Source: a virus. Taken from it: DNA of 52,596 nt. The stretch spans positions 1 through 52,596 of the IMG/VR virus record IMGVR_UViG_3300048057_000049; one strand, 5' to 3'. Positions 1 through 52,596 of the stretch are shown here, in pieces (positions within the stretch are counted from its first letter, which is position 1; each line of letters begins with the position of its first letter). The notes below the pieces were generated by a model. That model saw only the letters and a program-made list of their open reading frames with translations, was not told where the DNA came from and ran no database searches. A program made the translations under genes and the position numbers.

Positions 1-650
1 GCTAGACACCATGGTCTTGGCACAAGAGCACGATCTAATCCTTGGAGACATCACGGCCGCATCTCCAGTGCTAGACACCATGGTCTTGGCACAAGAGCAC
101 GATCTAATCCTTGGAGACATAGAGACACAGTCACCAAAGCTAGACACCATGGTCTTGGCACAAGAGCACGATCTAATCCTTGGAGACATCACGGCCGCAT
201 CTCCAGTGCTAGACACCATGGTCTTGGCACAAGAGCACGATCTAATCCTTGGAGACATAGAGACTCAGGCACCTACGCTAGACACCATGACGGTTAGCGA
301 GGGCATAGTCTTAGATCTAGGAGACATCACGGCCGCATCTCCAGTGCTAGACACCATGGTCTTGGCGCAGGAGCACGATCTAATCCTTGGAGACATAGAG
401 ACTCAGGCACCTACGCTAGATACCATGACGGTTAGCGAAGGCGTAGTCTTAGATCTAGGAGACATCACGGCCACATCCCCAGTGCTGGACATCATGGTCT
501 TGGCGCAGGAGCACGATCTAATCCTTGGAAACATAGAGGCCCAGGCACCTACGCTAGATACCATGACTTTAACTCAAGATCATTACCTGATTCTTGAGGA
601 CATAGAAACCCAAGCACCAGTGCTAGACATCATGACATTCATCAAAATAG
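1..650 (+). repeat. 69-bp (23-codon) tandem repeat array inside the fibre gene, about 9.4 units
   Basis: Near-identical units ctagacaccatggtcttggcacaagagcacgatctaatccttggagacat..., alternating between two variants in the last third of each unit. Confidence 0.95.
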
Positions 651-757
651 AAGGTTTATACGTAGTTTTTACCGAGCGTGAACCATCTATATTGTTTAGT
701 AGCCAAGAGCCTGCTATAGTTTTTGCAGAGCGCAGTCCGTCAGTAAAAATTCAGTAA
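2..757 (+). CDS. C-terminal part of a LamG-domain tail-fibre-like protein. It is the same ORF as 51624..52596, read across the contig junction. Contains about nine 23-aa tandem repeats followed by a unique C-terminus.
   Basis: The frame is open from base 2 (LDT MVLAQEHDLILGDITAASPV ...) with the stop at 755-757. Bases 1-116 equal 52481-52596 and the reading frame is continuous across the overlap. Confidence 0.7.
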   Translation, partial: LDTMVLAQEHDLILGDITAASPVLDTMVLAQEHDLILGDIETQSPKLDTMVLAQEHDLILGDITAASPVLDTMVLAQEHDLILGDIETQAPTLDTMTVSEGIVLDLGDITAASPVLDTMVLAQEHDLILGDIETQAPTLDTMTVSEGVVLDLGDITATSPVLDIMVLAQEHDLILGNIEAQAPTLDTMTLTQDHYLILEDIETQAPVLDIMTFIKIEGLYVVFTEREPSILFSSQEPAIVFAERSPSVKIQ

Positions 758-772
758 ATAGGAGTTATACCC

Positions 773-1156
773 ATGGCAATGCTTTATAACAGAGTTTTAG
801 ATGAAGGCTTAAACGTTCTAATTACAGCAACCGGATTAGCGGATAAGATGTATCTTTGTTCCGCTGAACCAACCACATACACCGAAGCGATCACCACATA
901 TGCGTTAGGTTGGGATAATGGTAATCTTGTCATTACAGGTCCAGCAGACAGAGCAGGTGGAGGCCGAGAAGTTACAATGGCCGCATTAAATAACAATGGT
1001 ATTGCCACAGCTACAGGGTTCGCACTTTGGTATGCCATTGTTGATGATGGTGCAACAGAGTTGCTTGCCACAGGTCCATGTACATCACAGGCAATAACCA
1101 GCGGCAATTCATTCTCAACCAACCAGGTGAAGATCGGCATACCTGATCCGGCATAA
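773..1156 (+). CDS. hypothetical protein, fibre-associated by position
   Basis: 127-aa ORF with a SD-like aggag upstream of the ATG, directly after the fibre gene. The antisense ORF 784..1215 is judged spurious. Confidence 0.5.
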   Translation: MAMLYNRVLDEGLNVLITATGLADKMYLCSAEPTTYTEAITTYALGWDNGNLVITGPADRAGGGREVTMAALNNNGIATATGFALWYAIVDDGATELLATGPCTSQAITSGNSFSTNQVKIGIPDPA

Positions 1157-1168
1157 GAGGGACTAGAT

Positions 1169-1501
1169 ATGACCGTCCTGTCTTCAGTGAATGATCGTGG
1201 CACGAAAATTGTCACGATTACATTCTATGACGAAAACGATCAGATCGTTCAACCAACCAGTGCTACCTGGACATTGGTAGATGAATACGGCCGTGTGATC
1301 AACAATCACAATCGAGATCCAGTATCTCCCATAGCCAACACTTATGACATCACCTTATATAATGATGATCACGCCTATCAAGATGGTGACAAGCGCCACC
1401 TCATTATAGAAGCCATTTATGATAATGGTGTTGTTGCCGATTTAACAATGAAGCAGCAAGCAACATGGGAAGTTATTGATCTGCCGTTCATAACAACATA
1501 G
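1169..1501 (+). CDS. hypothetical protein
   Basis: 110-aa ORF with SD-like gaggga upstream. It is the last rightward gene before the convergent terminator. Confidence 0.5.
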   Translation: MTVLSSVNDRGTKIVTITFYDENDQIVQPTSATWTLVDEYGRVINNHNRDPVSPIANTYDITLYNDDHAYQDGDKRHLIIEAIYDNGVVADLTMKQQATWEVIDLPFITT

Positions 1502-1531
1502 TTGACAGATCGAGATTGAATCGTCCATAAT
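1502..1531 (+). promoter_or_regulatory. sigma70-like promoter candidate (TTGACA, 18-nt spacer, CATAAT)
   Basis: TTGACA at 1502-1507 and CATAAT at 1526-1531, in the convergent intergenic region. Confidence 0.35.
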
Positions 1532-1583
1532 AAGTATAGAAACAGGTTGCCTTGAGAGTCACCTTGTTTTCTCCTTTATGCAG

Positions 1584-1618
1584 CAAAAGAGATCGGCTGA
1601 CTAAACCGATCTCTTTTG
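1584..1618. terminator. bidirectional terminator-like hairpin between the convergent operons
   Basis: 13-bp perfect stem caaaagagatcgg / ccgatctcttttg with a 9-nt loop, followed by tgtattt. Confidence 0.6.
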
Positions 1619-1751
1619 TATTTAGGAATAGCACATTTCCTAGAGGAATTTAATTGTACTGCGTTCCAACTTTGTCAATCACCTTCTATCCTTCGCGCCC
1701 GATACAACAAGCGTCTTGCAGCAGGAGCATGACCAGTCAATAATACAGAAG

Positions 1752-2096
1752 TTAACTATAAAAGCAGTTTAGCCATTTATATTTTTTATAGAAAGCGATA
1801 ATCAGTTTCATCATAGCAGGCCGAGGCACTCCTTCGTTCTCGCATAGCTCATTAAATTCACGGTATGTCTTTTCATCCGTTTCCACGATTATCCTATACC
1901 GCCTCTCGCCCTTATAAATTTTCAGTTTGCGGCGCACCGTGTTAGACTCTCCGCCGGATAACACATAGGCTATTGCGCCAGGATTGATCCCTTCGCTTTC
2001 AGACAATCTACCACGATTACCTGCTTCTTCGGCCAGTACGTTTAGTTTCTCTCTAAGCGTTTCTTTGCTATTTGCGTATGTTGCTACCTTTTTCAT
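1752..2096 (-). CDS. hypothetical protein (last gene of the leftward operon)
   Basis: 114-aa ORF with no recognisable motif. Confidence 0.5.
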   Translation of the reverse strand: MKKVATYANSKETLREKLNVLAEEAGNRGRLSESEGINPGAIAYVLSGGESNTVRRKLKIYKGERRYRIIVETDEKTYREFNELCENEGVPRPAMMKLIIAFYKKYKWLNCFYS

Positions 2097-2153
2097 ATTA
2101 TCGCCCCGTACAGGTATAGTCTACCCCTAAATTAAATCTTAATTTTTCTCTCT

Positions 2154-2891
2154 TTAGTTCGCAGTATGCTTTTGTCCAAAAACATGCCAGAGTTCGGGAT
2201 GTAGAAACAGATAGGCTACATAGGGTTCTATTAGAGCGATAAATTTTTCTTGTTGGTCAGGACTAGTTAATTTCGTGTCAACGATCAGAACTTCATCAAT
2301 AGATTCAGAAGCGTCATAGAACAAAGTTCTAGTTGTTGCTTGCTCAACACATTCGTCAACTGCATCCAAAAGGAGGCATAAAAATCTTTCCTTGCTTTTA
2401 GCGAGCGATAATGTTCGCTTTGGCATTTCTAATGCATACCGCAGGTCGAAACTAAAATTAATTACCGAGCTTGGCACAGCAACAATAATAGAGCGCTCAG
2501 GACCAAAAATAGAAATAGGAATAATGAAATCGTGTGTCTCTTGCTTATTAAGCCAATGGAGAATTCGTGTCCAGGGAATAAAACCACCAGAGCGAGGTAT
2601 ATAAGCAAGAATATCACGCTTAAATACCTGGTGCAGCATAAAGGCATCACCAAAGCGATCATGTTTATGGTAAGAGAATGAATTAAGCTCACGAAAAACA
2701 TGGTCAAGGATATGTAACGCCAGTTCGGAAGATTTTGAACCAAGATTACCCCAATCATATCCAAGGTCTGAATAATCACTTTGCTTCAATAGCGGCACAT
2801 TCGTCGCACAGCGACCATCAGCCAACCGCACCAGAAACACACCATAATCCTTTATTGGTATGTCAATAAATGGATAAAGCAAATCACTCAT
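2154..2891 (-). CDS. hypothetical protein; N-terminus possibly DUF6166-like
   Basis: I prefer the internal ATG at 2891 (SD aaagggga upstream on the minus strand) to the track start at 2951. The motif YDWGNLGSKSSELALHIL resembles a WGY-GSG-LAL box recalled from phage DUF6166-type proteins (unverified). Confidence 0.5.
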   Translation of the reverse strand: MSDLLYPFIDIPIKDYGVFLVRLADGRCATNVPLLKQSDYSDLGYDWGNLGSKSSELALHILDHVFRELNSFSYHKHDRFGDAFMLHQVFKRDILAYIPRSGGFIPWTRILHWLNKQETHDFIIPISIFGPERSIIVAVPSSVINFSFDLRYALEMPKRTLSLAKSKERFLCLLLDAVDECVEQATTRTLFYDASESIDEVLIVDTKLTSPDQQEKFIALIEPYVAYLFLHPELWHVFGQKHTAN

Positions 2892-2922
2892 GTTGTTTTC
2901 CCCTTTGCTCAGAAGAGCCCTT

Positions 2923-3138
2923 TTAATTTGTGGTGCGCTTAGGACGGCCACGTGTTTTACCGCCAGGTCGATATCTTATTTTGCGGCCGCGACTACTGTT
3001 CTTTGCTCCAGAAACACGAACATTACGCTCGCGCCAATTCCAATAATGGCTAATAGTGCCATCTTTCTTCTTATACTTACGATATTCTTTGCGCCACTTG
3101 CCTCGCCCTTTTCCATGTCTTGTTCCGCGTTTCTTCAT
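2923..3138 (-). CDS. very basic 71-aa ORF; coding status doubtful
   Basis: Rich in K and R, with a single Met. It overlaps the 3' end of the ParB-like ORF by 62 nt. Confidence 0.25.
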   Translation of the reverse strand: MKKRGTRHGKGRGKWRKEYRKYKKKDGTISHYWNWRERNVRVSGAKNSSRGRKIRYRPGGKTRGRPKRTTN

Positions 3139-3652
3139 GACTGTATCCTCTCGCTTGAAGTTTGCTGATTTTATGGATTAGTTCACGCTCGCGTCCTGTT
3201 ACCACATTGCCTGTGACAGTCCACCAGGCCGGATCTTTTGTTTGCACAATTATGCGACTATCTCCATCGAGGCTGATTGGCGCATTTGAAAGATCGACTT
3301 CTCCTAATATCTCAGCTGATATTTTAGAGATCCCAGCAATGCAGGCCGCAGCAGATCGATGATTACCGTCAGTTACAACGTAATACTTTGTATTAAACAC
3401 AACATATCGAGTAACAACTATACAAGGAGATGGCGTATATTGTCCCTGTTGCATTTTCTTCACCAATGACGAGATTGTAAACGGCCGATATGTTTCATAC
3501 AAAATCGAGTCACAGGGGATCTTCATTTTCTTTGCCGGTCTATAGATCTGCACTTGGGCCAGTTCAGATGTCCCCCAGGCGACCAGCACCTCACGTAATG
3601 CAATGCGCGTTTTTGCTTTGTCTGATTCTACAAATTCATACTGACTATCCAT
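3077..3652 (-). CDS. ParB N-terminal / ParB-like nuclease domain protein
   Basis: The motif VVTDGNHRSAAACIAG matches the conserved DGxHR box of the ParB/Srx fold. 191 aa. Confidence 0.6.
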   Translation of the reverse strand: MDSQYEFVESDKAKTRIALREVLVAWGTSELAQVQIYRPAKKMKIPCDSILYETYRPFTISSLVKKMQQGQYTPSPCIVVTRYVVFNTKYYVVTDGNHRSAAACIAGISKISAEILGEVDLSNAPISLDGDSRIIVQTKDPAWWTVTGNVVTGRERELIHKISKLQARGYSHEETRNKTWKRARQVAQRIS

Positions 3653-3780
3653 AACTTATCTCCTTCGTCCGCATGTCTCCACATTATTTCCGAGTCAACA
3701 AAAATCCATAGCTGCCAGACAGCATTAACCATTTGGTTAACCCAGCGCACTTTTTCTCCCTCGTGATATTTATTTATCAT
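3628..3780 (-). CDS. small hypothetical ORF (50 aa, below the track cutoff)
   Basis: ATG at 3780 with gaggt 5 nt upstream on the minus strand (MINKYHEGEKVRW...). Overlaps the ParB-like start by 25 nt. Confidence 0.3.
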   Translation of the reverse strand: MINKYHEGEKVRWVNQMVNAVWQLWIFVDSEIMWRHADEGDKLWIVSMNL

Positions 3781-3818
3781 CTAACCTCAATCCATCCAGG
3801 ATGCTATTCATCTTAGTT

Positions 3819-4664
3819 TCAAATTAACGTCATTTGTAATGGTTTAGAAGGAAGGTCATAGTTCATCCAAACGACCTCAGTTGCTTTTCTTGTGCCGTTG
3901 ATCCTTGATTCGGTCTCCATCATATTCCAGCCGGCCAAGCAATTAGCATATAGTTCATGATGATAGCCGGAGATCATTACGGAACCTCTTAACTTTACTA
4001 CAACGTCTAGTAATTTTTCATGATCTTCTAGTGTCATTTCGTGGGCATATGCCGTTTGTTTCCAGGAAGCACGAGTTTCAGCTACATAAGGAGGATCTAG
4101 ATACCACATGACGTTACGTTGATCATAGCGATCTAGTAAGTCAAATATATCCAAACATTCAATCTGAACACCACGCAGGCGATCAGCGACTGCATACAAT
4201 CTATCTACCCGAGCGAACGAAGTGGCAGCAGCCGTTAAACGGCCGTTAGATCTGGAGGCTGTCCCAACCACTTTTTGACGACGCCAACCGGTCTGCCATT
4301 GCGCCGTAGGTCCGGCAATTGACATATAACTGCGAATATAGAAACGTCGTGCTATTTCAAGGTCGTCAAGACCACCTTCATTTGCCGCTGCTTTAAATTC
4401 TTTCAGAGCATAAGGAGTTTTCCAGAGTGCTTCAATCAATTCCTCTTCCCTATCACGAAGCATACGAAAAAAAATAACTACATCTTCACACAGGTCATTA
4501 TAAACTTCCAGTGTGGCGCGATCGCGTTGGAGAAGAATAGCGGCAGATCCACCAAAACCCTCAATAAATACCTCTTCATCCTGCATCAAAGGAATTAACC
4601 ATCTTGCTAGGAGCCATTTACTTCCATGATATCTAATAGCTGGCCTAATCCCCATTATGCCCAT
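3819..4664 (-). CDS. dam: DNA adenine methyltransferase, Dam/D12 class
   Basis: N-terminal RYHGSKWLLA box and catalytic WYLDPPY motif. 281 aa. Confidence 0.8.
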   Translation of the reverse strand: MGIMGIRPAIRYHGSKWLLARWLIPLMQDEEVFIEGFGGSAAILLQRDRATLEVYNDLCEDVVIFFRMLRDREEELIEALWKTPYALKEFKAAANEGGLDDLEIARRFYIRSYMSIAGPTAQWQTGWRRQKVVGTASRSNGRLTAAATSFARVDRLYAVADRLRGVQIECLDIFDLLDRYDQRNVMWYLDPPYVAETRASWKQTAYAHEMTLEDHEKLLDVVVKLRGSVMISGYHHELYANCLAGWNMMETESRINGTRKATEVVWMNYDLPSKPLQMTLI

Positions 4665-5268
4665 CCATCTGCCAATCAGTTATATATTGCTTTCGAGTAC
4701 CACACCCCTTCCCATTCTTTAGGTGATCTTTTTCCCAAACAAACCAGGCGGTTGTTACAGAGTCGGTTTTGCCATCATCTGTGTAGCTGGGGCGAGGACT
4801 GCCAAAGATCAATTGGTGAGAATGGAAGGGCTGCATCTCCTGCAGCAGTTTGGCGCGGCCATAATGCCGACCATGCCCCTGTGTCGGCTCATCAAATGAC
4901 AATCGTAACAGCATAGCTATATTTGTAATCCCCACATGCCACGCAATTCTTAATATTTCCGCTGCACAGTAATAGGGAGGATTAGTGACAAGCCAATCCC
5001 ACCTTAGTCGACTTCTCCACATAGGATGATCATAATTAGTTGCGTCCCCATGAAAGGTCGTTGGCATGTCTGGATCTATATCATTTGTAACTACAACTTT
5101 AACCCTTGGAGATCTCGCAATTTTTCGGGCTACAGCTAATTTCCCCGCAGCGGGTTCCAGTACTGCTCCGTGTATATCTACCGAATTTATCAATGAAACA
5201 ACCTGTGCTTGACTTGTGTAATAAGCATCAAGATGTCTGCGAGCAATCTTCTCTTTTGCCTCAGTCAT
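4645..5268 (-). CDS. second N6-adenine DNA methyltransferase-like protein
   Basis: SAM-binding motif VLEPAAGKLAV and catalytic LVTNPPYY. The 3' end overlaps the dam start by 20 nt. Confidence 0.65.
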   Translation of the reverse strand: MTEAKEKIARRHLDAYYTSQAQVVSLINSVDIHGAVLEPAAGKLAVARKIARSPRVKVVVTNDIDPDMPTTFHGDATNYDHPMWRSRLRWDWLVTNPPYYCAAEILRIAWHVGITNIAMLLRLSFDEPTQGHGRHYGRAKLLQEMQPFHSHQLIFGSPRPSYTDDGKTDSVTTAWFVWEKDHLKNGKGCGTRKQYITDWQMDGHNGD

Positions 5269-5303
5269 AATACGTTCCCCTTTTATTGTGTGCTACTCAT
5301 AAA

Positions 5304-6701
5304 TTATAAATCAATCGGTGCATGTTCTTTTCGCATCAGATTGGCAAAGCGCATCTTCTCAGGGCTGAAGAATAGATCTATTTCTCCAACCGGTCCATTA
5401 CGGTTCTTGGCAACATCAATCTCGCAGATACCTGCGCGTTCAGTGCCAGGATTATAGTACTCGTCACGATACAGAAATATGACAATATCAGCATCCTGTT
5501 CCATATCGCCACTTTCGCGCAGATCTGAAAGCATAGGTTTTTTAATTGCACGCTGCTCAACGCCGCGATTAATTTGGGCCGCAGCCAAGACCACTGTATT
5601 AAGCTCCATAGCAATCTGTTTAAGCCCACGACATATCTGACCAATCTCTTCCACGCGATTCTTAGCCGTTGAACGGCCGCGCATCAATTGAAGATAGTCC
5701 ACCGTGATTAAAGAAAAATAGCCATGTTCGGCAAATAGCCGATGAACCATTGCTTCTAACTGATCGATAGCTAGACTAGGGACAGAATGTAAATACATTG
5801 GGTATTCGGACATCTTTCCAATGGCTCGCTGAACATCTTGCCATTTTTTTTCAGGGAGTGAGAAAGGGTGCAAGATTTGCTTATACGGTATCTGCGTCAT
5901 AGTAGACAGCATGCGTATGGTTAATTGCTGAGTTGACATCTCTAAATTGAAGCACGCTACACGTTTGCCCTTAGCAATCAAATTCATTCTTATTGCCTGC
6001 TCCCATAGACTCTTGCCCATACCAGGACGGCCAGCCTCAATAACAAGAGCGCCTTGCTCAATCCCTTGCAAAAGTTGGTCAAGATCTCTAAAGCCAGTGA
6101 TCAATCCAGCATCCATTGATGTTTTTTGATTAACTCGTCTATCTCCAAGAACATCCAAAATTTGACTGCCGGCTACATAGCTAGAAATAGGCTCATTATC
6201 ATTGGCGTCACCGCCAATCTTGCGAATTCCATCGAGTGTGGTAGATACAATAGAATCAATGGTATTCTCGCCATTGTAGGCAGCAGAAGCGATCTGACCA
6301 GCCAGGGCGATAGCTCTACGCCGATTGTAGTCAGTACGCACAATAGAAGCATAGCTATGTAAATTGGTGGAGGTTGGAACGGAATTACATAAGTCAATAA
6401 CCTTCACCTCGACGTTATCCGCAATGTCCCAATCGTTAAGGACATCGCAAACTGTAATCACGTCTATAGCCATCTTATTCTCTTGCAAATGCTTGAACGC
6501 TTTAAATATTTGCCGGTACAGACCACGATAGAACATTTCCGGCAACAGCTTCACCTCACTGAGCCGGTCAGGTTCAATAAACAGCGAGCCAAGAACGGCC
6601 GCTTCTGCTTCTTCGCTATAGGGAGGTAAAAAGGTATCGGGAGTTTCATATACGGCCGATGTATGGCCGTTGGACGGTTTTGTAGTGGTTGCCATATTCA
6701 A
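5304..6701 (-). CDS. dnaB: replicative DNA helicase DnaB
   Basis: N-terminal PPYSEEAEAAVLGSL box, Walker A GRPGMGKS and a RecA-like C-terminal domain (DADIVIFLYRDEYY). 465 aa. Confidence 0.9.
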   Translation of the reverse strand: MNMATTTKPSNGHTSAVYETPDTFLPPYSEEAEAAVLGSLFIEPDRLSEVKLLPEMFYRGLYRQIFKAFKHLQENKMAIDVITVCDVLNDWDIADNVEVKVIDLCNSVPTSTNLHSYASIVRTDYNRRRAIALAGQIASAAYNGENTIDSIVSTTLDGIRKIGGDANDNEPISSYVAGSQILDVLGDRRVNQKTSMDAGLITGFRDLDQLLQGIEQGALVIEAGRPGMGKSLWEQAIRMNLIAKGKRVACFNLEMSTQQLTIRMLSTMTQIPYKQILHPFSLPEKKWQDVQRAIGKMSEYPMYLHSVPSLAIDQLEAMVHRLFAEHGYFSLITVDYLQLMRGRSTAKNRVEEIGQICRGLKQIAMELNTVVLAAAQINRGVEQRAIKKPMLSDLRESGDMEQDADIVIFLYRDEYYNPGTERAGICEIDVAKNRNGPVGEIDLFFSPEKMRFANLMRKEHAPIDL

Positions 6702-6707
6702 TTGTCC

Positions 6708-7709
6708 TTACAGTTTTCTAATATCACGCACTGCGACTGCGATCTTAACACGGAGAGTATCCAAGGGCATACGCATCATTTGCGGGTAGCCGCCTTCAAT
6801 TTTATCTACTATTTTATCATAGCCGATTTCTGCTAATTGGGCGATTGCATCTTGTTGTTTATATCGACTAGGATTGTTTTGCATGACTTCAATGATCTGT
6901 TCTTGAATATCCAGTACACCAGGCCAGCTATCATGAGCACTAGGGAGATAGTCGGCGGAATGTTCCCAGGTACTCATAATATCCACAATCGAAGGCCAGG
7001 CATTCTTCTTGCCTTTCCAATACCCGTTGTACCAGAAATTTGGCGTTTGTGATCGACTGTATCGCTTGAAAACGAGATCGGCCGTAATACCAGCACGAAA
7101 CATTTTCATGACTTTTGCTTCATCATCTTCGAGCACCAGAAGTGGACTCAACTTACATACGTGACAGACCATAGACTTAAGTTGCTCATAAGCTCCACCG
7201 ACATCATAAGTATGGCCATTGACTTCCCTTTGAGTCGTCGGTGTCGTTTCGTGTGTCGTTTTTGTCGTTTCAAGCTGGCTATAAAGAAAAGACAGGTCGT
7301 TATCCAAGAATAGATGGTTATCCAAAGTAGATGGTATATCAATAAATAGATCCTCTTTAGTATATATATATATATAAGATAGCAACGACAAAACGACAGA
7401 AACGACAATGGGCCTGGTTTGCAGGTGATCCAGGATATAAGCGACAGAGCAAAATTGGTGCGCCTGCTCCATCAAGATTTTCTTTGGTTGTGCTTCAATG
7501 CTACGGAAATAACGAAGGTTGCCGCGCTTGTTTTCAATGACGAAACCTTCAGTATGCGGGAGAGATTTTGCATATCGTTGAACGCTACGCAGCGTCAATC
7601 CTGATGCATCTGCGTATTCAGCCAGATCCACACGAACCAACGGTCCAAATCTCAGGCCAACCTGGATTGCTTTCACCAGGTCGGTTACGCCATCTCCATT
7701 TTTATTCAT
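6708..7709 (-). CDS. putative replication initiator (lambda O-like organisation)
   Basis: Sits directly upstream of dnaB and has an N-terminal HTH-like segment (GLTLRSVQRYAKSL). The central low-complexity linker is encoded by an iteron plus AT-rich block at 7234-7407. Confidence 0.45.
   Translation of the reverse strand: MNKNGDGVTDLVKAIQVGLRFGPLVRVDLAEYADASGLTLRSVQRYAKSLPHTEGFVIENKRGNLRYFRSIEAQPKKILMEQAHQFCSVAYILDHLQTRPIVVSVVLSLLSYIYIYTKEDLFIDIPSTLDNHLFLDNDLSFLYSQLETTKTTHETTPTTQREVNGHTYDVGGAYEQLKSMVCHVCKLSPLLVLEDDEAKVMKMFRAGITADLVFKRYSRSQTPNFWYNGYWKGKKNAWPSIVDIMSTWEHSADYLPSAHDSWPGVLDIQEQIIEVMQNNPSRYKQQDAIAQLAEIGYDKIVDKIEGGYPQMMRMPLDTLRVKIAVAVRDIRKL
7234..7407. repeat. ori-like block inside the initiator gene: direct TGTCGTTT x3, an AT-rich core with (TA)8, and inverted TGTCGTTT x3
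   Basis: TGTCGTTT at 7242, 7254 and 7263. Extra GTCGT at 7234 and 7296. tagatggt(t)at x2 at about 7310-7337. (TA)8 at 7361-7376. aaacgaca (the reverse complement) at 7383, 7391 and 7400. Confidence 0.5.
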
Positions 7710-7744
7710 ATTTTCACCCCTTTCTAAATAATTCGCTCACCCCT

Positions 7745-7773
7745 ATATTAAACGATATGCCCGTATTAGTCAA
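7745..7773 (-). promoter_or_regulatory. leftward sigma70-like promoter (TTGACT, 17-nt spacer, TAATAT)
   Basis: Read on the minus strand: -35 at 7768-7773 and -10 at 7745-7750, about 35 nt upstream of the 7709 start. Confidence 0.6.
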
Positions 7774-7929
7774 TAGCAAACAAAAAAGGGTAGACAATTA
7801 CACGCAACGCAAGGGGAAGCGCTACAAGGTGCTTGAGCGAACACCCTTTTGAATCATCTACCCTAACATCCTTTTTACAGGATGGAGCAAAAAGAAGTAT
7901 AGCAATTTATTGCAAAATAAGCCAGAGTG

Positions 7930-7957
7930 TTGACATGCGCCTTGATTCTGTTATAAT
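7930..7957 (+). promoter_or_regulatory. rightward sigma70-like promoter (TTGACA, 16-nt spacer, TGT-TATAAT extended -10)
   Basis: -35 at 7930-7935 and -10 at 7952-7957, preceded by TGT. Confidence 0.65.
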
Positions 7958-8090
7958 GTCCGTATAGGGTAGTGGTTGCCCTAGTCTCATTCATGAGCAA
8001 CAGCTTATGAGCCTTCTTGCAGAGGGGGAGTGATTAGACGGTAATCGCTCCCCATCTCAAACAACCACCAACGCAAAGGGGATATAACTT

Positions 8091-8441
8091 ATGATGAATA
8101 ATTCAGTTAAACTACATCCAGATTTTAACATACATTTCAAAACGTTAGGCCAAACAGTTCAAACGCGAGTCACGATCCTAAGCCAGCCGGCATACAATGA
8201 AAATACGCCTATCACCATGATCGAGCCAGGTAGAACCATGATCATTGGCGACATTCTCGAAGATCTCAAAGGTCTGCTCACACGCTTTGGTAAGCCTGCA
8301 CTCAATGACATGACCTACACCGCAGGTAGGGAAGGTGGAGGATTCTCAAGTAGAGCTATCGAGGCATTACGAGATTACGCTTTTGCTGGTGAATCACCTG
8401 CACCAAGAGCAAAACCAGGCCGGAGAAAGCATACTGATTAA
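8091..8441 (+). CDS. hypothetical protein (first rightward early gene)
   Basis: SD aaagggga upstream of the ATG, about 135 nt downstream of a consensus promoter. 116 aa. Confidence 0.55.
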   Translation: MMNNSVKLHPDFNIHFKTLGQTVQTRVTILSQPAYNENTPITMIEPGRTMIIGDILEDLKGLLTRFGKPALNDMTYTAGREGGGFSSRAIEALRDYAFAGESPAPRAKPGRRKHTD

Positions 8442-8497
8442 AAGTCCCGCAAAATAATGATCAAGCCCTGGTGAGGGCATAAGACACACACTGCTAC

Positions 8498-8551
8498 GCT
8501 GCACCAGCGAGCGCCATACACTTCTCCTTAATCCTCAATCGCTGGTGCAGC
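8498..8551 (+). terminator. long hairpin downstream of 8091..8441
   Basis: 13-bp perfect stem gctgcaccagcga / tcgctggtgcagc with a 28-nt loop. No U-tract follows. Confidence 0.35.
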
Positions 8552-8772
8552 ACCCTCAAACAATAATCCCGCAAAATATTATAGTCCATTCGCGCCAAAC
8601 CTAATTGTATTTTCAATACAGGACAGGTCGCGACCGTGTAGTGCCGCGCCTGAAGATATCAAGATACATAAAGAATAAAACAAAAAAACAAAACCAGAGA
8701 ATCACAAACCACAAAAAAATCACAAACACACAAACATATGTAAAGAGAATAGGAGCAACATAAAAAGAGAGA

Positions 8773-9130
8773 TAGTTTCATTAGTTGATCCAGTTACAAC
8801 AATTCGATTAAAAGTCCACTTGAAACAACCCCAAAAAAGAAGCTCCGCAAAAGAAAAAACAAAAGAGAGGGAATAAAAGAAAAAAAGAAAGTAGTTTCAT
8901 TAGTTGATCCAGTTGCAACAACTCGATTAATGGTCTGCTTGAAACAACGCCAAAAAAGAGGGCTCCGCCAAAGAAAAGATGAAGAAAAACAAAAAGAAAA
9001 ACAGAAAGAAAAACAAAAGAGAGGGAATAAAAGAAAAAAGAAAGTAGTTTCATTAGTTGATCCAGTTGCAACAACTCGATTAATGGTCTGCTTGAAACAA
9101 CGCCAAAAAGAGGGCTCCGCCAAAGAAAAG
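8773..9130. repeat. three dispersed copies of a ~90-bp element with nested inverted repeats, separated by A-rich spacers
   Basis: Copies start at 8773, 8892 and 9045 (tagtttcattagttgatccagttgcaacaactcgattaatggtctgcttgaaacaacgccaaaaaagagggctccgccaaagaaaag). Confidence 0.9.
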
Positions 9131-9373
9131 AGAAAGACGGCCGAACCTCTGCGATCTGGCAGCCACCCCCCTAACAAAGAAAAAGACGGGTGGACATCTG
9201 CGATCTGGCAGCCACCCCCCTAACAAAGAAAAAGACGGGTGGACATCTGCGATCTGGCAGGCAGCCCCCCTAACAAAGAAAAAGACGGCCGAACCTCTGC
9301 GATCTGGCAGGCAGCCCCCCTAACAAAGAAAAAGACGGCCGAACCTCTGCGATCTGGCAGGCAGCCCCCCTAA
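9121..9373. repeat. five tandem 49-50-bp repeats
   Basis: Unit taacaaagaaaaagacgg[ccgaacct|gtggacat]ctgcgatctggcag[g|c]ca[g|c]cccccc. Unit boundaries at 9172, 9221, 9271, 9321 and 9371. Confidence 0.95.
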
Positions 9374-9507
9374 AAACCTACTAACCCGTAAAGATTAGAA
9401 AGACATGAGAGAACAGGCATTATGTCAATCAACGTCAAGCAATTCTAACCCGTACAGAGTACAATAAAGAGAAAACCTACCCGCCGAAAACGGCAAAGGA
9501 AAATGAC

Positions 9508-10296
9508 ATGAGTAAAACATATCAATGTGGACTTTTAACCGAAAAGACAAGAACCCCCCGCGAGTTTAACCAACTGAGAAACACGATCAGCGCCATGATA
9601 GAGGGCATCAAAACCCCAACCATTTTTCACGTACTCCCGTCATCAGACGCAAACAAGGCAGTAAGAGCAGCAACGCACAGCCACCCCCATATCACCGTAA
9701 AAATTCATTATAGCGACCTGAACGGAAAAGGTTACTATGAGCGCATGAGCGAAATCAGACGAAACGCTGGACGCATGGCAGCCGAGATCGACGGCTTAAT
9801 TATCCTAACCGAGACCCCCTCGCAACTTGACCAGCAGATCATCAATAAGGCACAAGATCGCCATATCGCCATCGAAACGGCAAAGATCAAAACAGCCTCA
9901 CCCGCGAAACCAGGCAAAACCTACCACATGCACGAAAAAAACATGCCATACCGTGTAAACATCCGTAATTATGCGACCTGGACAGAGTTAACCAACGACC
10001 TAAACAACCGCGACATAGACGGAAAGCAACCAATTTACTGTGGAGCAGCAAGCGAGCACAAAAAAGTCAAAGGATCGCCACTAGCGAACCAATGGAGAGG
10101 CAGAGCAGACTGGCAGCAAAAATACAAGGCTTGGCTATGGTCGCGAATTCAAGCGAAAGATCCGGCTATCATGCGCGAGTTATCACGCATAAGCCCCACA
10201 ACCCCTTTAGTTTGTTGGTGTCATGGACAGAAAGAGTGTCACACCGATATTATCCGCAAAGCGGCCGCTTATGTAAGGAAAAACACCCAATTTTAG
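9508..10296 (+). CDS. SLOG/DUF2493-like N-terminal domain fused to a DUF4326-like C-terminal domain
   Basis: YSDLNGKGYYERMSEIRRNAGRMAAEIDGLIIL resembles the DUF2493 core. The C-terminal LVCWCHGQKECHTDII resembles the DUF4326 CWC..CH signature. Both are recalled from memory. Confidence 0.5.
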   Translation: MSKTYQCGLLTEKTRTPREFNQLRNTISAMIEGIKTPTIFHVLPSSDANKAVRAATHSHPHITVKIHYSDLNGKGYYERMSEIRRNAGRMAAEIDGLIILTETPSQLDQQIINKAQDRHIAIETAKIKTASPAKPGKTYHMHEKNMPYRVNIRNYATWTELTNDLNNRDIDGKQPIYCGAASEHKKVKGSPLANQWRGRADWQQKYKAWLWSRIQAKDPAIMRELSRISPTTPLVCWCHGQKECHTDIIRKAAAYVRKNTQF

Positions 10297-10306
10297 AGCA
10301 GTTAAA

Positions 10307-10330
10307 GCCAACAAGGTTAACCTTGTTGGC
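10307..10330 (+). terminator. perfect 24-nt palindrome / hairpin after 9508..10296
   Basis: gccaacaaggtt | aaccttgttggc. Confidence 0.4.
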
Positions 10331-10877
10331 TGACCATTGACCTAAAATTAAAAATTTAGTGCACTTTCAAGAGGTTGGAAGCAGCAAACAAAACAGCCCC
10401 TTAAAAACCGAATAATAAAAGCCCCCAGAGCTTCGGCGTTATAGATTGCCAGGCAAAAGTAAAACATAAGCCGTATGACAACTGCTTGACAGCGACTAAA
10501 TGTCAGAAACGCAACTAACACGAAGCAGAAAAAACCCGCTTTATTATTCCTTACATCCGTGTAGTTATGAGCAGAGACACGGCATAGTTGGAAGAAAGCC
10601 TAATCAGCAAGCAGACGACAGTTTCAAGATCTTTTGCACACCCCCAAACACCCCCAAACACCCCCCCCTAACACCCAATCAGAGCGAGAGCAGCCATAAA
10701 ACCGCACCGATTTCTTGTCTAGTCAATAAGAACGGTGCAACTAAAAAGAGATTGAGCAGGATCAACGCTTAGGTGAGAAAACACCTAGAGAGCAGGCAGA
10801 CCAACGAAAAACGACAAAAAAAACACCCCCACCCATTATTTTATCCATTCACAAGCAAACCATAGGAGAACAAAACA

Positions 10878-11330
10878 ATGATCGCCTTAACAATAATCGG
10901 AACATGCCCACCAAAACATAACATTGACCTCTTGACGCAGATTGACCATATTTATAATAGTGCAGACCATGAATATATCTGCTACTTTGGACCAAACGAA
11001 ACAGCCGAGACCATACGCCAATACGCACAGCTAGAACGTGTTCCTTTTCTTCATGATCTTGACAAATTCTACACTAGCAGGCAACGATTAGAAACAGCCC
11101 AAACGTTGATTATAATCAATGCCTGCGCGCAACAACATAAGGTCAGACAAACACGGCAACGATACCAAATCATGAGTATTGCAGCAAACGCAGATCGACC
11201 TATTGAAACACACATGATCTACACACACCACCAGGCCGAAACGACGCGGCGCCAAGACCAAGAGCCAACAACAACAACGATCATAAACCCCAAACCGCCA
11301 AGGAGAAACACGCGACGCCCACGACGCTAA
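10878..11330 (+). CDS. hypothetical protein, possibly a second SLOG/DUF2493-like protein with an Arg-rich tail
   Basis: SD aggaga upstream. The N-terminus MIALTIIGTCPP is followed by a Rossmann-like alternation, and the C-terminus is PPRRNTRRPRR. Confidence 0.45.
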   Translation: MIALTIIGTCPPKHNIDLLTQIDHIYNSADHEYICYFGPNETAETIRQYAQLERVPFLHDLDKFYTSRQRLETAQTLIIINACAQQHKVRQTRQRYQIMSIAANADRPIETHMIYTHHQAETTRRQDQEPTTTTIINPKPPRRNTRRPRR

Positions 11331-11574
11331 CCCGTACAGAGCTATATAATCATACAATTAAAATAGCTCAAAAAAATTTCCGCTGCGCGGCAAGGGGGAC
11401 AATCTTTATTGAACGCCATACGCGAATCATTAAACCATATTTAGGGGTCATCCCCACCCATTATTACTGTATTATATGCCCGTACAGAGCTATATAATCA
11501 TACAATTAAAATAGCTCAAAAAAATTTCCGCTGCGCGGCAAGGGGGACAATCTTTATTGAACGCCGTACGCGAA
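11331..11574. repeat. two 96-bp direct repeats (11331-11426 and 11479-11574)
   Basis: cccgtacagagctatataatcatacaattaaaatagctcaaaaaaatttccgctgcgcggcaagggggacaatctttattgaacgcc[a/g]tacgcgaa. Confidence 0.95.
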
Positions 11575-11612
11575 AAAGATAATAGTTTATTGTTGACCAA
11601 CCGGTTGTCTAG

Positions 11613-11650
11613 GATGAATTGAATATGTCCTGAGTACGACATCAAAAACT
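11613..11650 (+). repeat. 38-bp conserved element, copy A (copy B at 12149-12186)
   Basis: gatgaattgaatatgtcctgagtacgacatcaaaaact. Lies 44-50 nt upstream of the starts at 11694 and 12236. Confidence 0.9.
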
Positions 11651-11693
11651 ACTCACTTTTATTTAATAACTTCAGCAAAAAAGGAAGATAAAA

Positions 11694-11912
11694 ATGACGT
11701 ATCTTGAAAAAAATAGCGCTCATTCATCAGTAAAGAAGGCTGCATATCGCCAAGGCGTACGGGGCGATTGGAAATGGCAATGGAGGAACGCCAGGACTGC
11801 CGACGAGATGATGGTATTCATTGTGGATAACAATGGTAATGAATACGAAATTGAATCTTGGGAACTCGACTGGATGCAGGACCTCAGCTGGAGTGATGTT
11901 CAGTCGCTTTAA
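11694..11912 (+). CDS. small basic hypothetical protein (paralog of 21694..21906)
   Basis: SD aaggaag upstream. Shares KKAAYRQGxRGxWKWxxRNARTADE with the second copy. Confidence 0.6.
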   Translation: MTYLEKNSAHSSVKKAAYRQGVRGDWKWQWRNARTADEMMVFIVDNNGNEYEIESWELDWMQDLSWSDVQSL

Positions 11913-11961
11913 TAAATAGCAGACAATTTTTATTTAATCACTTTACACATGTTCAATTAGT

Positions 11962-11985
11962 AAGGCCGGTTTGAGCACCGGCCTT
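11962..11985 (+). terminator. intergenic hairpin, TGAGCA-loop family
   Basis: aaggccggt ttgagc accggcctt. Confidence 0.45.
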
Positions 11986-11999
11986 AAAGGGGAAATATC

Positions 12000-12149
12000 A
12001 TGCAGAAACAAACACAACAAACACAATTGGTAATGGAAGAGGAAACAAAGAAATCCGCAAAACTGCGCCGGATCGAGAACCGCAGGGATCGCCGCCAGAG
12101 CAAGCAGTATATCGTGACCTTCAGGGGGAGGAGGACTGGCCAGCTATAG
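12000..12149 (+). CDS. small basic ORF (49 aa, below the track cutoff)
   Basis: ATG at 12000 preceded by aaagggga, the same SD type as other genes here. Contains a basic stretch RRIENRRDRRQSKQ. Confidence 0.4.
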   Translation: MQKQTQQTQLVMEEETKKSAKLRRIENRRDRRQSKQYIVTFRGRRTGQL

Positions 12150-12186
12150 ATGAATTGAATATGTCCTGAGTACGACATCAAAAACT
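12149..12186 (+). repeat. 38-bp conserved element, copy B
   Basis: Identical to 11613-11650. Confidence 0.9.
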
Positions 12187-12235
12187 GCTCGTTTATAAAC
12201 CAATTTAAGGCTCAACATTGAGCAGGAGAAACAAC

Positions 12236-12649
12236 ATGACGCAACAATTTCAGCAAATCATTGTACGTGGAAACTTAGGTAAAGATCCCCAGCAAGGAAC
12301 TATGCCATCAGGTCAGGAAGTTTCAAACTTCCCGATCTGCAACACCCAATCGTGGGTGGACTCAAACGGCAACTCCCATGAGTTCAACACCTGGTTCAAG
12401 GTTGAAGTTATGGGCAACCTTGCAGCACCTTGCAATCTGTATCTGCACAAGGGATCAGACGTTCTTGTCGTCGGCCGTATGGTCGGCGATCAATATGGCA
12501 ATCCGAAAGTCTGGAACGACAGCGATGGCAACCCTCGTGCAAACTTCATTATCCGAGCCACCAAGGTCGAGTTTCTGAACAAGAGCAACGGAAACGACCA
12601 GCAGACGGCCGTCGTAACGGAAGATCCAACCGAAGGCATCCCGTTCTAG
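12236..12649 (+). CDS. ssb: single-stranded DNA-binding protein
   Basis: OB-fold start IIVRGNLGKDPQ and an acidic C-terminal tip EDPTEGIPF. The ATG at 12236 has aggaga 6 nt upstream and is preferred over the TTG at 12218. Confidence 0.85.
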   Translation: MTQQFQQIIVRGNLGKDPQQGTMPSGQEVSNFPICNTQSWVDSNGNSHEFNTWFKVEVMGNLAAPCNLYLHKGSDVLVVGRMVGDQYGNPKVWNDSDGNPRANFIIRATKVEFLNKSNGNDQQTAVVTEDPTEGIPF

Positions 12650-12679
12650 TTTTTAGCATTTTAGGCAAATAAATTTAGC

Positions 12680-12710
12680 GTACCGACCGATATGAGCAAT
12701 CGGTCGGTAC
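12680..12710 (+). terminator. intergenic hairpin after ssb, TGAGCA-loop family
   Basis: gtaccgaccgat atgagca atcggtcggtac. Confidence 0.45.
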
Positions 12711-12729
12711 ATCCATAAGGGGATTTACC

Positions 12730-13287
12730 ATGATTACACGTTTCTCGATTTTTGTATTCGTTTTTACTTTGTCAGTAGTATTTCTAACACTCAGGAGTTT
12801 AGCCCAGCCGGTCTTGGCATCACCGGAAACCATTGGCAATGTCTATGTGGTGGATATCACCACTAATGTGATCGTTGATAAGGGAGTATCTCTCTTCATG
12901 TACATCCAGTATGGAACACTGGTCGCAACCGAACAATGCACAGCCGGCACAGTCAATTCCATTGTAGCCGTAGAAGTTTTCCCAAATTACGATGGTTATC
13001 GTCCTAACGGAATTGCACCGGACAACATTCGTCCCGAGTGCGGACCTCTCGACGAACGCGCCATGGGTCTATATACCGCAACAATCGCGGAACTGATGTT
13101 CCACGGCAACACCGTAATGCCACCCGATCCATTGGGTAAATATGCCAATTGGGAAGAACTCGAAGCTAACGTTAACCAGCAGTGGGACACTTTCGCCTAT
13201 CAGATGTGTGATTATCCAGGCATATATTGCACATACGCGCCGTTAGTTGGCAGCAACAACAGTTGGAATGAATATGGAGATAATTAA
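12730..13287 (+). CDS. exported hypothetical protein (paralog of 25632..26156)
   Basis: N-terminal hydrophobic signal sequence ending LAQPVLA-SP. Motifs ETIGNVYV, ECGPLDERAM and PDPLGKYANWEE are shared with the paralog. Confidence 0.6.
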   Translation: MITRFSIFVFVFTLSVVFLTLRSLAQPVLASPETIGNVYVVDITTNVIVDKGVSLFMYIQYGTLVATEQCTAGTVNSIVAVEVFPNYDGYRPNGIAPDNIRPECGPLDERAMGLYTATIAELMFHGNTVMPPDPLGKYANWEELEANVNQQWDTFAYQMCDYPGIYCTYAPLVGSNNSWNEYGDN

Positions 13288-13314
13288 CAACGGATTAAAT
13301 TAAACCAGCATTAG

Positions 13315-13339
13315 GGAGCAGGTCTAACCCACCTGCTCC
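13315..13339 (+). terminator. intergenic hairpin, GCAGGT-TAACC family
   Basis: ggagcaggt ctaaccc acctgctcc. Confidence 0.45.
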
Positions 13340-13359
13340 AAAGGATAAAGGCAACCACC

Positions 13360-13929
13360 ATGACGAACCAAGATTACCGTTTCTATTCATTTTTCAATCG
13401 TGCGGCTTTCCTGCATGCAGAATATTGTATCCCAGGCACAGACGCCGAATTCAACATGATCAAGTTTTGGGCCGGTTCAACAGAAAACGGCAAGGTAGTA
13501 GCAGACGCTTCCCACTACTTGACGTATTCAGATCTGCGCTATCTGTGCTACCTGATTTTAACACAGCACTTCGCCACGAATGGAGATCAATGGGTCTCCA
13601 TTCGGGGAAAGGTCACGGAGGAAAAGACGATATGTCGCGTATTCAAGATCCGCACAGACACCGACAAGAAGAGCGAGTTAGCCCACTTTGTAACCATTGG
13701 CCTTGGTCCAGGTCGAGAAGATCCAGCTACCGGCAAGATCAATCCCCTTTCAAACTCGCCAAAGGAAACTTGGGTGTACACGACACTCAAGTACAGCGAC
13801 GAAGCACTGACGAGATTTGCACTGGACATGCAAGCGATGTTGCAGGCAATCGAAGCGAACCACGTGGCCAAGCTAACCACAGAAAAAACGCCGGCCAGCG
13901 CAATTGATAACCCACTGCCGTGGGAATAG
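13360..13929 (+). CDS. hypothetical protein
   Basis: 189-aa ORF with SD aaagga upstream. The alternative-frame ORFs 13425..13907 and 13587..13946 are judged spurious. Confidence 0.6.
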   Translation: MTNQDYRFYSFFNRAAFLHAEYCIPGTDAEFNMIKFWAGSTENGKVVADASHYLTYSDLRYLCYLILTQHFATNGDQWVSIRGKVTEEKTICRVFKIRTDTDKKSELAHFVTIGLGPGREDPATGKINPLSNSPKETWVYTTLKYSDEALTRFALDMQAMLQAIEANHVAKLTTEKTPASAIDNPLPWE

Positions 13930-13944
13930 AAAGGAGGTACACCC

Positions 13945-15588
13945 ATGGATTACACAGATTTGGTAAATTTAGCATTGAAGCAGTCGAGCCTGATCAGGCA
14001 CAGCGACAACGCAGGAAATAATTACGTCCAGGAGGACAGTCTGATCAACACGGTATTCGAGTTGCAAACAGAAGTCCAGCGAGCAACCCCATCCAATTAT
14101 GCAGATCTAATGACACACATAGATCACAAGAGATCGGCCAACGGATTAGGAGGCAGCTTTGAGTTTTTGCCACCCGTAGTGGACTTCATAAGACGTGGTA
14201 ACTACTTCCTCATAGTTGAGGTTCCAAACTACGAGAAAGTAACCAGCTGTATCACAGACGACCTATTGAAAAGTGTAACTACACTAAACCGCAACAGGCC
14301 GTTAGAGGAGGTAGCTGAGTACTCAATCTCGCGTCTTATTACAGACAGACTGTATCCAGGGCAGATCTACACGGGGCTAGATCAGGCGGCAAAAAACGAG
14401 ATTGAAGCACACATAACGACTTTCATGGTCTCCCATGGTTGGGAGTTTGAAAAGGTAGGTTACAACGCCTACTATCACAGAAAAGTCGAAATCAACAAAG
14501 AGAACCATCGAGTCATGGACACCAAATTCGATGGTCAGATGTATGCCGAGAAATCGTTTTTTAGTGCCGTCGCCGAAGACGCTTTTGGCAAGTTCTACTA
14601 CACAGATCTAAATGACTTCTCAGACGAATTCACGAAGTATGTCATGGAAATGGCCGATCACTATGGCTATGTCCATGATCAGGAGAGAGGTTGTTTTAAG
14701 GCCAGGCCAATAGAACTGCCAGAAAACATTGTCGAGATCGGTTACAAGATTTTGCGTAACGAAGAATATTACGAGACATCCAAGGATAACCGTCAGTGCA
14801 TCCCACTGACGACAGTGCAGGAACAGTTACGCCAGTTTTCAATACCGATACGAATTGAACAGATCAAGGAACAGCTATTAGGATCACAAGGCATATGGCG
14901 CAAGCCATTGGTAGAGTGCGGCTTTGTAGTCAGAGCAAAAGAACTCACAGAGTCTAATTACCCTAATTACAAAGCACCATCATATTGGTTCGATGCTCTA
15001 TTAAAATGGCGCAAGGTCGGCACAACACACACAGATCTCAAGGCAGAATTCGCCATGGGACTGCCCGTTCATGTAGAAAAATTCGTCCTTGAAGCCGGAT
15101 CTAGCCACTTGTTGTACATCAGCCTGGTCGGATCTAAGAACGCAGTCACGGCAAATTGGGCAGCATTGATGCAGGATCGGCAGGTGGATCTACTGTATCA
15201 ATACTTCACCGTTGGCACCGCAAAAAACCACGTGCGGTTGAACACCTACTTGCCAAGCGGTTTAGTGCAAATGATCCTGATCCACAACGACCTTCTACCA
15301 CGAAACGTTAACCCAACCAGCGAAGCAGCCTACATCATCGCCCCTGAAAATGACGATAGTATGCCCAGCGAATTCCTATCCTTACTGGACAAGATAACAG
15401 ACGTGCCAATTGTACCCGAGTGGGCCGAGTACCTTTGGATTACCGGCAGAGCTATAGGACTGATCAATTACGCGTGCACACCACACAAAATGGTAGGCTG
15501 CACCTTGTGGCGAATCACCGGTCAAAAGAAATGGCGCGAGATCATCTCCACCAGCCTCGCCGCCAAGGAAATAGCCCTTTGTACGTAA
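13945..15588 (+). CDS. large hypothetical protein (547 aa)
   Basis: SD aaaggaggt upstream. Amino-acid composition is balanced and I see no recognisable motif. Confidence 0.65.
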   Translation: MDYTDLVNLALKQSSLIRHSDNAGNNYVQEDSLINTVFELQTEVQRATPSNYADLMTHIDHKRSANGLGGSFEFLPPVVDFIRRGNYFLIVEVPNYEKVTSCITDDLLKSVTTLNRNRPLEEVAEYSISRLITDRLYPGQIYTGLDQAAKNEIEAHITTFMVSHGWEFEKVGYNAYYHRKVEINKENHRVMDTKFDGQMYAEKSFFSAVAEDAFGKFYYTDLNDFSDEFTKYVMEMADHYGYVHDQERGCFKARPIELPENIVEIGYKILRNEEYYETSKDNRQCIPLTTVQEQLRQFSIPIRIEQIKEQLLGSQGIWRKPLVECGFVVRAKELTESNYPNYKAPSYWFDALLKWRKVGTTHTDLKAEFAMGLPVHVEKFVLEAGSSHLLYISLVGSKNAVTANWAALMQDRQVDLLYQYFTVGTAKNHVRLNTYLPSGLVQMILIHNDLLPRNVNPTSEAAYIIAPENDDSMPSEFLSLLDKITDVPIVPEWAEYLWITGRAIGLINYACTPHKMVGCTLWRITGQKKWREIISTSLAAKEIALCT

Positions 15589-15980
15589 TATTCGGAACGT
15601 ACAACAAAGTTAAACAGCCGATCTACTTCACATTGGAGGAACATAATGCAGCACGTTTGGTGGACGTGCTAAATAGTTCTTCGCTCATATGGGAGCAGAT
15701 CGGCTACGACGACATAATCAGTTATAGAAAAGCTACCGGTTGGAAAGACTATCCATTTACCGTCCAGCGTGTGAGTGCTGAGGGATATGTTATCAAACCC
15801 AACTGGATAGATTTTGAAGATATGCAATATAGGAGGCAATCTAATGAGACTAGCAGGACAAGAGAAAGCGGGATTCTACCCGATCCCACAATTGATGACA
15901 GACTTGATAGCGAAAGCTATCAAGAGGCAAAAGAACGACGTATCAATGAGCGTATTAGATCCATGTTGCGGGGAAGGTGA
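15579..15980 (+). CDS. candidate small ORF overlapping both neighbouring genes
   Basis: The frame-0 ORF gives protein-like sequence (GTYNKVKQPIYFTLEEHNAARLVD...GYVIKPNWIDFED) only between 15588 and 15844. No ATG is available; the possible starts are TTG at 15579 or 15633. The stop lies 137 nt inside the next gene. Confidence 0.3.
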   Translation: MYVIFGTYNKVKQPIYFTLEEHNAARLVDVLNSSSLIWEQIGYDDIISYRKATGWKDYPFTVQRVSAEGYVIKPNWIDFEDMQYRRQSNETSRTRESGILPDPTIDDRLDSESYQEAKERRINERIRSMLRGR

Positions 15981-18900
15981 GGCTCTCACGTATCTAGCAA
16001 AAACGCTTCACATGAGGCCATACGGTAACGAGCTACACACAGAACGCGCAGCAGCAGCACGATCGGCCGTTTCGTCAATCGAAGGCTGTACCGCAGCCAA
16101 CGTGATCAACGATGACTTCATCAATATCCAAGCCAATAGAGGCTCATTCAGTCTTCTGTACCTCAACCCCCCATACGATTTTGATGCAGAACACGGCAGA
16201 GAAGAATATAGATTCCTCAAAAAGTTGCGGCCATTGCTTGCTCCAGGTGGCTTGCTAGTCTGGATCATTCCAGAGCGTATTATCGCTGACAGCAATGTGC
16301 AGCGATACATGGCCAGCTGGTTCAGGGACATGGTAGCATACCGATTCGTAGGCGATTCTTACCAAATCTACAAACAAATCGTCGTTTACGGAACTCACAA
16401 CGCCGTATCAGTAAAACCAGATCCGACTGTCATGCGAGCGATCCGCCAATTGTCGGAACTTAGCGAGAATCTACCGCAGCATCCAACATTCGATGAACCC
16501 CTATATACATTGCAGAAAGTTTCGCCTGCAAGTAAATTCTGGTTTTATGGCCTTGCGCCATCATCGGAGGCGGTTGCAGCCGAGATTAAGGATTATGGCA
16601 TACAGCAGAGCAGTGCTTTTAAGAGTTTACTCAGTCATGAGTCGCTGGTTACACTCGATCCCCTCGTACCCATGAAGGTGGGTCACGTCGCTTCTACGAT
16701 TGCTGCAGGTCATATCAACAACCAGACAATCGAAACAGAGGACGGCGGCATTGTACTTATCAAAGGCTCAGTGTACAACGAGCCAGTGACCAGAGTCACA
16801 CAGGAAGTGGCCGGAACCAAAACAAAGACGAAAAGCATCACCGTATTCGATCCAAGGTCGGTTATCACGACCGTTAACGAAAATGGCGAGATCCAAGTTT
16901 TGCAAAACGAAAAACTTGGATCATTCCTATCGAGCAATTTGGCAACGGTTACAGGCAAACTAAGGGAGTTGTACCCGCCACGCTACAACTTTACACTAGG
17001 CAAGTGGGCCAAGTACATCCGTGGAGTAAATCCAAGACGAATCCCTAACACAGATCGTAAGGGTTTGCTGCCAGCACAAAAACATTCGGCCGTAGCCATC
17101 TGTACGCAGTGGGAAACCAAACGTGAGGCCATTCTGGTTGGGCAGCTAGGCACAGGGAAGACAATCATTTCCATTGCCGCAGCATACGCCATGTACAACA
17201 AAAACAAGACGATGGATCATTTTATCGTCATGTGTCCACCGCACCTGGTTCTGAAATGGATCAGGGAGGTTGGTTTAACATGGCCGGAGGCGAAGGCGAC
17301 TGAGTTGGACTCCATCACAGAAGTGGACCGCTTCTTTGCTGAGAAGGGACCAATATTTGGTATCCTAAAATCAACAAAGGCAAGCCAAGGCTCAGGGTGG
17401 GAACATAACATCTGGTACAATGCACCAACAAGGATCGCCCGACGAACTGTCAAGGAGCCAGTCAATATCATCAGCGGCAGTAAGAAAGTGCGTAAGTTAC
17501 GCAAAATGCGCGATGGTGATGCAGGCTTTCTAAAGGCTCAAGCACAGCTACTCAAAATCCGCGTCAAATGTCCGACATGCTCGAACATCATCATACGCGA
17601 AGGTCGTAAGGACAAGGATGCTAACATGCTGGCAAGTCTAGAGGACTTCACAAACAAAAAGACCTATTGCAAAAACTGTAATGGTGCTTTGTGGCAAGAC
17701 ACAAGCAATGGTACAAAACCACGTTTCCCATTGGCAGCATATATCAACAGCCATTACAAGGGGAAGATTGACATAGCCATTGTAGATGAAGCCCACCAAT
17801 ACAAAGGGGAAGGATCTGATCGTGGAAAATCATACGCGCACATAGTCATGTCCAGTAGAAAAGTGTTAGCCATGACCGGCACCATCTATGGTGGCAAAGC
17901 AAGCACATTGTTTTTCCTTCTGTTTCGCTTGTCCCAGGACTTCAGAAAAGCATGGGTAGATATCAGCAACGCGAATCATACACGTATGATGTGGCGCGAA
18001 TGGAGCAAAACCTATGGTGTCATGGAAGAAACACTCTCCATGACTGAGGATAGCTCCAGCAAAAACAGCGGCAACCGCAGGCCAAACCGCAATGTGCGCG
18101 AAATTGCAGGATCATCTCCTGCAATGCTGCCCTGGTTGTTAAACCGTTCTGTATTCGTATCTCTTGCCGATATGGGTATGGCACTGCCAAATTATCAGGA
18201 GATCGCCGTTTCAGTTGAGATGGATAATCAAATGAAACAGCAGTACGGCATCTTGTTTGAAAGGTTATCAGACGAGCTAGGCAAACGACTAATCAAGGGA
18301 GACCGCTCCCTGTTAGCTAAATACCTATATGCCTTACTTTACTGGCCGGACTCCCCTTGGAGACCGAAGATAGTCAAGGAGGAAGGCAAAGCCGCGCCAT
18401 TGGTAGCAATACCAGGAACCGGACAGCCGTTAGGCGTAGCGCCAAAGGAGGCCAAGATCCTAGAGTTAATTCAGGAGGAATTAGCCGCAGATCGAAAGTG
18501 CCTACTTATGGTAGCGCAATCCAACACATTGGATATCCAACCACAGTGGAAAGAGTTCCTTGCGTTCAACAACATCTCTTCAGAAATCCTGCGCGAAGAT
18601 CCATACAAACGTGAAGCATGGATCAAAAAGCAGGAGAAGCGGGGAACTCAAGTGCTTATCTCCAACCCCAAAAAAGTTGAAACGGGATTAGATATCCTTG
18701 GCTATCCAACCATCATTTGGATGTCTCCAGACTTTTCGATCTACACGGTCATGCAAGCATCCGGCAGAGCCTTTCGTCTTGGCCAGACGAAAGACTGCAA
18801 AGTCTATCACTTCGCTTATGCAGAAACGCTGCAAGACCAGGCTTTGCGCCTGGTGATCGCCAAAGCAGCAGCAGCCAAGCGAGTCAATGGAGACACAATC

Positions 18901-19455
18901 GACAGTGACGATCTGGCCGATCTAGACGGACTAGCAGCGGATTCCATCGAGAACGCATTAGCAAAAACGATCATGGAAAACTCTTCAAGCAGAACATTGT
19001 TAAATGAGATCGCCCTAGAGTTTGAGCAGGCCCAAAAGGATATTTACGAAGGTCGCTTCGCTGAGTGCGTAACACTCGAAGAAGCGGAGGAAATATACAA
19101 AGAGTTGACCACTGAAAATAATCCACAGGCTGTTAAAACCCTTGCTGATTTCATGGCGATAGCAAATGAAGAGTTCAAAACGGAGGAAAACTATCTGGAT
19201 GGATCGTCAATACAAAACGACGAAGATCCGGAGTTCGTGATAGAATCAGAACCCGAGCCGGAGATATTTACGCCAGTAGCGTCGGAAACCGTCAAGATCG
19301 TTGACGAAGAACAACAGCCGGAACCTGCTCCAATCGTCACAGTGGAGCCAGTCCAAACTCGCCTGGTATTCGGGAAGGCCACGATCAAAGTAACCGGCAG
19401 CCGCAAGCGCAGCAAGCAGGAGGCGACAAAAGTAGTTCAGTTGTCGTTATTCTAA
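15844..19455 (+). CDS. fusion of an N-terminal SAM-dependent DNA methyltransferase (DUF6094-like) with an SNF2/DEAD-like helicase carrying a Zn-ribbon insert
   Basis: Starts MRLAGQEKAGFYPIP after the strong SD aggagg. Methyltransferase motifs LDPCCGEGEA and LYLNPPYD. Helicase motifs GTGKT, IVDEAHQYKG and QASGRAFRLGQTK. Zn-ribbon CPTC...CKNC. Confidence 0.8.
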   Translation: MRLAGQEKAGFYPIPQLMTDLIAKAIKRQKNDVSMSVLDPCCGEGEALTYLAKTLHMRPYGNELHTERAAAARSAVSSIEGCTAANVINDDFINIQANRGSFSLLYLNPPYDFDAEHGREEYRFLKKLRPLLAPGGLLVWIIPERIIADSNVQRYMASWFRDMVAYRFVGDSYQIYKQIVVYGTHNAVSVKPDPTVMRAIRQLSELSENLPQHPTFDEPLYTLQKVSPASKFWFYGLAPSSEAVAAEIKDYGIQQSSAFKSLLSHESLVTLDPLVPMKVGHVASTIAAGHINNQTIETEDGGIVLIKGSVYNEPVTRVTQEVAGTKTKTKSITVFDPRSVITTVNENGEIQVLQNEKLGSFLSSNLATVTGKLRELYPPRYNFTLGKWAKYIRGVNPRRIPNTDRKGLLPAQKHSAVAICTQWETKREAILVGQLGTGKTIISIAAAYAMYNKNKTMDHFIVMCPPHLVLKWIREVGLTWPEAKATELDSITEVDRFFAEKGPIFGILKSTKASQGSGWEHNIWYNAPTRIARRTVKEPVNIISGSKKVRKLRKMRDGDAGFLKAQAQLLKIRVKCPTCSNIIIREGRKDKDANMLASLEDFTNKKTYCKNCNGALWQDTSNGTKPRFPLAAYINSHYKGKIDIAIVDEAHQYKGEGSDRGKSYAHIVMSSRKVLAMTGTIYGGKASTLFFLLFRLSQDFRKAWVDISNANHTRMMWREWSKTYGVMEETLSMTEDSSSKNSGNRRPNRNVREIAGSSPAMLPWLLNRSVFVSLADMGMALPNYQEIAVSVEMDNQMKQQYGILFERLSDELGKRLIKGDRSLLAKYLYALLYWPDSPWRPKIVKEEGKAAPLVAIPGTGQPLGVAPKEAKILELIQEELAADRKCLLMVAQSNTLDIQPQWKEFLAFNNISSEILREDPYKREAWIKKQEKRGTQVLISNPKKVETGLDILGYPTIIWMSPDFSIYTVMQASGRAFRLGQTKDCKVYHFAYAETLQDQALRLVIAKAAAAKRVNGDTIDSDDLADLDGLAADSIENALAKTIMENSSSRTLLNEIALEFEQAQKDIYEGRFAECVTLEEAEEIYKELTTENNPQAVKTLADFMAIANEEFKTEENYLDGSSIQNDEDPEFVIESEPEPEIFTPVASETVKIVDEEQQPEPAPIVTVEPVQTRLVFGKATIKVTGSRKRSKQEATKVVQLSLF

Positions 19456-19691
19456 TGATTGAGTATCGTATAAACAGTAGCAGCCTGGTGTCAGCAAAAG
19501 CATTGCTAGCACTAGGCAAAGAAATATATGCTAAATCGGGGCTTGTTAACGCTTACGAGGTAGTGTATACTATGTTTATTGATGTCTCCAAACAAACAGT
19601 GGAGGCTATTCTAAAGGGAGAACACAAGGTGTATGAACACGAACGTGGCATCTGGTTTTTCCTAGACGAAAGCGAGGTCAATCATGAATGA
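19455..19691 (+). CDS. hypothetical protein
   Basis: 78-aa ORF whose ATG overlaps the upstream stop. Confidence 0.5.
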   Translation: MIEYRINSSSLVSAKALLALGKEIYAKSGLVNAYEVVYTMFIDVSKQTVEAILKGEHKVYEHERGIWFFLDESEVNHE

Positions 19692-19965
19692 AAAGGAATT
19701 AGAAATCCGTATAGAATCAAACGATTCCTTCCATGTACCTGCAGGATTAATACAAGCGAGATGGATCGCAAGACACGACTTCAAAGAGGCCCTTCACCTA
19801 CTAAACAGCATGTTCGATGGTTTAGTCAAGGTAGACGGTCTCATGAAGATCTTGAGAGGCAACATAGAACCGGTTTTTAACCTAGAAGATCTGACTACAA
19901 ATAGTCTGACATTCAGACTAATGGAAAGTCAGATCAACATGGAATTGTTACACCTTGAAGAATAA
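19684..19965 (+). CDS. hypothetical protein
   Basis: 93-aa ORF with an 8-nt overlap on the upstream gene. Followed by a hairpin at 19976-20007. Confidence 0.5.
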   Translation: MNEKELEIRIESNDSFHVPAGLIQARWIARHDFKEALHLLNSMFDGLVKVDGLMKILRGNIEPVFNLEDLTTNSLTFRLMESQINMELLHLEE

Positions 19966-19975
19966 ACACACATAG

Positions 19976-20007
19976 GTAATGGCCGGCTTGAGCAAGTCGG
20001 CCATTAC
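19976..20007 (+). terminator. intergenic hairpin, TGAGCA-loop family
   Basis: gtaatggccg gcttgagcaagt cggccattac. Confidence 0.45.
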
Positions 20008-20026
20008 ACATTACAAAGGGGACATC

Positions 20027-20428
20027 ATGATCAATCCAAAATCTATACTCTTCTATCTGATCGCAATTGTAGCGATCGTTTTAGCGTCCTGTACTACGTC
20101 ATCTTGTCCAGAACAAGATGACCAAGTAGTCAACGAACATCGAATCAAGGTAAGCACAGCGACATACAGGGATTACTCGTTGGGAAAACTGCCCGTGGAG
20201 AGCGCCACAGCAACGGCCGGTCTCATGTATTTCAAGGCAAAAGACGAAGCAGGATGCAGCCATCTCAGCGAAACAGAAACATTATTGGTGCTGGAGGTTC
20301 TGCACAACAACTGGAAGGCAATTGAAGCCAAAGAAATGCTGGCAGATGCGGCCGTAGTAAATAGTTTTATTGAAAAGTCATACCACGCCCAACATGCATT
20401 GGAAATGACACACAATTGGGATCTATAA
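20027..20428 (+). CDS. putative lipoprotein
   Basis: ATG at 20027 after aaagggga. Signal peptide with a lipobox-like IVLASC. The track start at 19979 lies inside the upstream hairpin. Confidence 0.55.
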   Translation: MINPKSILFYLIAIVAIVLASCTTSSCPEQDDQVVNEHRIKVSTATYRDYSLGKLPVESATATAGLMYFKAKDEAGCSHLSETETLLVLEVLHNNWKAIEAKEMLADAAVVNSFIEKSYHAQHALEMTHNWDL

Positions 20429-20438
20429 GGAGATACAA

Positions 20439-20786
20439 ATGAGCAAAGGAAATAGCGAGATGACCAAATATCCAGAAACGATTCATGAAACACATGACAG
20501 CTGGGGCGACAAGAATTATTACTATAATGAAAAGCGGTTTGACGAGGAAATTTCCATTTTACAAGAGCTAGGTGACGATTGGGCAGACATCGGCAATGTT
20601 GATTGCAACACCTACTCATTCCAAAAAGAGGTAAATGGGAAAGCGATTTATCGACAGAATGGTATTCGCCGTGACTGGTATGTTATTTTCAAACGCGCCA
20701 TCGGCAATAATAGCGAGGGTATGTTTATTTTTGTGGAAGATTCTTTTCACAGCATAGAGGATGCAGAAGAATATATAGCAGGATAA
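20439..20786 (+). CDS. hypothetical protein
   Basis: 115-aa ORF with SD taaggaga upstream. Confidence 0.55.
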   Translation: MSKGNSEMTKYPETIHETHDSWGDKNYYYNEKRFDEEISILQELGDDWADIGNVDCNTYSFQKEVNGKAIYRQNGIRRDWYVIFKRAIGNNSEGMFIFVEDSFHSIEDAEEYIAG

Positions 20787-20854
20787 CGAAGCTTACGCAA
20801 CCTATGATGATAACAGCCCCGCCGGTGGCATCGTAACCGGCAAAGGAAAATGAC

Positions 20855-21076
20855 ATGACGACATTATCAGCAGAGCAAACAAGCGCATTATCATTAGCAG
20901 TCAGCCTCATTTTAGATGCTGCGAAAGAAGCTGGCCCATTGGGTGCACCAAGCGGTATTGTTTACGCCGCACTTAGCGCCCACGGAATGACCCTTCTTTC
21001 TTACCAGTCAATTATTAACGCACTAACCAGAGCGAGCAAAATCACAGTTAAGAATAATTGCATCATTTTAGTTTAA
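20855..21076 (+). CDS. hypothetical protein
   Basis: 73 aa. Preceded by the conserved stem-loop plus aaaggaaaa. Confidence 0.5.
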   Translation: MTTLSAEQTSALSLAVSLILDAAKEAGPLGAPSGIVYAALSAHGMTLLSYQSIINALTRASKITVKNNCIILV

Positions 21077-21154
21077 CCTAACAGCCCCGCCGGTGGCTCA
21101 TAACCGGCAACTACTTTGTATAGATGGGATTTAGCAATTAGTCAAGGAGATGAG

Positions 21155-21307
21155 ATGACGATATTAGACAAGTTTATGGGAAAGACAATGAAGGTTGGTT
21201 CACCTGAGTATGTCGCATGGCTTAAAGCGGCGTCCGATGAGGCGTGGCGAGAAGAGATAGTAGCACAAATTGAGGAATACAACGCCAATAACGACAAGGA
21301 GAAATGA
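21155..21307 (+). CDS. small hypothetical protein (50 aa)
   Basis: ATG at 21155 with aaggaga 7 nt upstream. The track start at 21116 is unsupported. Confidence 0.4.
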   Translation: MTILDKFMGKTMKVGSPEYVAWLKAASDEAWREEIVAQIEEYNANNDKEK

Positions 21308-21344
21308 AATGACACACAATTGGGATCTATAAGGAGATTCAAAA

Positions 21345-21641
21345 ATGTACAACAATAATCCAGTAGGCCATAAACTAGAATCAGAGCAGGAAATAATCGA
21401 ACACCTGAACACATACGTAGGCGAACTAAAATATTCAGTGATTGACGATGAATATGGCCGATGTGTACTTGAAGCCTCTTTAACGAAGCGAAATGAAAAC
21501 CCCGATTTTTCAGAATTTGATTATTCAATTTGGAGCGACCGTATAATTGGCGGCTGTCTGCGCTACAATGACAGCGCTGAGGGTTTAGCCTACTACATGA
21601 TAAATTCGCAAGCCCGAGTTCATTGGACAATTAACGCATAG
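21345..21641 (+). CDS. hypothetical protein
   Basis: 98 aa with SD taaggaga upstream. Confidence 0.5.
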   Translation: MYNNNPVGHKLESEQEIIEHLNTYVGELKYSVIDDEYGRCVLEASLTKRNENPDFSEFDYSIWSDRIIGGCLRYNDSAEGLAYYMINSQARVHWTINA

Positions 21642-21693
21642 GATAACACCATTAACAGCCCCGCCGGTGGCTAATAACCGGCAAAGGAAAATC

Positions 21694-21906
21694 ATGTTCA
21701 AAAAAAATAATGCATCAACAAGCCTGAAGAAAGCGGCATATCGTCAAGGTGCGCGCGGCAACTGGAAATGGGAACATCGAAACGCACGAACTGCCGATGA
21801 AACCCTTGCCATCGTCATAGATAGCAAAGGTAGAGAATTCAAAATCACCTCATATGAACTTGACTGGGTTGGCGATTTAACCTGGCCAGAAGTCAAGGAA
21901 ATGTAA
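21694..21906 (+). CDS. small basic hypothetical protein (paralog of 11694..11912)
   Basis: ATG at 21694 after the stem-loop plus aaaggaaaa. The track start at 21667 (GTG) lies in the hairpin. Confidence 0.55.
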   Translation: MFKKNNASTSLKKAAYRQGARGNWKWEHRNARTADETLAIVIDSKGREFKITSYELDWVGDLTWPEVKEM

Positions 21907-21985
21907 GACTAATTTTACAACAGCCCCGCCGGTGGCTAATAACCGGCAAATAGTTGAGAACAGCAACACACAAGGAGACAGGACG

Positions 21986-22135
21986 ATGACAAAATATTAC
22001 GGCCCAACACATCACAAATTTTCAACCGAACTAATTGCATATTCATTTTTCATGAAGGCAAAATACACATACGGGGATATTCAAGCCCCTCAATTAATCA
22101 ATGGGTTTTGGGTAGTAATCACATACCCAAAATAA
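21986..22135 (+). CDS. small hypothetical protein (49 aa)
   Basis: ATG at 21986 after the shared leader ...aacagcaacacacaaggagac. Confidence 0.45.
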   Translation: MTKYYGPTHHKFSTELIAYSFFMKAKYTYGDIQAPQLINGFWVVITYPK

Positions 22136-22205
22136 ATATCTAACAGCCCCGCCGGTGGCTAATAACCGGCAAATGGTTAAGAACAGCAACACACAAGGAG
22201 ACGAC

Positions 22206-22445
22206 ATGACAATCAAATGGGAATCAGGAGAATCGGGATACAAAACAAAAAAGTTTGGCGGGTTTATGACTGATGAAGTTCAGGGAGTTGTCCATTATTT
22301 TTCCGATGAAAACAAATGGAGTGGGGGAATCATTAATTGGGATAATGAGCAGTTGAGTAAATTCCGCTATGATTTTGAGAGTAAGCGAGCTGCTATTAAA
22401 TGGACTAATCAGCAATTACGCGGAAGTGGAATCAGTTTAGTTTAA
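22206..22445 (+). CDS. hypothetical protein
   Basis: ATG at 22206 after the shared leader with aaggaga. Confidence 0.5.
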   Translation: MTIKWESGESGYKTKKFGGFMTDEVQGVVHYFSDENKWSGGIINWDNEQLSKFRYDFESKRAAIKWTNQQLRGSGISLV

Positions 22446-22512
22446 CCTAACAGCCCCGCCGGTGGCTAATAACCGGCAAATGGTTAAGAACAGCAACACA
22501 CAAGGAGACGAC

Positions 22513-22746
22513 ATGACAAACCAAGAGATTATCGGAACAGTCAAAACATTAAGACAAATCTACGAATCAGACATTACGCCGAAAAATTGCAAAATGTGGT
22601 ATTACGTACAATCTCACAAAGAATGGGAACGAGTCAATTATATTAACGGCTACGATGTTAATACTCAAAGCAACAAACTGAGCGGTGATTTTGGAAAACG
22701 CACCTGGATGCTTCACCCAAACTGCACCGTACTAATAGAGGCATAA
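22513..22746 (+). CDS. hypothetical protein
   Basis: ATG at 22513 after a leader identical to that of 22206. Confidence 0.5.
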   Translation: MTNQEIIGTVKTLRQIYESDITPKNCKMWYYVQSHKEWERVNYINGYDVNTQSNKLSGDFGKRTWMLHPNCTVLIEA

Positions 22747-22792
22747 CCCCCAAGCCCCGCCAGTGGCTCATAACCGGCAAAGGAGTAGTCAG

Positions 22793-23035
22793 ATGAACAA
22801 AGAATTTCAGAACCAAGTATTAGGAATGTTGTTAGGACTGGCAGAAGCCTGGGGCAAAAAACAAGACGAATGGACTCCAGACCAAACCCACCGAATTCGC
22901 GAATTATACCTACTACTGGAAACGCCATTTGTCGTGGCCATTTTCAACAGCGGCTTTACAAGCACGCAGGAATTTTTAACAGAGATTGGCACAGGATTGT
23001 ACCCCGATCTTCAACATAACGAATACTTGAGATAA
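22793..23035 (+). CDS. hypothetical protein
   Basis: ATG at 22793 after a degenerate stem-loop plus aaaggag. Confidence 0.5.
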   Translation: MNKEFQNQVLGMLLGLAEAWGKKQDEWTPDQTHRIRELYLLLETPFVVAIFNSGFTSTQEFLTEIGTGLYPDLQHNEYLR

Positions 23036-23055
23036 CATTCATTAAATTAAGTATA

Positions 23056-23079
23056 GGGGCAGGTTTAACCACCTGCCCC
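23056..23079 (+). terminator. intergenic hairpin, GCAGGT-TAACC family
   Basis: ggggcaggt ttaacc acctgcccc. Confidence 0.45.
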
Positions 23080-23097
23080 AAAAGAGAGTGAATAACC

Positions 23098-23256
23098 ATG
23101 AACAACCTAAACGAAGAAGAAGCAAAAAAACTCAAAGAAAAGATGCTCCGCGCAGGAACGCGAGTAGCACTAACATCAAACGAAAAGCAATTCATACTTG
23201 AAGCAGCAGAAGAAGTCGTGGCCGCAAAGGAAGGTAAACAACCATGGCAACACTAA
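23098..23256 (+). CDS. small hypothetical ORF (52 aa, below the track cutoff)
   Basis: ATG at 23098 (MNNLNEEEAKKLKEKMLRAG...). Overlaps the next start by 13 nt. The antisense ORF 22956..23195 is judged spurious. Confidence 0.35.
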   Translation: MNNLNEEEAKKLKEKMLRAGTRVALTSNEKQFILEAAEEVVAAKEGKQPWQH

Positions 23257-23477
23257 ACAATTGGTTAAAAATCAAAGAGCACAGGCGCAAAGTAGAAAAA
23301 GATTGGCCCAAGTGGACAATGCTTTACACCGACAGTCTGGGTAGAAAATGTCGCCGCACCATCAAGGCACCGACAATCCGTAAAGCAATGCAAAAAATCG
23401 GAGTCAGTACATCGCAACTCCACACACACGGCAGAGTAGCGCCAGGCCGAGAAGATCCGGAAGATCTCACGATCTAG
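23244..23477 (+). CDS. hypothetical protein
   Basis: 77-aa basic ORF followed by a hairpin at 23484-23529. Confidence 0.45.
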   Translation: MATLNNWLKIKEHRRKVEKDWPKWTMLYTDSLGRKCRRTIKAPTIRKAMQKIGVSTSQLHTHGRVAPGREDPEDLTI

Positions 23478-23483
23478 TCAATA

Positions 23484-23529
23484 CCCCACCCTTTCGCATA
23501 GTCCTTATACGCTGCACGTAAGGGTGGGG
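23484..23529 (+). terminator. intergenic hairpin
   Basis: ccccaccctt ... aagggtgggg, a 10-bp stem with a 26-nt loop. Confidence 0.35.
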
Positions 23530-23545
23530 AACTGAGCAATTAATA

Positions 23546-24616
23546 ATGAAAAAAGACAGCGACATAACACCTACAATTCCCCCCTCAGCGCACACGTCCC
23601 CTCACATCCCCCCACGTGCTGACGCACAAACCGGCACATCCTCACCCACAACGGCTGAGGATCAGCCACCAACACACGTGCTTCCCCCAGCTGGAACATC
23701 CCCCAACGAAACGGCCGTTCAGGAGGCAACCGCCCTTATGGAAGCACTGGCCGGCACATCCTCACCCACAGAGAACGTGTCCCCCCCCACTCCGCACATG
23801 CAGGCGCATACCAACACGGCCGTTGATCAACCAGAGAATCGGCAACAAGACGAGACCACCTTAGAGTGGTTCGCCAGGTCATTGGCTAAACCAAAGGAAG
23901 AGGATATGTCCGAGATGATACGCTGGACACAGCAGCGTATTATCAAAGAGCAGATGGTTGAATACCATGCTAGATGGATTGAAAAGACGATCCCCATGCT
24001 AAAACGCCTGGACAACGTGCCACACGTGCATGACCGCATCCTGATGAAGCGTACCATTCTGCTTATCGTCACGGCCGATTACCTAGCCGAGACCAGACAG
24101 AGCGTGTTCGACATGGATGTCACAGCCAACAGGCAAGCATGGACGCGGTGGATGAAACGGCCGGAGATCCGAGCAGTCTACGATGACATCTTTAGTGCCA
24201 TGGAATCCGAAGTGCTGAACCATGAGCTATCTGCTATTCGTGCAGCTACCCGAACTACACGTGTGTCAGCAGCCCGAGCAGCCGAAGTTCGAGCATCCTT
24301 GCTAGAGCACGATAACCCATGGGTACAGTTGACCGCTGCGCGTGATGTATTGCAGTCTGCGTCATCTGATACGGCTAGTAAACAGTCTATTCGTGTACAG
24401 GCTGCTTTGTCAGAAGGACAGGTAGAAGAACTGCTCGCACGTGCTAACGCAGAACTGACCAAGTGGAGCCAGCTACCCCCATTGACAGATAGCAATGATA
24501 GACAGTCTATCGTCGTGGTTGACATGCCAACCAAACAAGCCACCATAGAGGGTGATGACCCACCCGTTGAGGGACGCACCGGCCAGTCTAAGCATGGGCC
24601 AGCAGACCAGGAATAG
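23546..24616 (+). CDS. hypothetical protein with a Pro/Thr/Ser-rich repetitive N-terminus and a helical C-terminal domain
   Basis: 356 aa. AGTSSPT occurs twice. It is the last gene before the 1-kb non-coding block. Confidence 0.55.
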   Translation: MKKDSDITPTIPPSAHTSPHIPPRADAQTGTSSPTTAEDQPPTHVLPPAGTSPNETAVQEATALMEALAGTSSPTENVSPPTPHMQAHTNTAVDQPENRQQDETTLEWFARSLAKPKEEDMSEMIRWTQQRIIKEQMVEYHARWIEKTIPMLKRLDNVPHVHDRILMKRTILLIVTADYLAETRQSVFDMDVTANRQAWTRWMKRPEIRAVYDDIFSAMESEVLNHELSAIRAATRTTRVSAARAAEVRASLLEHDNPWVQLTAARDVLQSASSDTASKQSIRVQAALSEGQVEELLARANAELTKWSQLPPLTDSNDRQSIVVVDMPTKQATIEGDDPPVEGRTGQSKHGPADQE

Positions 24617-24624
24617 ACGGCCGT

Positions 24625-24863
24625 GTTCTCCATTGAGAACAAACAATATAAATACTCGATAGTCTTAACACGTAAGTGGTAAGACTATCGAGTATAAGAG
24701 GACTATACCCACACGGCCGTATCGTACGTACGGCCGTGTGGGTATAGGGGGTGCATGTGTGGGTCAGGAAGGTTGGATCACATGCACGTTTAACTATACC
24801 GATAGGTATAGTTAAACAAAAAAAGATGGTACCAAAGAGGTGGCCGGCCGGAGTGCTGGCCAC
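24625..24863. other. cluster of six consecutive hairpins / palindromes
   Basis: Stems at 24625-24640 (6 bp), 24652-24695 (16 bp), 24703-24747 (19 bp), 24751-24787 (9 bp), 24788-24817 (13 bp) and 24840-24863 (6 bp). Confidence 0.85.
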
Positions 24864-25253
24864 ACACGACTTGTCGTGGTTAGAGAGGTCAGCGCAAATT
24901 TTCGGCAGGGATCCCCATTGCAAAATCCATCTTTTTGGAACATCAACCAACATAGGGAAGATACTTAAAAATAAGGGAAGGGGCGGCACAACTATAATTT
25001 TTCTGGCATACCCTGGAAGTTTAAAAAAAGTCCTCTACTATTAGTTGTTATGCTTGTTTTGACAATCGCCAAGTAATAAACGAAGAGACCAAAAACGACG
25101 TGGTTGTCCATATACATTTGTATTGTTTTGCTTGTTTTAGTTGTTTTGCCCCAATGCTACGCAAGCAAAACAAGCAATTCAGAAGGGCATTGACATTGAA
25201 TAGAATTACGACCACGTTGGAGGGAAACAGGGGCCTTCACAATGGTACATATG

Positions 25254-25319
25254 GTAACTTGTAGTTACCATAGTAGTAACTTGTAGTTACCATAGTAGTA
25301 ACTTGTAGTTACCATAGTA
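25254..25319. repeat. 22-bp tandem repeat x3 (gtaacttgtagttaccatagta), each unit containing the inverted repeat gtaac-ttgta-gttac
   Basis: Exact copies at 25254, 25276 and 25298. Confidence 0.95.
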
Positions 25320-25398
25320 GTTTGTTATCAAATAATAGCATCTCCATAACCCAGGAGAAAGCAGGTAAAGCTAGGAGCCTCACGAAACGGCCGAAATA

Positions 25399-25500
25399 TA
25401 TGTCGGTTTTAAGTCTTTATGTCGGTTTTAAGTCTTTATGTCGGTTTTAAGTCTTTATGTCGGTTTTAAGTCTTTATGTCGGTTTTAAGTCTTTATGTCG
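25399..25500. repeat. 19-bp tandem repeat x5.4 (tatgtcggttttaagtctt)
   Basis: Exact copies at 25399, 25418, 25437, 25456 and 25475, plus a partial copy at 25494. Confidence 0.95.
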
Positions 25501-25555
25501 CGACGTCTCATGGATACATTGCACACAAATACGGCCGAGTAAAGCAAAGAGGGCC

Positions 25556-25584
25556 TTGATCAATACGGGACAGTAAGATACAAT
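25556..25584 (+). promoter_or_regulatory. sigma70-like promoter candidate (TTGATC, 17-nt spacer, TACAAT) upstream of 25632
   Basis: -35 at 25556-25561 and -10 at 25579-25584, about 55 nt downstream of the 19-bp iterons. Confidence 0.45.
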
Positions 25585-25631
25585 ATAGAGAGAGCAGCAA
25601 AAAAGCATAATTTTAGTAAAGGGGAAATCAA

Positions 25632-26156
25632 ATGATAACAAAAAAGCGAATATTATTAATCGGATTGACTGCAGCATTTATTCTAGCGGTAGCTTTGATC
25701 ATGAAGGTAAATGCGGAAGCAGAAACCATCGGCGATGTCTATATAATCGGGATGCAAGGAAAGCACCGCGAAGACGAGAACGGAAACCTACAAAACGCCA
25801 CATTATATTTTGTAATGGGGCTTCCGCATGACAATGAAAAGTGCAAGCAAGGCAGAGCGCAAGCAGTAGTCAGCATCCGACATTGGCCGAAATGGGGAAC
25901 CGAGATAGCCAGGAATGACGAGGTTTGCGGTCCAGTCGATCTAAGGGCGATGAAAGGGTTTGCCACAATTTTAATGTGGTCTTTGAGATCGGAGGAGCGC
26001 AATTTATCTCCTGATCCATTAGGGAAATATGTTAACTGGCAAGAGGTCATTCGTATATCGCAAGAGGAGATCCTGTATTTCAGGCGAGATGTGGCACCGG
26101 CCTACCAAGGCCGAGGTTATTGGGGAGTGTATACTCCATTGATAAAGAGGAGGTAA
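25632..26156 (+). CDS. exported hypothetical protein (paralog of 12730..13287)
   Basis: SD aaagggga upstream. Signal sequence ending KVNA-EA. Shared motifs ETIGDVYI, VCGPVDLRAM and PDPLGKYVNWQE. Confidence 0.6.
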   Translation: MITKKRILLIGLTAAFILAVALIMKVNAEAETIGDVYIIGMQGKHREDENGNLQNATLYFVMGLPHDNEKCKQGRAQAVVSIRHWPKWGTEIARNDEVCGPVDLRAMKGFATILMWSLRSEERNLSPDPLGKYVNWQEVIRISQEEILYFRRDVAPAYQGRGYWGVYTPLIKRR

Positions 26157-26161
26157 ACAAG

Positions 26162-26608
26162 ATGCTCAAATCACATAAAACAAAAGCAGAAATGGCAAAG
26201 GAATTAAAGAGCCTTCGAGAATATAATGATCGGATCAAGGTCATAAATGATCAGTTACGTGCCGAGAACAAGGAATTACATGTAAAAGGCCGGCACGTTG
26301 GAACGTGGGTGGCAGCAAAGAATATACAGCCAAATCACAATGAGGATGTGCTCGTGATGTTATACGATCGCAAGAAAGACAGACAGCATCTCGTCATGGG
26401 TAGTTGGGAAGCTCAGAAGGATGATTGGTTGGTATTCATCGAGAGTTGGGAGTGGGTAGGCGAGATACCAGACAGCTATGTAAGCTATTGGGCAGAACCG
26501 CACTATCCGCCTAAACCGATTGCAGACGGCAAGTGGGCCAAGCGCATAAAGGAGTACAACGAACCGTCTAAACCGCTAGATTTAGATCTAGATGATATTC
26601 CATACTAG
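26162..26608 (+). CDS. hypothetical protein, C-terminal DUF551-like
   Basis: ATG at 26162 after aggagg. The pattern W..P..DVLV...W...W....VSYWAEPHYPPKP resembles DUF551 (from memory). Confidence 0.5.
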   Translation: MLKSHKTKAEMAKELKSLREYNDRIKVINDQLRAENKELHVKGRHVGTWVAAKNIQPNHNEDVLVMLYDRKKDRQHLVMGSWEAQKDDWLVFIESWEWVGEIPDSYVSYWAEPHYPPKPIADGKWAKRIKEYNEPSKPLDLDLDDIPY

Positions 26609-26686
26609 AGAGCATACAGGAGTGGCTGCGACGTTGACGGCGATGGCTCCGACTTCGACAGCGACCACGATACCATAGGATATGAC

Positions 26687-27037
26687 ATGAGACAAGATCT
26701 ACTCAATAAAGACGATACCATAGCTGAATTAATGCGTGAACTGCGCGATCGTATTGGCGGCACATTGGAGCAGGCCAATCAGATTGACGAGTTGAGGCGG
26801 GAGAATGAACAGCTCCGCGCCGAAAGCCAGTATATTGCAGCAACCGCCATCGGTTACGAAAAATCATTAGTTTCCAGCAATGACGAAAACGACCGCCTTC
26901 GCGCCGAACTCGCACGAATTAAGCCGAGTTGGGATGATGCGCCGGAGTGGGCAGTAAAGAGGATAGTTCATTCACAATGGGTAGACGAGCATAACCAAAC
27001 AAAGGACATTGAATACACACTGGAGAATCGACCATGA
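26687..27037 (+). CDS. coiled-coil hypothetical protein
   Basis: 116 aa with heptad-like, charged sequence. Confidence 0.5.
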   Translation: MRQDLLNKDDTIAELMRELRDRIGGTLEQANQIDELRRENEQLRAESQYIAATAIGYEKSLVSSNDENDRLRAELARIKPSWDDAPEWAVKRIVHSQWVDEHNQTKDIEYTLENRP

Positions 27038-27210
27038 CAGAATCAGACCGAGACATACTGCTGCAAACGATAGCCAGCAAGAACCGCATAATAGCTGACT
27101 TGCGCGCCGCTAATGCCCGCCTTGAACGCCAAATCGCAGACAAAGAGCGGGGCGACGATGAATACGCCGCGTTGGTCGAGCAGCATATTCGCGATAATAT
27201 TCTGTATTAA
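27034..27210 (+). CDS. small coiled-coil ORF (58 aa, below the track cutoff)
   Basis: ATGA start/stop overlap with the upstream gene (MTESDRDILLQTIASKNRIIADLRAANARLERQ...). Confidence 0.4.
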   Translation: MTESDRDILLQTIASKNRIIADLRAANARLERQIADKERGDDEYAALVEQHIRDNILY

Positions 27211-27222
27211 ATAAAAGATTTT

Positions 27223-27450
27223 ATGACATCAGATATTAACCCATGGACTGAACAACAGTTCAAAACAGAACTACGAAAAGCGGGATACAAATCAATGGGA
27301 CAAGGATGCTACCGGCACAACCAGACAAAGTACATCTTTTGTTGCTGGACGTGGGTGCAGACGACAATGATTGGAGAAAGCGAAGTACAGGTAAATGGTG
27401 AACAATGGCGAGCATGGGCAGCGGCGCACAAAACGCCACCACCGTTTTGA
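27223..27450 (+). CDS. hypothetical protein
   Basis: 75-aa ORF. Confidence 0.45.
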   Translation: MTSDINPWTEQQFKTELRKAGYKSMGQGCYRHNQTKYIFCCWTWVQTTMIGESEVQVNGEQWRAWAAAHKTPPPF

Positions 27451-27461
27451 GGAGATATAAT

Positions 27462-27821
27462 ATGGATATGATTGAACTAGCAAAAATGGAATTGAAGTTG
27501 GTTAGCAGTGGCGTTCCGGTACCCATAACCGCAACTACAGCAAGCGAACTGATTAATCACATTGAAAAGCTAGAAAAGCGCACCACGATCTTAAAGGAAC
27601 GATTAAACAGGCTAGGCCAGGAATACGAAAACTCCTGCAACGAAACAGAAAGTCACTGGCACCAAATCAGCATAGAGGCATACGAGCAATATATGGAGTT
27701 ACTCAACCTGGTGAGAAACGTACTGAAACTCAGCGGTGATTTAGAAGATTACCTAAGCTTAATAAAATATGTCGATTACCAAGACGTGATAGAGGTAGAA
27801 TGGGAATTATCAGCGCTATAA
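27462..27821 (+). CDS. hypothetical protein
   Basis: ATG at 27462 after gaggaga. The track start at 27405 overlaps the upstream gene. Confidence 0.5.
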   Translation: MDMIELAKMELKLVSSGVPVPITATTASELINHIEKLEKRTTILKERLNRLGQEYENSCNETESHWHQISIEAYEQYMELLNLVRNVLKLSGDLEDYLSLIKYVDYQDVIEVEWELSAL

Positions 27822-28021
27822 TAATTATATTATACCTGCTTATAGGTTGTGTACTGGCAGGTTTCGCGACATACAACGCCATCGTGATCGGCGAAGAAAT
27901 GGATGTCGAAGTAGAAATACTAACATGGGATATAATGAAGATTATACTTTTAGCAGTGATTTTCTGGTTTCCACTAGGAATTCTATTTGAGATAAGAAGG
28001 AGAAAAGGGAGAAAAAGATGA
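27800..28021 (+). CDS. small two-TM membrane protein (holin-like architecture)
   Basis: Two hydrophobic helices plus a basic C-terminal tail RRRKGRKR. 73 aa. Confidence 0.4.
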   Translation: MGIISAIIIILYLLIGCVLAGFATYNAIVIGEEMDVEVEILTWDIMKIILLAVIFWFPLGILFEIRRRKGRKR

Positions 28022-28737
28022 AAAACAACCACAAGCAAATTATACCCATAATTGGCATAGCGATAATCATGCTCAGTATAACTGCCCTTGCTTGGCTAAC
28101 GTCAACAGCACAAAACAAAGCAGCGGCATATACAACGACTTGCGATCTAGATGATACGGATTGTCTGGACGCTTTTAGCCAGCTGGCACTTAGCCTCGCG
28201 GCAGATGAAGAGCATGTCTACCTGCCAATCATCAGGGGCGAGGTAATGGGGCCACCCTATTTACCAACAGCCAGTCCAGTGCCACCAACACAGACGGCCG
28301 TTGTTATCACAGGCGAACCGCCACCAACCATAATTGTCACTGAGATTGTGACCGTGACTCAAGAAGTTACTCCACCACCAACCATAATTGTCACTGAGAT
28401 TGTGACCGTGACTCAAGTAGTTACACCAACGCCAACGAACACACCAACAAACACGGCAACGTCTACACCTACATTTACACCGACAAACACAGCAACGCCG
28501 TGGCCTGGAAACACGTGGACACCAATTCCACCAACCGCGACAAACACGCCAACGCCAGAACCATGGAATACGTGGACACCGACACCAACCGAAACGGCCG
28601 TACCTACGTTTACGCCAACGATTGAACCATGGAACACGTGGACACCAATTCCACCAACCGCGACAAACACGCCAACGCCAGAACCATGGAATACGTGGAC
28701 ACCGACACCAACCGAAACGGCGACGACGATACCATAG
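28018..28737 (+). CDS. membrane-anchored Pro/Thr-rich repeat protein
   Basis: N-terminal TM segment IIPIIGIAIIMLSITALAWL, then an 18-aa repeat x2 and a 30-aa repeat x2. The antisense ORFs are repeat artefacts. Confidence 0.55.
   Translation: MKNNHKQIIPIIGIAIIMLSITALAWLTSTAQNKAAAYTTTCDLDDTDCLDAFSQLALSLAADEEHVYLPIIRGEVMGPPYLPTASPVPPTQTAVVITGEPPPTIIVTEIVTVTQEVTPPPTIIVTEIVTVTQVVTPTPTNTPTNTATSTPTFTPTNTATPWPGNTWTPIPPTATNTPTPEPWNTWTPTPTETAVPTFTPTIEPWNTWTPIPPTATNTPTPEPWNTWTPTPTETATTIP
28321..28428 (+). repeat. 54-bp coding tandem repeat x2 (PPPTIIVTEIVTVTQEVT)
   Basis: Near-identical copies at 28321 and 28375. Confidence 0.9.
28510..28722 (+). repeat. 90-bp coding repeat x2 at 123-bp spacing (NTWTPIPPTATNTPTPEPWNTWTPTPTETA)
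   Basis: Copies at 28510-28599 and 28633-28722. Confidence 0.9.
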
Positions 28738-28756
28738 GGGCCATGAGGGGATCGCT

Positions 28757-29113
28757 ATGCCAGCAGACATGAGCAAATATCCTGATAATTGGGCTGAAAT
28801 CAGAGAGCAGATTCTTACCCGAGCAGGCGGTGATATTACAGGAGATATACGGAAAGGTGCCTCGTGCGAGTGGTGCGGCGCAGAGAATCACAAGCCACAT
28901 CCAATAACCGGCAGCGTTGTTGTTTTGACAATCGCGCATCTGGACGATCCCAATCCAATGAATTGTGATGCTAATAATTTGGCGGCATTGTGCCAGAAAT
29001 GTCACAACAGTTATGATGCTCCAATGAGAGCGCAGAACAGAAAAAAGAGAGAAAGAAAAGAGCAGATAGAAAACGGACAAATGACGTTATTTATGGAAAT
29101 AATGGACAAATGA
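28757..29113 (+). CDS. HNH endonuclease
   Basis: CEWCG...H...N...AHLD...NNLAALCQKCHNSYD, i.e. Cys pairs plus the H-N-H signature. The ATG at 28757 is preferred to the track start at 28622, which overlaps the upstream gene. Confidence 0.8.
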   Translation: MPADMSKYPDNWAEIREQILTRAGGDITGDIRKGASCEWCGAENHKPHPITGSVVVLTIAHLDDPNPMNCDANNLAALCQKCHNSYDAPMRAQNRKKRERKEQIENGQMTLFMEIMDK

Positions 29114-29766
29114 GACAGGTGAAACAAACCGACATAGTAAGCGGCATGAAAAATGCCAGTAAAAATATGATCCTCAGCTTTGGTTCTATGGCTACGGGCC
29201 TGGTATTGTTCATGAACATCTACACAGATTACAAGACCAGTCCACAATGGCGCGTGATTTACGCGATCATGTTTGTCGTCCTCATGGGGGGAGGGTTTTG
29301 GTCGCTGGTCTTGAACACCATTAACTACGTCAAATTTTCAGAGTTAAAGATAGGGCCACCACGACGCGGCCGTATAGTACGAACAGATCAGACGAGCAGT
29401 CCAACAAACGTCGAGCTAGTGCCGAATGAGAATGAGCAAGCAGCAGCAGAGCCGGTCAAATATGCGCTTGAAGTACAGACAACAGACAACCAGATCAGGC
29501 GATCAATTTATAGATTTTCAGAGAAAGAGTGGAAACGGCTCCATGATCGGCTGCGTTATACAGGTTGGGGCTGGAGCAAAAGGCGTCTAGGAAAAACAAA
29601 AATATTCACGACAGACAACATAGGTGCCAATGTAAGTGCGCCCAATGTATACGAGACCATCACAAAAGAGTTTATCAAAATAGGTGCAGTGGGGGGAGAG
29701 AAAGGAAAGCGGATTGTAACGATTGAAGGGCAGCGAGCATTAAAAAAAGCAGCAAGGGTGGAATAG
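29110..29766 (+). CDS. hypothetical protein with N-terminal TM helices
   Basis: 218 aa with an ATGA overlap on the HNH gene and two hydrophobic segments. Its position would fit a small terminase, but no motif supports that. Confidence 0.5.
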   Translation: MRQVKQTDIVSGMKNASKNMILSFGSMATGLVLFMNIYTDYKTSPQWRVIYAIMFVVLMGGGFWSLVLNTINYVKFSELKIGPPRRGRIVRTDQTSSPTNVELVPNENEQAAAEPVKYALEVQTTDNQIRRSIYRFSEKEWKRLHDRLRYTGWGWSKRRLGKTKIFTTDNIGANVSAPNVYETITKEFIKIGAVGGEKGKRIVTIEGQRALKKAARVE

Positions 29767-29771
29767 ACAAA

Positions 29772-30101
29772 ATGCGAGCATACACAGCATTTAGTAAAAC
29801 GGGTGGGCCAGAAGAAGGGGCAATATTAGTTTTTGCCTCTTCGGTGAAAGAGGCAAAAGCAAAAGTTTATCCGTTAATGCTAGACGAAATATGGCAGGAC
29901 TGGATAGATCTTGGAGTCAAGTGGATAAAGGAACCAGGTCATTTATTCGAGTGTGCGGATCAGAACAAACTAGCCAAGAATGAGGCGCATGTGATCTATA
30001 ATCCACCATCATGCAGAGTTTGTTACCAGTGGGGTCCGGAAATAAGTGATAATGGCGAACTATGCTCTTATTGCCATAAAGAATGTCTAGGGACTTTATA
30101 G
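29772..30101 (+). CDS. hypothetical protein with a C-terminal CxxC...CxxC zinc-ribbon-like motif
   Basis: 109 aa; the motif reads CRVC...CSYC. Confidence 0.5.
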   Translation: MRAYTAFSKTGGPEEGAILVFASSVKEAKAKVYPLMLDEIWQDWIDLGVKWIKEPGHLFECADQNKLAKNEAHVIYNPPSCRVCYQWGPEISDNGELCSYCHKECLGTL

Positions 30102-30150
30102 TCTCAGCCCCCTGCCCTAAGTGTGAACCTCTACCACACGGCCGCGCGTA

Positions 30151-30184
30151 GGGATATTCGGATATTCGGATATTCGGGATATCC
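30151..30184. repeat. 8-bp tandem repeat GGATATTC x3 ending in the palindrome GGATATCC, in the non-coding gap upstream of the terminase block
   Basis: gggatattcggatattcggatattcgggatatcc. Confidence 0.9.
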
Positions 30185-30206
30185 AAGAGAGAAAGGAGAA
30201 AACAGC

Positions 30207-30407
30207 ATGATCGCAATAGGAACCAGAGTTATTCTAAAAGGCAAAAGAAATCACATGTTAAACGGCAAGAAAGGCACCATCGTTGGTATAGAAACACATG
30301 GAGTGACACGGGTAAAATATTACCGAATTGAACAGATAGAGGGACTACACCCAAGCTCCAGTCACATGTACAAAGTAAACCAGGTGCAGGAGATAAACTA
30401 TCCTTAA
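30207..30407 (+). CDS. small hypothetical protein
   Basis: ATG at 30207 after aaaggaga. The track start at 30123 runs through the upstream repeat region. Confidence 0.45.
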   Translation: MIAIGTRVILKGKRNHMLNGKKGTIVGIETHGVTRVKYYRIEQIEGLHPSSSHMYKVNQVQEINYP

Positions 30408-30445
30408 GGACAACCTAAAGACTTATATGCTATACTGTATAAGTC

Positions 30446-31918
30446 ATGAGTGACCAGAACAACAAAAGACCTATAATAGACGACGATAAAGACGAACAAG
30501 CAATAGAACTAACTAAATGCGCGTTAAATCCAGGCTACTTCATAGATACCTACTTACAGATTGACGATCCCAACAAACCAGGTAGCGACTGGTTTCCATT
30601 CAAATTATGGCCTGCACAACGAGAAGCAATAAAAGTTATAGCTGAGAACGACAAGACGATCATACTGAAGGCACGACAATTAGGATTGAGTTGGCTCACA
30701 TTGGGCTACGCTTTACACATGATGGTATTCAAGCCAGGAAGCGTAGTCCTTTTGTTTTCCAAGACACGTGGCGATGCTAGAGAACTAATGCGCCGACTAC
30801 AGGGAATGTGGGACCGGCTTCCCAATTGGCTAAGACCGGATGTAGAGAAATCGCTAGAAGAGAGCTTGTCGTTAGCAAACAAGAGCAGAGCCAAGAGTTT
30901 CGCCACAACAAAACACAGCGGCCGCAGTTTCACGGCGTCATTAGTCATCATAGACGAGGCTGCATTTATTGATTTCCTAGATCAATTGCTAGTAGCCGCA
31001 GTAGCCACGGCGGACGCTGGAGGTCGCGTTATTGTCATCTCCACCAACGACAAGGAAAAGCCAAACAACGGTTTTGCAAAACTATACAAACGCGCAGCAA
31101 AAGGCATGAGCGAGTTTATAGCGTTGTTCATTCCCTGGTACGGCCGTCCAAGCCGCACAAATGAGTGGTACACAAACAAAATAAACACACAAGAGCAAGA
31201 CGATCTCTGGCAAGAATATCCCGAAGTGCCAGAACAGGCACTCGCCGGCCGGAGCAGCACCAAACGGTTTAAGCAAGAATGGATCAAGGCTTGCACACGA
31301 AATGACGATAGGCTAACGAAATATGGCAAGATCGGACTACCGAACATACCAGGCATAGCCTATTACCAACAGCCACAGTTAAACCGAGAGTATTTATTGA
31401 TCATAGATCCGGCTGAGGGAGATACTACGTCAGACTTCACAGCCATGACCTTATGGGACGCACTTTTGTGGGAAGAGGTCGCGTTCGCCATGGGCAAATG
31501 GGAGCCAAGCACCACAGCCAGTTACGCATGGCGCATAGCGAGTGTATACAACGACGCGACAATCTGTCCCGAGCGAAACAACCACGGTCATAGCGTGATC
31601 CTTGCCCTAGGCGAGATATACAGGTACAAATGGATCTACAAGAGCCCTTTTGACAAGAAGCAAGGTTGGCTCACAACCATGCGTACAAAGACATTGGCGA
31701 TAGACAAATTAGCCGAGCTAATGCAAGAGGGGGAAATAGGGATCAGAACAAAGATCACCTTAGCACAACTAGCCAACATAGAGGCCGGAACACAAACAGC
31801 ACCGGAAGGCGATTACGACGACGCGGCCATGACTGCGATCATAGCGGCAGGTGCCTTAACATGGACGACAATTAAAAAGCGGCAGAGAAGGCAGCGATTA
31901 GTCAGCATAAGCATGTAG
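30446..31918 (+). CDS. terL: terminase large subunit
   Basis: The segment KLWPAQREAIKVI...IILKARQLGLSWL and the acidic IIDEAAFI are typical of the TerL ATPase. The nuclease half contains DPAEGD. 490 aa, followed by the portal gene. Confidence 0.85.
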   Translation: MSDQNNKRPIIDDDKDEQAIELTKCALNPGYFIDTYLQIDDPNKPGSDWFPFKLWPAQREAIKVIAENDKTIILKARQLGLSWLTLGYALHMMVFKPGSVVLLFSKTRGDARELMRRLQGMWDRLPNWLRPDVEKSLEESLSLANKSRAKSFATTKHSGRSFTASLVIIDEAAFIDFLDQLLVAAVATADAGGRVIVISTNDKEKPNNGFAKLYKRAAKGMSEFIALFIPWYGRPSRTNEWYTNKINTQEQDDLWQEYPEVPEQALAGRSSTKRFKQEWIKACTRNDDRLTKYGKIGLPNIPGIAYYQQPQLNREYLLIIDPAEGDTTSDFTAMTLWDALLWEEVAFAMGKWEPSTTASYAWRIASVYNDATICPERNNHGHSVILALGEIYRYKWIYKSPFDKKQGWLTTMRTKTLAIDKLAELMQEGEIGIRTKITLAQLANIEAGTQTAPEGDYDDAAMTAIIAAGALTWTTIKKRQRRQRLVSISM

Positions 31919-31932
31919 AATAGGATATTACC

Positions 31933-33504
31933 ATGGCAAAGCCCGAATTAAACATAGAAGATCTTGAAGCGAAAATTCCAGCTATTAACGAGGCAAACGC
32001 CCTATTTGCAGCCGGAGACCATTGGCAAGGTGGCGCAGGTTATACAGGTCCGTCATTACCAACAGATCATCCATTGTACAGTTCATGGCTTACAGAAATG
32101 GAGCGAATTTTTGTATGGCAGGATGTACTAAAAGAGATCCGCAGGCGAGCGCGGTGGGCCTTAACAGGTAAGGCATGGACATGGAAGTTATTAGACAATG
32201 AGAACAAGCCTCTTCCAAAAAGCGAGGAAGAAGAACTAAGACGGTTCATTGAGGAATGGATGGAAGAGAAACAGGTGATCTCCATTGTTGCCGACGCAAT
32301 CGAGGATAGCAGTTGGGCCGGAGATGAAGGGACACCAGGCCGAGGTATGTTAAGATTCTACATACCGGAACAGCGCTTGGAGGGGGGGAGAGCGCAGGCC
32401 GAAGACCTTGGCCAAGCGATGAATTTAATTGAACTAGAAGCCCCTGCTCCAGCAACGGCCGTCGTATTCTCAGATGCAGACAGCGGCTATGAGAAAGTAG
32501 GCTTTATCAGCTGGGAAGAAGAAAAGGCGGGCGAGGGTTTTAATCGAGCCGAAATTGTTTATGTAGACGATAACGGCATGACCATATTAGAAAGTTTACT
32601 TGCCAGTGAAGCAGTCGCGGCAGGAACAACAGATATAAATTTAGGCGGTGCCTTAACCATGTACCAACTAGAACGGCCGTTGTTAATAGATGGTGCCATT
32701 CGCAGCCAGCAGCGGTTTTTAAACCACACGTTTACAGCATTTCAAGCAGGTATAGGCGGTGCGGCATGGCCTGAGAACTTCTTCTTTGGTCTATTGCCGC
32801 CAGGAAGTTGGGAGGAAAACGCCGACGGAGAGCTAGGATTTATTCCAGCTCCATTAGAGCGAGGACCAGGGCGCAGCCATTTCCTGCAACCAGCAACCGT
32901 ATTAGATGCAGACGACACCGAAAAGGCATTTGGCACAGGATACACCCAGGCCAGCGGGATCTCGCCACATTTATTTACCGAAGCGATCAAGGCGTTAAGA
33001 TCATCCATTATAGAATCAGCATTCCAAGAATATACGATGCTAACCGGCTTGGCTCAGGCAAGTGGAGAAAAGTTACAGTTAGCGAAAGGGGATTTTGAAG
33101 CGTCAATGACAGACATGGCGAACCAGACCAGGCTAATGGTACGCTGGGTGATCGAAACTGTGATCGCCTTGGCAGAGGGGATCACGGGAACGGCCGAGCC
33201 ACGAGGGATAAAGGCATTTGTAGAAGTACAGATCGACACCGGAGTTGTAACTATTGAGCAAAAACTATTACTCAGCCAGTTAAGAACCGATGGTTTTATC
33301 TCACATACGACTGCCTTAGCCGAGGCAGGCTACCAGCATCCGACAAAAGAAATAGAGGCATTGATCGCTGCACAAACAGAAGCAGGGCGTGTAGGCTTGG
33401 GTGAACCCAAACCAGGCATGACTGATGCAACGGCCGGAATTGCAGGAACTCAAGTGGACACGGAAACAACGCAGGTAGAAACGCCAACAGTAAGTAATAT
33501 TTAA
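31933..33504 (+). CDS. portal protein
   Basis: 523 aa, immediately downstream of terL. Called on size and position. Confidence 0.7.
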   Translation: MAKPELNIEDLEAKIPAINEANALFAAGDHWQGGAGYTGPSLPTDHPLYSSWLTEMERIFVWQDVLKEIRRRARWALTGKAWTWKLLDNENKPLPKSEEEELRRFIEEWMEEKQVISIVADAIEDSSWAGDEGTPGRGMLRFYIPEQRLEGGRAQAEDLGQAMNLIELEAPAPATAVVFSDADSGYEKVGFISWEEEKAGEGFNRAEIVYVDDNGMTILESLLASEAVAAGTTDINLGGALTMYQLERPLLIDGAIRSQQRFLNHTFTAFQAGIGGAAWPENFFFGLLPPGSWEENADGELGFIPAPLERGPGRSHFLQPATVLDADDTEKAFGTGYTQASGISPHLFTEAIKALRSSIIESAFQEYTMLTGLAQASGEKLQLAKGDFEASMTDMANQTRLMVRWVIETVIALAEGITGTAEPRGIKAFVEVQIDTGVVTIEQKLLLSQLRTDGFISHTTALAEAGYQHPTKEIEALIAAQTEAGRVGLGEPKPGMTDATAGIAGTQVDTETTQVETPTVSNI

Positions 33505-33524
33505 TCTAGTATAAGGGGTAAAAA

Positions 33525-33878
33525 ATGGATATAGACAGCAACACATTATTACAGACAACAGCCCTAGCTATCGTTACCGGCATGTTATTGCAGCTACTCA
33601 AGCCTGCCTTAAGCGAACACGTAAGTAAATCATGGTACCCTTTGATCGTAAACGTAATGGCGTTAGTTTTCGGCATTACGTTATCCGTAGCAGGATTGTA
33701 CATAGCGGAGATATTGCAGTTTAATGTATCCGAAGATGGTCCGGTAGTTGCTCTAGCGGTAGTAAGAGGTGTCATCGGTGCCTTCATGTCGGTCTATGGT
33801 TGGGAAGGGTATAAGAACATACGCAAAGCCGTATCAGGAAAAGAGCTGGACCCCCAAGGAGATAGCACTACCCCATGA
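33525..33878 (+). CDS. small membrane protein
   Basis: 117 aa with about 3 hydrophobic helices. Confidence 0.5.
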   Translation: MDIDSNTLLQTTALAIVTGMLLQLLKPALSEHVSKSWYPLIVNVMALVFGITLSVAGLYIAEILQFNVSEDGPVVALAVVRGVIGAFMSVYGWEGYKNIRKAVSGKELDPQGDSTTP

Positions 33879-34168
33879 TCCCAATCGGTTGCATGATAAT
33901 TCTGTATGGTCTTGCGGCGAGCATGTGCTTTTATGCAGCATCACTGGTCAGAAAGCGCCACATAACCAGTATGATGTGGGCCATGTTGGGATTAGGTTTC
34001 GGTGCATCTGCAGGCGTAATATTTTTTGTAACCGTAGCCGCTACTGATATCGAACTTTATCCAACACTCGCCATCTCGATAGCGAGATGGCGAGACACAA
34101 TAAGTGGAGTAGCGTTACTAGGTGCAAGCATTACAGTATATCTGGAGTTTAGAGGCAGAGATAACTAA
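33875..34168 (+). CDS. small membrane protein
   Basis: 97 aa with about 3 hydrophobic helices. ATGA overlap with the upstream gene. Confidence 0.5.
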   Translation: MIPIGCMIILYGLAASMCFYAASLVRKRHITSMMWAMLGLGFGASAGVIFFVTVAATDIELYPTLAISIARWRDTISGVALLGASITVYLEFRGRDN

Positions 34169-34190
34169 CCAGCAACTCCAGCGAGCATTA

Positions 34191-34526
34191 ATGCTCGCTG
34201 CAATTCCAGCACTGGCAAGTATGGTGACGGCTATAATAGGAGTTATCGCGGCATGGAACAAAAGTAGGGTCAGCGATGCAAAAATAATAACCGAATCCGC
34301 CTTAGACATAGTAGAAGAGCAAAAAAAAGAAGTCGCGCTGATAAAAGGCAGAGAGAAAAGATTGCGTGTGCTTTTGGGCCAGATGTGGCAAGGTCATCTG
34401 GAAAACATAGAAGTGCTAGAAAAAAATGACTTACATGCAGCTTACAGGCCATTCGGCGAAAAGAAGGAAGAAATACAAAGAGCCACAGTTGATATCAATG
34501 GCGGCGTGAACGATCATGTTCCTTGA
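34191..34526 (+). CDS. membrane-anchored coiled-coil protein
   Basis: The ATG at 34191 gives an N-terminal TM segment LAAIPALASMVTAIIGVIAAW followed by a charged helix. An alternative GTG start at 34122 would overlap the upstream gene. Confidence 0.4.
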   Translation: MLAAIPALASMVTAIIGVIAAWNKSRVSDAKIITESALDIVEEQKKEVALIKGREKRLRVLLGQMWQGHLENIEVLEKNDLHAAYRPFGEKKEEIQRATVDINGGVNDHVP

Positions 34527-34551
34527 CCTTAATAAGCGGATAGTCTATTAT
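34523..34551 (+). promoter_or_regulatory. sigma70-like promoter candidate (TTGACC, 17-nt spacer, TATTAT) upstream of the scaffold/capsid genes; overlaps the hairpin at 34543-34570
   Basis: -35 at 34523-34528 and -10 at 34546-34551. The 9-bp stem is gtctattat / ataatagac. Confidence 0.35.
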
Positions 34552-34587
34552 GAAGTACAGAATAATAGACGTGTATAAGGGGTAAAT

Positions 34588-35277
34588 ATGAAACAAAAAG
34601 ACAAAAACGACACAAACGACAGCGAAAACGACACAAACGACAGCGATGATGGTGCACGTCTAGCTGACTTCCAGGCACAGTTAGCCAAAAAAGACGGTGA
34701 TGCACTCCGTCTAGCCGAAAATTTACATACCCGTGTCTATGGCCTGCGACAACGAGCGCAAGCAGCAGAAGCATTAATCCCCGCAGATGATCAAAGAGTA
34801 ATTCCGGCAGCAGACTTTGATTTGCTTGCCGCCTACAAAGCGATTGGTACACCGGATGAAATCACGGAAAACCAAAACGCACTGGTTGGCCTACAGAAAT
34901 TCCAGATGGTGAATGACGCGGCACATGTCGCACACATGAATCCCAAGGTTTTATCTCAACTACTGCCAACCGAAGCTACATTAGAAATTGGCGAAGCCAC
35001 AAACGAAGAAGGACAGGCGACGCGTGTCGTTCGATTATTATCAGAGGGTAATGAACCTGTACTTCTCGACAGGTATGCTGAAACCAATTGGACAGATTTC
35101 TTACCAGCCTTAAATGGTGCAGGGCAAGAACAATCCGGAAAAACTTGGATTCCACAGCAAACCAGTAAAAGCGATGCTCAGAAAAGTCAGGGAAACCCAA
35201 TATTAGAGAGGAAACTAGAGGCGATCAAAAGGCGGTCGCAAGGAAAGTCTCCTCTACACCGAGGTGAAACAACATGA
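34588..35277 (+). CDS. putative scaffolding protein
   Basis: 229 aa, acidic and helical with Ala/Gln-rich segments. Sits between the portal and the capsid genes. Confidence 0.5.
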   Translation: MKQKDKNDTNDSENDTNDSDDGARLADFQAQLAKKDGDALRLAENLHTRVYGLRQRAQAAEALIPADDQRVIPAADFDLLAAYKAIGTPDEITENQNALVGLQKFQMVNDAAHVAHMNPKVLSQLLPTEATLEIGEATNEEGQATRVVRLLSEGNEPVLLDRYAETNWTDFLPALNGAGQEQSGKTWIPQQTSKSDAQKSQGNPILERKLEAIKRRSQGKSPLHRGETT

Positions 35278-35654
35278 GTCGAATAACGACTAACGACGAC
35301 GCGATCCCCTTTGTGGCTGACCTCATGTCAATAAGTCGCGATATGGGACGTGATATAGACTGGACTAATACCGGATCGGCTACCACCATTCCAGGTGGAA
35401 CCGCCATGGCCGTATTAGCCAGTGGTAAAATGTGTCCGCGTCTGACTATCCCAGGATCAGAAACCGCCGTTGGCTTCCTTATTGCCAGCGCCGACATGAA
35501 CGACGAGTCAGGCCGAGCAGGACATGGATTGATTATTGGTGGCGTTGTGTTTGAGAATCTGATTGCAGATTACGTCGATGCAGCGTGGGCCACGATCAAG
35601 GCCGAATTACCCACTACATTCCAGTTTGTAACTTACGGCGACGACCGAACCTAA
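35274..35654 (+). CDS. putative head decoration protein (lambda gpD-like by position)
   Basis: 126 aa, directly upstream of an E-family-like major capsid gene. ATGA overlap with the upstream gene. Confidence 0.45.
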   Translation: MSRITTNDDAIPFVADLMSISRDMGRDIDWTNTGSATTIPGGTAMAVLASGKMCPRLTIPGSETAVGFLIASADMNDESGRAGHGLIIGGVVFENLIADYVDAAWATIKAELPTTFQFVTYGDDRT

Positions 35655-35682
35655 GATTAGAAAGGTAACGAGGTAAAATAAA

Positions 35683-36798
35683 ATGAACTTAAACTTTGCT
35701 ACAGCCCTTTCGGTCCTGGGTCCGGACGCAGTATTTTCAATTACAAACGAAACTCGCCCACCCGATTGGTATATATTCAATACGTTGCTCCCAGAAATGA
35801 ACATGGAAACATATAATGTTGAAAATGGGAACATGACGATTCGATCCACAATGGCCGGTTTAGCGGCGACTGACAGCCCATATCCGCCAACAGGCATTAC
35901 CGAAGTCAGTACATTCATGGAGCAAGCCGCGAAACTGGCAAATCGCGTCGAGCTACCCGAGCGTGCTATGCGACGGATTCAAGAAGCCCTGAAAGGATTA
36001 GGCATTCAGGCCAGCCAGGATTTCATAGTAAACGAAGCATTGAACTTCTTGGACAAAGTTTTGCTCCAGGGGCATATAGATGCTTTTGAGTGGCTGCGAG
36101 CGCAAGCCCTGCTCAGTGGACAGATTGACTGGACGTTCAACAACATGAATTTGTTGGTAGATTACGGCATACCAGCCGCCAATGTGCTGACCACACGCAC
36201 CGGCACCGCAGCCTGGGATTCTAGCGCATCAGGTTTTTGGGCCGACGTCCGGCTCCTGCAAGCCGCATTGAAATACAATGTTAGGGCCTTCATTGTCCAC
36301 CCCAACACGCTGACCAAGATTATTGATAATGCAGTCAATGCTATCGAGATGGTAGCATACCGAGATCTTGGTAATGGTTCCCAAAGCTACACATTCCGCC
36401 GCTTGATCGGCACGACCGAAAGAGTAGATACGGACTTCCGCAACACAATTGAAATCATTGCCTATGGTCTTGAAGGAGAAATCCTGGACATCACAAACTT
36501 AGGGCAATCGACAGTTGTACCCTTCATGCAAGAGGGCAAAATACTGGCCATTGCAAATGCACAGCGCTCAGGATACAGAGTAGGAGAAGGATCTACAGAC
36601 AATCCGTACCTCTCTATGAGTCTGGGTTATACGCATATTGCTCCAACCGTTGAAGGTGGAGGTCAGTCCGGCCGTTGGGCGCAACTATACACGCCCGAAG
36701 CACTGCCTATGCAGTTACACGGCCGAGCAGTCACTAACGGTCTGCCTGTCATCGAGGTGCCTGAGAAAATCGCTATCGCATCCAGCGATCTATCCTAA
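35683..36798 (+). CDS. major capsid protein (lambda gpE-like family)
   Basis: 371 aa. Size, position and the N-terminal pattern resemble capsid protein E family members (from memory). Confidence 0.7.
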   Translation: MNLNFATALSVLGPDAVFSITNETRPPDWYIFNTLLPEMNMETYNVENGNMTIRSTMAGLAATDSPYPPTGITEVSTFMEQAAKLANRVELPERAMRRIQEALKGLGIQASQDFIVNEALNFLDKVLLQGHIDAFEWLRAQALLSGQIDWTFNNMNLLVDYGIPAANVLTTRTGTAAWDSSASGFWADVRLLQAALKYNVRAFIVHPNTLTKIIDNAVNAIEMVAYRDLGNGSQSYTFRRLIGTTERVDTDFRNTIEIIAYGLEGEILDITNLGQSTVVPFMQEGKILAIANAQRSGYRVGEGSTDNPYLSMSLGYTHIAPTVEGGGQSGRWAQLYTPEALPMQLHGRAVTNGLPVIEVPEKIAIASSDLS

Positions 36799-36820
36799 GG
36801 AATGGTGTAGAGATACGAAT

Positions 36821-37168
36821 ATGAGCGAGATAAAGATCCTAAAGAACGGTAATCGGTACATCGACTGGACCGGAAAACCTAGTACACAAGAAGCCTATCT
36901 CGCTCAATTCGCTAAGGCGGAAGAATTAGTAGCCAAACCGTTTAAGACATCTTCTTCCGTATTAAAGATAGATGCTACGCTAGAACGAAGTATCCTCTAC
37001 TCCAACATTCCCCATAAGTCTTTGCTGCTTGGCGCAGATATCACTGTATCTGATGATCTGCCCACGACCATAGCGGGACTAAAAAAAATAAGCGGTATTG
37101 GAAAAAAGTCAGCGGCCGATATTGCTCAATGGGTTGATGAACATTGGGGCATAGTGATTAAGGCATAA
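36821..37168 (+). CDS. hypothetical protein with a helix-hairpin-helix-like motif
   Basis: ATG at 36821. The motif is LKKISGIGKKSAADIAQW. The track start at 36638 overlaps the capsid gene. Confidence 0.5.
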   Translation: MSEIKILKNGNRYIDWTGKPSTQEAYLAQFAKAEELVAKPFKTSSSVLKIDATLERSILYSNIPHKSLLLGADITVSDDLPTTIAGLKKISGIGKKSAADIAQWVDEHWGIVIKA

Positions 37169-37170
37169 TC

Positions 37171-37566
37171 ATGAAATTGATACCTGCAGTACGGTTAGAA
37201 ATAGGAGACCAGAATCCTGAAAAGGGCATCTTGCCATCCGGCAGGCAGTTTACAGACGATGAAATTGTCTATGCGGCTGCCAGCGAGAGCATCACAGAGC
37301 TAGATACGCCAACACAACGGCAGATCGGCCGTACGGCGGCAAGATTGCTACAAATCGCCAGCACACAATGGGCATCACAACCAGAAGAGGTAGAGTTAGG
37401 GCCATCGGCAGAACGAGGAAAACAAAGCCAAACACTAGGACGCAAGGCCAGTGAACTACGAGCAATATGGGGTTTTGGCAACATAACACCAGGTGATCGC
37501 ACAAAAGGATCAACACCAGCATACTCCAGCAGCGGAGGCTACATCTTACCACCAGGAGTACCATAA
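37171..37566 (+). CDS. putative head-tail connector / head completion protein
   Basis: Called from position in the connector gene block. 131 aa. Confidence 0.4.
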   Translation: MKLIPAVRLEIGDQNPEKGILPSGRQFTDDEIVYAAASESITELDTPTQRQIGRTAARLLQIASTQWASQPEEVELGPSAERGKQSQTLGRKASELRAIWGFGNITPGDRTKGSTPAYSSSGGYILPPGVP

Positions 37567-37886
37567 TGTACAACCATGCCATGAAACAAGTATGTGCTAT
37601 ACAACAAGTGGATCAGTCTGGTGGCAGCAACACAACCGTGATCGCCGAACTACCATGTTCTTTCCCATATCCCTACATCTATAGACAGGCATCAGCCGAA
37701 ACAGCCTATGATTTTCAGCCATTACAAGTGTTCACCCATGTCCCTAAAGATCAAATCATAGAGGAAAATATGCGATTGGTTTTTGAAACAGGCAATGATT
37801 TCAGAATTCACAGCGTCAATAAATGGCCGTTAGTGCGGCCTGAATACCTAGAAATAATCCTGCAAGGTAGTGGACATGGCAGTTAA
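37566..37886 (+). CDS. putative head-tail adaptor
   Basis: Called from position. 106 aa. Confidence 0.4.
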   Translation: MYNHAMKQVCAIQQVDQSGGSNTTVIAELPCSFPYPYIYRQASAETAYDFQPLQVFTHVPKDQIIEENMRLVFETGNDFRIHSVNKWPLVRPEYLEIILQGSGHGS

Positions 37887-38313
37887 ACGATATACCGAAG
37901 ACCAGTTAGCCCTCTTTGCCCATGATATCGCAGAGTTAGCCGAGAAACTCGATGTTCGCCGCTTCTTCGAGAGTAACCCAAAGGATAGTCCGGTAGCCAA
38001 GATTGCCCATGAAGCCGGAACGCTTTTTTACATCTTAGCGCAGCAGCAATCGCCTTACGACACCGGAACTTTGCACGATGCTCATAGACGCGAAACCTCT
38101 ATTGAAAGTCCCTTTCAGGCTACATCGTCTATATTCATTGATCCGAGTCCGTCTATCATCAATCCCAAGTATGGTGGCTATCCAGGCCAATACGGGCCTG
38201 AATATCATGATGAACGTCGCGCCTGGTTCGATGAAGCGGCAAACATCATGCAGGATTCTTTCGACAGCATCATAATAAACCAGGTCGATATTATGTTGGA
38301 GACATTCTGGTAA
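37870..38313 (+). CDS. putative head-tail joining protein
   Basis: Called from position. 147 aa. Confidence 0.4.
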   Translation: MDMAVKRYTEDQLALFAHDIAELAEKLDVRRFFESNPKDSPVAKIAHEAGTLFYILAQQQSPYDTGTLHDAHRRETSIESPFQATSSIFIDPSPSIINPKYGGYPGQYGPEYHDERRAWFDEAANIMQDSFDSIIINQVDIMLETFW

Positions 38314-38753
38314 TGGCTATCCAAGATATTTCAGCAACACGGAAATATCTCGCCGGATTGTTGGAGGCAGACACGGAGATCGGCACAACAATGCAATTCC
38401 ATGTCTACGAATCACGACAATTACCGCAGGTATATGATCGTGAAATAGCCGTTTTTTCCGCCGGCTCTTCTCCTAATTCATATGCCGTTTTAGGCAGCGC
38501 TACCGGAGGGCCAGCATTTCAATTCTCGATTTGGTGGCTAGTCAAGTTTGCCGAAGGTAAGTTAGACGTAGCAGAGGATATAAGCGATAGTGTTGAAAAC
38601 GCTATCTACAGAGTGTTGTTGGAAGAGAACTATAAGACAGCCTATTGGCGTAAGATTCTTTTCCCTCAGCTAAGTTTACGGCCGTTAGCGCCAGGTGGCG
38701 TACAAAATGCACATTTCGGCCGTATCCTGACAAGGATGATGGTTAATGTCTAA
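38313..38753 (+). CDS. putative tail completion protein
   Basis: Called from position. 146 aa. Confidence 0.4.
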   Translation: MAIQDISATRKYLAGLLEADTEIGTTMQFHVYESRQLPQVYDREIAVFSAGSSPNSYAVLGSATGGPAFQFSIWWLVKFAEGKLDVAEDISDSVENAIYRVLLEENYKTAYWRKILFPQLSLRPLAPGGVQNAHFGRILTRMMVNV

Positions 38754-38979
38754 AAAAGCAACAGCCTCAAAAGAACACGAAGTGAAACAATATGTGATCT
38801 TGGAAAATGTCTGGTACAAAACAATGATACCGGCAGAGCGTGAGTTCATTAAAGCAGTCAAAGATCCTTACGCTGAAGATGCTCCACGCAGACCATTTGA
38901 ACATCTAGGTGAAGCAGACATCAACCGCCTACTTATGCGCGGCATTATTGCCGAGGACAAACAAGAAATTAAGGAGTAA
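38746..38979 (+). CDS. hypothetical protein
   Basis: 77-aa ORF. Confidence 0.4.
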   Translation: MSKKATASKEHEVKQYVILENVWYKTMIPAEREFIKAVKDPYAEDAPRRPFEHLGEADINRLLMRGIIAEDKQEIKE

Positions 38980-38985
38980 TTAAAC

Positions 38986-39441
38986 ATGGCTCTAACAGCA
39001 GAACGTTATATTCCCGACAGTGGTTCAGTAAAACTAAATGCAACAGAAGTCAATGGCAGCATAAAAACAGTCAGTGTAAACGCGCCCAGGCGAAATTCAC
39101 GATTAGTCAACAGCTTAGGAGGCACAGCCACAGAACTGCAAAGCCGCGTGAAGTCCGGCAATTACGAATATTCGCTTGACGTTATTGACGATCAATCACT
39201 AAACAACACTGCCAGTGGTGCATTAGGAGTATTATACGATTCCTATGAAAACGGCACTGCTATCACAAGTCTGTCCGTAGTACCGGCAGGAAGCACCGCA
39301 GGTATGGCCGAATACACCTTTGGTGACATCAGTGTAGTTCAGTGCCCACCACACGGCCAAATGGACGCAGACAGCGATGAAGAGTCCGTGGCTACAGTGG
39401 TCATTGAAGTAGGTACCATCACCATAGGCGCAGCAGCCTAG
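38986..39441 (+). CDS. putative major tail tube protein
   Basis: 151 aa, immediately upstream of the G/GT chaperone pair and the tape measure gene. Confidence 0.55.
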   Translation: MALTAERYIPDSGSVKLNATEVNGSIKTVSVNAPRRNSRLVNSLGGTATELQSRVKSGNYEYSLDVIDDQSLNNTASGALGVLYDSYENGTAITSLSVVPAGSTAGMAEYTFGDISVVQCPPHGQMDADSDEESVATVVIEVGTITIGAAA

Positions 39442-39495
39442 TTAGTAATAGGCTAGTTATAGGCAGCTAATACAACCAAAAGGGGAATAGAAAAT

Positions 39496-39846
39496 ATGGC
39501 AGAATTCATCAATCAAAAAAAGTACCCGTTAGTAGTAGGCGAACTGGAGGGATCAGTCACAATACCTATAATTCTTGAAGATGACGATCTAGGCATCTAC
39601 ATCGAGAATATAGAAGCGTCACGAAAACTATTACAGGAACGCGAAGAGAGTGGCGAGTCTCAAGGATTAGGTATCCACCTTAAATTGGGTAATCGGAAGC
39701 ATATCGTAAAGGCGATAACCTTCCCAGGCTTAACTATCGACAGCTTTAGAGAAAGCACAGCAAAACGGCCGTATCCAGCCGTTGCTGAAATAATAGTTGA
39801 TTTAATACAGCCATTGATTGATGATGCTCTAAACATAAAAAACTAA
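39496..39846 (+). CDS. tail assembly chaperone (G-like)
   Basis: 116 aa, upstream of the tape measure gene. Ends at a slippery heptamer. Confidence 0.6.
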   Translation: MAEFINQKKYPLVVGELEGSVTIPIILEDDDLGIYIENIEASRKLLQEREESGESQGLGIHLKLGNRKHIVKAITFPGLTIDSFRESTAKRPYPAVAEIIVDLIQPLIDDALNIKN

Positions 39847-40145
39847 TGCGGCTTGTCTGGTTATGGACACAGACAGACGAGAAAGAGCGAGGGCCAAGAC
39901 ATCCGATACTATCAATGGCCTACTGGCTGATAGATTATCAGACAAGCCGTGCTGCCGATGCAGTAGTTTTTCGCCTTCCCTATCCTGGAGGTAACTGGAG
40001 AGAAGAGAAAAACAGAAACGCACGTCTATTGCGTTTAATGGATCTCGCATGGAGAACAGCCAGAGTAGGGTATAAAACAAAGCGCAAAGAAAAACTAAAT
40101 AAAGAAGAGGAAGAGTTAATTGATATAATCGCTGAATTTTTATAG
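39496..40145 (+). CDS. tail assembly chaperone frameshift product (GT-like, -1 PRF at 39837-39843)
   Basis: A AAA AAC lies in the zero frame directly before the stop at 39844-39846. The -1 frame is open to 40145. Confidence 0.5.
39837..39843 (+). other. -1 programmed ribosomal frameshift slippery heptamer AAAAAAC
   Basis: X XXY YYZ pattern in the frame of 39496..39846, at the conserved position between the tail tube and tape measure genes. Confidence 0.55.
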
Positions 40146-40173
40146 GGGATAGCGACAGACCGGACTGCACAAT

Positions 40174-43100
40174 ATGGCTCAAAATAAAAGACTACAAGCA
40201 GATATTGTCGTAACGGCCGACGCGAGGGGAGCCAGAGAAGCAGCGCAAGAAACCACTGGTTTTGCTAAAGCCGTTAATCAGCTGCGTATTGCCCACGAAA
40301 AAAACATCCAAACCCAACGTGAAACAGTACAAACGCTGGCAAAACTAGGCGAAGAAGGCAAAGAACTAAGCGCAGAATGGAAACTCCTGCACCGCGATCT
40401 TGACCGTCTATCTACGACAATGGTCAAGCAAGAACAGCAAGCAAGAGATCTCGCTTTTGCCAGTGATAATCTACTAGACACTACAAGAGAAGAGCAAGAC
40501 GCCTTCAATGCATTAGACTCTGAAATGAAGGAGTCTATCTCTAGTCAGAAAATACTGAATGACATCATTCGCGAAGGCAAAGATGATCTTGAAGCGCAAG
40601 GGCGAGCCGTAGACAAGCAGAACGCAGAATTCGCAGAATTAAACAACACCCTGACAGACACACTTATAAAAGAAAAGGCCAAAGCGCAAGTTGATCTTGA
40701 ACTAGCCAAAGCGCAAGAGAGAGCAACGAGATCTACACTTACCTTCGGTCATTCCATGGACGAGCTAAAGCAAACGTTAGGTCAGGCTCTTGCCGTTGGT
40801 GGCGTAGCAGGTCTAGCCTTTAAGGGTCTCAATCTAATATCCGATGGATTTAGACGTGCAATAGACGCGGCCAAGGAATTCCAACGACAGGCAACAGCAA
40901 CCTTCTCAGATCTCCAAGAAGAAGTAGCCAGAACAAAAGCGCAAATACCAGCATTAACACAGACGCAGGAGGAACTATACAACACGGCCGCATCAACAGC
41001 CCGAGAGATCGGCCGTGGTGCCGTAGAAACACAAACGGCCATCAGAAAGGCCATGAACTTGGGTCTCGACTACAATGAGGCATTAGTAGCCGTAAAACAA
41101 GCAACAGATGCAGCGCGAGTAGGCAACACCGATATGGTGCAGACACTCGTAACCGGAATGAACGCGGTCAATGCTTATGGCGTAGGTGTTTACGAACTAG
41201 GCGAAGTGCTTGATATCTACGCCAACATCACCAACAACTCCAACCTGGAAACCAGCGATCTTATTAATGGCATGGCGAAGATCATTTCACCTGCAGCAGA
41301 GGCCGGCGTTAGTTTAGAAGAAGTCGGCGCGGCCATGATCGTCATGAACCGCCAAGGTGACGACTTCGGTGAAATTGGAGATCTGCTAGGCAACATGCTG
41401 ACGCAGATCGCCGTCAAGGGGACTACAGCGGGTCAGGCATTCGAGGACGCAGCAGGTGTTGGGTTCCGTGAATTTACAGCGGCAGGCGGTACGCTTATCG
41501 ACGGTTTGAAACTGCTTGAGCAACATGCCGAAAACACCAACCAATCTATTAGTGAACTAATCCAGGGTAATAGTAAATTCTACCGTGATATGTTAGCCGG
41601 TCGAGGTGTACTGGAACTAACCGGACGGCATACGGCAGAATTAGGCGAAGCATACCAAGGCACCGCCAATGCAGCCGGTACATTAGCGGAACAAACAAAA
41701 GAGTTTGAAGGAACGCTTTATCTCGCCAATGAGCAAATGATCGCCGCCAAAGAACATGCATATGCAATGGAGGGATCACTCACAAAAGGTTTTGCCGTAG
41801 GTTTAGTTGAGTTAAAAACAGACTTATATGATCTTGTCGCCGGACTATCGCAGGGAATTGACGCCTTTACGTTGTTTGACGCCGCATTTAGAGATACTGC
41901 CAGAGCAGGGTACGGCATACCGGACGTACAGCAACTCGCTGTAAAGTTCGTTCCCGAAGATTCCAAGAATATTGATGCTGATTATCTGCGAAATGCCAAG
42001 CTAATCGTTAAACTCATGGAAGAGCAACGAGACATTACGTTTGAGCAACTTGAAGCAGAACTTCGACGGATATATGCAATAGAAGCTTATGACAAAGCAC
42101 AAGAAGAAATATTAGCAAAATCAAAAGAGCAACGCGATATTGTATTTGAATTATATGAACAACGTGAAAACCAGTTAGCCACAGCGGTAGCAATATCCCT
42201 GGCCGACAAAACAGCAGCAGCAGAGGCAGAGGCAGCAGCAGCAGCAGAGGAAAAGAGCGCGGCATTTGCCGAAAGACATCTCGAAATAGTGCAGCAAATA
42301 GCTGAACAAGCACTAGCCTATAGAATGAGACTAGGCGAGGCATACCAGGCCAGCGAGGGGATGATCCAAACCATATCGGATCTACAGCTAGAACTCAGTG
42401 TCGCAACCGATGAAGAGAGCCTCGACAATCTTAACCAACAACTAGAAGAGGCAGGAGCAGCGATAGATACACACTATCGCAAGAACGTCATAAACGCGAT
42501 GATCGCCAGTAACGGCTATACGGAAAGTGTCATAGATCTAGCCGTTGAACTAGGCTTGCTGACAGAAGATGCAGGCGAGCTACAAAAACAGTTTGTGCGC
42601 GTAACAGATGAAGGCAAGAAACTAGCCGAAATGGAGGGATTTAAGAACCTCAACTTTGAGGATCAAGCCGTTGCAGTACAGGCTCTAGCAGACGGCATAG
42701 CAGCCACAGCCAAGGAAGCGTTTAACCTGGTAGATCCCGAAGCATGGCGCAGTGAAATGCCCAAGGGTATCGTACGTGCAGAAGATCTAATGATGATCGA
42801 GCCGGACGTAGTGATAGCCCAAGAAGATACGGACGCATTACAGGCCATGGAAGATAAGCTATTAGCCTTGACTGAGGATGAATGGGAAACGGAAATAAGC
42901 TCCAACGCCGAAGATGTAGAAGAAGATATAGACGAGTTAGGCAAGGCGATAGATTGGGCCGTTAGAGGTAGAGAGCTAGTCATCACCTATAAAACAGTCG
43001 ATGAAAGCGGCGATCCCGTAAAGCCCGAAACTGATCCACTAGACCCCAACAAAACATTTGGAGCTACTGACACAGGAAGCCCCAATAAACAAGAAATCAA

Positions 43101-43209
43101 CATATCCATAGAACAATTTTTCGGTGCAACCAGCGGATCCCCCAATGACATAAAAAAAGCTACATCGGAAGGACTTTATGAAGCACTACAAAGGTGGAAC
43201 TTAACATGA
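40174..43209 (+). CDS. tail tape measure protein
   Basis: 1011 aa, Ala/Glu/Gln-rich and helical, located after the G/GT pair. Confidence 0.85.
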   Translation: MAQNKRLQADIVVTADARGAREAAQETTGFAKAVNQLRIAHEKNIQTQRETVQTLAKLGEEGKELSAEWKLLHRDLDRLSTTMVKQEQQARDLAFASDNLLDTTREEQDAFNALDSEMKESISSQKILNDIIREGKDDLEAQGRAVDKQNAEFAELNNTLTDTLIKEKAKAQVDLELAKAQERATRSTLTFGHSMDELKQTLGQALAVGGVAGLAFKGLNLISDGFRRAIDAAKEFQRQATATFSDLQEEVARTKAQIPALTQTQEELYNTAASTAREIGRGAVETQTAIRKAMNLGLDYNEALVAVKQATDAARVGNTDMVQTLVTGMNAVNAYGVGVYELGEVLDIYANITNNSNLETSDLINGMAKIISPAAEAGVSLEEVGAAMIVMNRQGDDFGEIGDLLGNMLTQIAVKGTTAGQAFEDAAGVGFREFTAAGGTLIDGLKLLEQHAENTNQSISELIQGNSKFYRDMLAGRGVLELTGRHTAELGEAYQGTANAAGTLAEQTKEFEGTLYLANEQMIAAKEHAYAMEGSLTKGFAVGLVELKTDLYDLVAGLSQGIDAFTLFDAAFRDTARAGYGIPDVQQLAVKFVPEDSKNIDADYLRNAKLIVKLMEEQRDITFEQLEAELRRIYAIEAYDKAQEEILAKSKEQRDIVFELYEQRENQLATAVAISLADKTAAAEAEAAAAAEEKSAAFAERHLEIVQQIAEQALAYRMRLGEAYQASEGMIQTISDLQLELSVATDEESLDNLNQQLEEAGAAIDTHYRKNVINAMIASNGYTESVIDLAVELGLLTEDAGELQKQFVRVTDEGKKLAEMEGFKNLNFEDQAVAVQALADGIAATAKEAFNLVDPEAWRSEMPKGIVRAEDLMMIEPDVVIAQEDTDALQAMEDKLLALTEDEWETEISSNAEDVEEDIDELGKAIDWAVRGRELVITYKTVDESGDPVKPETDPLDPNKTFGATDTGSPNKQEINISIEQFFGATSGSPNDIKKATSEGLYEALQRWNLT

Positions 43210-43649
43210 GTACCTACCTCATACCCAAATCATTCAATGGCGTTGCCATAAACGGCACAGGAGCTATTGATAGCCAGGAATTCAAACTTCCATTCCCCAA
43301 GGTTTTAGACAGAACACTTGTAGTAGCTGGAGGGGATCTCTTCGATTTTAATTACGGGCAGGGAGGAAAGTTACAAGCCGCCGAATTCCCGCTAACAATG
43401 TCAGTTCAGGCAGCAACAGCCGCAGCACTAGGCACTGCCTTCAACAACTTCTTTGGCTTACCACCCACCGGATTCTATGGCATGACCTACACATTTATAG
43501 CTAACATTCATGGCAGTGCCACCACCAAGCAATGCCAAGCGCTTATGCTCTCAGTAGATATAACAGAAGATGCAGATTGGTATGAAGCAGGAAAGACTAT
43601 CATATCTGAAATAAAAGTTGTGTTTAAGCCCTTTGGTTTATTTGTATGA
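43206..43649 (+). CDS. minor / distal tail protein
   Basis: ATGA overlap with the tape measure stop. 147 aa. Confidence 0.5.
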   Translation: MSTYLIPKSFNGVAINGTGAIDSQEFKLPFPKVLDRTLVVAGGDLFDFNYGQGGKLQAAEFPLTMSVQAATAAALGTAFNNFFGLPPTGFYGMTYTFIANIHGSATTKQCQALMLSVDITEDADWYEAGKTIISEIKVVFKPFGLFV

Positions 43650-46600
43650 GTCAAGCATGGAAAGGTCCCTATGCAGAGATACGTCTTGCATCTGCACCAG
43701 GTACAGTTAAATCAATAGTAGACAACGGCCGTCCGGTCTATGTCATCCCCCTGCTATCTTCCGAGGGCAATTGGATTGCCGGTAATTTTGGCAGCGGTTC
43801 GGCCACAGCCCCGCTAGACAATCGAGACAATTATCCTTTCGTCGAGAAAGGGGATATCATGCGTACTTACTGTTACAGTGAACGTGTGAGTCCGTCTACC
43901 TATACGGCCGTCGTCGCCATGTTTATCGTGCAAGAAATCGCGATTGACGAAGTAGGGGGAACAGTTGAATATAGCGGCGAAGGACTAAGTGAAGAACTAC
44001 AACGCAAGATCCTTGATAAAGACTTCATAGCTATCTCCTACTCCGGTACAGCACCGATCGTCAACGAAACCTATGTTCAGTTAGCTGCAGCAGATGTAAA
44101 GGCAGACGACTTCTATAATGGAGCCGTGATAGAGGTAGACGGCAAATTTGCAGATGTTGACGACTACACAAATTCCAGCAATAGATGCAATGTTACATGG
44201 CGTGATGGTTTTATTGACAGCACTAACCGGCCGTACAACCTCTATTTAGGCAAGGCACCAGACGACATTACGCAGGCAATTTCTAATAGTCAAACCTGGT
44301 GGACTTCGAGCATAAGCGGATCTCCAAACGGCACATTCATTCCAGTAAACGGCCGTTATTGCATAGATCTACTAAAAGACATAGTAACCGAATCAGGTTG
44401 GTATTTTCGTGAGCAACTTAGCACCACCGTAGAACGAAAACTCTATTGGTTCGATTCCAATGCGGCCACTCCTATTGATAGCGGAGTTTACGTAGCGGCA
44501 ATGTCAGAATTCACAGCAGCGGGACTGGAGTCAAACACGAACAATGCGCCGGTAATAAACTGTACCAGGTCGCGATCATGGCGTGATAAATGGACTCGAA
44601 TTTACGTTGCTTCAAACGATGGCATCACATTAAATGGGTTAACAGGAGCAGATGTCACAGTTCCAACAGGATTCAGTGTCGATTATGCCAATTCGCTTGT
44701 CATCCACGACGACGCAGAAGCAGGATTGATACAGCCACAAATAACCGAAGCATCCTTTGTGTTCAAGGAGATCTCAGCCACAAACACCAGCAGTGTGCAA
44801 AGAAAAGAAACACAGCAGCGTGTATTTTATGCGGCCATAGCAAAACTACGCGCACGAAGCCGGTTAAACAGTACCTACAATTTACGAACCGTTCTCCTAC
44901 GTGACATCCAGGTTGGAGAAACATTACATCTAAAATATACCAAGAGCCAGAACGGTGAAATTCTTTGGACAGTTGACGACGATCTATGGATAAGGAACAT
45001 CAAGCCCAGTGCAGATAGTTCAACAGGATTAAGAATATTAGACATTGAACTAGGCGAGCAATTCGTTTCCGGTCCGAAAGACGGAAATGAGGCAGTGGCG
45101 CAGGCCATAGCAAACAGCGGCGCGGCCTCAAATATCATCGTCAGTGGAGGAACAGGCACAGCACCAGGAACCCATTATCACACACAGTATTTTCCATTAG
45201 ATGCCAGTGCAATAATTACCGGACTAACACGCATAGCTAACGGTCTGCAATTTCAGGCAGCACAGACCATCTCCACCACAGCCGGAAATCTCACATTGCA
45301 GCCGGCAGCAGATCTACTCCTCTATCCAACTAGTACCTTCATCAAGATCGACGGCACACTGCAATTCCAGGGGCCAGAGAAAATCTCCACCACAACAGGC
45401 GATCTGACTATTCAGCCACAAGGCGACCTGATCCTAACGCCCAACAACACCTTCATCAAGATCGACGGCACACTGCAATTCCAAGGGCCGGAGAAGATCA
45501 CCACCACAACAGGCGATCTGACTATTCAGCCACAAGACGATCTAGTTCTCTCACCTAACAGCACCTTCGTCAAGATCGACGGCACACTGCAATTCCAAGG
45601 GCCGGAGAAGATCACCACCACAACAGGCGATCTGACTATTCAGCCAACCAACAATCTGGTACTGACTCCTAATAACAGCGTCGTAGAGCTAACCCAATTT
45701 ATCGTATTCAGAGGGGAGGGATACGTAGCCCCAGGCGCAACCGCATTTACACAGCAGTTTAAGATAGATACAGATGCAGGAGCGATCTATTGTGCCTATA
45801 TCGAGGCCGACGAAATGCACGTCAGGCTCTTCCAGGCCGATATTACTATGGCCAAGGCTAACGGTCTAGTAGTAACAGATTCAGTTGCCGTCGTCGCTCA
45901 GGTGCACACAGTTGCTCCAATCGACAGTTCCAGCTATCTCTATGTTGAAGATAATCCGGTTTTTGGCGATGCTCAAGTATTCAACGAAGGAGACTGGATT
46001 CGAGAACGAGCATTTAGACGCAGCACAGGCGTTAATATGTTCAATGTTTGGAGCCAGGTCTCCAACTACGTTGACCAAACAGACGGCACACAACGTTGGG
46101 ATGCAACAACAAGAAAAGCAGGATCAAGTGATCAAGCCGTTGGTTATGATATTGGCGTTGGCACACCTGTTTTAGGATACGGAAAATCGGGCCAAGGTTG
46201 GTGGGAAGTCGATGCTCGTCGGGAACAAGGACCGTTTGTGCGTTTCGGCGCATGGTATGGTGATGCTCCATGGAAATCCGCCAATCAGGTTACACACATC
46301 CTTGAAGGCAATCTCGTAAGTTTAACCGGAACACAAGAGTATGGCTTCTTCACTGGAGATATTAACGGGCCACACGTCCTGTTATCAGATATTGACAATA
46401 CATTCCAAGACATTGAAATCCATTTGACAGAAGGTCTAAATGACAACGCCTATATCAGATTGTATGCACTTCGATTAGTGTCCGATTTAGATTTGGATGT
46501 GCGAGTCAATGGCGACATCAGTGCATCAGGAATAACAAGATCATCCGGCTCAGGATCTTATTACACTCACATAGAGGAAGATCCCACGTGGATGCAACCG

Positions 46601-48001
46601 GACTCAGATTGGATAAATAATGACGTAGGCCAATCAGGAACAATCAAATTTAATTTACAGCCCATCACCCATAATATGACCAGGATGTCGATTAAATTTT
46701 ATGTTTCAAATCATGCCTTTGTCAATGACACCTGTCAATTATTTGCCCAGCTATTTAAGTCCGATCAAACAACCAAACTCAGTGACAAGATTAAATTGTC
46801 TACACAAAACAGTCTGGCCAATGGTACAGATGCACTGTTTGAAGCGCACTTCACGAGTTTAGATATCAGTGCATCAGACGCAGAGTGGGATGCAGCGATC
46901 ATACAAATCTGGTGGGTATACCAAATTAGAGGGACATCACCAGTCCTAGATCTAGATGCTACCACAGGACTCACCATCCACACTGAAAGCTACCCGCCCA
47001 ACAATGGCTATCATCGTATTGTCTTTAACAACAGTACCACAGATAGAGTATTAGGCCAGATAAACTGTTTTGAAACAACGGCAACAAGTGCCGATTTCGG
47101 ATTGTATATGTATGAGGGTTACGACAACCCTACGCATAACACCATGACTCTCCAGGTCGAGGCACAAACAAACTATGATGCAGACCTGGAGTTGGCTGCT
47201 TATGGTAATAGTGGAAATGATAGCCCAGCCATAGTTCATCTTTATTCAAATAACGCCTATCCAGAGATCGGGATGCAGGGCATCATCTATGCCAGTGATG
47301 GTATGAATCTTGGCGGAAGCAATACACCATCCCGAGGCCAGATAGTTCTCGACCAAGGTTCTGGTGATGGTTACATTCTAACCGGACTATCCAGCGATTT
47401 GACAGCACTGACAACTCAAGGAATGGACACCAATGAAACCTTCATTCAAATTAGCAAGATCAGTGGCTTAAATGGTGGCGTATTAATAAAAGGCGGCGCA
47501 GAAGGAAGTGCAGACAGAGCATTACAATTAGTTGGATCAGCGAATACGCCCACGGCCGTAAGAACAACGGCCGGTTTCGCGCCATTAGTATTGATCGGGC
47601 AAATAGATGGTACTTCAGTAGGCGCAGATAATAATGCCGTCGCTTTGTATAGTGGTCCTTACATGCGCTGGGTAATGCAAGGAGATGGCGACACCTATCA
47701 AGACGGCGATATGTACGACACACAAGACTTCACGCCTGATTTCTTGGACGATGTTAGCGCAATACGCGCCACAATGATAGCCACAGGCAAGGCTATTATA
47801 AGTAAAATAAAACCAGATGTTGACTACACAAAAGAATATCTGGAAGAGCTAGAATTGCTAAATGGCAAGCATCGCAATAGAAGTAAGTTGTCAGAATTGC
47901 ACAGCGGTGCCATTTGGCAGCTACATGAGAGACTTGTAAATATAGAGCAAAAGAAATCCTTGTTTGAGCGCATATGCACTATGTTCTCACGGAGAAAGTA
48001 A
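43646..48001 (+). CDS. tail tip / central fibre (host-specificity-like) protein
   Basis: 1451 aa, downstream of the tape measure gene. Contains four 38-aa tandem repeats. Confidence 0.65.
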   Translation: MSQAWKGPYAEIRLASAPGTVKSIVDNGRPVYVIPLLSSEGNWIAGNFGSGSATAPLDNRDNYPFVEKGDIMRTYCYSERVSPSTYTAVVAMFIVQEIAIDEVGGTVEYSGEGLSEELQRKILDKDFIAISYSGTAPIVNETYVQLAAADVKADDFYNGAVIEVDGKFADVDDYTNSSNRCNVTWRDGFIDSTNRPYNLYLGKAPDDITQAISNSQTWWTSSISGSPNGTFIPVNGRYCIDLLKDIVTESGWYFREQLSTTVERKLYWFDSNAATPIDSGVYVAAMSEFTAAGLESNTNNAPVINCTRSRSWRDKWTRIYVASNDGITLNGLTGADVTVPTGFSVDYANSLVIHDDAEAGLIQPQITEASFVFKEISATNTSSVQRKETQQRVFYAAIAKLRARSRLNSTYNLRTVLLRDIQVGETLHLKYTKSQNGEILWTVDDDLWIRNIKPSADSSTGLRILDIELGEQFVSGPKDGNEAVAQAIANSGAASNIIVSGGTGTAPGTHYHTQYFPLDASAIITGLTRIANGLQFQAAQTISTTAGNLTLQPAADLLLYPTSTFIKIDGTLQFQGPEKISTTTGDLTIQPQGDLILTPNNTFIKIDGTLQFQGPEKITTTTGDLTIQPQDDLVLSPNSTFVKIDGTLQFQGPEKITTTTGDLTIQPTNNLVLTPNNSVVELTQFIVFRGEGYVAPGATAFTQQFKIDTDAGAIYCAYIEADEMHVRLFQADITMAKANGLVVTDSVAVVAQVHTVAPIDSSSYLYVEDNPVFGDAQVFNEGDWIRERAFRRSTGVNMFNVWSQVSNYVDQTDGTQRWDATTRKAGSSDQAVGYDIGVGTPVLGYGKSGQGWWEVDARREQGPFVRFGAWYGDAPWKSANQVTHILEGNLVSLTGTQEYGFFTGDINGPHVLLSDIDNTFQDIEIHLTEGLNDNAYIRLYALRLVSDLDLDVRVNGDISASGITRSSGSGSYYTHIEEDPTWMQPDSDWINNDVGQSGTIKFNLQPITHNMTRMSIKFYVSNHAFVNDTCQLFAQLFKSDQTTKLSDKIKLSTQNSLANGTDALFEAHFTSLDISASDAEWDAAIIQIWWVYQIRGTSPVLDLDATTGLTIHTESYPPNNGYHRIVFNNSTTDRVLGQINCFETTATSADFGLYMYEGYDNPTHNTMTLQVEAQTNYDADLELAAYGNSGNDSPAIVHLYSNNAYPEIGMQGIIYASDGMNLGGSNTPSRGQIVLDQGSGDGYILTGLSSDLTALTTQGMDTNETFIQISKISGLNGGVLIKGGAEGSADRALQLVGSANTPTAVRTTAGFAPLVLIGQIDGTSVGADNNAVALYSGPYMRWVMQGDGDTYQDGDMYDTQDFTPDFLDDVSAIRATMIATGKAIISKIKPDVDYTKEYLEELELLNGKHRNRSKLSELHSGAIWQLHERLVNIEQKKSLFERICTMFSRRK
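45224..45679 (+). repeat. 114-bp (38-codon) coding tandem repeat x4 in the tail-tip protein
   Basis: ttcatcaagatcgacggcacactgcaattcca... recurs at 45338, 45452 and 45566. A more diverged copy starts at about 45224. Confidence 0.9.
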
Positions 48002-48005
48002 AAAA

Positions 48006-48233
48006 ATGGCCGACATAACATTTCAGATTAGCGACACGCATATGCCACGTCTAATAGCAGCAATGGCCGCACATTATGGTTATCGTGATATGATTGACGA
48101 TAACCCGAATCCAGAACCAAAGGGGGTATTTATTAAACGGAAAATAACGCGTGATTGGATCACAATTGTAAAGACACAGGAACGCAAGGAACAGGCAGAG
48201 GCATTAACAATCACAGAAATTGATATCACTTAA
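48006..48233 (+). CDS. hypothetical protein
   Basis: ATG at 48006, 75 aa. Confidence 0.45.
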   Translation: MADITFQISDTHMPRLIAAMAAHYGYRDMIDDNPNPEPKGVFIKRKITRDWITIVKTQERKEQAEALTITEIDIT

Positions 48234-48250
48234 AAAGGGGTAAGTAAATA

Positions 48251-48484
48251 ATGAATACAAACGGACAAGCAGCACAGACGGAAGAAACGGTAATTTTGCA
48301 GGCAGTCAGGGTCGCAAATGGCAGCATCCAGATAGGAGTACGTGAAGGTGTGAACGTAACATCTGGACTGCTACGAAGAATAGCAAAGCAGATCGAAGAT
48401 TTAGCAGACAATCAATTGATTCTCATGCCATCTGCACAACAGCCGTCACAGCCGGAAAAGGCCGAGGAAGTCATCAATGAGTAA
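48251..48484 (+). CDS. hypothetical protein
   Basis: 77 aa with SD aaagggg upstream. Confidence 0.45.
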   Translation: MNTNGQAAQTEETVILQAVRVANGSIQIGVREGVNVTSGLLRRIAKQIEDLADNQLILMPSAQQPSQPEKAEEVINE

Positions 48485-50849
48485 AGGATTCTGGAAAATA
48501 TTCCCACAGTATACAGCCGTATCACGCATGTCTGGTTGGGGAGAACTAGTTAAGACCGTCAATGCGATCGGCCGTCCAGTCTCACAAGCGTCAAGCGATG
48601 CCACACCAGCAGATATCCAGAACAACGCCACCAACATCGGCAATGTAATCATGACCGAAGATCGGCAAGGGTACCGTTTCGGTTTTGATTATCGCTTCCA
48701 TGCAACAGAAGAAGCCGCACATATCGCCTGGAAAGAGTTTGTTAAAGCCAGATGGAATAATTACAAACAAGTTATCCCTCTTGATGTAAATCCAGCAATT
48801 ACGGCCGTATCCATTGAAAATGAGCAAGCCGGCTGGTTGGGATGGAAACAGGAGTTTGACACTAAACCAGCATTAGGATCAATACCAGGCTTCACGGGTT
48901 GGGGAGATTGTGAAGGGTGGCAAGCCTATTACACGGCCGTAGAGATGTTAAAAGAGTCGCATCCATGGCGTTATTTTGCATTTGCCTATTCAGCTGGCCT
49001 TCCCGAGTATGGCGTATGGAAACAGCCAGGAATGAAAATTTATCTGGAACTGTGCGAAAAATATCCAGATCGCTTTGGTATCGCGCTTCATGAATATTCG
49101 CTGCATGACAATCTATTTTGGGATGCAACATTTGGAAAATCACCAACAGATGCCATCGGCCATCACGTATTCCGCTTCAAGCACTTATTTAATGCCTGCG
49201 ATCAAATGGGCATTAAACGGCCGCGAGTACAGATAACTGAGTTCGGCTACCATCAAAACAAGTTAGCACCATCTGAAGAAACGACAAAACAACAGCTATT
49301 GCAGGCCGCAGAGGTATATGCGCACTACCCTGAAATAGAGCTAGTAGCATTATGGACTGCCTCAAATAGTTGGAAACCAGTTAATACACAAGTAGAAAGT
49401 CTAATCCCCTACATGAAAAAACAAGCCTCAACACAGGTATGGGATATCGAGGAAGCACCACCCCCAATCCCGCCACAGAATAAGCCGAAGATCGTCATTG
49501 TAAAAGTTGGCCAGGAACATGGACTAACTGCATGGTTAGCCAGTTCGACCTTCGCGTACAACAACTACAAACGCACAATGACAGCCAGTCATGACGACAT
49601 GGTTACGATGATGAAGGCCGGCAATACAGAAAGCTATGTGGTTCTTGTCGATCCAGCATATCCAAGTCAGCAACAGGCCGAGAAGATCATCAAGGCGAAT
49701 AGTTGGAAATACGAAGTCCAATACATAGACCATCCCCCTACTCCAACAGTAGAGGATATATTGCAGTATCGTCCATGTGATACGGAATTGATCACGCAAA
49801 GGTTTGGTGAAAATCCTGATAAGTATAAGCCGTTCGGCTTGCCAGGACACGAAGCCATTGATTTTGCCGTACAATCAGGCTCGCCATTCTACGCTGCTCA
49901 AGACGGTATAGTTGAGTATGCAGGAGACAAAACGCTAAACGGTCTACCATCTCGTTATGGTTGGCATGTATATCTAAGACACAACGTTAAAGGCACTCAG
50001 TTTGTAACAGTCTATGCTCATGCTAGAAAAGATCTGCAGGTAACAAAAGGAGAGGCAGTTAGTGCCGGAGAAATATTAGGCTATTCCGGCAACTCAGGAG
50101 CATCAACAGGCTATCATGAACATTTCGGCATCCTTTGGCCTACCAACACGGGTAATGGCTATCCTATGTGGACTTTTGGCCAGCCGATAGATCCGTACCC
50201 ATACCTCAAGAATAAACCAGCACCGGCACCCCCCATCGTGAAAGCATACGACATGCTACCTTACCTATGTGGCGACGGCCGTATGTACGAAGTTAGACAT
50301 TTAAGCGGAGCAACTGAAATATTCCAAAGTCAGAAAGAGGGCAAAACGTTTTATCAGGTCAAAAACAACCAATACGAAACTTTACGCTATGACGACACGT
50401 ACATATGGCGCGGATTAGACACGTCTCCAGGTCCGGCACCTCTTTATGCCGAACGCCCAGGAGTCAACCGCATGTATACTCAAAGAGAGGAAGGTGCAAC
50501 AGCAGCCAAGTGGCTAAAACGATATATGCGTGAAGGCGAGACATTCACAGAAGAACCGCAACATTGGGTGCAGTTTGGCTATAAGGATAACTGCCAAAAT
50601 TCTAATGCTAACAGCGGTCCATCCAGAAATGTTGTTACTTTTAGTAAGCAGCATGATCTCTATCAATTTGGAAATATTACCCTGGTAGATGTCATCCAAA
50701 TACAAACAAATACCGGCGAGACCATGTTCTATGCAAAGGATTTCGGCCTTGTTGCTTGGGGTATGGAAAGGAAAATGAGTATGATAAGCAAATTCATTAC
50801 CGGCCGTCCCGATCTTGTTAGAGAGCCAGGTTGTTTTACTGAAGTTTAG
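48477..50849 (+). CDS. multidomain cell-wall hydrolase: N-terminal glycosidase-like TIM-barrel region plus M23 (LytM) metallopeptidase domain
   Basis: M23 motifs GHEAIDF (HxxxD) and GYHEHFG (HxH). The N-terminal part has LHEYS and VQITEFGYH, reminiscent of clan GH-A catalytic glutamates. Confidence 0.75.
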   Translation: MSKGFWKIFPQYTAVSRMSGWGELVKTVNAIGRPVSQASSDATPADIQNNATNIGNVIMTEDRQGYRFGFDYRFHATEEAAHIAWKEFVKARWNNYKQVIPLDVNPAITAVSIENEQAGWLGWKQEFDTKPALGSIPGFTGWGDCEGWQAYYTAVEMLKESHPWRYFAFAYSAGLPEYGVWKQPGMKIYLELCEKYPDRFGIALHEYSLHDNLFWDATFGKSPTDAIGHHVFRFKHLFNACDQMGIKRPRVQITEFGYHQNKLAPSEETTKQQLLQAAEVYAHYPEIELVALWTASNSWKPVNTQVESLIPYMKKQASTQVWDIEEAPPPIPPQNKPKIVIVKVGQEHGLTAWLASSTFAYNNYKRTMTASHDDMVTMMKAGNTESYVVLVDPAYPSQQQAEKIIKANSWKYEVQYIDHPPTPTVEDILQYRPCDTELITQRFGENPDKYKPFGLPGHEAIDFAVQSGSPFYAAQDGIVEYAGDKTLNGLPSRYGWHVYLRHNVKGTQFVTVYAHARKDLQVTKGEAVSAGEILGYSGNSGASTGYHEHFGILWPTNTGNGYPMWTFGQPIDPYPYLKNKPAPAPPIVKAYDMLPYLCGDGRMYEVRHLSGATEIFQSQKEGKTFYQVKNNQYETLRYDDTYIWRGLDTSPGPAPLYAERPGVNRMYTQREEGATAAKWLKRYMREGETFTEEPQHWVQFGYKDNCQNSNANSGPSRNVVTFSKQHDLYQFGNITLVDVIQIQTNTGETMFYAKDFGLVAWGMERKMSMISKFITGRPDLVREPGCFTEV

Positions 50850-50867
50850 CTATAGGAGTTAAAAATA

Positions 50868-51122
50868 ATGGCAGTATTAAACGAGGTGAGCCGTGTAGAA
50901 GTTTGGGCTGACCTTATGCGTCAGCTATCAAATGATGGGGATTCGATTGGGATTAACAAAGTAGACCTGAGAGCGGCCGTTAATGCGCTTGATGATTTCA
51001 TGGACAACAATGAGGGCGCGGTAAACTCAGCATTACCACAGCAAGCACGTTCTGCGTTGACAGTGCAGCAAAAGGCGCTGCTCCTGTCATTCGTTGTCCT
51101 CAAAAGGTATAAGGTGATTTGA
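50868..51122 (+). CDS. hypothetical protein
   Basis: 84 aa with SD aggag upstream. Confidence 0.45.
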   Translation: MAVLNEVSRVEVWADLMRQLSNDGDSIGINKVDLRAAVNALDDFMDNNEGAVNSALPQQARSALTVQQKALLLSFVVLKRYKVI

Positions 51123-51123
51123 T

Positions 51124-51618
51124 ATGGCTTCTGGCGATACTTTACTAATTTTCACACCTCAGCACAATGAGCCACCGGCTAGTAACCCGGCAACATTGGA
51201 CACAAGAAACAGTCACCCAGTGCTGGATTTCGATGCCAGCACCAACGAGGACGCGGTGTTTTCGGCAATCATGCCGCGCCTCTACGCTGGCACAACTGGC
51301 ATAACAGTCTATATCCATTACGCCATGAGCAGCGCGACGAGCGGCGATGTTGATTGGGACGTGTCATTTGAGCGAATAGGCGACCAGCAGCTAGACATAG
51401 ATGCCGATAGCTTTGCAGCCGTAAACAGCGTAGATAATACGACCGTTCCTGGCACATCTGGAAATGTTGACGTTGTGAATGTCACGTTTACGGATGGCGC
51501 TGATATGGATTCGGTAGCAGTCGGTGAGGGGTTCCGCATAAAAGTAACAAGGGACGCAGCCAGCGACACGGCGGCGGGTGACGCCGAATTGCTGTTTGTA
51601 GAAATCAAGGAAACATAA
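51124..51618 (+). CDS. hypothetical structural protein (fibre-module)
   Basis: 164 aa, Asp/Thr/Ser-rich and beta-like, immediately upstream of the LamG fibre gene. Confidence 0.5.
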   Translation: MASGDTLLIFTPQHNEPPASNPATLDTRNSHPVLDFDASTNEDAVFSAIMPRLYAGTTGITVYIHYAMSSATSGDVDWDVSFERIGDQQLDIDADSFAAVNSVDNTTVPGTSGNVDVVNVTFTDGADMDSVAVGEGFRIKVTRDAASDTAAGDAELLFVEIKET

Positions 51619-51623
51619 AATAG

Positions 51624-52596
51624 ATGGCTCGTTCTTTTGCTCGCGCCAACTCTGAATATTTAGAGATAAACTCTGCCGTTGTGACCGCAACGCCGCTAAC
51701 AATAGCGTGTTGGTTTTATACTGATAACGTTGGTGCTGGAGTTTTTCAAGACCTCGTAGGTTTATATAATAGCGGGAATGCAAATCAGTATAAATTAGCG
51801 TTCGAGCCAACCAACGCACTGCGAGCCGTTGATTATGGCGCATTTTTCAAATATGCACAGACGACCGGTGTTTCTGTTGACACATGGCATCATGCGTGCG
51901 GTACATTTTACAACGGCGGCTCAAACCGTTCCGTGTTTTTGGATGGCGGCAATAAAGTTACTGATACGTTGTCTGGTGCAAGCGAGGCATTAACGGTAAA
52001 TGAAACGATGGTTGGTGCGGCTGGTGGCTCGTCTAATTTTTTGTCAGGGCGTGTAGCTGAAGCGGCTGTTTGGAATGTGCAGCTAACGGACGCAGAGGTT
52101 GCAATCCTCGGTGCTGGATATTCACCGTTATTTGTCAGGCCGCAAAGTTTAGTTGCCTATTGGCCGCTGGTACGCGGCGACAATGACAAAATTGGCGGCT
52201 ATAACATGACGCCGGTTAATTCGCCCACGTTCGTCGAGCATCCCCCGATGCTCTACCGGTCATTGCCGTTTGTTATAATGCCTGCGGCCACAGGCGGTGA
52301 CCTCAATCTAATCCTTGGAGACATCACGGCCGCATCTCCAGTGCTAGACACCATGGTCTTGGCGCAGGAGCACGATCTAATCCTTGGAGACATCACGGCC
52401 GCATCTCCAGTGCTAGACACCATGGTCTTGGCGCAGGAGCACGATCTAATCCTTGGAGACATAGAGACTCAGGCACCTGCGCTAGACACCATGGTCTTGG
52501 CACAAGAGCACGATCTAATCCTTGGAGACATCACGGCCGCATCTCCAGTGCTAGACACCATGGTCTTGGCACAAGAGCACGATCTAATCCTTGGAG
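51624..52596 (+). CDS. N-terminal part of the LamG-like (concanavalin-type jelly-roll) fibre protein. Runs off the window end and continues at base 117 (or base 2 of the overlap).
   Basis: Pattern LTIACWFY...WHHACGTFYNGGSNRSVFLDGG...FLSGRVAEAAVWNVQLTDAEVAIL is typical of Laminin_G_3 domains. There is no stop before the window end. This ORF is absent from the supplied track. Confidence 0.75.
   Translation, partial: MARSFARANSEYLEINSAVVTATPLTIACWFYTDNVGAGVFQDLVGLYNSGNANQYKLAFEPTNALRAVDYGAFFKYAQTTGVSVDTWHHACGTFYNGGSNRSVFLDGGNKVTDTLSGASEALTVNETMVGAAGGSSNFLSGRVAEAAVWNVQLTDAEVAILGAGYSPLFVRPQSLVAYWPLVRGDNDKIGGYNMTPVNSPTFVEHPPMLYRSLPFVIMPAATGGDLNLILGDITAASPVLDTMVLAQEHDLILGDITAASPVLDTMVLAQEHDLILGDIETQAPALDTMVLAQEHDLILGDITAASPVLDTMVLAQEHDLILG
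52305..52596 (+). repeat. the same 69-bp tandem repeat array (part upstream of the junction)
   Basis: Units begin at about 52305 within the LamG ORF. Confidence 0.95.
52481..52596. repeat. 116-bp terminal overlap identical to 1..116 (circular closure or assembly overlap)
   Basis: Base-by-base identity checked by eye. Confidence 0.9.

Follow-up and report, generated by a model that had tools for sequence, protein, structure and literature searches.

A highly iterated palindrome of Chloroflexota chromosomes very probably accounts for the CGGCCG excess of a phage genome

Introduction

A described counterpart of the element analyzed here is HIP1, the highly iterated palindrome of cyanobacteria, whose sites are reportedly conserved by selection (PMC5861425) and which reportedly enhances transformation in a methylation-dependent manner (bioRxiv 10.1101/2024.09.10.611283). 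Our own counts show that phages differ in carrying this word: Planktothrix phage PaV-LD has 27 HIP1 sites in 50 kb against 0.34 expected, but none occurs in Anabaena phage A-4L or Phormidium phage Pf-WMP4. PaV-LD is a precedent for the phage described below. We analyzed a viral sequence of 52,596 nt (IMGVR_UViG_3300048057_000049; hereafter, the window), for which an initial annotation had claimed about 68 copies of CGGCCG, with roughly 8 expected, and a likeness to host-specific palindromes such as HIP1.

Results and discussion

Exact counting found 68 CGGCCG sites in the window, whose GC content of 45.9% agrees with the earlier estimate of 45-46%, and all example coordinates given by eye lay 0-12 bases from true sites (Table 1). 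Because the ends of the window share a 116-bp overlap, an artefact of circular assembly, site 54 is identical to site 52534, leaving 67 sites in the non-redundant genome of 52,480 bp. The expectation was 7.7 under Markov models of both order 0 and order 1, 7.49 ± 2.72 (maximum, 19) in 100 dinucleotide-preserving shuffles, and 12.1, 24.7 and 50.2 at orders 2, 3 and 4, the last being the maximal order for a hexamer and a model that already includes the pentamers of CGGCCG itself. At orders 0 and 2, CGGCCG ranked first of all 4,096 hexamers by over-representation. The claimed excess stands, at 68 observed against 7.5-12 expected.

This growth of the expectation with Markov order, together with the preference of CGGCCG in phage genes for the frame xCG GCC Gxx, is what could be cited for a by-product of amino-acid content (Thr-Ala-Val, Gly-Arg) or of biased codon, dinucleotide or trinucleotide usage. 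High-order expectations are, however, inflated by the sub-words of CGGCCG, and the 59 genic sites compare with only 13.7 under synonymous shuffling, 9.4 under codon permutation and 20.1 under dinucleotide-preserving synonymous shuffling. These codon-preserving tests, which the initial annotation had proposed with a ratio of 2 as the lower bound, gave enrichments of 2.9- to 6.3-fold (z = 11-16). All three reading frames, in each of which sites had been noted earlier, were enriched (observed/expected 9.4, 4.1 and 3.8), nine sites lay in intergenic DNA against 0.56 expected, and once the CGGCCG sites were masked no half-site was enriched apart from GCCGTT. Since the enrichment survives the shuffles in every frame and between genes, the pressure acts on DNA, as first proposed, and a compositional origin is almost certainly wrong.

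The enriched unit is larger than the hexamer, namely ACGGCCG(T). A flanking A and/or T, noted earlier at nearly every site, is present at 62 of 68: there are 22 full ACGGCCGT octamers (about 0.5 expected), 26 ACGGCCG lacking the T, 14 CGGCCGT lacking the A and 6 sites with neither, giving 48 ACGGCCG and 36 CGGCCGT in the whole window. Grouped by flanks, 22 sites have both, 40 have one and 6 have neither, compared with 0.54, 3.1 and 4.1 expected. The three NotI sites reported near 2984, 10261 and 30919 proved to be GCGGCCGC at 2983, 10261 and 30918, its only occurrences in the window.

Table 1. CGGCCG sites in the window and the genes or repeats in which they lie
Coordinates	Word	Context
1-52596	CGGCCG	dispersed motif, 68 sites (counts and shuffles)
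54-59	ACGGCCG	69-bp repeat unit, peptide ITAAS; same as site 52534
192-197	ACGGCCG	69-bp repeat unit
330-335	ACGGCCG	69-bp repeat unit
1287-1294	ACGGCCGT	ORF 1169-1501
2983-2990	GCGGCCGC	NotI-type flanks, no A/T flank
3482-3487	ACGGCCG	ORF 3077-3652 (-)
4239-4246	ACGGCCGT	Dam-like methyltransferase gene 3819-4664 (-)
5674-5679	ACGGCCG	DnaB gene
6596-6601	ACGGCCG	DnaB gene
6653-6658	ACGGCCG	DnaB gene
7079-7084	CGGCCGT	ORF 6708-7709 (-)
9138-9143	ACGGCCG	50-bp tandem repeat
9286-9291	ACGGCCG	50-bp tandem repeat
9336-9341	ACGGCCG	50-bp tandem repeat
10261-10268	GCGGCCGC	no A/T flank
12472-12477	CGGCCGT	ORF 12218-12649
12605-12612	ACGGCCGT	ORF 12218-12649
16064-16069	CGGCCGT	methyltransferase-helicase gene 15814-19455
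17087-17092	CGGCCGT	methyltransferase-helicase gene 15814-19455
20214-20219	ACGGCCG	ORF 19979-20428
20349-20354	CGGCCGT	ORF 19979-20428
23711-23718	ACGGCCGT	ORF 23546-24616
23816-23823	ACGGCCGT	ORF 23546-24616
24072-24077	ACGGCCG	ORF 23546-24616
24158-24163	ACGGCCG	ORF 23546-24616
24617-24624	ACGGCCGT	directly past stop codon of ORF 23546-24616
24703-24747	two ACGGCCGT	intergenic perfect hairpin, 20-bp stem, 5-nt loop; octamers at 24713 and 24730
24845-24850	CGGCCG	no A/T flank
25388-25393	ACGGCCG	intergenic, adjoins 19-bp tandem repeats
25532-25537	ACGGCCG	intergenic
28294-28301	ACGGCCGT	ORF 28018-28737
28594-28601	ACGGCCGT	ORF 28018-28737
29367-29372	CGGCCGT	ORF 29110-29766
30139-30144	ACGGCCG	ORF 30123-30407
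30918-30925	GCGGCCGC	large terminase gene
31140-31147	ACGGCCGT	large terminase gene
31246-31251	CGGCCG	large terminase gene, no A/T flank
32455-32462	ACGGCCGT	ORF 31933-33504
32673-32680	ACGGCCGT	ORF 31933-33504; CGGCCG position kept in L001, L003
33191-33196	ACGGCCG	ORF 31933-33504
33431-33436	ACGGCCG	ORF 31933-33504
36669-36674	CGGCCGT	major capsid gene
36720-36725	ACGGCCG	major capsid gene; CGGCCG position kept in L001, L003, L004
37113-37118	CGGCCG	no A/T flank
37326-37331	CGGCCGT	ORF 37171-37566
38678-38685	ACGGCCGT	ORF 38313-38753; CGGCCG position kept in L001, L003
38717-38722	CGGCCGT	ORF 38313-38753
39765-39772	ACGGCCGT	ORF 39496-39846
40214-40219	ACGGCCG	tape-measure gene
40985-40990	ACGGCCG	tape-measure gene
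41010-41015	CGGCCGT	tape-measure gene
43725-43732	ACGGCCGT	ORF 43646-48001
43904-43911	ACGGCCGT	ORF 43646-48001
44228-44233	CGGCCGT	ORF 43646-48001
44349-44356	ACGGCCGT	ORF 43646-48001
47552-47559	ACGGCCGT	ORF 43646-48001
47568-47573	ACGGCCG	ORF 43646-48001
48569-48574	CGGCCGT	tail protein gene with M23 peptidase domain (48477-50849)
48801-48808	ACGGCCGT	gene 48477-50849
48933-48940	ACGGCCGT	gene 48477-50849
49218-49223	ACGGCCG	gene 48477-50849
50275-50282	ACGGCCGT	gene 48477-50849
50801-50806	CGGCCGT	gene 48477-50849
50974-50979	CGGCCGT	ORF 50868-51122
52327-52332	ACGGCCG	69-bp repeat unit
52396-52401	ACGGCCG	69-bp repeat unit
52534-52539	ACGGCCG	69-bp repeat unit; same as site 54 (window ends overlap by 116 bp)

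The likeness to HIP1 was borne out in bacterial DNA: ACGGCCGT is the commonest octamer in chromosomal DNA of Chloroflexota (Ardenticatenaceae, Promineifilaceae and Anaerolineae-type MAGs), occurring about once per 500-600 bp, 70-110 times the expectation, and every motif-rich match in our genome scan belonged to this phylum. In 36 Chloroflexota loci (262 kb) we counted 634 copies, 110 times the expectation; outside the clusters used for ascertainment, the density was 1.9 per kb. Four dnaB loci, picked without regard to the motif from bacteria that carry the nearest cellular DnaB relatives of the phage helicase, also had it as their top octamer (28-39 copies per 21.3 kb, about 0.5 expected). 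We considered whether the motif-rich contigs could be prophage or mobile DNA; the dnaB, ftsK and recG neighbourhoods of the dnaB loci argue against this. The published range of density and observed/expected ratio for HIP1 covers the values of ACGGCCGT in host DNA (PMC4390886, PMC5861425), making the two palindromes comparable in both respects.

Three lines of evidence that do not involve the motif point to Chloroflexota as the host phylum. The nearest cellular DnaB homologues of the phage (42-45% identity) are all from Chloroflexota where a taxon is named, on contigs of up to 5.9 Mb; the contigs of the phage relatives are binned as Chloroflexi or Chloroflexota; and the palindrome-avoidance profile of the phage correlates with that of the host loci (rho 0.48), whereas CGGCCG-free relatives show no such correlation (rho 0.15). 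The probable hosts are filamentous Chloroflexota bacteria. Neither a CRISPR spacer nor a prophage tied the phage to a particular host. The distribution of the motif over reading frames is close in host (47/28/13/12%) and phage (50/26/10/13%). Two observations count against a host imprint: at 46%, the phage is poorer in GC than most motif-rich host loci are (50-58%), and some word biases differ, since the phage has an excess of GATC and AGATCT, in which the host loci are depleted.

Nine sites inside the 50-bp and 69-bp tandem repeats, where sites had been noted earlier, two more in one intergenic hairpin, and short tandem arrays containing the word in some host loci could indicate that the sites are copies of some longer repeat, such as a REP- or MITE-like hairpin or a tandem repeat, or that they came with host DNA captured recently. 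The hairpin, whose sites had been given as 24714 and 24731, is real, with a folding energy of -24 kcal/mol (z -7). Against such an origin, the tandem repeats hold none of the other 59 sites, the two of the hairpin among them, and most non-repeat sites are isolated octamers or heptamers with unrelated flanks in conserved genes (terminase, capsid, tape measure, DnaB). In the hosts, moreover, 88% of ACGGCCGT copies are inside ORFs and palindromy beyond the octamer is only slightly above chance. We regard this origin as extremely unlikely.

Among related phages the motif is patchy. CGGCCG is enriched (observed/expected 4-8) in four independent relatives (L001, L003, L004 and L023), absent from two others (L007 and L154; 8.4 and 5.1 expected), and replaced in L153 by 31 copies of GCGGCCGC (0.9 expected). 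Its positions turn over: sites common to the window and relatives amount to 3/18, 5/15 and 3/23 (13-33%), against 2-7% for control G/C hexamers. Nor is ACGGCCGT private to this phage, as 189 copies occur in 67 kb of largely unrelated viral contigs (L010, L011, L014, L019, L025 and L027), whose matches to the window are confined to the tail module (the M23 tail protein in L025 and L027, and a weak tape-measure match in L014).

These comparisons bear on whether ACGGCCGT is a site that a phage protein binds or modifies, selected for the phage life cycle through packaging, replication, transcription or either of the two encoded methyltransferases, one a D12 adenine methyltransferase and the other a DUF6094 enzyme with a fused SNF2 helicase. 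The A/T flank would place an adenine within the site, shared sites are somewhat better conserved than control words, and a strong intergenic hairpin is built from two copies. However, the word is dominant both in host chromosomes and in viral contigs that have no replication or packaging genes in common with the window, phages of the family that share its capsid and terminase module lack the sites or carry another flank, 70-85% of sites lack positional conservation, and the sites spread across all genes and frames with the frame profile of the host. Such a signal is therefore highly improbable. The initial annotation had alternatively proposed a recognition motif for a DNA-binding or modification function; a modification function may belong to the same picture if the host methylates the CGGCCG core, but a purely phage-encoded function is unlikely because some relatives are motif-free and no recognisable cytosine methyltransferase was found among the phage genes.

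We conclude that the CGGCCG excess is very probably the phage's copy of ACGGCCGT, a highly iterated palindrome of its host lineage. Phage DNA replicating over generations in host cells would be exposed to the host's word-building process, and whatever builds and keeps ACGGCCGT in the host chromosome would also act on, or select for, the word in phage DNA. Full octamers are less dense in the phage (0.42 per kb, about 1.6-1.9 per kb in hosts), and sites matching seven of eight bases form a larger share; this lower saturation speaks for an imprint rather than a phage-designed signal.

By analogy with HIP1, the most likely route has two parts. The CGGCCG core would be methylated by an orphan cytosine methyltransferase that resides in the host and does not restrict, which would render the core harmless there, unlike the palindromes that this phage has purged; a directional process would then raise the frequency of ACGGCCGT and resist its decay, be it mismatch repair with a methylation-linked bias or selection for a 'self' function at the level of the chromosome. 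No CGGCCG-specific methyltransferase was identified in the phage or in the host loci. The product of deamination at the outer C (ATGGCCGT/ACGGCCAT) shows no depletion; hosts have 2.1 times the expected number, which is evidence against a simple very-short-patch repair of the Vsr type there.

Whether the phage passively receives the word or is positively selected to carry it, because it functions in the host cell, is a narrower question. An example of such a function, of the kind debated for HIP1, DUS/USS and Chi, would be a mark of self that is read by a nuclease or by a system for recombination, uptake or chromosome organisation. Besides the reported selection on HIP1 and its reported link to transformation, the excess of shared sites over controls is compatible with selection, as is the amino-acid identity of phage codons holding sites (68%, against an average of 56%); amino-acid differences are involved at 72% of unshared sites, so that the pressure would be strong enough to coexist with protein change. 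On the other side, there is no known host factor, a biased-repair ratchet also produces apparent conservation, imperfect seven-of-eight sites are proportionally commoner in the phage than in hosts, and signals such as Chi or KOPS typically convey orientation, which a palindrome cannot. Substitutions cannot be polarised with the relatives at hand, which are 99.9% identical or else reach no more than about 73% in their capsid or terminase proteins, so that positive selection on the phage and a mutational imprint passively received look alike. Adaptive mimicry is a possibility that we hold only tentatively.

Conclusions

The word-building process may be methylation-linked biased repair, or it may be selection. 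The literature that we searched holds no description of ACGGCCGT as an iterated palindrome, and the word of these Chloroflexota and of this phage, apparently undescribed, would join the enigmatic HIP1 palindrome of cyanobacteria as a second case of its kind.

Enrichment of CGGCCG in the phage genome

An exact count of the window (G+C 45.9%) returned 68 CGGCCG, 48 ACGGCCG, 36 CGGCCGT, 22 copies of the full octamer ACGGCCGT and 3 of the NotI-type flank variant GCGGCCGC. Markov models predict 7.7 CGGCCG at order 0 or 1, 12.1 at order 2 and 24.7 at order 3, and dinucleotide-preserving shuffles gave 7.49 ± 2.72, with a maximum of 19. Only the order-4 model, with 50.2, approaches the observed number, because it is of maximal order and is made from the motif's own pentamers. 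The hexamer is enriched 8.9-fold and ranks first among all 4096 hexamers at both order 0 and order 2. The over-representation claimed in the initial annotation is thus borne out by 68 sites against 7.7-12.1 expected at orders 0 to 2, and every example coordinate it gave lies 12 bases or fewer from a true site.

The window begins and ends with an identical 116-bp segment, a circular assembly overlap, and removal of one copy yields a single 537-aa ORF across the junction (see table). The contig thus closes into a 52,480-bp circle, in which sites 54 and 52534 are one site and 67 CGGCCG are unique. By a hand estimate, the spacing of sites is approximately Poisson at short range, while gaps longer than 3 kb number 5 where 1.3 are expected (P about 0.001); these motif-free stretches could have been acquired more recently or be under stronger constraint.

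In a heuristic annotation of 81 ORFs that spans 91% of the window, 59 sites fall inside genes, a number that the shuffles never approached, their maximum being 31. Within-gene synonymous codon shuffling gave 13.7 ± 3.4 CGGCCG, codon permutation 9.4, and a synonymous shuffle keeping all dinucleotides 20.1. The initial annotation had tied its claim to an observed/expected ratio of at least 2 under codon-preserving shuffles, and 59 sites against 9.4-20.1 exceed that ratio. The excess is spread over the frames CGG CCG (7 observed, 0.75 expected), xCG GCC Gxx (34 and 8.35) and xxC GGC CGx (18 and 4.8), as well as intergenic DNA (9 and 0.56). Since every frame and the intergenic DNA are enriched, one peptide does not explain the motif; a protein or composition effect as its cause is ruled out by these enrichments together with the codon-preserving shuffles, and the signal belongs to the DNA itself.

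Features of the window
Feature	Position	Strand	Remark
Assembly overlap	1-116 and 52481-52596		identical
537-aa ORF	51624 across junction to 757		after removal of one 116-bp copy
D12 (Dam-like) adenine methyltransferase	3819-4664	-	
DnaB helicase	5304-6701	-	
119-bp repeat and A-rich 12-bp repeats	8762-9018		precede the 50-bp array
50-bp unit x5 in tandem	9127-9373		94% matches
DUF6094 methyltransferase fused to SNF2 helicase	15814-19455		
Hairpin, perfect 20-bp stem	24703-24747		two CGGCCG sites
Tandem repeat, 22 bp x 3.1 copies	25254-25321		100% identical
Tandem repeat, 19 bp x 5.4 copies	25399-25500		100% identical
Large terminase	30446-31918		
Major capsid protein	35683-36798		
Tape measure	40174-43209		
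Tail gene, 1451 aa	43646-48001		
114-bp x 3 tandem repeat	45335-45677		88% matches
Tail protein with M23 peptidase domain	48477-50849		
SSB			present in window
Motif-free stretches >3 kb	12606-16064, 17087-20214, 20349-23712, 33431-36669, 44350-47553		

The enriched unit is an octameric palindrome

In the window, 62 of the 68 CGGCCG sites carry an A before the hexamer, a T after it, or both. Sites with both flanks, one flank and no flank number 22, 40 and 6, against 0.54, 3.1 and 4.1 expected; with flankless sites barely above expectation, the hexamer by itself shows no enrichment, and ACGGCCG(T) is the actual word. Its full form, ACGGCCGT, is a perfect 8-bp palindrome, as is required of a HIP-class word, and occurs in the phage at 0.42 per kb, 40 times expectation. 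We also considered the half-site ACGGC/GCCGT as the real unit and rejected it, since masking the sites left no residual excess except for the asymmetric GCCGTT.

The sequence outside the octamer is unrelated between phage sites. Nine sites are supplied by 69-bp and 50-bp tandem repeats, and two lie in a perfect hairpin. Flanking A is more frequent than flanking T (48 against 36), a direction that matches the A-richness of the + strand, which over 8000-52596 is a strongly A-rich coding strand with an AT skew of 0.15-0.38. The relatives of the phage are equally A-rich (A about 31-32%).

Distribution of the word among related phages

Four independent metagenomic relatives were compared with the window: L001 (identical to L002), L003, L004 (the same as L005 and L006) and L023. 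Their capsid or terminase is 65-73% identical to that of the window and their DnaB 52%, and in all four CGGCCG is the top or a near-top hexamer, at 4-8 times expectation. Most CGGCCG sites nevertheless lie at differing positions in the window and its relatives, so that the word is kept while its sites turn over. In codon-level alignments with three relatives, 3/18, 5/15 and 3/23 window sites are also CGGCCG in the relative, a sharing of 13-33% against 2-7% for control G/C hexamers, on small numbers and in phage genomes only. Passive repair bias and positive selection alike predict such a modest excess. Among unshared sites, 28% differ synonymously only, the remainder with amino-acid differences. 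Sequences within the L001/L002 and L004/L005/L006 groups are 99.9-100% identical and the other relatives are too diverged, so gains are not polarisable against losses.

In phages of the same capsid family that are further removed, the distribution of the word is patchy and host-like. CGGCCG is absent from L007 and L154 (8.4 and 5.1 expected), and in L009, L155 and L156 the hexamer is near neutral. The capsids of L007 and L154 are 56-57% identical to that of the window; both also lack TGGCCA and are rich in ATCGAT, CGATCG and TTCGAA, a palindrome profile opposite to the window's inside one capsid family. The 21-kb L153, a logan:SRR17055913 contig with a capsid 59% identical to the window's, contains 31 GCGGCCGC, that is NotI sites, against 0.9 expected, and only 2 ACGGCCGT. 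Its excess presumably reflects a different host, which a triple-GCGGCCGC scan of viral contigs did not identify, the matches being mostly high-GC contigs. Because distant phages of this capsid family do without the word, it is not needed by this phage type as such. The cyanobacterial HIP1 word, GCGATCGC, is absent from the window's relatives, and the window itself has 7 CGATCG where 10.3 are expected.

The word in other viruses and in Chloroflexota chromosomes

The word is also present in viruses outside this family. Scanning IMG/VR for three ACGGCCGT within about 90 bp yielded contigs L010, L011, L014, L019, L025 and L027, whose 67 kb contain 189 octamers, or 115 times the expected number. 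These six contigs share just tail-module matches with the window, namely the M23 tail protein in L025 and L027 (33-35% identity) and a weak tape-measure match in L014 (24%).

The same triple-ACGGCCGT scan was repeated over one genome per GTDB species, which samples the taxonomic range of the word, and its matches fell into two classes. One consists of high-GC Actinomycetota and others that hold only the three ascertaining copies. The other comprises at least 36 loci, each no longer than 8 kb and with 7-28 copies; by octamer frequency ACGGCCGT ranks second in two of these loci and first in the rest. Among the matches listed, 36 of the 36 motif-rich loci are Chloroflexota: Ardenticatenaceae MAGs HK-STAS-CHLO-25, -29, -32, -38 and others, Ca. 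Leptovillus affinis, Ca. Leptofilum and Ca. Promineifilaceae, the remainder being bins labelled Anaerolineae, Anaerolinea, Chloroflexi, Chloroflexia or Chloroflexota. Two of the loci, L041 and L042 (Ardenticatenaceae HK-STAS-CHLO-32, JACKBX010000003.1), contain short tandem arrays whose unit includes the word, e.g. CATCCCAACGGCCGTRCAAGTC, which accounts for several triple-motif matches a few kb apart.

For the matches listed, the pooled loci (262 kb, 55% GC) contain 634 octamers against 5.7 expected, and outside the ascertaining clusters ACGGCCGT still occurs at 1.9 per kb, with an observed/expected ratio of about 87-110. Host sites with both, one and no flank number 634, 142 and 120 (5.7, 39.6 and 68 expected). 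In these same loci, 300, 177 and 82 copies fall in the three frames and 75 outside ORFs, shares of 47/28/13% plus 12% that are nearly the same as the 50/26/10/13% of the phage; ORFs thus hold 88% of the copies in hosts and 87% of those in the phage. The 10-mer palindrome AACGGCCGTT reaches 513 times expectation in the listed loci, and outside the octamer palindromy hardly exceeds chance. A REP/MITE-type element, an imperfect palindrome of at least 20 bp that is mostly intergenic and has conserved flanks, does not fit a palindromy confined to the octamer with copies mostly in ORFs.

One-off variants of ACGGCCGT in host loci are enriched 2-5-fold at position 1 and stand mostly at 0.1-1.2-fold at positions 2-4; phage variants follow the same trend. 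The exception among inner variants is ATGGCCGT, which arises by a C-to-T change at the outer C and stands at 2.1 times expectation in hosts. Simple Vsr-like very-short-patch repair at the outer cytosine is accordingly unsupported: although inner variants are depleted, this product is not.

A test unbiased by the motif was provided by the 21-kb chromosomal dnaB neighbourhoods of four Chloroflexota bacteria, which were picked by protein homology and hold ordinary core genes (ftsK, recG, icd, a PBP). ACGGCCGT is the commonest octamer in all four, with 36, 39, 28 and 36 copies against about 0.5 expected per 21.3 kb. Abundance in Chloroflexota chromosomes is thus on the scale of HIP1 in cyanobacteria.

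Links between the phage and Chloroflexota

Protein homology connects the phage to the same phylum, and together with palindrome usage and the dnaB neighbourhoods it marks Chloroflexota as the host phylum. In the capsid search, all organism-named matches are contigs binned as Chloroflexi or Chloroflexota. The DnaB search returned a phage clade at 48-56% identity and then the nearest cellular proteins at 42-45%, of which all those named by taxon are Chloroflexota (Ardenticatenaceae, Ca. Promineifilaceae, Anaerolineae, Anaerolineaceae), on contigs of 0.2-5.9 Mb.

Palindrome usage apart from CGGCCG points the same way. Over the other 63 palindromic hexamers, the observed/expected profile of the phage correlates with that of the Chloroflexota loci (rho 0.48) and of its own relatives (0.55), against 0.15 for the CGGCCG-free relatives. 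AGGCCT, GGGCCC, CCCGGG, CCGCGG, CTCGAG, GAGCTC and TTCGAA have zero copies in the window (7.7-13.9 expected each at order 0), and several further palindromic hexamers occur just once or twice. Host DNA is likewise very poor in the hexamers that the phage lacks (GGGCCC 3 vs 143, GAGCTC 1 vs 32), and the dnaB neighbourhoods are nearly without CTCGAG, GAGCTC, AGGCCT and GGGCCC. The depletion of the same palindromes in phage and Chloroflexota loci suggests shared restriction pressure. Restriction-site avoidance thus holds for seven other palindromes in the phage and is rejected for CGGCCG by its 8.9-fold enrichment.

GATC behaves differently. The phage has 338 GATC against 196 expected, with AGATCT, CGATCT and GATCTA also high, whereas the Chloroflexota loci show GATC at 0.7 times expectation and AGATCT at 8 vs 52. 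The GATC bias is therefore phage-specific, unlike the CGGCCG bias. The phage with this GATC excess encodes a Dam-like D12 methyltransferase.

Other features of the phage genome

By its recognisable genes, which the table lists, the window is the genome of a tailed phage. Neither an integrase nor tRNA genes that might point to the host were found in the window. Neither Pfam nor PADLOC, run on the full set of 69 window proteins, detected a cytosine methyltransferase, and the ORFs of the motif-rich host and viral loci, screened for cytosine-5 methyltransferase motifs, had none. The DUF6094 fusion protein (1213 aa) joins an N-terminal DUF6094-type methyltransferase to an SNF2/ResIII helicase and also matches the defence-system helicase models ZorD, DpdE and BrxH; its 3.6-kb gene has only two CGGCCG sites. 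Megablast of 12 kb of the window gave no match to GenBank phages, and tblastn with the terminase returned relatives only, all below 30% identity, hence no close GenBank phage.

Several repeats were observed. In the 537-aa ORF, a 23-aa unit (LDTMVLAQEHDLILGDITAASPV and variants) is repeated in tandem about 13 times and makes up the C-terminal half; the underlying DNA repeat of 69/138 bp carries ACGGCCG in every second unit. Each unit of the 50-bp array carries ACGGCCG, GCGATCT and a C-rich run, and this region may be regulatory or origin-like. A 530-bp non-coding gap with an ACGGCCG site on either side holds the 22-bp and 19-bp perfect tandem repeats, which are iteron-like and a candidate replication origin or regulatory array. 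The 114-bp repeat lies in the motif-free centre of the 1451-aa tail gene.

Comparison with HIP1 and other iterated words

HIP1 occurs at 300-2,700 per Mb with observed/expected ratios of 55-228 (PMC4390886), and is over-represented 15-300-fold with sites conserved within and between ORFs (PMC5861425). The Chloroflexota word, at 1,600-1,900 per Mb and 70-110 times expectation, falls within these published ranges. Like HIP1, ACGGCCGT is a perfect 8-bp palindrome on a 6-bp restriction-type core, lies in every reading frame and between genes, and extends weakly to a palindromic 10-mer (AACGGCCGTT). HIP sites are conserved more than control words between diverged genomes (Xu et al. 2018), and the phage CGGCCG sites likewise exceed control words; HIP one-off variants avoid the central positions and tolerate outer ones (Elhai 2015), which matches the intolerance of substitution at the inner positions of ACGGCCGT and the tolerance at its outer ones. 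HIP1 has lineage variants, GGGATCCC, TCGATCGA and others, just as ACGGCCGT and GCGGCCGC are flank variants by lineage on one core. The HIP1-like reading in the initial annotation is consequently supported by density, frames, substitution pattern and flank variants. The word is not HIP1 itself, since sequence and phylum differ: it has the core CGGCCG without GATC, belongs to Chloroflexota rather than Cyanobacteria, and was first seen in a phage. Orphan methyltransferases that recognise the core are central to the HIP1 literature, and ACGGCCGT is likened to HIP1 on sequence features. The HIP class is also marked by quasi-periodic chromosomal spacing; the host DNA analysed here consists of stretches of 8-21 kb.

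Cyanophages offer a parallel, for which we counted GenBank HQ683709, KF356198 and DQ875742 (L149-L151). The Planktothrix phage PaV-LD has 27 GCGATCGC in its first 50 kb against 0.34 expected, and so mirrors the word of its HIP-bearing host, as the window very probably does. The Anabaena phage A-4L and the Phormidium phage Pf-WMP4, whose hosts are comparable, have purged the core entirely, with 0 GATC against about 158 expected. This split between copying and purging recurs in the window's family, between the enriched clade and L007 and L154. PaV-LD differs in having an annotated integrase and a site-specific DNA methylase, whereas the window has no integrase or cytosine methyltransferase.

Neisseria DUS and Pasteurellaceae USS are short lineage-specific words found about once per kb, in genes and in all frames; they are non-palindromic and tied to a known uptake receptor. 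ACGGCCGT resembles them as a short lineage-specific word inside genes in all frames, and differs in being palindromic. A Chi/KOPS-type oriented word is rejected, because ACGGCCGT is its own reverse complement. In E. coli, Dcm/Vsr leaves CCWGG over-represented and CTWGG under-represented, a case in which a methyltransferase and directional repair raise their own palindromic site. Dcm/Vsr can serve as a conceptual model for a ratchet that has been proposed for HIP1 (PMC4390886). The E. coli effect is small compared with the 40-110-fold excess here, and the depletion it predicts for the outer-C C-to-T product is absent, ATGGCCGT standing 2.1-fold over expectation.

In the literature searched, whose coverage is incomplete, an iterated ACGGCCGT or CGGCCG palindrome in Chloroflexota or phages is undescribed, and the only matches were primer and cloning sites; the HIP papers PMC4390886 and PMC5861425 mention neither ACGGCCGT nor Chloroflexota. 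What is new is the sequence and the phylum of a HIP-class palindrome, seen through a phage; the kind is already known from HIP1.

Interpretation and significance

The CGGCCG excess of the phage is very probably a host-linked iterated palindrome. The process that builds the word in the host would also act on the phage, or the phage would be selected to resemble host DNA, and the CGGCCG core would be a non-restricted, probably methylated site in host cells. The full-to-one-flank ratio is 0.55 in the phage against 4.5 in hosts; with this ratio and 0.42 octamers per kb, the phage is less saturated than its host, which fits an imprint far from host equilibrium. We lean, by a modest degree, towards a broader proposal: that ACGGCCGT is a hitherto unreported HIP-class element in Chloroflexota of the Ardenticatenia/Anaerolineae type, as abundant as cyanobacterial HIP1, and a member of a CGGCCG-core family with lineage-specific flanks (ACGGCCGT here, GCGGCCGC in the host of L153), which phages copy or purge.

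HIP1 has been studied for about three decades with no agreement on its origin or role, partly because it is essentially one phenomenon in one phylum. If our proposal is true, Chloroflexota would provide a second independent natural system for testing why such palindromes exist, and a palindrome in another phylum with HIP1-like density, frames and substitutions would allow a repair ratchet driven by methylation to be compared with a function at the level of the chromosome or in gene transfer. Two questions become answerable: whether a CGGCCG-specific orphan methyltransferase co-occurs with the word across Chloroflexota, and whether flank variants track methyltransferase or repair-gene variants. 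EagI and NotI are predicted to cut the phage DNA often unless it is methylated. On the phage side, capsid-sharing relatives that copy the word, purge it or copy a flank variant form a natural experiment. Filamentous Chloroflexota, most of them uncultured, abound in sediments and wastewater treatment plants, and the word would be a strong sequence marker for assigning uncultured viruses to these hosts.

Follow-up and report, generated by a model that had tools for sequence, protein, structure and literature searches.

Direct repeats in a gene-free early region of an uncharacterised phage: possible young amplifications within a hypervariable spacer

Tandem non-coding repeats are common in phage regulatory regions. 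Iteron-type replication origins contain short (~17-22 bp) direct repeats spaced in helical phase, F plasmid sopC comprises 12 units of 43 bp with an inverted repeat in each, and phage P4 crr consists of two ~120-bp direct repeats carrying initiator sites. The early right region of phage lambda includes cro, nutR (boxA and the boxB hairpin) and tR1, and its ori lies inside gene O. Repeats acting at the RNA level include the type III antitoxin arrays, with units of 31-62 nt in 1.9-5.6 copies (PMC3401426), and pseudo-ToxI of phage PhiTE, a set of intergenic tandem repeats with mosaic units that expands by strand slippage (PMC3475682).

The repeats described here occur in a complete phage contig of 52,596 nt, referred to as the window, which ends in a 116-bp terminal direct repeat and thus represents a genome of ~52.5 kb. 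The large terminase, major head protein and tape-measure protein that it encodes are all only remotely related to those of known phages, and the phage is a member of an uncharacterised family found only in metagenomes; one contig of this family was binned with Candidatus Fermentibacteria. No tRNA or tmRNA genes were found in the window by ARAGORN, and the genome is rich in repeats (18 direct-repeat families of at least 30 nt). A leftward operon including a 333-aa orphan protein, DnaB and methyltransferases and a long rightward gene set diverge at 7710-8090. Between the first rightward gene, encoding a 116-aa protein, and a gene with a DUF4326 domain, 1,066 bp (8442-9507) contain no credible ORF; the initiator and DnaB genes flank this stretch to one side, SSB and helicase genes to the other. 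The features of this region are the following:

7930..7957, + strand: rightward early promoter, predicted from sequence to be a consensus sigma-70-type promoter (TTGACA, 16-nt spacer, TATAAT, with TG upstream of the second hexamer; 12/12 consensus matches)
8091..8441, + strand: first rightward gene, 116-aa conserved orphan family (14 family clusters, 40-52% identity to the window protein)
8440..8456, + strand: conserved box 1, AAAAGTCCCGCAAAATA, overlapping the stop codon of the 116-aa gene
8498..8551, + strand: strong hairpin with a 13-bp perfect stem and a 28-nt loop (-26.1 kcal/mol, z = -6.5, 0/200 shuffles as stable)
8562..8578, + strand: conserved box 2, AATAATCCCGCAAAATA, followed by the -10-like TATTATAGT
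8693..8736, + strand: short A/C-rich repeats, ATCACAAAC twice plus further CACAAAC units
8773..8859, + strand: element copy 1 (~86% identity to the other two copies), with a variant block (8803-8819) complementary to 9527-9543
8857..8891, + strand: polypurine spacer 1, the same as 9010-9044 except for one A
8892..8978, + strand: copy 2 of the element
8979..9044, + strand: spacer 2, a 12-nt micro-repeat (8982-9018, AAGAAAAACAAA in 3.1 copies) plus the duplicate of spacer 1 (9010-9044)
9045..9130, + strand: copy 3 of the element, one indel relative to copy 2, truncated into the adjoining array
9127..9373, + strand: five tandem 49-50-bp units, consensus AAAGAAAAAGACGGCCGAACCTCTGCGATCTGGCAGGCAGCCCCCCTAAC, 94% matches, adjoining copy 3
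9381..9464, + strand: two CCCGTA boxes (9385 and 9449), the second adjoining a -10-like TACAAT (9460-9465)
9479..9497, + strand: small 5'-UTR hairpin just upstream of the Shine-Dalgarno sequence
9508..10296, + strand: the following gene, encoding 262 aa with DUF4326 at the C-terminus; its positions 9521-9545 are able to pair with copy 1

Some of these systems resemble this locus in part. As in lambda, after the first early gene comes a hairpin that conserved single-stranded boxes flank, then an untranslated stretch, and an origin-like structure lies inside the initiator gene near a helicase-related gene. Unlike lambda, the boxes (AAAGTCCCGCAAAA) are not boxA, no N-like protein was identified, and the untranslated stretch is ~1 kb long and filled with repeats that lambda does not have, so that the resemblance would be one of layout only. 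Direct repeats of ~45-120 bp with an internal inverted repeat near replication genes recall sopC and crr, but no SopB/ParB-type or P4 alpha-type protein was found in the window, the spacing is out of phase, the short motif of the repeats is absent from the origin candidate described below (7231-7408), and no relative keeps it. With the PhiTE pseudo-ToxI, ToxI, CptI and TenpI arrays the locus shares tandem, head-to-tail, non-coding repeats; it differs from type III antitoxins in having neither sequence or Rfam similarity to those known nor a downstream terminator followed by a toxin gene.

The three direct-repeat copies at 8773, 8892 and 9045, first noticed by inspection of the sequence, are far beyond chance: a profile built from them, run on the window and nine related loci, matches those three places alone (E = 7e-26 to 2e-31). 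Start-to-start spacings are 119 and 153 bp, and TRF reports a period of 119 with 87% matches. Copies 2 and 3 are ~99% identical. The 87-nt string given for all three positions by the first-pass annotation is exact at 8892 only, the copy at 9045 lacking one A and that at 8773 carrying 12 substitutions and 1-2 indels. These 12 substitutions between copies 1 and 2 all fall inside one 60-nt block, a non-uniform distribution, and a 27-nt 5' core, TAGTTTCATTAGTTGATCCAGTT, is identical in the two copies despite diverged flanks (estimated P ~7e-4); gene conversion could be another source of this identity. The span proposed for the feature, by ending at 9130, cuts off the array at 9127-9373, which belongs to the same repeat block. 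The 50-bp units of this array are mosaics of two left-half and two right-half variants in all four combinations, as unequal exchange would produce. Contigs of this phage assembled from independent short reads break off within the arrays, as they should at real repeats. The repeats are recent, given that copies 2 and 3 differ by a single indel, that the spacer has been duplicated along with the element, as had already been remarked, that a micro-repeat is nested within spacer 2, and that the array units match at 94%. The remaining first-pass statements on the setting of the block also held: the first rightward gene with its hairpin precedes it, and the region is free of genes, with stops in all six frames. 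Three further candidates were discarded. A cluster of GATC (Dam) sites was considered as an origin mark, but GATC is over-represented genome-wide (338 observed vs ~196 expected) and the region is not exceptional; ACGGCCG was considered as a region-specific motif, but CGGCCG is ~5-9x over-represented throughout the genome; and the enrichment of AAAAGTCC is not significant (5 observed vs 1.8 expected, 6/100 shuffles reaching 5).

The reading that we prefer, with a probability of roughly 0.4, is that the repeats are young products of slippage or unequal exchange, lie in the hypervariable spacer within a non-coding control region that is itself conserved, and have no conserved function of their own. 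The three elements, their polypurine spacers and the five 50-bp units would be recent tandem amplifications particular to this phage lineage. A-rich microhomologies (CAAAGAAAAGA) border every unit, and slippage during replication or unequal recombination at these sites is the most plausible way for the repeats to have arisen. The control region, which reaches from the first rightward early gene to the DUF4326 gene, has conserved ends and a hypervariable middle; there the repeats would be tolerated, or at most recruited in this lineage, and the spacer is probably carried on the rightward early transcript. Besides the recency of the copies, this reading is supported by the folding of the element, which is no better than that of shuffles, and by the repeat-rich genome.

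Comparison with relatives bears directly on the matter. Starting from DUF4326-protein homologues and from a profile for the 116-aa family, nine distinct syntenic loci were recovered: L008, L010 (with the same sequence as L019), L011, L012, L015 (close to L018), L016, L020, L023 and L025. Their flanking proteins are 25-50% identical to those of the window. In all of them DnaB and then a ~320-aa orphan point leftward; beyond the divergent promoter region, a rightward ~120-aa gene leads into a stretch largely free of ORFs and then the next genes. This stretch, of roughly 1.1-1.6 kb, is kept at the equivalent position in all nine. Conservation of the element in related phages was not found: nhmmer and a covariance model with the proposed structure built in both failed to detect it at any of the nine loci. 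Near and distant DNA searches of the region against phage and plasmid collections returned nothing meaningful, an exact 21-mer scan of IMG/VR gave no match, and neither did single-protein IMG/VR scans with the flanking orphan proteins. The absence of a match in relatives, phage and plasmid collections, IMG/VR and Rfam makes the repeats lineage-specific. A search with the 333-aa protein found one relative, P0003, whose contig ends too early to include the region. Where the flanking proteins are identical, the contigs represent the same phage at 100% identity and are for this reason useless for covariation.

What occupies the same slot differs from one lineage to another: ~125 nt repeated twice plus 11 bp repeated three times in both L011 and L012, 18 bp in 6-8 copies plus 11-bp iterons in L015 and L018, 32 bp in four copies plus 11-bp TATCCCAAAC iterons in L016, TATCCCAAAC iterons of 11 bp in L010, and no repeats in L023. 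The ~125-nt repeats of L011 and L012 show no consensus structure on either strand. A likeness of the element to those of L011, L012 and L016 (TAGTT..., TTGATCnAGTT, AGAGGTGGCTCCG) was seen by eye and is unsupported by nhmmer or cmsearch, and the TAGTT motif shows no consistent enrichment. Since the middle differs per lineage and the element is absent from relatives, the repeats occupy a hypervariable spacer between conserved control elements.

The control elements themselves are readily followed through the family. TCCCGCAAA is the only 9-mer core common to all five compared regions, in two copies each and always on the + strand, and two or three + strand AAAGTCCCGCAAAA boxes flank or follow the hairpin in the family. 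An equally strong hairpin stands at the same place in eight relatives (z -3.7 to -7.5) with unrelated stem sequences; that at 8498-8551 is probably a leaky terminator or a 3' stabiliser of the first gene. By eye, promoter-like sequences occur at the position equivalent to 7930-7957 in L008 and L010, the leader after the promoter is common to the window and L008, and the motif at 8693-8736 resembles the 11-bp TATCCCAAAC iterons of L010, L015 and L016. To the right of the repeats the family conserves the CCCGTA boxes, a TAnAAT resembling a -10 element and, ahead of the next gene, a small 5'-UTR hairpin. The block with CCCGTA, a motif confined to the + strand, is identical to L010 over 17 nt and 72% identical to L009 over 95 nt (E = 6e-13), and judging from its sequence it is, together with TACAAT, likely to be the promoter of the DUF4326 gene; the stem of the 5'-UTR hairpin is GCCG/CGGC in the window vs GACGG/CCGTC in L010. 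The CCCGCAAAA boxes, the hairpin and the promoter block are thus detectable across the same divergence over which the repeats are not, which indicates that the repeats are less constrained.

The nested inverted repeats attributed to the element are present as described, with outer arms GTTTCA/TGAAAC and inner arms TTAGTTGA/TCGATTAA (including two G-T pairs) around GTTGCAAC, a central palindrome that is degenerate in copy 1 (GTTACAAC); their stability, in turn, is no more than chance. The RNA fold z values of copies 1, 2 and 3 are -0.83, -1.48 and -1.68 on the + strand and +0.90, -0.06 and -0.22 on the - strand, so that the + strand range of -0.8 to -1.7 stands against -6.5 for the hairpin at 8498-8551. 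The Rfam scan gave a best E of 0.25 and zero matches inside 8773-9130. With z values that are not significant, no Rfam match and no homologue in the nine syntenic relatives, the suggestion of a structured ncRNA was not upheld; none of these relatives offers a sequence or structure homologue in which covariation could appear. The copies in the window show no compensatory change among the 14 base pairs proposed; the 52-nt core has six substitutions, none of which falls on a pair (P = 0.0066 for a single post hoc comparison). In the 50-bp array, unit 2 folds better than shuffles (z -2.9) and the three other folded units do not stand out (+0.75 to -1.4). Leftward terminators on the - strand of these units (z -1.9 for unit 2, the strongest, and -0.1 to -1.0 for three others) were also considered and dropped; no leftward transcription unit needs them.

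A possible but more tentative explanation is that the arrays act within a long untranslated early RNA, as a multi-copy platform or decoy, rich in A and mostly single-stranded, for an RNA-binding factor. Such an RNA would start at the 7930 promoter and read through the leaky hairpin, or arise from the CCCGCAAAA boxes, and the factor might be an Hfq-like chaperone, an RNase or an abortive-infection endoribonuclease, as for PhiTE pseudo-ToxI. A place on an early transcript is plausible, given the consensus promoter at 7930-7957 and the lack of a detected intrinsic terminator before the repeats (or anywhere on the + strand of 7700-9700), but the repeats have no promoter-like or terminator-like site of their own on the + strand of 8600-9400. 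Strand preference agrees with an RNA role: all conserved boxes of the region are on the + strand, A greatly exceeds T on this strand (AT skew 0.47, of the same sign as in the flanking genes and of larger magnitude), and the inner stem of the element requires G-U pairs that are only possible there, with substitutions avoiding the proposed pairs. Against this, the folds of the element and of 3/4 folded 50-nt units are not significant, and there is no Rfam match, homologue or covariation. Copy 1 could in addition pair with the 5' coding region of the DUF4326 mRNA, as its block 8803-8819 is complementary at 16/17 positions to 9527-9543, i.e. codons 7-12 of that gene, its best + strand partner in the whole genome (0/300 shuffles reach this; duplex -23.9 kcal/mol, z = -3.2), yet copies 2 and 3 have no such complementarity, nor does any relative.

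The comparison with antitoxins is likewise divided. An array of five 50-nt units is inside the size and copy range of type III antitoxins (PMC3401426), and the pseudo-antitoxin repeats of a phage are known to expand by slippage (PMC3475682), whereas units of 119 and 153 nt are outside the known antitoxin range and the window contains no ToxN-, CptN- or TenpN-like gene; the downstream 262-aa protein has a DUF4326 domain only and no PADLOC or Pfam toxin match. The (ARN)n-like tracts that had been pointed out as of the kind bound by Hfq are present in both spacers, but trivially so for any A/G-rich sequence. Their long A-R-N runs recall Hfq-binding sRNAs and mRNA leaders; unlike the sRNAs, the repeats have neither a U-tailed terminator hairpin nor a dedicated promoter.

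That the arrays are instead binding sites for a phage-specific DNA-binding protein (e.g., the 116-aa or the 333-aa orphan), forming an accessory replication, copy-control, partition-like or transcription-control element analogous to P4 crr or F sopC, appears unlikely. Each unit has an imperfect palindrome (in the element GTTGCAAC as part of a 31-bp dyad, in the 50-bp unit CTGC-N6-GCAG), (T/C)AGTT recurs three times, 9 nt apart, in the invariant 27-nt core with an inverted CAACT after it, the 11-bp iterons of relatives in the same region are helically phased, and the location between initiator/DnaB and SSB/helicase genes would suit such a role. However, at 119, 153 and 49-50 bp the repeats are spaced by 11.3, 14.6 and 4.7 turns of the helix, out of phase, and what the 50-bp array conserves is whole units with their spacers, not a short core. 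The searches identified no ParA, no ParB and no other protein recognisable as a DNA-binding partner. The 116-aa protein received no assignment in Pfam, PHROG, NCBIfam or PADLOC, matched only itself in a single-sequence search, and its family model (AF2, pLDDT 80) had no fold match in the PDB by Foldseek; a PDB profile search with the 333-aa family gave no assignment either.

A complete, family-conserved origin-like structure, moreover, sits inside the 333-aa gene. At 7231-7408 it contains, in order, four TGTCGTTT-type iterons, two GTTATCCAA boxes, a (TA)8 tract (GC 0.28) and three inverted AAACGACA units, a layout kept in L008, L011 and L012, rearranged in L015 and present as a sequence variant (TGTCCGTTT/AAACGGACA) in L010. 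The (TA)n tract encodes the conserved YIYIY of the 333-aa protein, and the arrangement is that of lambda O and P22 gene 18. With this better candidate conserved family-wide, the three-copy repeats are, as far as sequence can tell, unlikely to be the primary replication origin; an iteron-type origin at the repeats was set aside on the same ground and because their units are neither short nor phased.

It is improbable, finally, that both arrays are slippage-amplified early RNA decoys titrating a host RNA-binding defence or regulatory protein, such as an endoribonuclease toxin of type III-like kind or a chaperone resembling Hfq, with copy 1 serving as an antisense, in cis or trans, to the DUF4326 gene. 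Far less probable still, and effectively refuted, is a parS-like centromere bound by a phage ParB, a link that the first-pass annotation had drawn, and itself called weak, between the outer arms and a "ParB-like" protein at 3077..3652: GTTTCA and TGAAAC do match 6/8 and 7/8 of the TGTTTCAC and GTGAAACA halves, but they lie 40 nt apart where the contiguous 16-bp palindrome TGTTNCACGTGAAACA is required, the site is kept in no relative, the 191-aa protein (3077-3652) has no ParB match in Pfam (E <= 1), PHROGs, NCBIfam or PDB sequences, and no ParA-type ATPase occurs among roughly 30 proteins scanned. Coding for a repetitive lysine-rich protein is effectively excluded, as the ATG-initiated 97-aa ORF at 8930-9223 has neither a Shine-Dalgarno sequence nor a family match, copy 1 has no ATG, every frame contains stops, and periods of 119, 49 and 50, not being multiples of three, place the copies in different frames, in line with the earlier dismissal of ORFs 8794-9177, 8808-9074 and 8930-9223, which run through the repeats, as artefacts.

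Several observations count against the repeats being young amplifications devoid of function, among them the identity of the 27-nt core, the substitutions that avoid the proposed pairs and the complementarity of copy 1. Taken one by one, these hints and the excess of A over T on the + strand are weak signals and were noticed post hoc. Moreover, although phage genomes are compact, every relative retains the ORF-free region, and the recurrence of arrays in most lineages is a hint that selection may act on repetition as such.

The repeats are a real but rather ordinary feature, and any function for them is a proposal. Taken alone the repeat block is of little weight, since tandem repeats of this kind are widespread in phage regulatory regions. 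More useful is the family context, namely a conserved gene-free control region of roughly 1.1-1.6 kb, a box-hairpin-box module and an origin-like structure within an orphan initiator gene. If the arrays were expressed RNA decoys, they would constitute a second natural instance of slippage-driven RNA mimicry after PhiTE pseudo-ToxI, and the gene-free slot kept throughout the family would be an evolvable cassette for RNA countermeasures.

The three copies of the ~90-nt non-coding repeat (at 8773, 8892, and 9045) described in the first-pass annotation stand. That description left unmentioned an array of five 49–50-bp tandem units (9127–9373) which directly adjoins copy 3. In these mosaic units, two left-half variants (GCCGAACC and GGTGGACA) are combined with two right-half variants (GCCACCCCCC and GGCAGCCCCCC). 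The variant block of copy 1 (8803–8819) is complementary at 16 of 17 nt to 9527–9543, that is, codons 7–12 of the DUF4326 gene, and the predicted RNA duplex reaches -23.9 kcal/mol (z = -3.2). Neither copies 2 and 3 nor the relatives show this 17-nt complementarity.

A distinct C-rich element of ~125 nt is carried twice by each of two distant syntenic relatives, L011 and L012, with a partial homolog in a third, L016:

L011, 3702–3819 and 3881–3996: C-rich element
L012, 6141–6265 and 6326–6456: C-rich element
L016, 5140–5197: partial homolog (E = 6e-5)

Each copy has TAGTT at its start and CATTATGT(C/A)AAG at its end; no consensus RNA structure was found for the L011/L012 element. The window, too, has a single occurrence of CATTATGTCAA, at 9418.

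The window contains a second repeat-rich region of ~1 kb without ORFs (24617–25631), near which the cumulative GC skew turns upward. Besides palindromes containing ACGGCCG, it includes the following repeats:

25256–25322: 22-bp repeat, three copies
25399–25519: perfect 19-bp array, six copies

At 24616, GACGGCCGTGTTCTCCATTGAGAAC closely resembles a segment of the relative L010 (~5134–5167) that forms part of the early ORF-free region of that genome.

An exact 116-bp terminal direct repeat (1–116 = 52481–52596) indicates that the contig is a complete genome, circular or circularly permuted, of ~52.5 kb. The gene running across the contig ends (1–668 plus 52205–52596) contains about 10 copies of a 69-bp coding repeat. 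In the whole window CGGCCG occurs 68 times (roughly 8–13 expected) and GATC 338 times (about 196 expected), and the phage has at least two adenine-methyltransferase-like genes (3819–4664 and 4645–5268). The sole hint of a host is provided by a syntenic relative, the 11-kb contig L019/L021 (QNDS01000085.1), which is binned in a Candidatus Fermentibacteria MAG, possibly through a binning error.

Within the 333-aa gene (6708–7709, - strand), the segment 7231–7408 comprises, in this order:

four TGTCGTTT-type iterons
two DnaA-box-like boxes, GTTATCCAA
a (TA)8 tract
three inverted AAACGACA units

In layout, this origin-like segment resembles the origin inside lambda gene O. Comparison with the relatives showed that the layout is kept in L008, L011, and L012, rearranged in L015 and present as a TGTCCGTTT/AAACGGACA variant in L010; the (TA)n tract encodes YIYIY, which is conserved in the 333-aa protein.

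The motif CCCGTA(C/A)AG is found on the + strand only (2105, 9385, 9449, 11331, and 11479), followed after 1–3 nt by TAnnAT, an arrangement which may represent a phage-specific promoter class. The copies at 11331 and 11479 belong to a 96-nt unit present twice with 99% identity. A 5'-UTR element, consisting of the hairpin CCGGTGGCTAATAACCGG and then CAAAGGAAAATG, occurs in seven copies between 20806 and 22804, ahead of small genes, and the 5'-UTR at 9488–9521 is related to it.

A box-hairpin-box module located 3' of the first rightward gene is kept family-wide:

window, 8440–8578
L010, 4957–5040
L011, 3185–3373
L012, 5610–5790
L015, 5330–5465
L016, 4389–4535
L020, 2298–2390
L023, 4981–5055
L025, 5385–5520

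Hairpin stability is high (z between -3.7 and -7.5), and the stem sequences are unrelated between loci. One to three boxes per locus, AAAGT(C/A)CCGCAAAA, lie on the + strand, usually with a TAT-rich hexamer 2–5 nt downstream. The module may combine a leaky terminator with promoters, or it may serve as an RNA control site.

Follow-up and report, generated by a model that had tools for sequence, protein, structure and literature searches.

The question raised by this locus is why the same short, G+C-rich element should recur in one gap after another between small phage genes, and whether it acts there as DNA or as RNA. The window, by which we mean the whole 52,596-nt stretch of DNA that was analysed, is a phage of ~52 kb that encodes a tape-measure protein and whose TerL shares no more than 29% identity with any record. 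Among cultured phages, megablast gave no match and the capsid protein had one weak match, while a search of IMG/VR via the helicase found no relatives. Exact-protein look-ups led back to the same phage alone, at 99.86% identity and with no difference in the array.

Seven copies in a hypervariable slot

The array occupies a hypervariable slot of thirteen small genes that is bordered on both sides by conserved genes (Table 1). Of the slot genes, only a 50-aa remnant has a homologue in any of the four syntenic relatives that we compared, and the eight small cassette genes match no Pfam or PHROG family. The syntenic backbone relatives possess neither the element nor the array genes; the element is dispensable for the phage backbone.

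All seven copies of the element lie in one orientation on the + strand (20816-22778), each in a gap between small ORFs. At a tolerance of at most 3 mismatches, a 29-nt consensus finds 6 matches in the window compared with 0.00 expected from 100 shuffles; copy 1, whose loop is 1 nt longer, falls outside these matches and was recovered by a repeat search and by a covariance model. Scores from this model over the whole 52.6-kb window are bimodal, with the seven copies at 49-60 bits and the next best below 12 bits, and the model found no eighth copy and no degenerate copy outside the seven. The seven stem-loops reported between small genes by the initial annotation are thus borne out, as chance predicts none. 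Its statement that the same element precedes each array gene holds for seven of them but not for the gene at 21345-21641, which follows a different, 38-nt repeat. We also recovered the SD sequence AAAGGA(A/G) that it had placed directly after copies 1, 3 and 7 and the further leader common to copies 4-6, about 35 nt in length, and agree that it is a GTG within the element that gives rise to the artefactual MANNRQ N-termini.

Table 1. Features of the slot and array, in window coordinates; element copies are given as the extent of the predicted pseudoknot.
Feature	Coordinates	Strand	Details
Predicted sigma70 promoter	7930-7957		13 kb from array
Conserved gene, slot border	19684-19965		93 aa
Hypervariable slot	19979-23477	+	thirteen small genes
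Second linker type, copy 1 of 2	20402-20439	+	38 nt, GAAATGACACACAATTGGGATCTATAAGGAGATACAAA; directly before start codon 20439
Cassette genes 1-8, overall	20855-23035	+	eight small genes
Element copy 1	20816-20841	+	S1a 20816-18, L1 20819-20, S2a 20821-26, S1b 20827-29, L3 ATCGTA 20830-35, S2b 20836-41; SD-like AAAGGAA from 20842; start codon 20855
Cassette gene 1	20855-21076	+	73 aa
Element copy 2	21084-21108	+	L3 TCATA; then unique 46-nt leader, SD AAGGAG, start codon 21155
Cassette gene 2	21155-21307	+	50 aa, truncated remnant
Second linker type, copy 2	21306-21343	+	97% identical; directly before start codon 21345
Cassette gene 3	21345-21641	+	98 aa
Element copy 3	21658-21682	+	L3 TAATA; SD adjoins (AAAGGAAAA); start codon 21694
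Cassette gene 4	21694-21906	+	70 aa
Element copy 4	21923-21947	+	long CA-rich leader 21948-21985 (AAATAGTTGAGAACAGCAACACACAAGGAGACAGGACG); start codon 21986
Cassette gene 5	21986-22135	+	49 aa
Element copy 5	22146-22170	+	long leader 22171-22205; start codon 22206
Cassette gene 6	22206-22445	+	79 aa
Element copy 6	22453-22477	+	long leader 22478-22512; start codon 22513
Cassette gene 7	22513-22746	+	77 aa
Element copy 7, degenerate	22754-22778	+	SD AAAGGAG adjoins; start codon 22793
Cassette gene 8	22793-23035	+	80 aa
Conserved gene, slot border	23546-24616		356 aa

Covariation, fold and position on the mRNA

Covariation of both helices indicates that the element is a 25-26-nt H-type pseudoknot and more than a simple stem-loop. 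Its layout on the sense strand is 5'-GCC-CC-GCCGGU-GGC-(N3-8)-ACCGGC-3', in which S1 is comprised of GCC/GGC (3 bp), L1 is CC, S2 is GCCGGU/ACCGGC (6 bp) and L3 is variable, usually ending in A. The order S1a-S2a-S1b-S2b, together with compensatory changes in both helices, is that of the H-type class. The sizes initially given for the stem (6 bp) and its loop (8-9 nt) therefore stand, but the loop is predicted not to be free because its first 3 nt (GGC) pair with the upstream GCC, and the stem is not intact throughout. In copy 7, S2a reads GCCAGT, a G>A change without compensation that produces an A·C mismatch, and the 5' flank is CCAA in place of AACA.

Variants of both helices were collected from other phages by independent S1-free and S2-free pattern scans. 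S2 occurs there with compensatory changes (GCCGGG/CCCGGC, GCCGGA/UCCGGC and GCCCGU/ACGGGC) and with G·U pairs (GCCGGU/GCUGGC, GCCGGA/UCCGGU and ACCGGU), while S1 occurs as GCG/CGC, CCG/CGG and UGC/GCG. Among 49 distinct sequences, which were retrieved with patterns that fix parts of the element and therefore give counts that are no census, 93.7% of cells are paired and 7 of the 9 pairs change on both sides (3/3 in S1 and 4/6 in S2). The covariation score of 0.190 compares with 0.063 in shuffles and is reached by none of 500 of them, and slid registers all score worse. The S1 halves complement each other in 127 of the 131 instances at gene junctions but in only 27 of 98 elsewhere. Given that the patterns fixed parts of the element, stem variation is under-sampled; that the stems hardly vary could be due not to stability alone but in part to a recent horizontal spread or to a specific partner that recognises them. 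The hairpin has a predicted stability of -12 kcal/mol, and by comparison with solved pseudoknots it is sterically plausible for an L1 of 2 nt to span 6 bp and an L3 of 3-8 nt to span 3 bp. No Rfam 15 covariance model matches the window at its gathering score.

These variants bear on whether the element is read as double-stranded DNA. With perfect 6-bp inverted repeats 8-9 bp apart, and repeated like stoperators and ESAS in several intergenic gaps with the same orientation, it could be an operator for a dimeric DNA-binding protein. However, the compensatory changes preserve pairing and not half-site identity, G·U (G·T) pairs are tolerated on the sense strand only, a second helix joins the 5' flank to the supposed spacer, and the spacer between the S2 halves ranges from 6 to 11 nt across copies. 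We consider an operator of this kind very improbable. A sigma54 promoter was also rejected: in the copies with an 8-nt loop, TGGC-N10-GCA has the -24/-12 spacing, but loop length varies, the GG and GC bases covary as partners in RNA pairs, and transcription would begin past the SD. The resemblance of GCCGGTGG to the E. coli Chi sequence GCTGGTGG is lost in compensatory variants (GCCGGTCGG, GCCGGGGGC and others), and a Chi-like site was likewise discarded.

The element also has a characteristic place on the mRNA. When found without a context filter, 96 of 106 elements have a stop codon before them and an SD with its start codon after them, all on the same strand. The median distance from stop codon to pseudoknot is 10 nt (mostly 7-12 nt, occasionally shorter), and that from pseudoknot to start codon is 13 nt. 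The best SD complement starts at offset 0, the base directly after the pseudoknot, in 92 of 139 junctions. In ~15% of copies, copies 2 and 4-6 of the window among them, 25-45 nt separate the pseudoknot from the SD, and contiguity is therefore not obligatory. Taken together, the sense-strand G·U pairs, the covariation and the fixed SD-adjacent position support an RNA-level role near the ribosome-binding site (RBS). Frameshift and readthrough sites share this proximity to a stop codon, here 7-11 nt, but the spacing varies modulo 3 and in-frame stops follow; given the lack of a fixed frame after the stop codon and of a slippery site, the element is not a recoding signal. A different, 53-nt hairpin in the relative L308 is likewise flush with its own SD, with zero spacer.

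A G+C-rich hairpin in intergenic gaps might instead act as a terminator or attenuator, or as a processing site for an endonuclease such as RNase III, with the copies segmenting the early transcript in the manner of the PeSL stem-loop or the T7 RNase III sites. PeSL stem-loops attenuate transcription (PMC2839356), and TTTTT comes after the L003 copy, an outlier. Against this, no U-tract follows any copy in the window, as the initial annotation had observed, nor nearly any other copy, and a terminator scan of the + strand of the array found none. What follows the hairpin is not the tract of an intrinsic terminator but the A-rich SD sequence on the + strand and GGGGCTGTT on the - strand. Seven serial terminators placed before the structural genes with no promoter between would, moreover, silence the genes downstream. 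Processing fares no better, as RNase III needs roughly 20 bp and the 6-bp stem falls far below this. Neither function explains the pseudoknot covariation or the SD contiguity, and we regard both as decidedly unlikely.

An H-type pseudoknot of this size beside an SD also recalls small riboswitch aptamers of the preQ1-I, SAM-II or guanidine-III style, which would sense a metabolite and gate the adjacent SD. Yet a search of Rfam with 20700-22900 at E<=10 returned two chance snoRNA matches only, few unpaired positions could form a pocket, L3 being free in sequence and in length (3-8 nt), and the SD lies outside the fold. An aptamer that is essentially absent from cellular genomes and precedes unrelated ORFans is, in our judgement, hardly credible.

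Gene exchange at the element and its distribution among phages

Gene content between copies varies in related contigs, a comparison that the initial annotation had proposed. Across relatives, at least 6 different genes lie upstream of one 91-aa gene, and in every case the element separates the two; the copy 4 element, its leader and the 49-aa gene are together 95% identical in L138. Homology blocks in array relatives start at the element start or stop at the element end, with 67 of 140 internal block ends falling within the element ±15 nt compared with 7.2% expected. These data support the earlier proposals of a cassette system, in which unrelated small ORFs share one reusable element, and of a recombination point, and suggest that the element marks points of small-gene swapping between phages. 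The core of that interpretation, cassettes recombining at an element that is no terminator, is thus supported, but it described a hairpin only and missed the pseudoknot.

Exchange at the element might be site-specific, with the element serving as a DNA-level recombination site that folds as single strand like integron attC or the ends of IS200/IS605 and is acted on by a dedicated recombinase, SD adjacency being incidental. Its location exactly at cassette junctions, its strand-specific fold and its integron-like array are in keeping with such a site, which we nevertheless think unlikely. No tyrosine, serine or HUH recombinase domain is present in the window ORFs scanned, and ~26 nt is short against the 57-141 nt of attC. 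The tight polar geometry of stop codon, SD and start codon, found in ~90% of copies, fits an mRNA element; many phages possess a single copy at the first early-operon junction with no cassette array there; and homology-block ends are too coarse for one unique crossover point. One relative contains an unrelated HNH gene.

Sequence comparison further indicates that the element is not tied to this phage lineage and has spread across unrelated uncultured phages. It is near-unchanged in at least 120 metagenome contigs from phages that are otherwise unrelated, and three patterns matched 13, 32 and 40 stretches in IMG/VR, the two relaxed ones returning chance and unrelated matches as well, with genuine elements on ~30 distinct contigs. 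Carriers range in G+C from 0.36 to 0.63, and the only proteins common to carriers and window are DnaB (~27% identity) and SSB. The element recurs in many unrelated contigs but not in the syntenic backbone relatives. Among 185,579 species genomes scanned, 7 matches were found, 2 of them real and 5 due to chance in high-G+C coding DNA; the element is essentially absent from cellular genomes and its distribution is phage-only. The hosts are uncultured, with Chloroflexota as no more than a lead. A literature search did not find the sequence, only unrelated primers matching. In many single-copy carriers the element follows the first small gene of a rightward early operon, beside a divergent promoter region, and many carriers encode RecT-like annealases. 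A CRISPR-repeat mimic acting as an RNA anti-CRISPR was considered and set aside, as the pairing is atypical and the general genome scan gave no matching arrays.

Strong sequence conservation that includes the unpaired CC of L1 and the 3' A of L3 might reflect recognition by a trans-acting RNA-binding regulator, phage-encoded or host, for which the pseudoknot would be the operator that switches an early accessory-gene regulon off or on. On the models of T4 RegA, gp32 and the anti-CRISPR-associated Aca2/Aca1, a protein bound 0-4 nt from the SD would block the 30S subunit. The immediate adjacency of element and SD and the phage-only distribution are consistent with such a regulon, and there is precedent in regulators that bind structured RNA beside the RBS of small anti-defence operons (PMC13551039). 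Nonetheless, all-against-all BLASTP of carrier-locus ORFs (at most 14 kb per carrier) revealed no co-occurring protein family; the commonest neighbours, RecT-like, replisome-organiser and DnaB proteins, are found at no more than 15 of 41 loci, a set in which six loci are not genuine carriers. Among the window proteins that were scanned, none showed an RNA-binding or nuclease domain. Operators and their regulators, where known, differ from lineage to lineage, as in the Aca1 clusters and ESAS subclusters, whereas the same element sequence occurs in phages of 36-63% G+C that share almost no proteins. Given also that backbone relatives lack the element and that the long-leader copies would escape steric repression, we regard a dedicated regulator as possible but doubtful.

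Proposed role and comparison with known systems

We judge it somewhat better than an even chance that the element is a portable pseudoknot-plus-RBS module on early polycistronic mRNA that doubles as a stretch of homology for exchanging cassettes. The unit of pseudoknot, SD and start codon would serve translation initiation and move along with small accessory genes. Because the same 26-32 nt are common to many phages and to neighbouring junctions, they would provide the cassettes with a patch of homology at which these may be exchanged, inserted and deleted, probably by ordinary homologous recombination, giving rise to the seven-copy array in the hypervariable slot.

For the RNA itself we infer a cis-acting role in translation or mRNA protection that relies on host machinery. 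A very stable, all-G-C 'bumper' contiguous with the SD helix may stay folded while the upstream ribosome terminates, may guard the cistron behind it against 5'-to-3' attack or scanning (RNase E/J) and could, by stacking on the SD-anti-SD helix, also strengthen the binding of the 30S subunit. In a simple ViennaRNA test, SD/AUG accessibility was 0.583 for the native sequence and 0.585 with the element deleted; given this lack of gain, a plain 'insulator' or SD-presentation effect is without computational support and was rejected.

With rather low confidence, we extend this module to a host-independent, plug-and-play translation enhancer and protector. As the SD complement begins right after the last S2 base pair in most copies, S2, with S1 stacked on it, could stack coaxially with the SD-anti-SD helix at the point where the 16S rRNA 3' end stops. 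This would yield a longer, steadier initiation helix on the 30S platform, with a knotted 5' side that may resist 5'-to-3' nucleases and scanning in an xrRNA-like manner, and the module would be functional in any SD-using host. If true, this would explain why one sequence is found across phages of 36-63% G+C, why it keeps company with newly acquired accessory genes, and why the different hairpin of another phage follows the same zero-spacer design.

If the portable module is right, the element represents a widespread, uncurated class of small phage cis-acting RNA, and would bear on how accessory, possibly anti-defence, ORFans move between unrelated phages without disruption of expression. It would also provide a concrete, sequence-defined 'linker' of Susskind-Botstein modular evolution outside the T4 group, one that confers translational and not transcriptional autonomy. 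More generally, it would bear on whether structure flush with an SD can modulate initiation or mRNA survival independently of the host, and might serve as a compact part for operon engineering. The phage-only distribution makes the element a potential marker for hypervariable accessory-gene islands in viromes.

Among known phage RNAs, lambda nutR and HK022 putR resemble the element only in the position it takes in many single-copy carriers. In lambda nut, a boxA (CGCUCUUA-like) precedes a 15-nt boxB hairpin whose pentaloop is GNRA-like. The element, in contrast, has A/C-rich flanks without a boxA, an 8-9-nt loop that is partly paired, neither a boxB-type pentaloop hairpin nor the two-stem put fold, and fusion to an SD, and in place of the one or two promoter-proximal copies of nut the window contains seven that lie 13 kb from the early promoter. 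In size and topology the element matches the 26-28-nt frameshift pseudoknots of BWYV-type luteoviruses, whose two short helices are rich in G+C, whose L1 of 1-2 nt contains C and whose L3 contains A; the T4 gene 32 leader pseudoknot likewise lies in phage mRNA upstream of an RBS. Compared with these, the helix lengths of the element are reversed (3 + 6 bp), and unlike the single-gene autoregulatory site of gene 32 it is multi-copy and shared between phages.

Integrons are similar: in both systems, short and unrelated ORFs without promoters are strung together in one orientation, with a structured repeat at the recombination points. attC sites measure 57-141 bp and are built from R''-L''/L'-R' imperfect repeats with extrahelical bases, whereas the element is far shorter, is tied to the downstream SD and not to the cassette 3' end, and is often single-copy. 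A Pfam/PHROG scan of the window proteins, covering part of the small ORFs, found no integrase or recombinase domain, which agrees, as do the 25-26-nt length and pseudoknot topology, with the initial distinction from attC.

The likeness to the PeSLs of T4-like myoviruses, proposed initially, is closer in function than in composition. PeSLs are ~100 bp long and combine a strong sigma70-like early promoter with a terminator/attenuator hairpin, rendering each cassette transcriptionally autonomous (Arbiol et al. 2010, PMC2839356; Comeau et al. 2014, PMC4122927). Both have a G+C-rich stem-loop, are concentrated in hyperplastic small-ORFan regions and are linkers where ORFan cassettes are gained, lost or replaced through homologous exchange, as is probable for the element. 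The shuffling seen for PeSLs has its counterpart here in a slot without homologues in syntenic relatives, in varying neighbours and in homology blocks that end at the element. However, the element is 26-32 nt long, has no promoter and no U-tract, and is a covarying pseudoknot that adjoins the SD. A promoter scan found no sigma70 site at any of the seven copies and no spaced -10/-35 in the element or leaders; without a promoter, it is not a PeSL in composition, and any autonomy of a promoterless pseudoknot flush with an SD would be translational or post-transcriptional. It is, in addition, carried near-unchanged by unrelated, siphovirus-like uncultured phages, and the window is no T4-like myovirus.

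The SAS of Cluster K mycobacteriophages is a 13-bp motif (GGGATAGGAGCCC) located 3-7 bp before start codons, and the ESAS is a 17-bp imperfect inverted repeat upstream of the SD motif that does not covary, has subcluster-specific consensus sequences and was judged to be a DNA-binding site (Pope et al. 2011, PMC3203893). Like the element, they recur in one orientation immediately ahead of start codons, those of non-structural genes from various families, contain the SD or border on it, do not occur in the host genome and are thought to concern translation initiation. The element differs from both in its sequence, in the covariation of its two helices, in holding to one consensus across very different phages and in marking mosaic junctions.

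Element copies and their fold

The stretch 20812-22781 holds seven copies of the element, all in one orientation and each between small plus-strand ORFs, and the finding of the initial annotation is both real and more general than was supposed there. A 29-nt consensus allowing up to three mismatches gives six matches against 0.00 expected in dinucleotide shuffles; the seventh is copy 1, whose loop is one base longer and which was recovered by a repeat search and a covariance model. With that model the seven copies reach 49-60 bits, whereas no other site of the 52.6-kb window exceeds 12 bits, indicating that there are no decayed copies and none on the other strand. In copy 7, one stem position has changed from G to A with no compensating change. 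Several finer details of the initial annotation are also right: copies 1, 3 and 7 adjoin the Shine-Dalgarno sequence (SD), copies 4-6 have a leader of ~35 nt in common, no U-tract lies 3' of the element, and the MANNRQ N-termini are artefacts.

Rescanning IMG/VR with the stem positions written as N returned variants of the 6-bp stem (S2) that are changed on both sides and still paired (GCCGGG/CCCGGC, GCCGGA/UCCGGC and GCCCGU/ACGGGC), together with G·U-paired variants (GCCGGU/GCUGGC and GCCGGA/UCCGGU); on the antisense strand these G·U pairs would be A·C mismatches, so the folding strand is the sense one. In a further rescan that left the 5' flank and loop free, alterations of the upstream GCC were matched by alterations of the first three bases of the apparent loop (GCG/CGC, CCG/CGG, UGC/GCG), and this pairing, S1, is complementary in 127 of 131 distinct instances at gene junctions vs 27 of 98 elsewhere. 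Compensatory variation in S1 and S2 thus supports a sense-strand pseudoknot, with a predicted H-type architecture comprising a 3-bp S1, an L1 of CC, a 6-bp S2, no L2 and a mostly A-ended L3 of 3-8 nt. Across 49 distinct sequences, 93.7% of cells are paired, both-side changes occur in seven of nine pairs (23 cells), covariation scores 0.190 vs 0.063 for shuffled data (0/500 shuffles reach the observed value), and slid registers are all far worse; these sequences came from patterns that each fix part of the element, and the figures show that variation is compensatory but are biased as a census. Selection for maximal stability would fit the near-invariance of the stems, which consist of G-C pairs throughout, any swap to C-G requiring two simultaneous transversions; recognition by a specific partner may also contribute. 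No Rfam family matches the element, and its sequence is absent from the literature searched.

Look-alike elements also recur in IMG/VR contigs. The element catCGTCCGCCGGTCACGATTAAACCGGCc (L204, L214, L229, L232, L237, L260, L276 and L283) likewise has a GCCGGT/ACCGGC stem, an S1 could arise from its CGT...ACG if L2 were 1 nt, and it adjoins a start codon on the opposite strand; it may represent a pseudoknot family related to the present one but differently placed. In five contigs (L025, L027, L029, L036 and L042), a conserved gaacgaaAGCCCCGCAGAGGGC(A/G)(C/A)GGAACCGGGCAAGGAGgaggag keeps the element's frame, AGCCCC...GGC...AAGGAG, with S2 pairing absent.

Distribution and junction geometry

Exact-pattern scanning finds the element in 13 IMG/VR contigs and a metagenome scan in at least 120, while scanning 185,579 species, at one genome per species, gave seven matches, of which two on short MAG contigs are genuine and five are chance occurrences in high-G+C coding DNA. 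The distribution is confined to phages and very wide; among the matches listed, carrier loci span 36-63% G+C and have only DnaB (~27% identical) and SSB in common with the window. This breadth bears on the main rival reading, in which the element is an operator bound by a regulator. RegA and gp32 provide precedent for such control, as do Aca2/Aca1, which bind structured RNA next to the ribosome-binding site (PMC13551039), but no protein was found to co-occur with the element in the stretches of up to 14 kb inspected per carrier, and the same sequence serves unrelated phages. One element-bearing contig, L015, is binned as Dehalococcoidales, and homologues of the window's DUF6094-SNF2 helicase come repeatedly from Chloroflexota MAGs (Anaerolineae, Ardenticatenaceae, Ca. 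Leptofilum), some on contigs >100 kb. Chloroflexota of digesters, sediments and groundwater are a lead as to the hosts.

The placement of the element relative to stop, SD and start is fixed. Of 106 distinct copies found without a context condition, 96 have a stop codon upstream and an SD and start downstream on the same strand, the remaining 10 being missed only through the strictness of the criteria. The median distance from stop to pseudoknot is 10 nt (mostly 7-12 nt, only occasionally less) and that from pseudoknot to start 13 nt, a small group of copies having 35-38 nt instead. For 92 of 139 distinct junctions, the sequence most complementary to the extended anti-SD starts at the very nucleotide that follows the final stem pair. 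Many single-copy carriers have the element 3' of an early operon's first small gene, near RecT-like, replisome-organiser and DnaB genes, with a strong TTGACA-17-TGTATAAT promoter just upstream. Such promoters precede the first small gene in carriers L002, L004, L006, L010, L011, L034 and L058 and are followed by a CA-rich 5' UTR (atatagtaaagaacatagacaacaggagac); as this UTR is similar to the long leader that follows window copies 4-6, the leader may have originated as the 5' UTR of a first gene.

Cassette exchange and the surrounding genome

Gene content between copies varies in relatives, a check raised by the initial annotation and answered here by changed neighbours and by homology that breaks at the element. 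Among the matches listed, arrays akin to that of the window occur on 13 short metagenome contigs (Ga03073xx samples), where the 'taACA' prefix is again present and leaders of both types are found. A 91-aa gene (MTQITQYALNLPAANV...) always has the element 5' of it and at least six unrelated upstream neighbours, and contig L138 has the element, long leader and 49-aa gene (95% identity) in common with the window and a different upstream gene. In pairwise comparisons, homology blocks repeatedly begin no more than a few bases from where the element begins, or end at its last base, placing it at mosaic breakpoints; 67 of 140 internal block ends, which are non-independent as the contigs are related, fall inside the element ±15 nt, vs 7.2% expected.

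Four syntenic backbone relatives were retrieved via helicases 53-59% identical. All keep, besides the helicase and the pair of small genes that follows it, DnaB, SSB and the genes of 189 and 547 aa; the 356-aa gene is kept in L306 and L308. None of the four has an element copy or, a truncated remnant excepted, homologues of the genes between 19979 and 23477, so the array fills a hypervariable slot and the element is dispensable for the backbone. A second linker, unrelated in sequence to the pseudoknot element, precedes two small genes, that at 21345 lying inside the array stretch. Its copy 2 starts at the stop codon that ends an ORF of 50 aa. This ORF is a truncated remnant of a 202-206-aa gene in L306 and L308, which suggests recombination at this linker too. 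L308 itself carries an exact 53-nt duplicate (TATGGAGCAGGGCCAGACGAGAGTCTCCCCTGCTCCGAGGAGACAACCACATG; 15281-15333 and 16655-16707), a 9-bp hairpin followed directly by GAGGAG and ATG, whose copies flank a 1.4-kb two-gene segment; this is an analogous linker of the same design and unrelated sequence.

The window is a complete, novel tailed-phage genome of ~52.3 kb, in a closed or terminally overlapping assembly, as the same 69-nt repeat occupies both ends; one repeat-rich gene spans the junction. A second contig of 52,285 bp is 99.86% identical; cultured phages offer no near match, and protein matches are very weak only. DnaB and methyltransferases lie on the minus strand, and the plus-strand run after the promoter encodes, in order, SSB, the DUF6094-SNF2 helicase, the small-gene array, terminase, capsid and tape measure. 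Terminator-like sites are almost absent from the plus strand at 7.5-27 kb, and no small array gene has a Pfam or PHROG family. The non-coding gap after the array may be a replication origin or regulatory switch region, since its repeats look like iterons.

Promoter, second linker and repeats of the window
Feature	Position	Setting
Tandem repeat, 69 nt (23 codons)	1-534 and 52306-52596	runs off both window ends
Perfect extended sigma70 promoter, TTGACA-16-TATAAT preceded by TG	7930-7957	divergent region between leftward replication genes and rightward early genes
Tandem repeat, 119 nt x1.8	8762-8977	just downstream of early promoter
Tandem repeat, 12 nt x3	8982-9018	just downstream of early promoter
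Tandem repeat, 50 nt x5, 94% identity, AAAGAAAAAGACGGCCGAACCTCTGCGATCTGGCAGGCAGCCCCCCTAAC	9127-9373	just downstream of early promoter
Second linker, 38 nt, GAAATGACACACAATTGGGATCTATAAGGAGAT[A/T]CAAA (repeat search)	20402-20439	directly before small gene at 20439
Second linker, copy 2, 97% identical	21306-21343	directly before small gene at 21345
Non-coding gap, ~1 kb	24617-25631	right after array and 356-aa gene
Perfect palindrome, 20-nt arms	24652-24695	within 24617-25631 gap
Perfect palindrome, 19-nt arms	24703-24747	within 24617-25631 gap
Perfect tandem array, 22 nt x3.1	25254-25321	within 24617-25631 gap
Perfect tandem array, 19 nt x5.4	25399-25500	within 24617-25631 gap
Internal tandem repeats, 54-57 nt	28317-28703	inside 239-aa gene 28018-28737
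89-nt segment, two occurrences	28510-28598 and 28633-28721	

Proposed action and known systems

The structure, distribution and junction role of the element are well supported. We propose that it acts as an mRNA element, in cis on the downstream cistron, and that its shared sequence would serve as a substrate for homologous exchange. The observed lower limit of ~7 nt after the stop is the value that the dimensions of the ribosome footprint predict for a knot that has to remain folded during termination upstream. The zero-spacer SD junction suggests that the pseudoknot stacks coaxially on the SD-anti-SD helix or that a bound factor exerts steric control, and the knotted, all-G-C 5' side would withstand scanning by RNase E or attack by 5'-to-3' nucleases. 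A simple calculation of SD accessibility, 0.583 for the native sequence vs 0.585 with the element deleted, leaves the plain idea that the element keeps the SD open unsupported. Readings of the element as a terminator, RNase III site, double-stranded DNA operator or riboswitch are each unlikely, as are those as a sigma54 promoter, Chi-like site or recoding signal.

Among known systems, the promoter-early stem-loops (PeSLs) of T4-like phages (PMC2839356, PMC4122927) are functionally closest, being conserved intergenic linkers that end in an SD, are enriched among ORFans and mediate modular shuffling. The comparison with PeSLs made in the initial annotation stands for function, as linker and site of shuffling, but does not extend to membership of the class, as the element lacks the defining promoter, probably also departs from PeSLs in their terminator, and resides in a phage of a different kind. 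The SAS/ESAS repeats of Cluster K mycobacteriophages (PMC3203893) are likewise start-associated and of unknown function, but differ in sequence, are without covariation and are lineage-specific, while attC sites differ in size, recombinase and polarity. We therefore file the element as a mobile regulatory linker built on an uncurated pseudoknot-SD RNA motif.

Follow-up and report, generated by a model that had tools for sequence, protein, structure and literature searches.

The window, i.e. the whole stretch of 52,596 nucleotides analysed here, carries an array of seven consecutive hairpins (24624-24878) that is a real, conserved and previously unannotated functional non-coding element. The array lies at the junction of the replication/early genes and the packaging/structural genes, and it is linked to terS, the probable gene of the small terminase subunit, as a new form of the non-coding, repeat-rich regions found with terminase genes. 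Our preferred reading, to which we give a probability of roughly 40 %, is that the array forms the upstream half of a terS-linked non-coding region of about 1 kb (24617-25631) containing a candidate cos/pac site. We infer this packaging function, as well as the level (DNA or RNA) at which the palindromes act.

The assembly of the window is circular, one and the same 69-nt repeat array being found at its two ends. A leftward module (1752-7709) encodes DnaB and DNA methylases, and a long rightward run (8091-24616) includes a SNF2-helicase/methyltransferase fusion. The gene of the large terminase subunit, TerL, is found at 30446-31918, followed by portal, head and tail genes. This TerL is of the T4/Terminase_6N type and shares less than 30 % identity with that of any cultured phage. 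Searched at the DNA level, 50,697 phage records contained no match to the region.

The hairpins are perfect except for one G.T pair in H6 and are arranged as follows:

24624-24641, no strand assigned: H1, a 7-bp hairpin (TGTTCTC catt GAGAACA)
24652-24695, no strand assigned: H2, a perfect 16-bp stem with 31 % GC plus a 3-bp inner stem; this slot is the nested hairpin 'Hb' of the relatives
24703-24747, no strand assigned: H3, a perfect 19-bp stem with ACGGCCGT in both arms
24751-24787, no strand assigned: H4, a stem of 9 bp and a loop of 19 nt; stems of the GCATGTGC type are found in relatives, too
24788-24817, no strand assigned: H5, an AT-rich perfect 13-bp hairpin with a 4-nt loop
24818-24839, + strand: A/G-rich spacer with AAAAAAAGATGGTACCAAAGAG, of the TAAGATACAGATA type in relatives
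24840-24863, no strand assigned: H6, a GC-rich 9-bp hairpin (GTGGCCGGC/GCTGGCCAC) with one G.T pair and the conserved loop CGGAGT
24865-24878, no strand assigned: H7, CACGA-CTTG-TCGTG, i.e. 5 bp and a 4-nt loop

A sequence-only reading of the window had listed six back-to-back stems at this place. All six were recovered at their coordinates, H3, H4 and H5 exactly as described, while H1 (7 bp), H2 (with its 3-bp inner extension) and H6 (9 bp) turned out to be longer than given and H7 had been overlooked. Its description of almost no unpaired spacer was roughly right, with gaps of 10, 7, 3, 0, 22 and 1 nt, and its remark that no U-tract follows any of the stems applies to all hairpins. Its argument that the hairpin density exceeds the needs of a terminator holds as well. 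What it missed, besides H7, was a conserved sequence block 3' of the hairpins and two perfect tandem repeats (22 nt x3 and 19 nt x5.4), to which we return below. The two CGGCCG sites that it noted in H3 do exist, as does the GGCCGGCC in H6, but CGGCCG is a word of the whole genome, where it is around 9-fold enriched (68 sites vs 7.5 expected). The same holds for ACGGCCGT, with 22 sites genome-wide against an expected 0.39. Since both are enriched throughout the genome, neither is a property of the array locus.

The hairpin cluster is far beyond chance. Folding of the region, which the same reading had proposed as a check, gave RNA z-scores of -12.7 (+ strand) and -15.6 (- strand) and a z-score of -14.0 for the array folded as DNA, with none of 200 shuffles equally stable. 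No 250-nt window elsewhere in the 52.6-kb genome is as stable as the array (-128 kcal/mol): the mean over the genome's 250-nt windows is -59.7 kcal/mol (sd 12.1), and the next best one elsewhere reaches -92 kcal/mol. Among short-range inverted repeats, three of the top twelve in the window belong to the array, including the two longest.

The gene directly upstream had been called the last early gene. While the array does lie directly 3' of it, this gene is probably terS instead:

23546-24616, + strand: 356-aa protein, probable TerS, based on the position of remote homologs

Residues 1-100 of this protein are disordered and P/T/S-rich, followed by a helical core at around 105-310. It had no match in Pfam, PHROG or NCBIfam, nor to a PDB sequence profile; its AF2 model is helical and of low confidence (pLDDT 51), and Foldseek returned nothing significant with this model. 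An exhaustive profile search, on the other hand, found 26 homologs. The remote ones, of 170-260 aa, align with the conserved core (profile positions ~147-330), and in four of the five with genomic context the gene is located directly upstream of TerL or overlaps it. In these four cases (P0019, P0011, P0010 and P0014; loci L258, L259, L262 and L266 on four unrelated phage contigs), TerL is adjacent and portal- and capsid-sized genes follow. Directly upstream of the large-terminase gene is the canonical place of the small terminase subunit. Judged by this gene position in remote homologs, rather than by biochemistry, the 356-aa protein is probably TerS. The remote TerS-family loci that were checked for hairpin arrays had none, i.e. 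TerS proteins of this family do not need an array in general.

Five further lineages, i.e. L004-L008, L009, L010, L011/L012 and L013/L014, encode a TerS with 41-52 % identity to that of the window. The hairpin array adjoins terS in all six lineages (window included) and is located upstream of TerL, at a distance of 0.3-7 kb. It follows the terS stop codon in the window, L004 and L009 and precedes terS in L010, L011/L012 and L013/L014, with its own orientation identical in every lineage. The shared order thus reads: SNF2 helicase and small genes, array and terS in either order, 0-5 kb of non-conserved genes, TerL, portal. L009 shows the order terS, block and TerL with no gene between, while an HNH endonuclease gene is found inside the block in L010 and L012, and L012 additionally carries Dam methylases between terS and TerL. 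Viral contigs scanned with exact words and with single proteins gave no match, and a TerL-based search yielded no contigs beyond the known relatives. A pattern of CGGCCGGAGT-N28-46-RAKGTC was discarded as too loose, since all of its 240 loci in the viral and genome collections were chance matches, L088 among them being coding sequence.

Across lineages, the array comprises 7-10 hairpins with stems of up to 19-20 bp, and its size ranges from ~260 nt in the window up to ~650 nt in L012/L014. The order of its parts is kept: the nested hairpin (H2/Hb), a CA-rich run, the ACGGCCG-stem (H3), the GCATGTGC-type hairpin (H4), the AT-rich perfect hairpin (H5), the A/G-rich spacer, the GC-rich hairpin with the CGGAGT loop (H6), the small hairpin (H7) and, finally, the words TAAGAGAGGTCA, GGGAYYCCC-TTG(C/A)AAAATCC and CTTGGAAYAGG. 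The ACGGCCG-stem slot is preceded by the CA-rich run in all lineages. In the relatives, H5 has 12-14 bp, is perfect or near-perfect with a GC content of 14-43 % and a loop of 3-4 nt, and is unrelated in sequence. H6 has 78-89 % GC wherever it is a simple hairpin; in L010 its place is taken by a three-way junction, the closing stem of which has 57 % GC. Hairpin interiors vary freely in length between lineages.

The sequence-only reading had proposed a test for covariation in homologous contigs, and the array passes it. Pairing was seen in 90 % of the cells of the gap-free H6/H7 columns (alignment A3), compared to 26-49 % when partner columns are slid, and 10 of the 15 pairs, including all six in H7, have changed on both sides, a value matched by none of 500 shuffles. 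H5 was left out of register by MAFFT because its stem sequences are unrelated, and the slots were therefore tabulated by script. Two nearly identical genomes, L011 and L012, are set apart in H5 by a double change, G-C to A-T, that is cleanly compensatory. On these comparisons of sequences, it is the structure that is selected and not the stem sequence.

The hairpins open a non-coding gap of 1,015 nt (24617-25631), in which the following elements were identified further downstream:

24880-24948, + strand: conserved primary-sequence block, found by eye and by regex in the window, L004, L009, L010, L012 and L014
24880-24891: TTAGAGAGGTCA, a word of the conserved block
24908-24928: GGGATCCCC-ATTGCAAAATCC, words of the conserved block
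about 24932-24942: block B, TTTTTGGAACA, which reads CTTGGAAYAGG in relatives
25123-25177, no strand assigned: TTGTTTTGC x3 and an inverted partner, lineage-specific
25254-25321, no strand assigned: perfect tandem repeat of 22 nt x3.1, GTAACTTGTAGTTACCATAGTA, with an internal 6-bp dyad, found at no other locus
25399-25500, no strand assigned: perfect tandem repeat of 19 nt x5.4, TATGTCGGTTTTAAGTCTT
25556-25584, + strand: sigma70-like promoter TTGATC-17-TACAAT, before the RBS AAAGGGGAAAT and the gene 25632-26156

The conserved words form what could be expected of a common core: CGGCCGGAGT occurs in the window as well as in L004, L009 and L011-L014, and GAGAGGTCA, GGGAYYCCC-TTG(C/A)AAAATCC and CTTGGAAYAGG are likewise common across lineages. 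An equivalent promoter and RBS are found before the next gene in the relatives. The downstream tandem repeats, in turn, differ in every lineage and are absent from L012/L014, and the 19-nt repeat has one extra unit in an otherwise identical JGI contig. Two other readings of the conserved stretch were rejected, i.e. a small ORF running across H6 to block B, given that lineages differ in the spacing of the conserved words by numbers that are not multiples of 3, and sigma70, sigma54 or ECF promoters made up of blocks A and B, whose spacings do not fit by eye.

The sequence-only reading had named a structured RNA, a cruciform-forming DNA locus serving replication, packaging or recombination, and a transcription barrier, and had made no choice among them; it is supported in part. 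Packaging is favoured here, with the probable terS adjacent and co-travelling, a replication origin is disfavoured, as discussed below, and the array may have a role as structured RNA or boundary on the + strand. The link to packaging is drawn from the constant adjacency to terS despite rearrangement, the conserved core, the position at the head of the packaging module and the precedent of the cos site in 936-type phages. Such a cassette is what one would expect of a recognition site and the protein that binds it, and a conserved block directly after the hairpins is as expected for a protein-binding or cutting core. The region of about 1 kb is inherited together with terS in this phage group, and we propose that it serves packaging recognition (cos or pac) and that its core, i.e. 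the H6 loop CGGAGT, H7, GAGAGGTCA and GGGATCCCC-TTGCAAAATCC, would be bound or cut by terminase. The upstream palindromes would then provide a structural DNA flank, either cruciform-prone or easily melted, in which the GC content of each slot is kept. Since it is transcribed from the + strand, the array would also fold in the incoming mRNA, where it may mark the end of the upstream message without classical termination.

Two independent partial contigs (L011 and L013) start no more than ~20 nt from the homologous left edge of the block, which is compatible with a physical genome end or with a coverage/assembly break; in the latter case, strain variation or poor sequencing through the palindromes could be the cause. 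Large terminase subunits of the T4/Terminase_6N type are often headful and may need little or no site, which argues against a packaging site. Moreover, cos and pac sites are not known to contain 7-10 long perfect hairpins, and the circular assembly of the window, its ends overlapping in a repeat, shows neither a cos nor a pac site; we hold to the packaging reading tentatively. Elsewhere in the window, a cluster of GGATATTC/GGATATCC at 30152-30186, just upstream of TerL, is another candidate terminase site. Clusters of the CGGAWWTCCG type were dismissed as a terminase site, being absent from L012/L014.

In a strand-neutral search, ~97 % of the stem pairs were Watson-Crick (318, with 8 G.T and 3 A.C), in agreement with a manual slot table (309 Watson-Crick, 5 G.T and 3 mismatches). 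The 8 vs 3 excess of G.T over A.C leans towards the + strand and is not significant, and neither strand has a consistent advantage in MFE. Such near-pure Watson-Crick, strand-neutral stems suggest that the palindromes are maintained at the DNA level. The linkers point the other way: 257 A vs 89 T were counted among the unpaired array bases on the + strand over all six lineages, i.e. an A/(A+T) of 0.74 vs a background of 0.59-0.62, with T-depletion in every lineage. In addition, this genome sets single perfect hairpins of 9-12 bp without a T-run between stop codon and next RBS at many + strand junctions. Taken together, the A-rich, T-poor linkers and the junction hairpins speak for the importance of the + strand transcript and favour a role at the RNA level. 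They further suggest that T-runs behind hairpins are avoided rather than merely absent, and with them intrinsic termination. An intrinsic terminator itself was not found: on the + strand, fewer than five T are found among the 10 nt that follow each array hairpin, and a terminator scan detected no + strand terminator at the array, although its position would suit one, 8 nt past the stop of 23546-24616 and ahead of the sigma70-like promoter at 25556. The array may be purely RNA-level punctuation, i.e. a stack of hairpins that blocks 3'-to-5' exonucleases or is cut by RNase III and thereby separates and stabilises early and late mRNAs, with no intrinsic termination involved. This, the main rival of the packaging reading, we consider somewhat unlikely. 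It would account for an array start that is always just past the stop codon of a + strand gene, in a single orientation, for the want of + strand terminator-like sites found in 8-24.7 kb and for the promoter that restarts transcription downstream. The nested stem/symmetric internal loop/stem seen in L004, L010 and L012-L014 also fits, such shapes resembling T7 RNase III sites; helix lengths are compatible with the interrupted helix of about 20 bp of such sites as well, but the stems are perfect palindromes and not strand-specific. G.U makes up only ~2.5 % of the stem pairs, one or two hairpins would suffice for stabilisation, and punctuation leaves unexplained why the array stays adjacent to terS under changes of gene order, why conserved sequence follows it and why H5 is constantly AT-rich and H6 GC-rich. 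That the array encodes a new large structured ncRNA, for instance one associated with packaging or directed against host defence, seems improbable to us. The multi-helix architecture conserved with covariation, the conserved hexaloop and single-stranded segments, the three-way junction that replaces H6 in L010, the A-rich unpaired + strand positions and the extreme z-scores would all suit such an RNA. It is at odds with near-perfect palindromes that fold equally on either strand, with a build of simple tandem hairpins that lack long-range or tertiary pairing and vary freely in interior length, and with the failure to find a dedicated promoter or terminator. Furthermore, Rfam 15 (including GOLLD and ROOL) gave no match at gathering thresholds over the whole window, permissive Rfam scans of the window and the L014 blocks returned nothing but sub-threshold miRNA-precursor noise, and a tRNA/tmRNA search found none. 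A CsrA sponge was dismissed, with only 2-3 GGA motifs in loops.

The tandem repeats bring a replication origin to mind, or a secondary/lagging-strand origin, in which they would act as iterons and the palindromes would assist unwinding or priming. The perfect 19-nt and 22-nt units are about as long as iterons and differ in copy number between contigs that are otherwise identical, and some siphophage origins are non-coding regions with several inverted and direct repeats. Nevertheless, we regard an origin at this place as very improbable. While the hairpins are universal, these repeats are specific to lineages and missing in L012/L014; the block contains no DnaA boxes and no AT-rich unwinding element, 24-25 kb being, at 50.7 % GC, the highest 1-kb bin; the cumulative GC skew has its minimum near 17 kb and does not switch at 24.6 kb. 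A better ori candidate, together with the DnaB gene, is located at 5304-7709, where 18-nt DnaA-box-like iterons, (TA)8 and AACGACAA x3 lie within the gene upstream of dnaB in a lambda-like layout. Extremely unlikely is a DNA element similar to the injection-stop region (iss) of T5, which would pause or stage genome entry or act on translocation at portal or tail. The architecture is parallel, as the region is large and untranslated, with ordered palindromes and direct repeats whose order is kept among relatives, and with HNH insertions in L010 and L012. On the other hand, no TTWTNCACA DnaA box was found in the block, no T5-like A1, A2 or dmp genes were recognised among the ORFs searched, and no terminal repeat was recognised at the array locus. 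An integron attC reading of H5, whose GTTTAAC...GTTAAAC fits R''/R', was rejected as well, the hairpin being too short and too perfect and not conserved in sequence, with no integrase found. It is also tempting to speculate that the array RNA belongs to a new 'hairpin-array' class, acting with terminase or portal as a pRNA-like cofactor or serving as an anti-defence decoy, or else that cruciforms are read by the motor, though we would put little weight on this. If true, such an RNA class or cruciform start/stop signal would mean a packaging signal defined by shape and not by sequence.

Returning to the packaging reading, what sets this element apart is that a terS-adjacent non-coding region keeps the order, length and composition of its hairpins while their sequence is replaced. 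Should it prove to serve as a packaging signal, it would offer an example from nature of DNA recognised by its shape, i.e. by cruciforms or easily melted palindromes. If it acts as RNA, this phage group would punctuate long transcripts with perfect hairpins lacking a U-tract and would place an extreme version of them at the early/late junction. Either way, what is known of an uncultured phage group is extended by a conserved element and a probable TerS family, both without previous annotation.

Among known systems, the cos region of lactococcal 936-type phages is located between the middle and late genes, with inverted repeats, direct repeats and binding sites of the terminase on its flanks; in these phages, terS and terL are often separated by an inserted HNH or methyltransferase gene (PMC6105707). 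The region described here resembles the 936-type (Skunavirus) cos, and similar cos/pac regions of siphophages, in being non-coding, at the middle/late boundary and beside the terminase genes, with inverted and direct repeats and a conserved core. The 936 cos, however, has one 10-bp inverted-repeat pair around an 11-nt cohesive end, whereas here 7-10 long perfect hairpins stand in tandem, and their sequences turn over completely between lineages while order and composition persist. The injection-stop region of T5 measures 1.2-1.7 kb, is untranslated and is packed with ordered palindromes and tandem direct repeats; an HNH endonuclease gene interrupts it in some relatives (bioRxiv 10.1101/866236). 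Shared features are thus palindromes followed by arrays of direct repeats, an order that is kept despite differing flanking genes, and HNH genes inserted in some members. In contrast to the array, the T5 sequences are highly conserved, carry 8 ordered DnaA boxes and lie in the terminal repeat near the end that is injected first, while our region is not conserved in sequence, has no DnaA boxes and is linked to terS.

The intercistronic RNase III hairpins of T7 lack a U-tract, too, and are conserved in structure above sequence. As in T7, hairpins without a U-tract lie between cistrons, and several slots of our arrays show the form 'stem, internal loop, stem'; yet the T7 sites are single, imperfect and strand-specific, whereas the hairpins described here are clustered, almost purely Watson-Crick and fold on both strands. 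The intergenic region of the filamentous (Ff) phages comprises about five back-to-back hairpins in ~500 nt, including the packaging signal, and is similar in placing such a row of hairpins in a non-coding region. Ff phages, however, have ssDNA with the hairpins in the virion strand, while the array belongs to a tailed dsDNA phage of 52 kb that encodes TerL, portal and DnaB.

Across the window as a whole there are 68 copies of the palindrome CGGCCG, where about 7.5 would be expected, and ACGGCCGT reaches 22 copies against 0.39 expected. The sites, e.g. at positions 1287, 4239, 12605, 23711, 24617, 24713 and 24730, carry an A at -1 in 48 of the 68 cases and a T at +1 in 36, and the palindrome is also seen in the non-coding blocks (the terS-linked regions with the hairpin array) of the relatives. 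In this respect CGGCCG behaves like a highly iterated palindrome of the HIP1 style; HIP1 proper (GCGATCGC) has a single occurrence in the window. Several other 6 bp palindromes are strongly avoided, i.e. TTCGAA, GGGCCC, GAGCTC, CTCGAG, CCGCGG, CCCGGG and AGGCCT each have zero copies in the whole window and TGCGCA has one versus 14.9 expected, a depletion that fits avoidance of restriction sites. The phage also has at least three DNA methyltransferases of its own:

3819-4664, DNA methyltransferase
4645-5268, DNA methyltransferase
15814-19455, product with an N-terminal DNA methyltransferase

Long in-frame tandem repeats and non-coding or A-rich arrays are likewise present:

1-634 and 52306-52596, 45335-45677 and 28317-28703, repeats or arrays
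9127-9373, non-coding or A-rich array of 50 nt x5 with CGGCCG
8762-8977, non-coding or A-rich array of 119 nt x1.8

The gene spanning the window ends contains an in-frame repeat of 69 nt (23 aa) in about eight copies, and the 1451-aa tail-fibre-like gene one of 114 nt in three. That both ends share repeats indicates that the assembly is circular or that its termini overlap. A perfect 19 nt tandem repeat at 25399-25500 has 5.4 units versus 6.4 in the JGI contig L001, the two sequences being otherwise identical over the whole aligned 1.1 kb region.

A replication origin with a lambda-like element order is likely in the gene preceding the DnaB helicase gene, and a sigma70 promoter is also present:

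7299-7408, candidate origin, located within the minus-strand ORF 6708-7709 and closely upstream of dnaB (5304-6701)
7931-7959, consensus sigma70 promoter (TTGACA-17-TATAAT)

The candidate comprises 2.9 copies of GTTATCCAARATAGATG, an 18 nt DnaA-box-like iteron, followed by (TA)8 and then three copies of AACGACAA, all of these lying within the ORF that precedes dnaB.

At many plus-strand junctions the stop codon is followed by a perfect 9-12 bp hairpin and then an AAGGGG-type RBS, without a T-run (11961-11986, 12680-12710, 13315-13339, 19976-20007, 23056-23079, 34067-34094 and 34543-34570). The hairpin family GGAGCAGGT...ACCTGCTCC recurs at 13315 and in two related contigs (L012 2426; L014 1618 and 2992), and the hairpin at 23056 is similar to it. 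The sole terminator-like hairpin lies at the convergent junction 1584-1618.

Ahead of TerL, the large terminase gene, all lineages share the extended -10 element ATATG(G/C)TATACT:

window 30424-30448
L255 ~8086-8107
L012 ~10886-10907
L009 ~1751-1771

As only 9-12 nt separate this element from the TerL ATG, the arrangement implies a dedicated promoter and a near-leaderless terL mRNA. A family of short palindromic or tandem motifs, in the forms GGATATTC x3 plus GGATATCC, CGGAATTCCG and CGGGATATCCCG, forms clusters that in some lineages lie near or within the non-coding terS/TerL regions (window 30152-30186; L004 4452-4490; L009 1624-1652; L010 1252-1335) and that are absent from L012 and L014. 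These clusters may be binding sites for a regulator or the terminase.

Two relatives carry an HNH endonuclease gene inside the non-coding block, in opposite orientation:

L012 4960-5712, minus strand
L010 ~1400-2280, minus strand

The L012 copy has a duplicated ATCCCCCTCCCCTAGCA word on its flanks. The gene has the look of an inserted free-standing homing endonuclease and parallels the HNH insertion by which the injection-stop-signal-type repeat regions of phage T5 are split.
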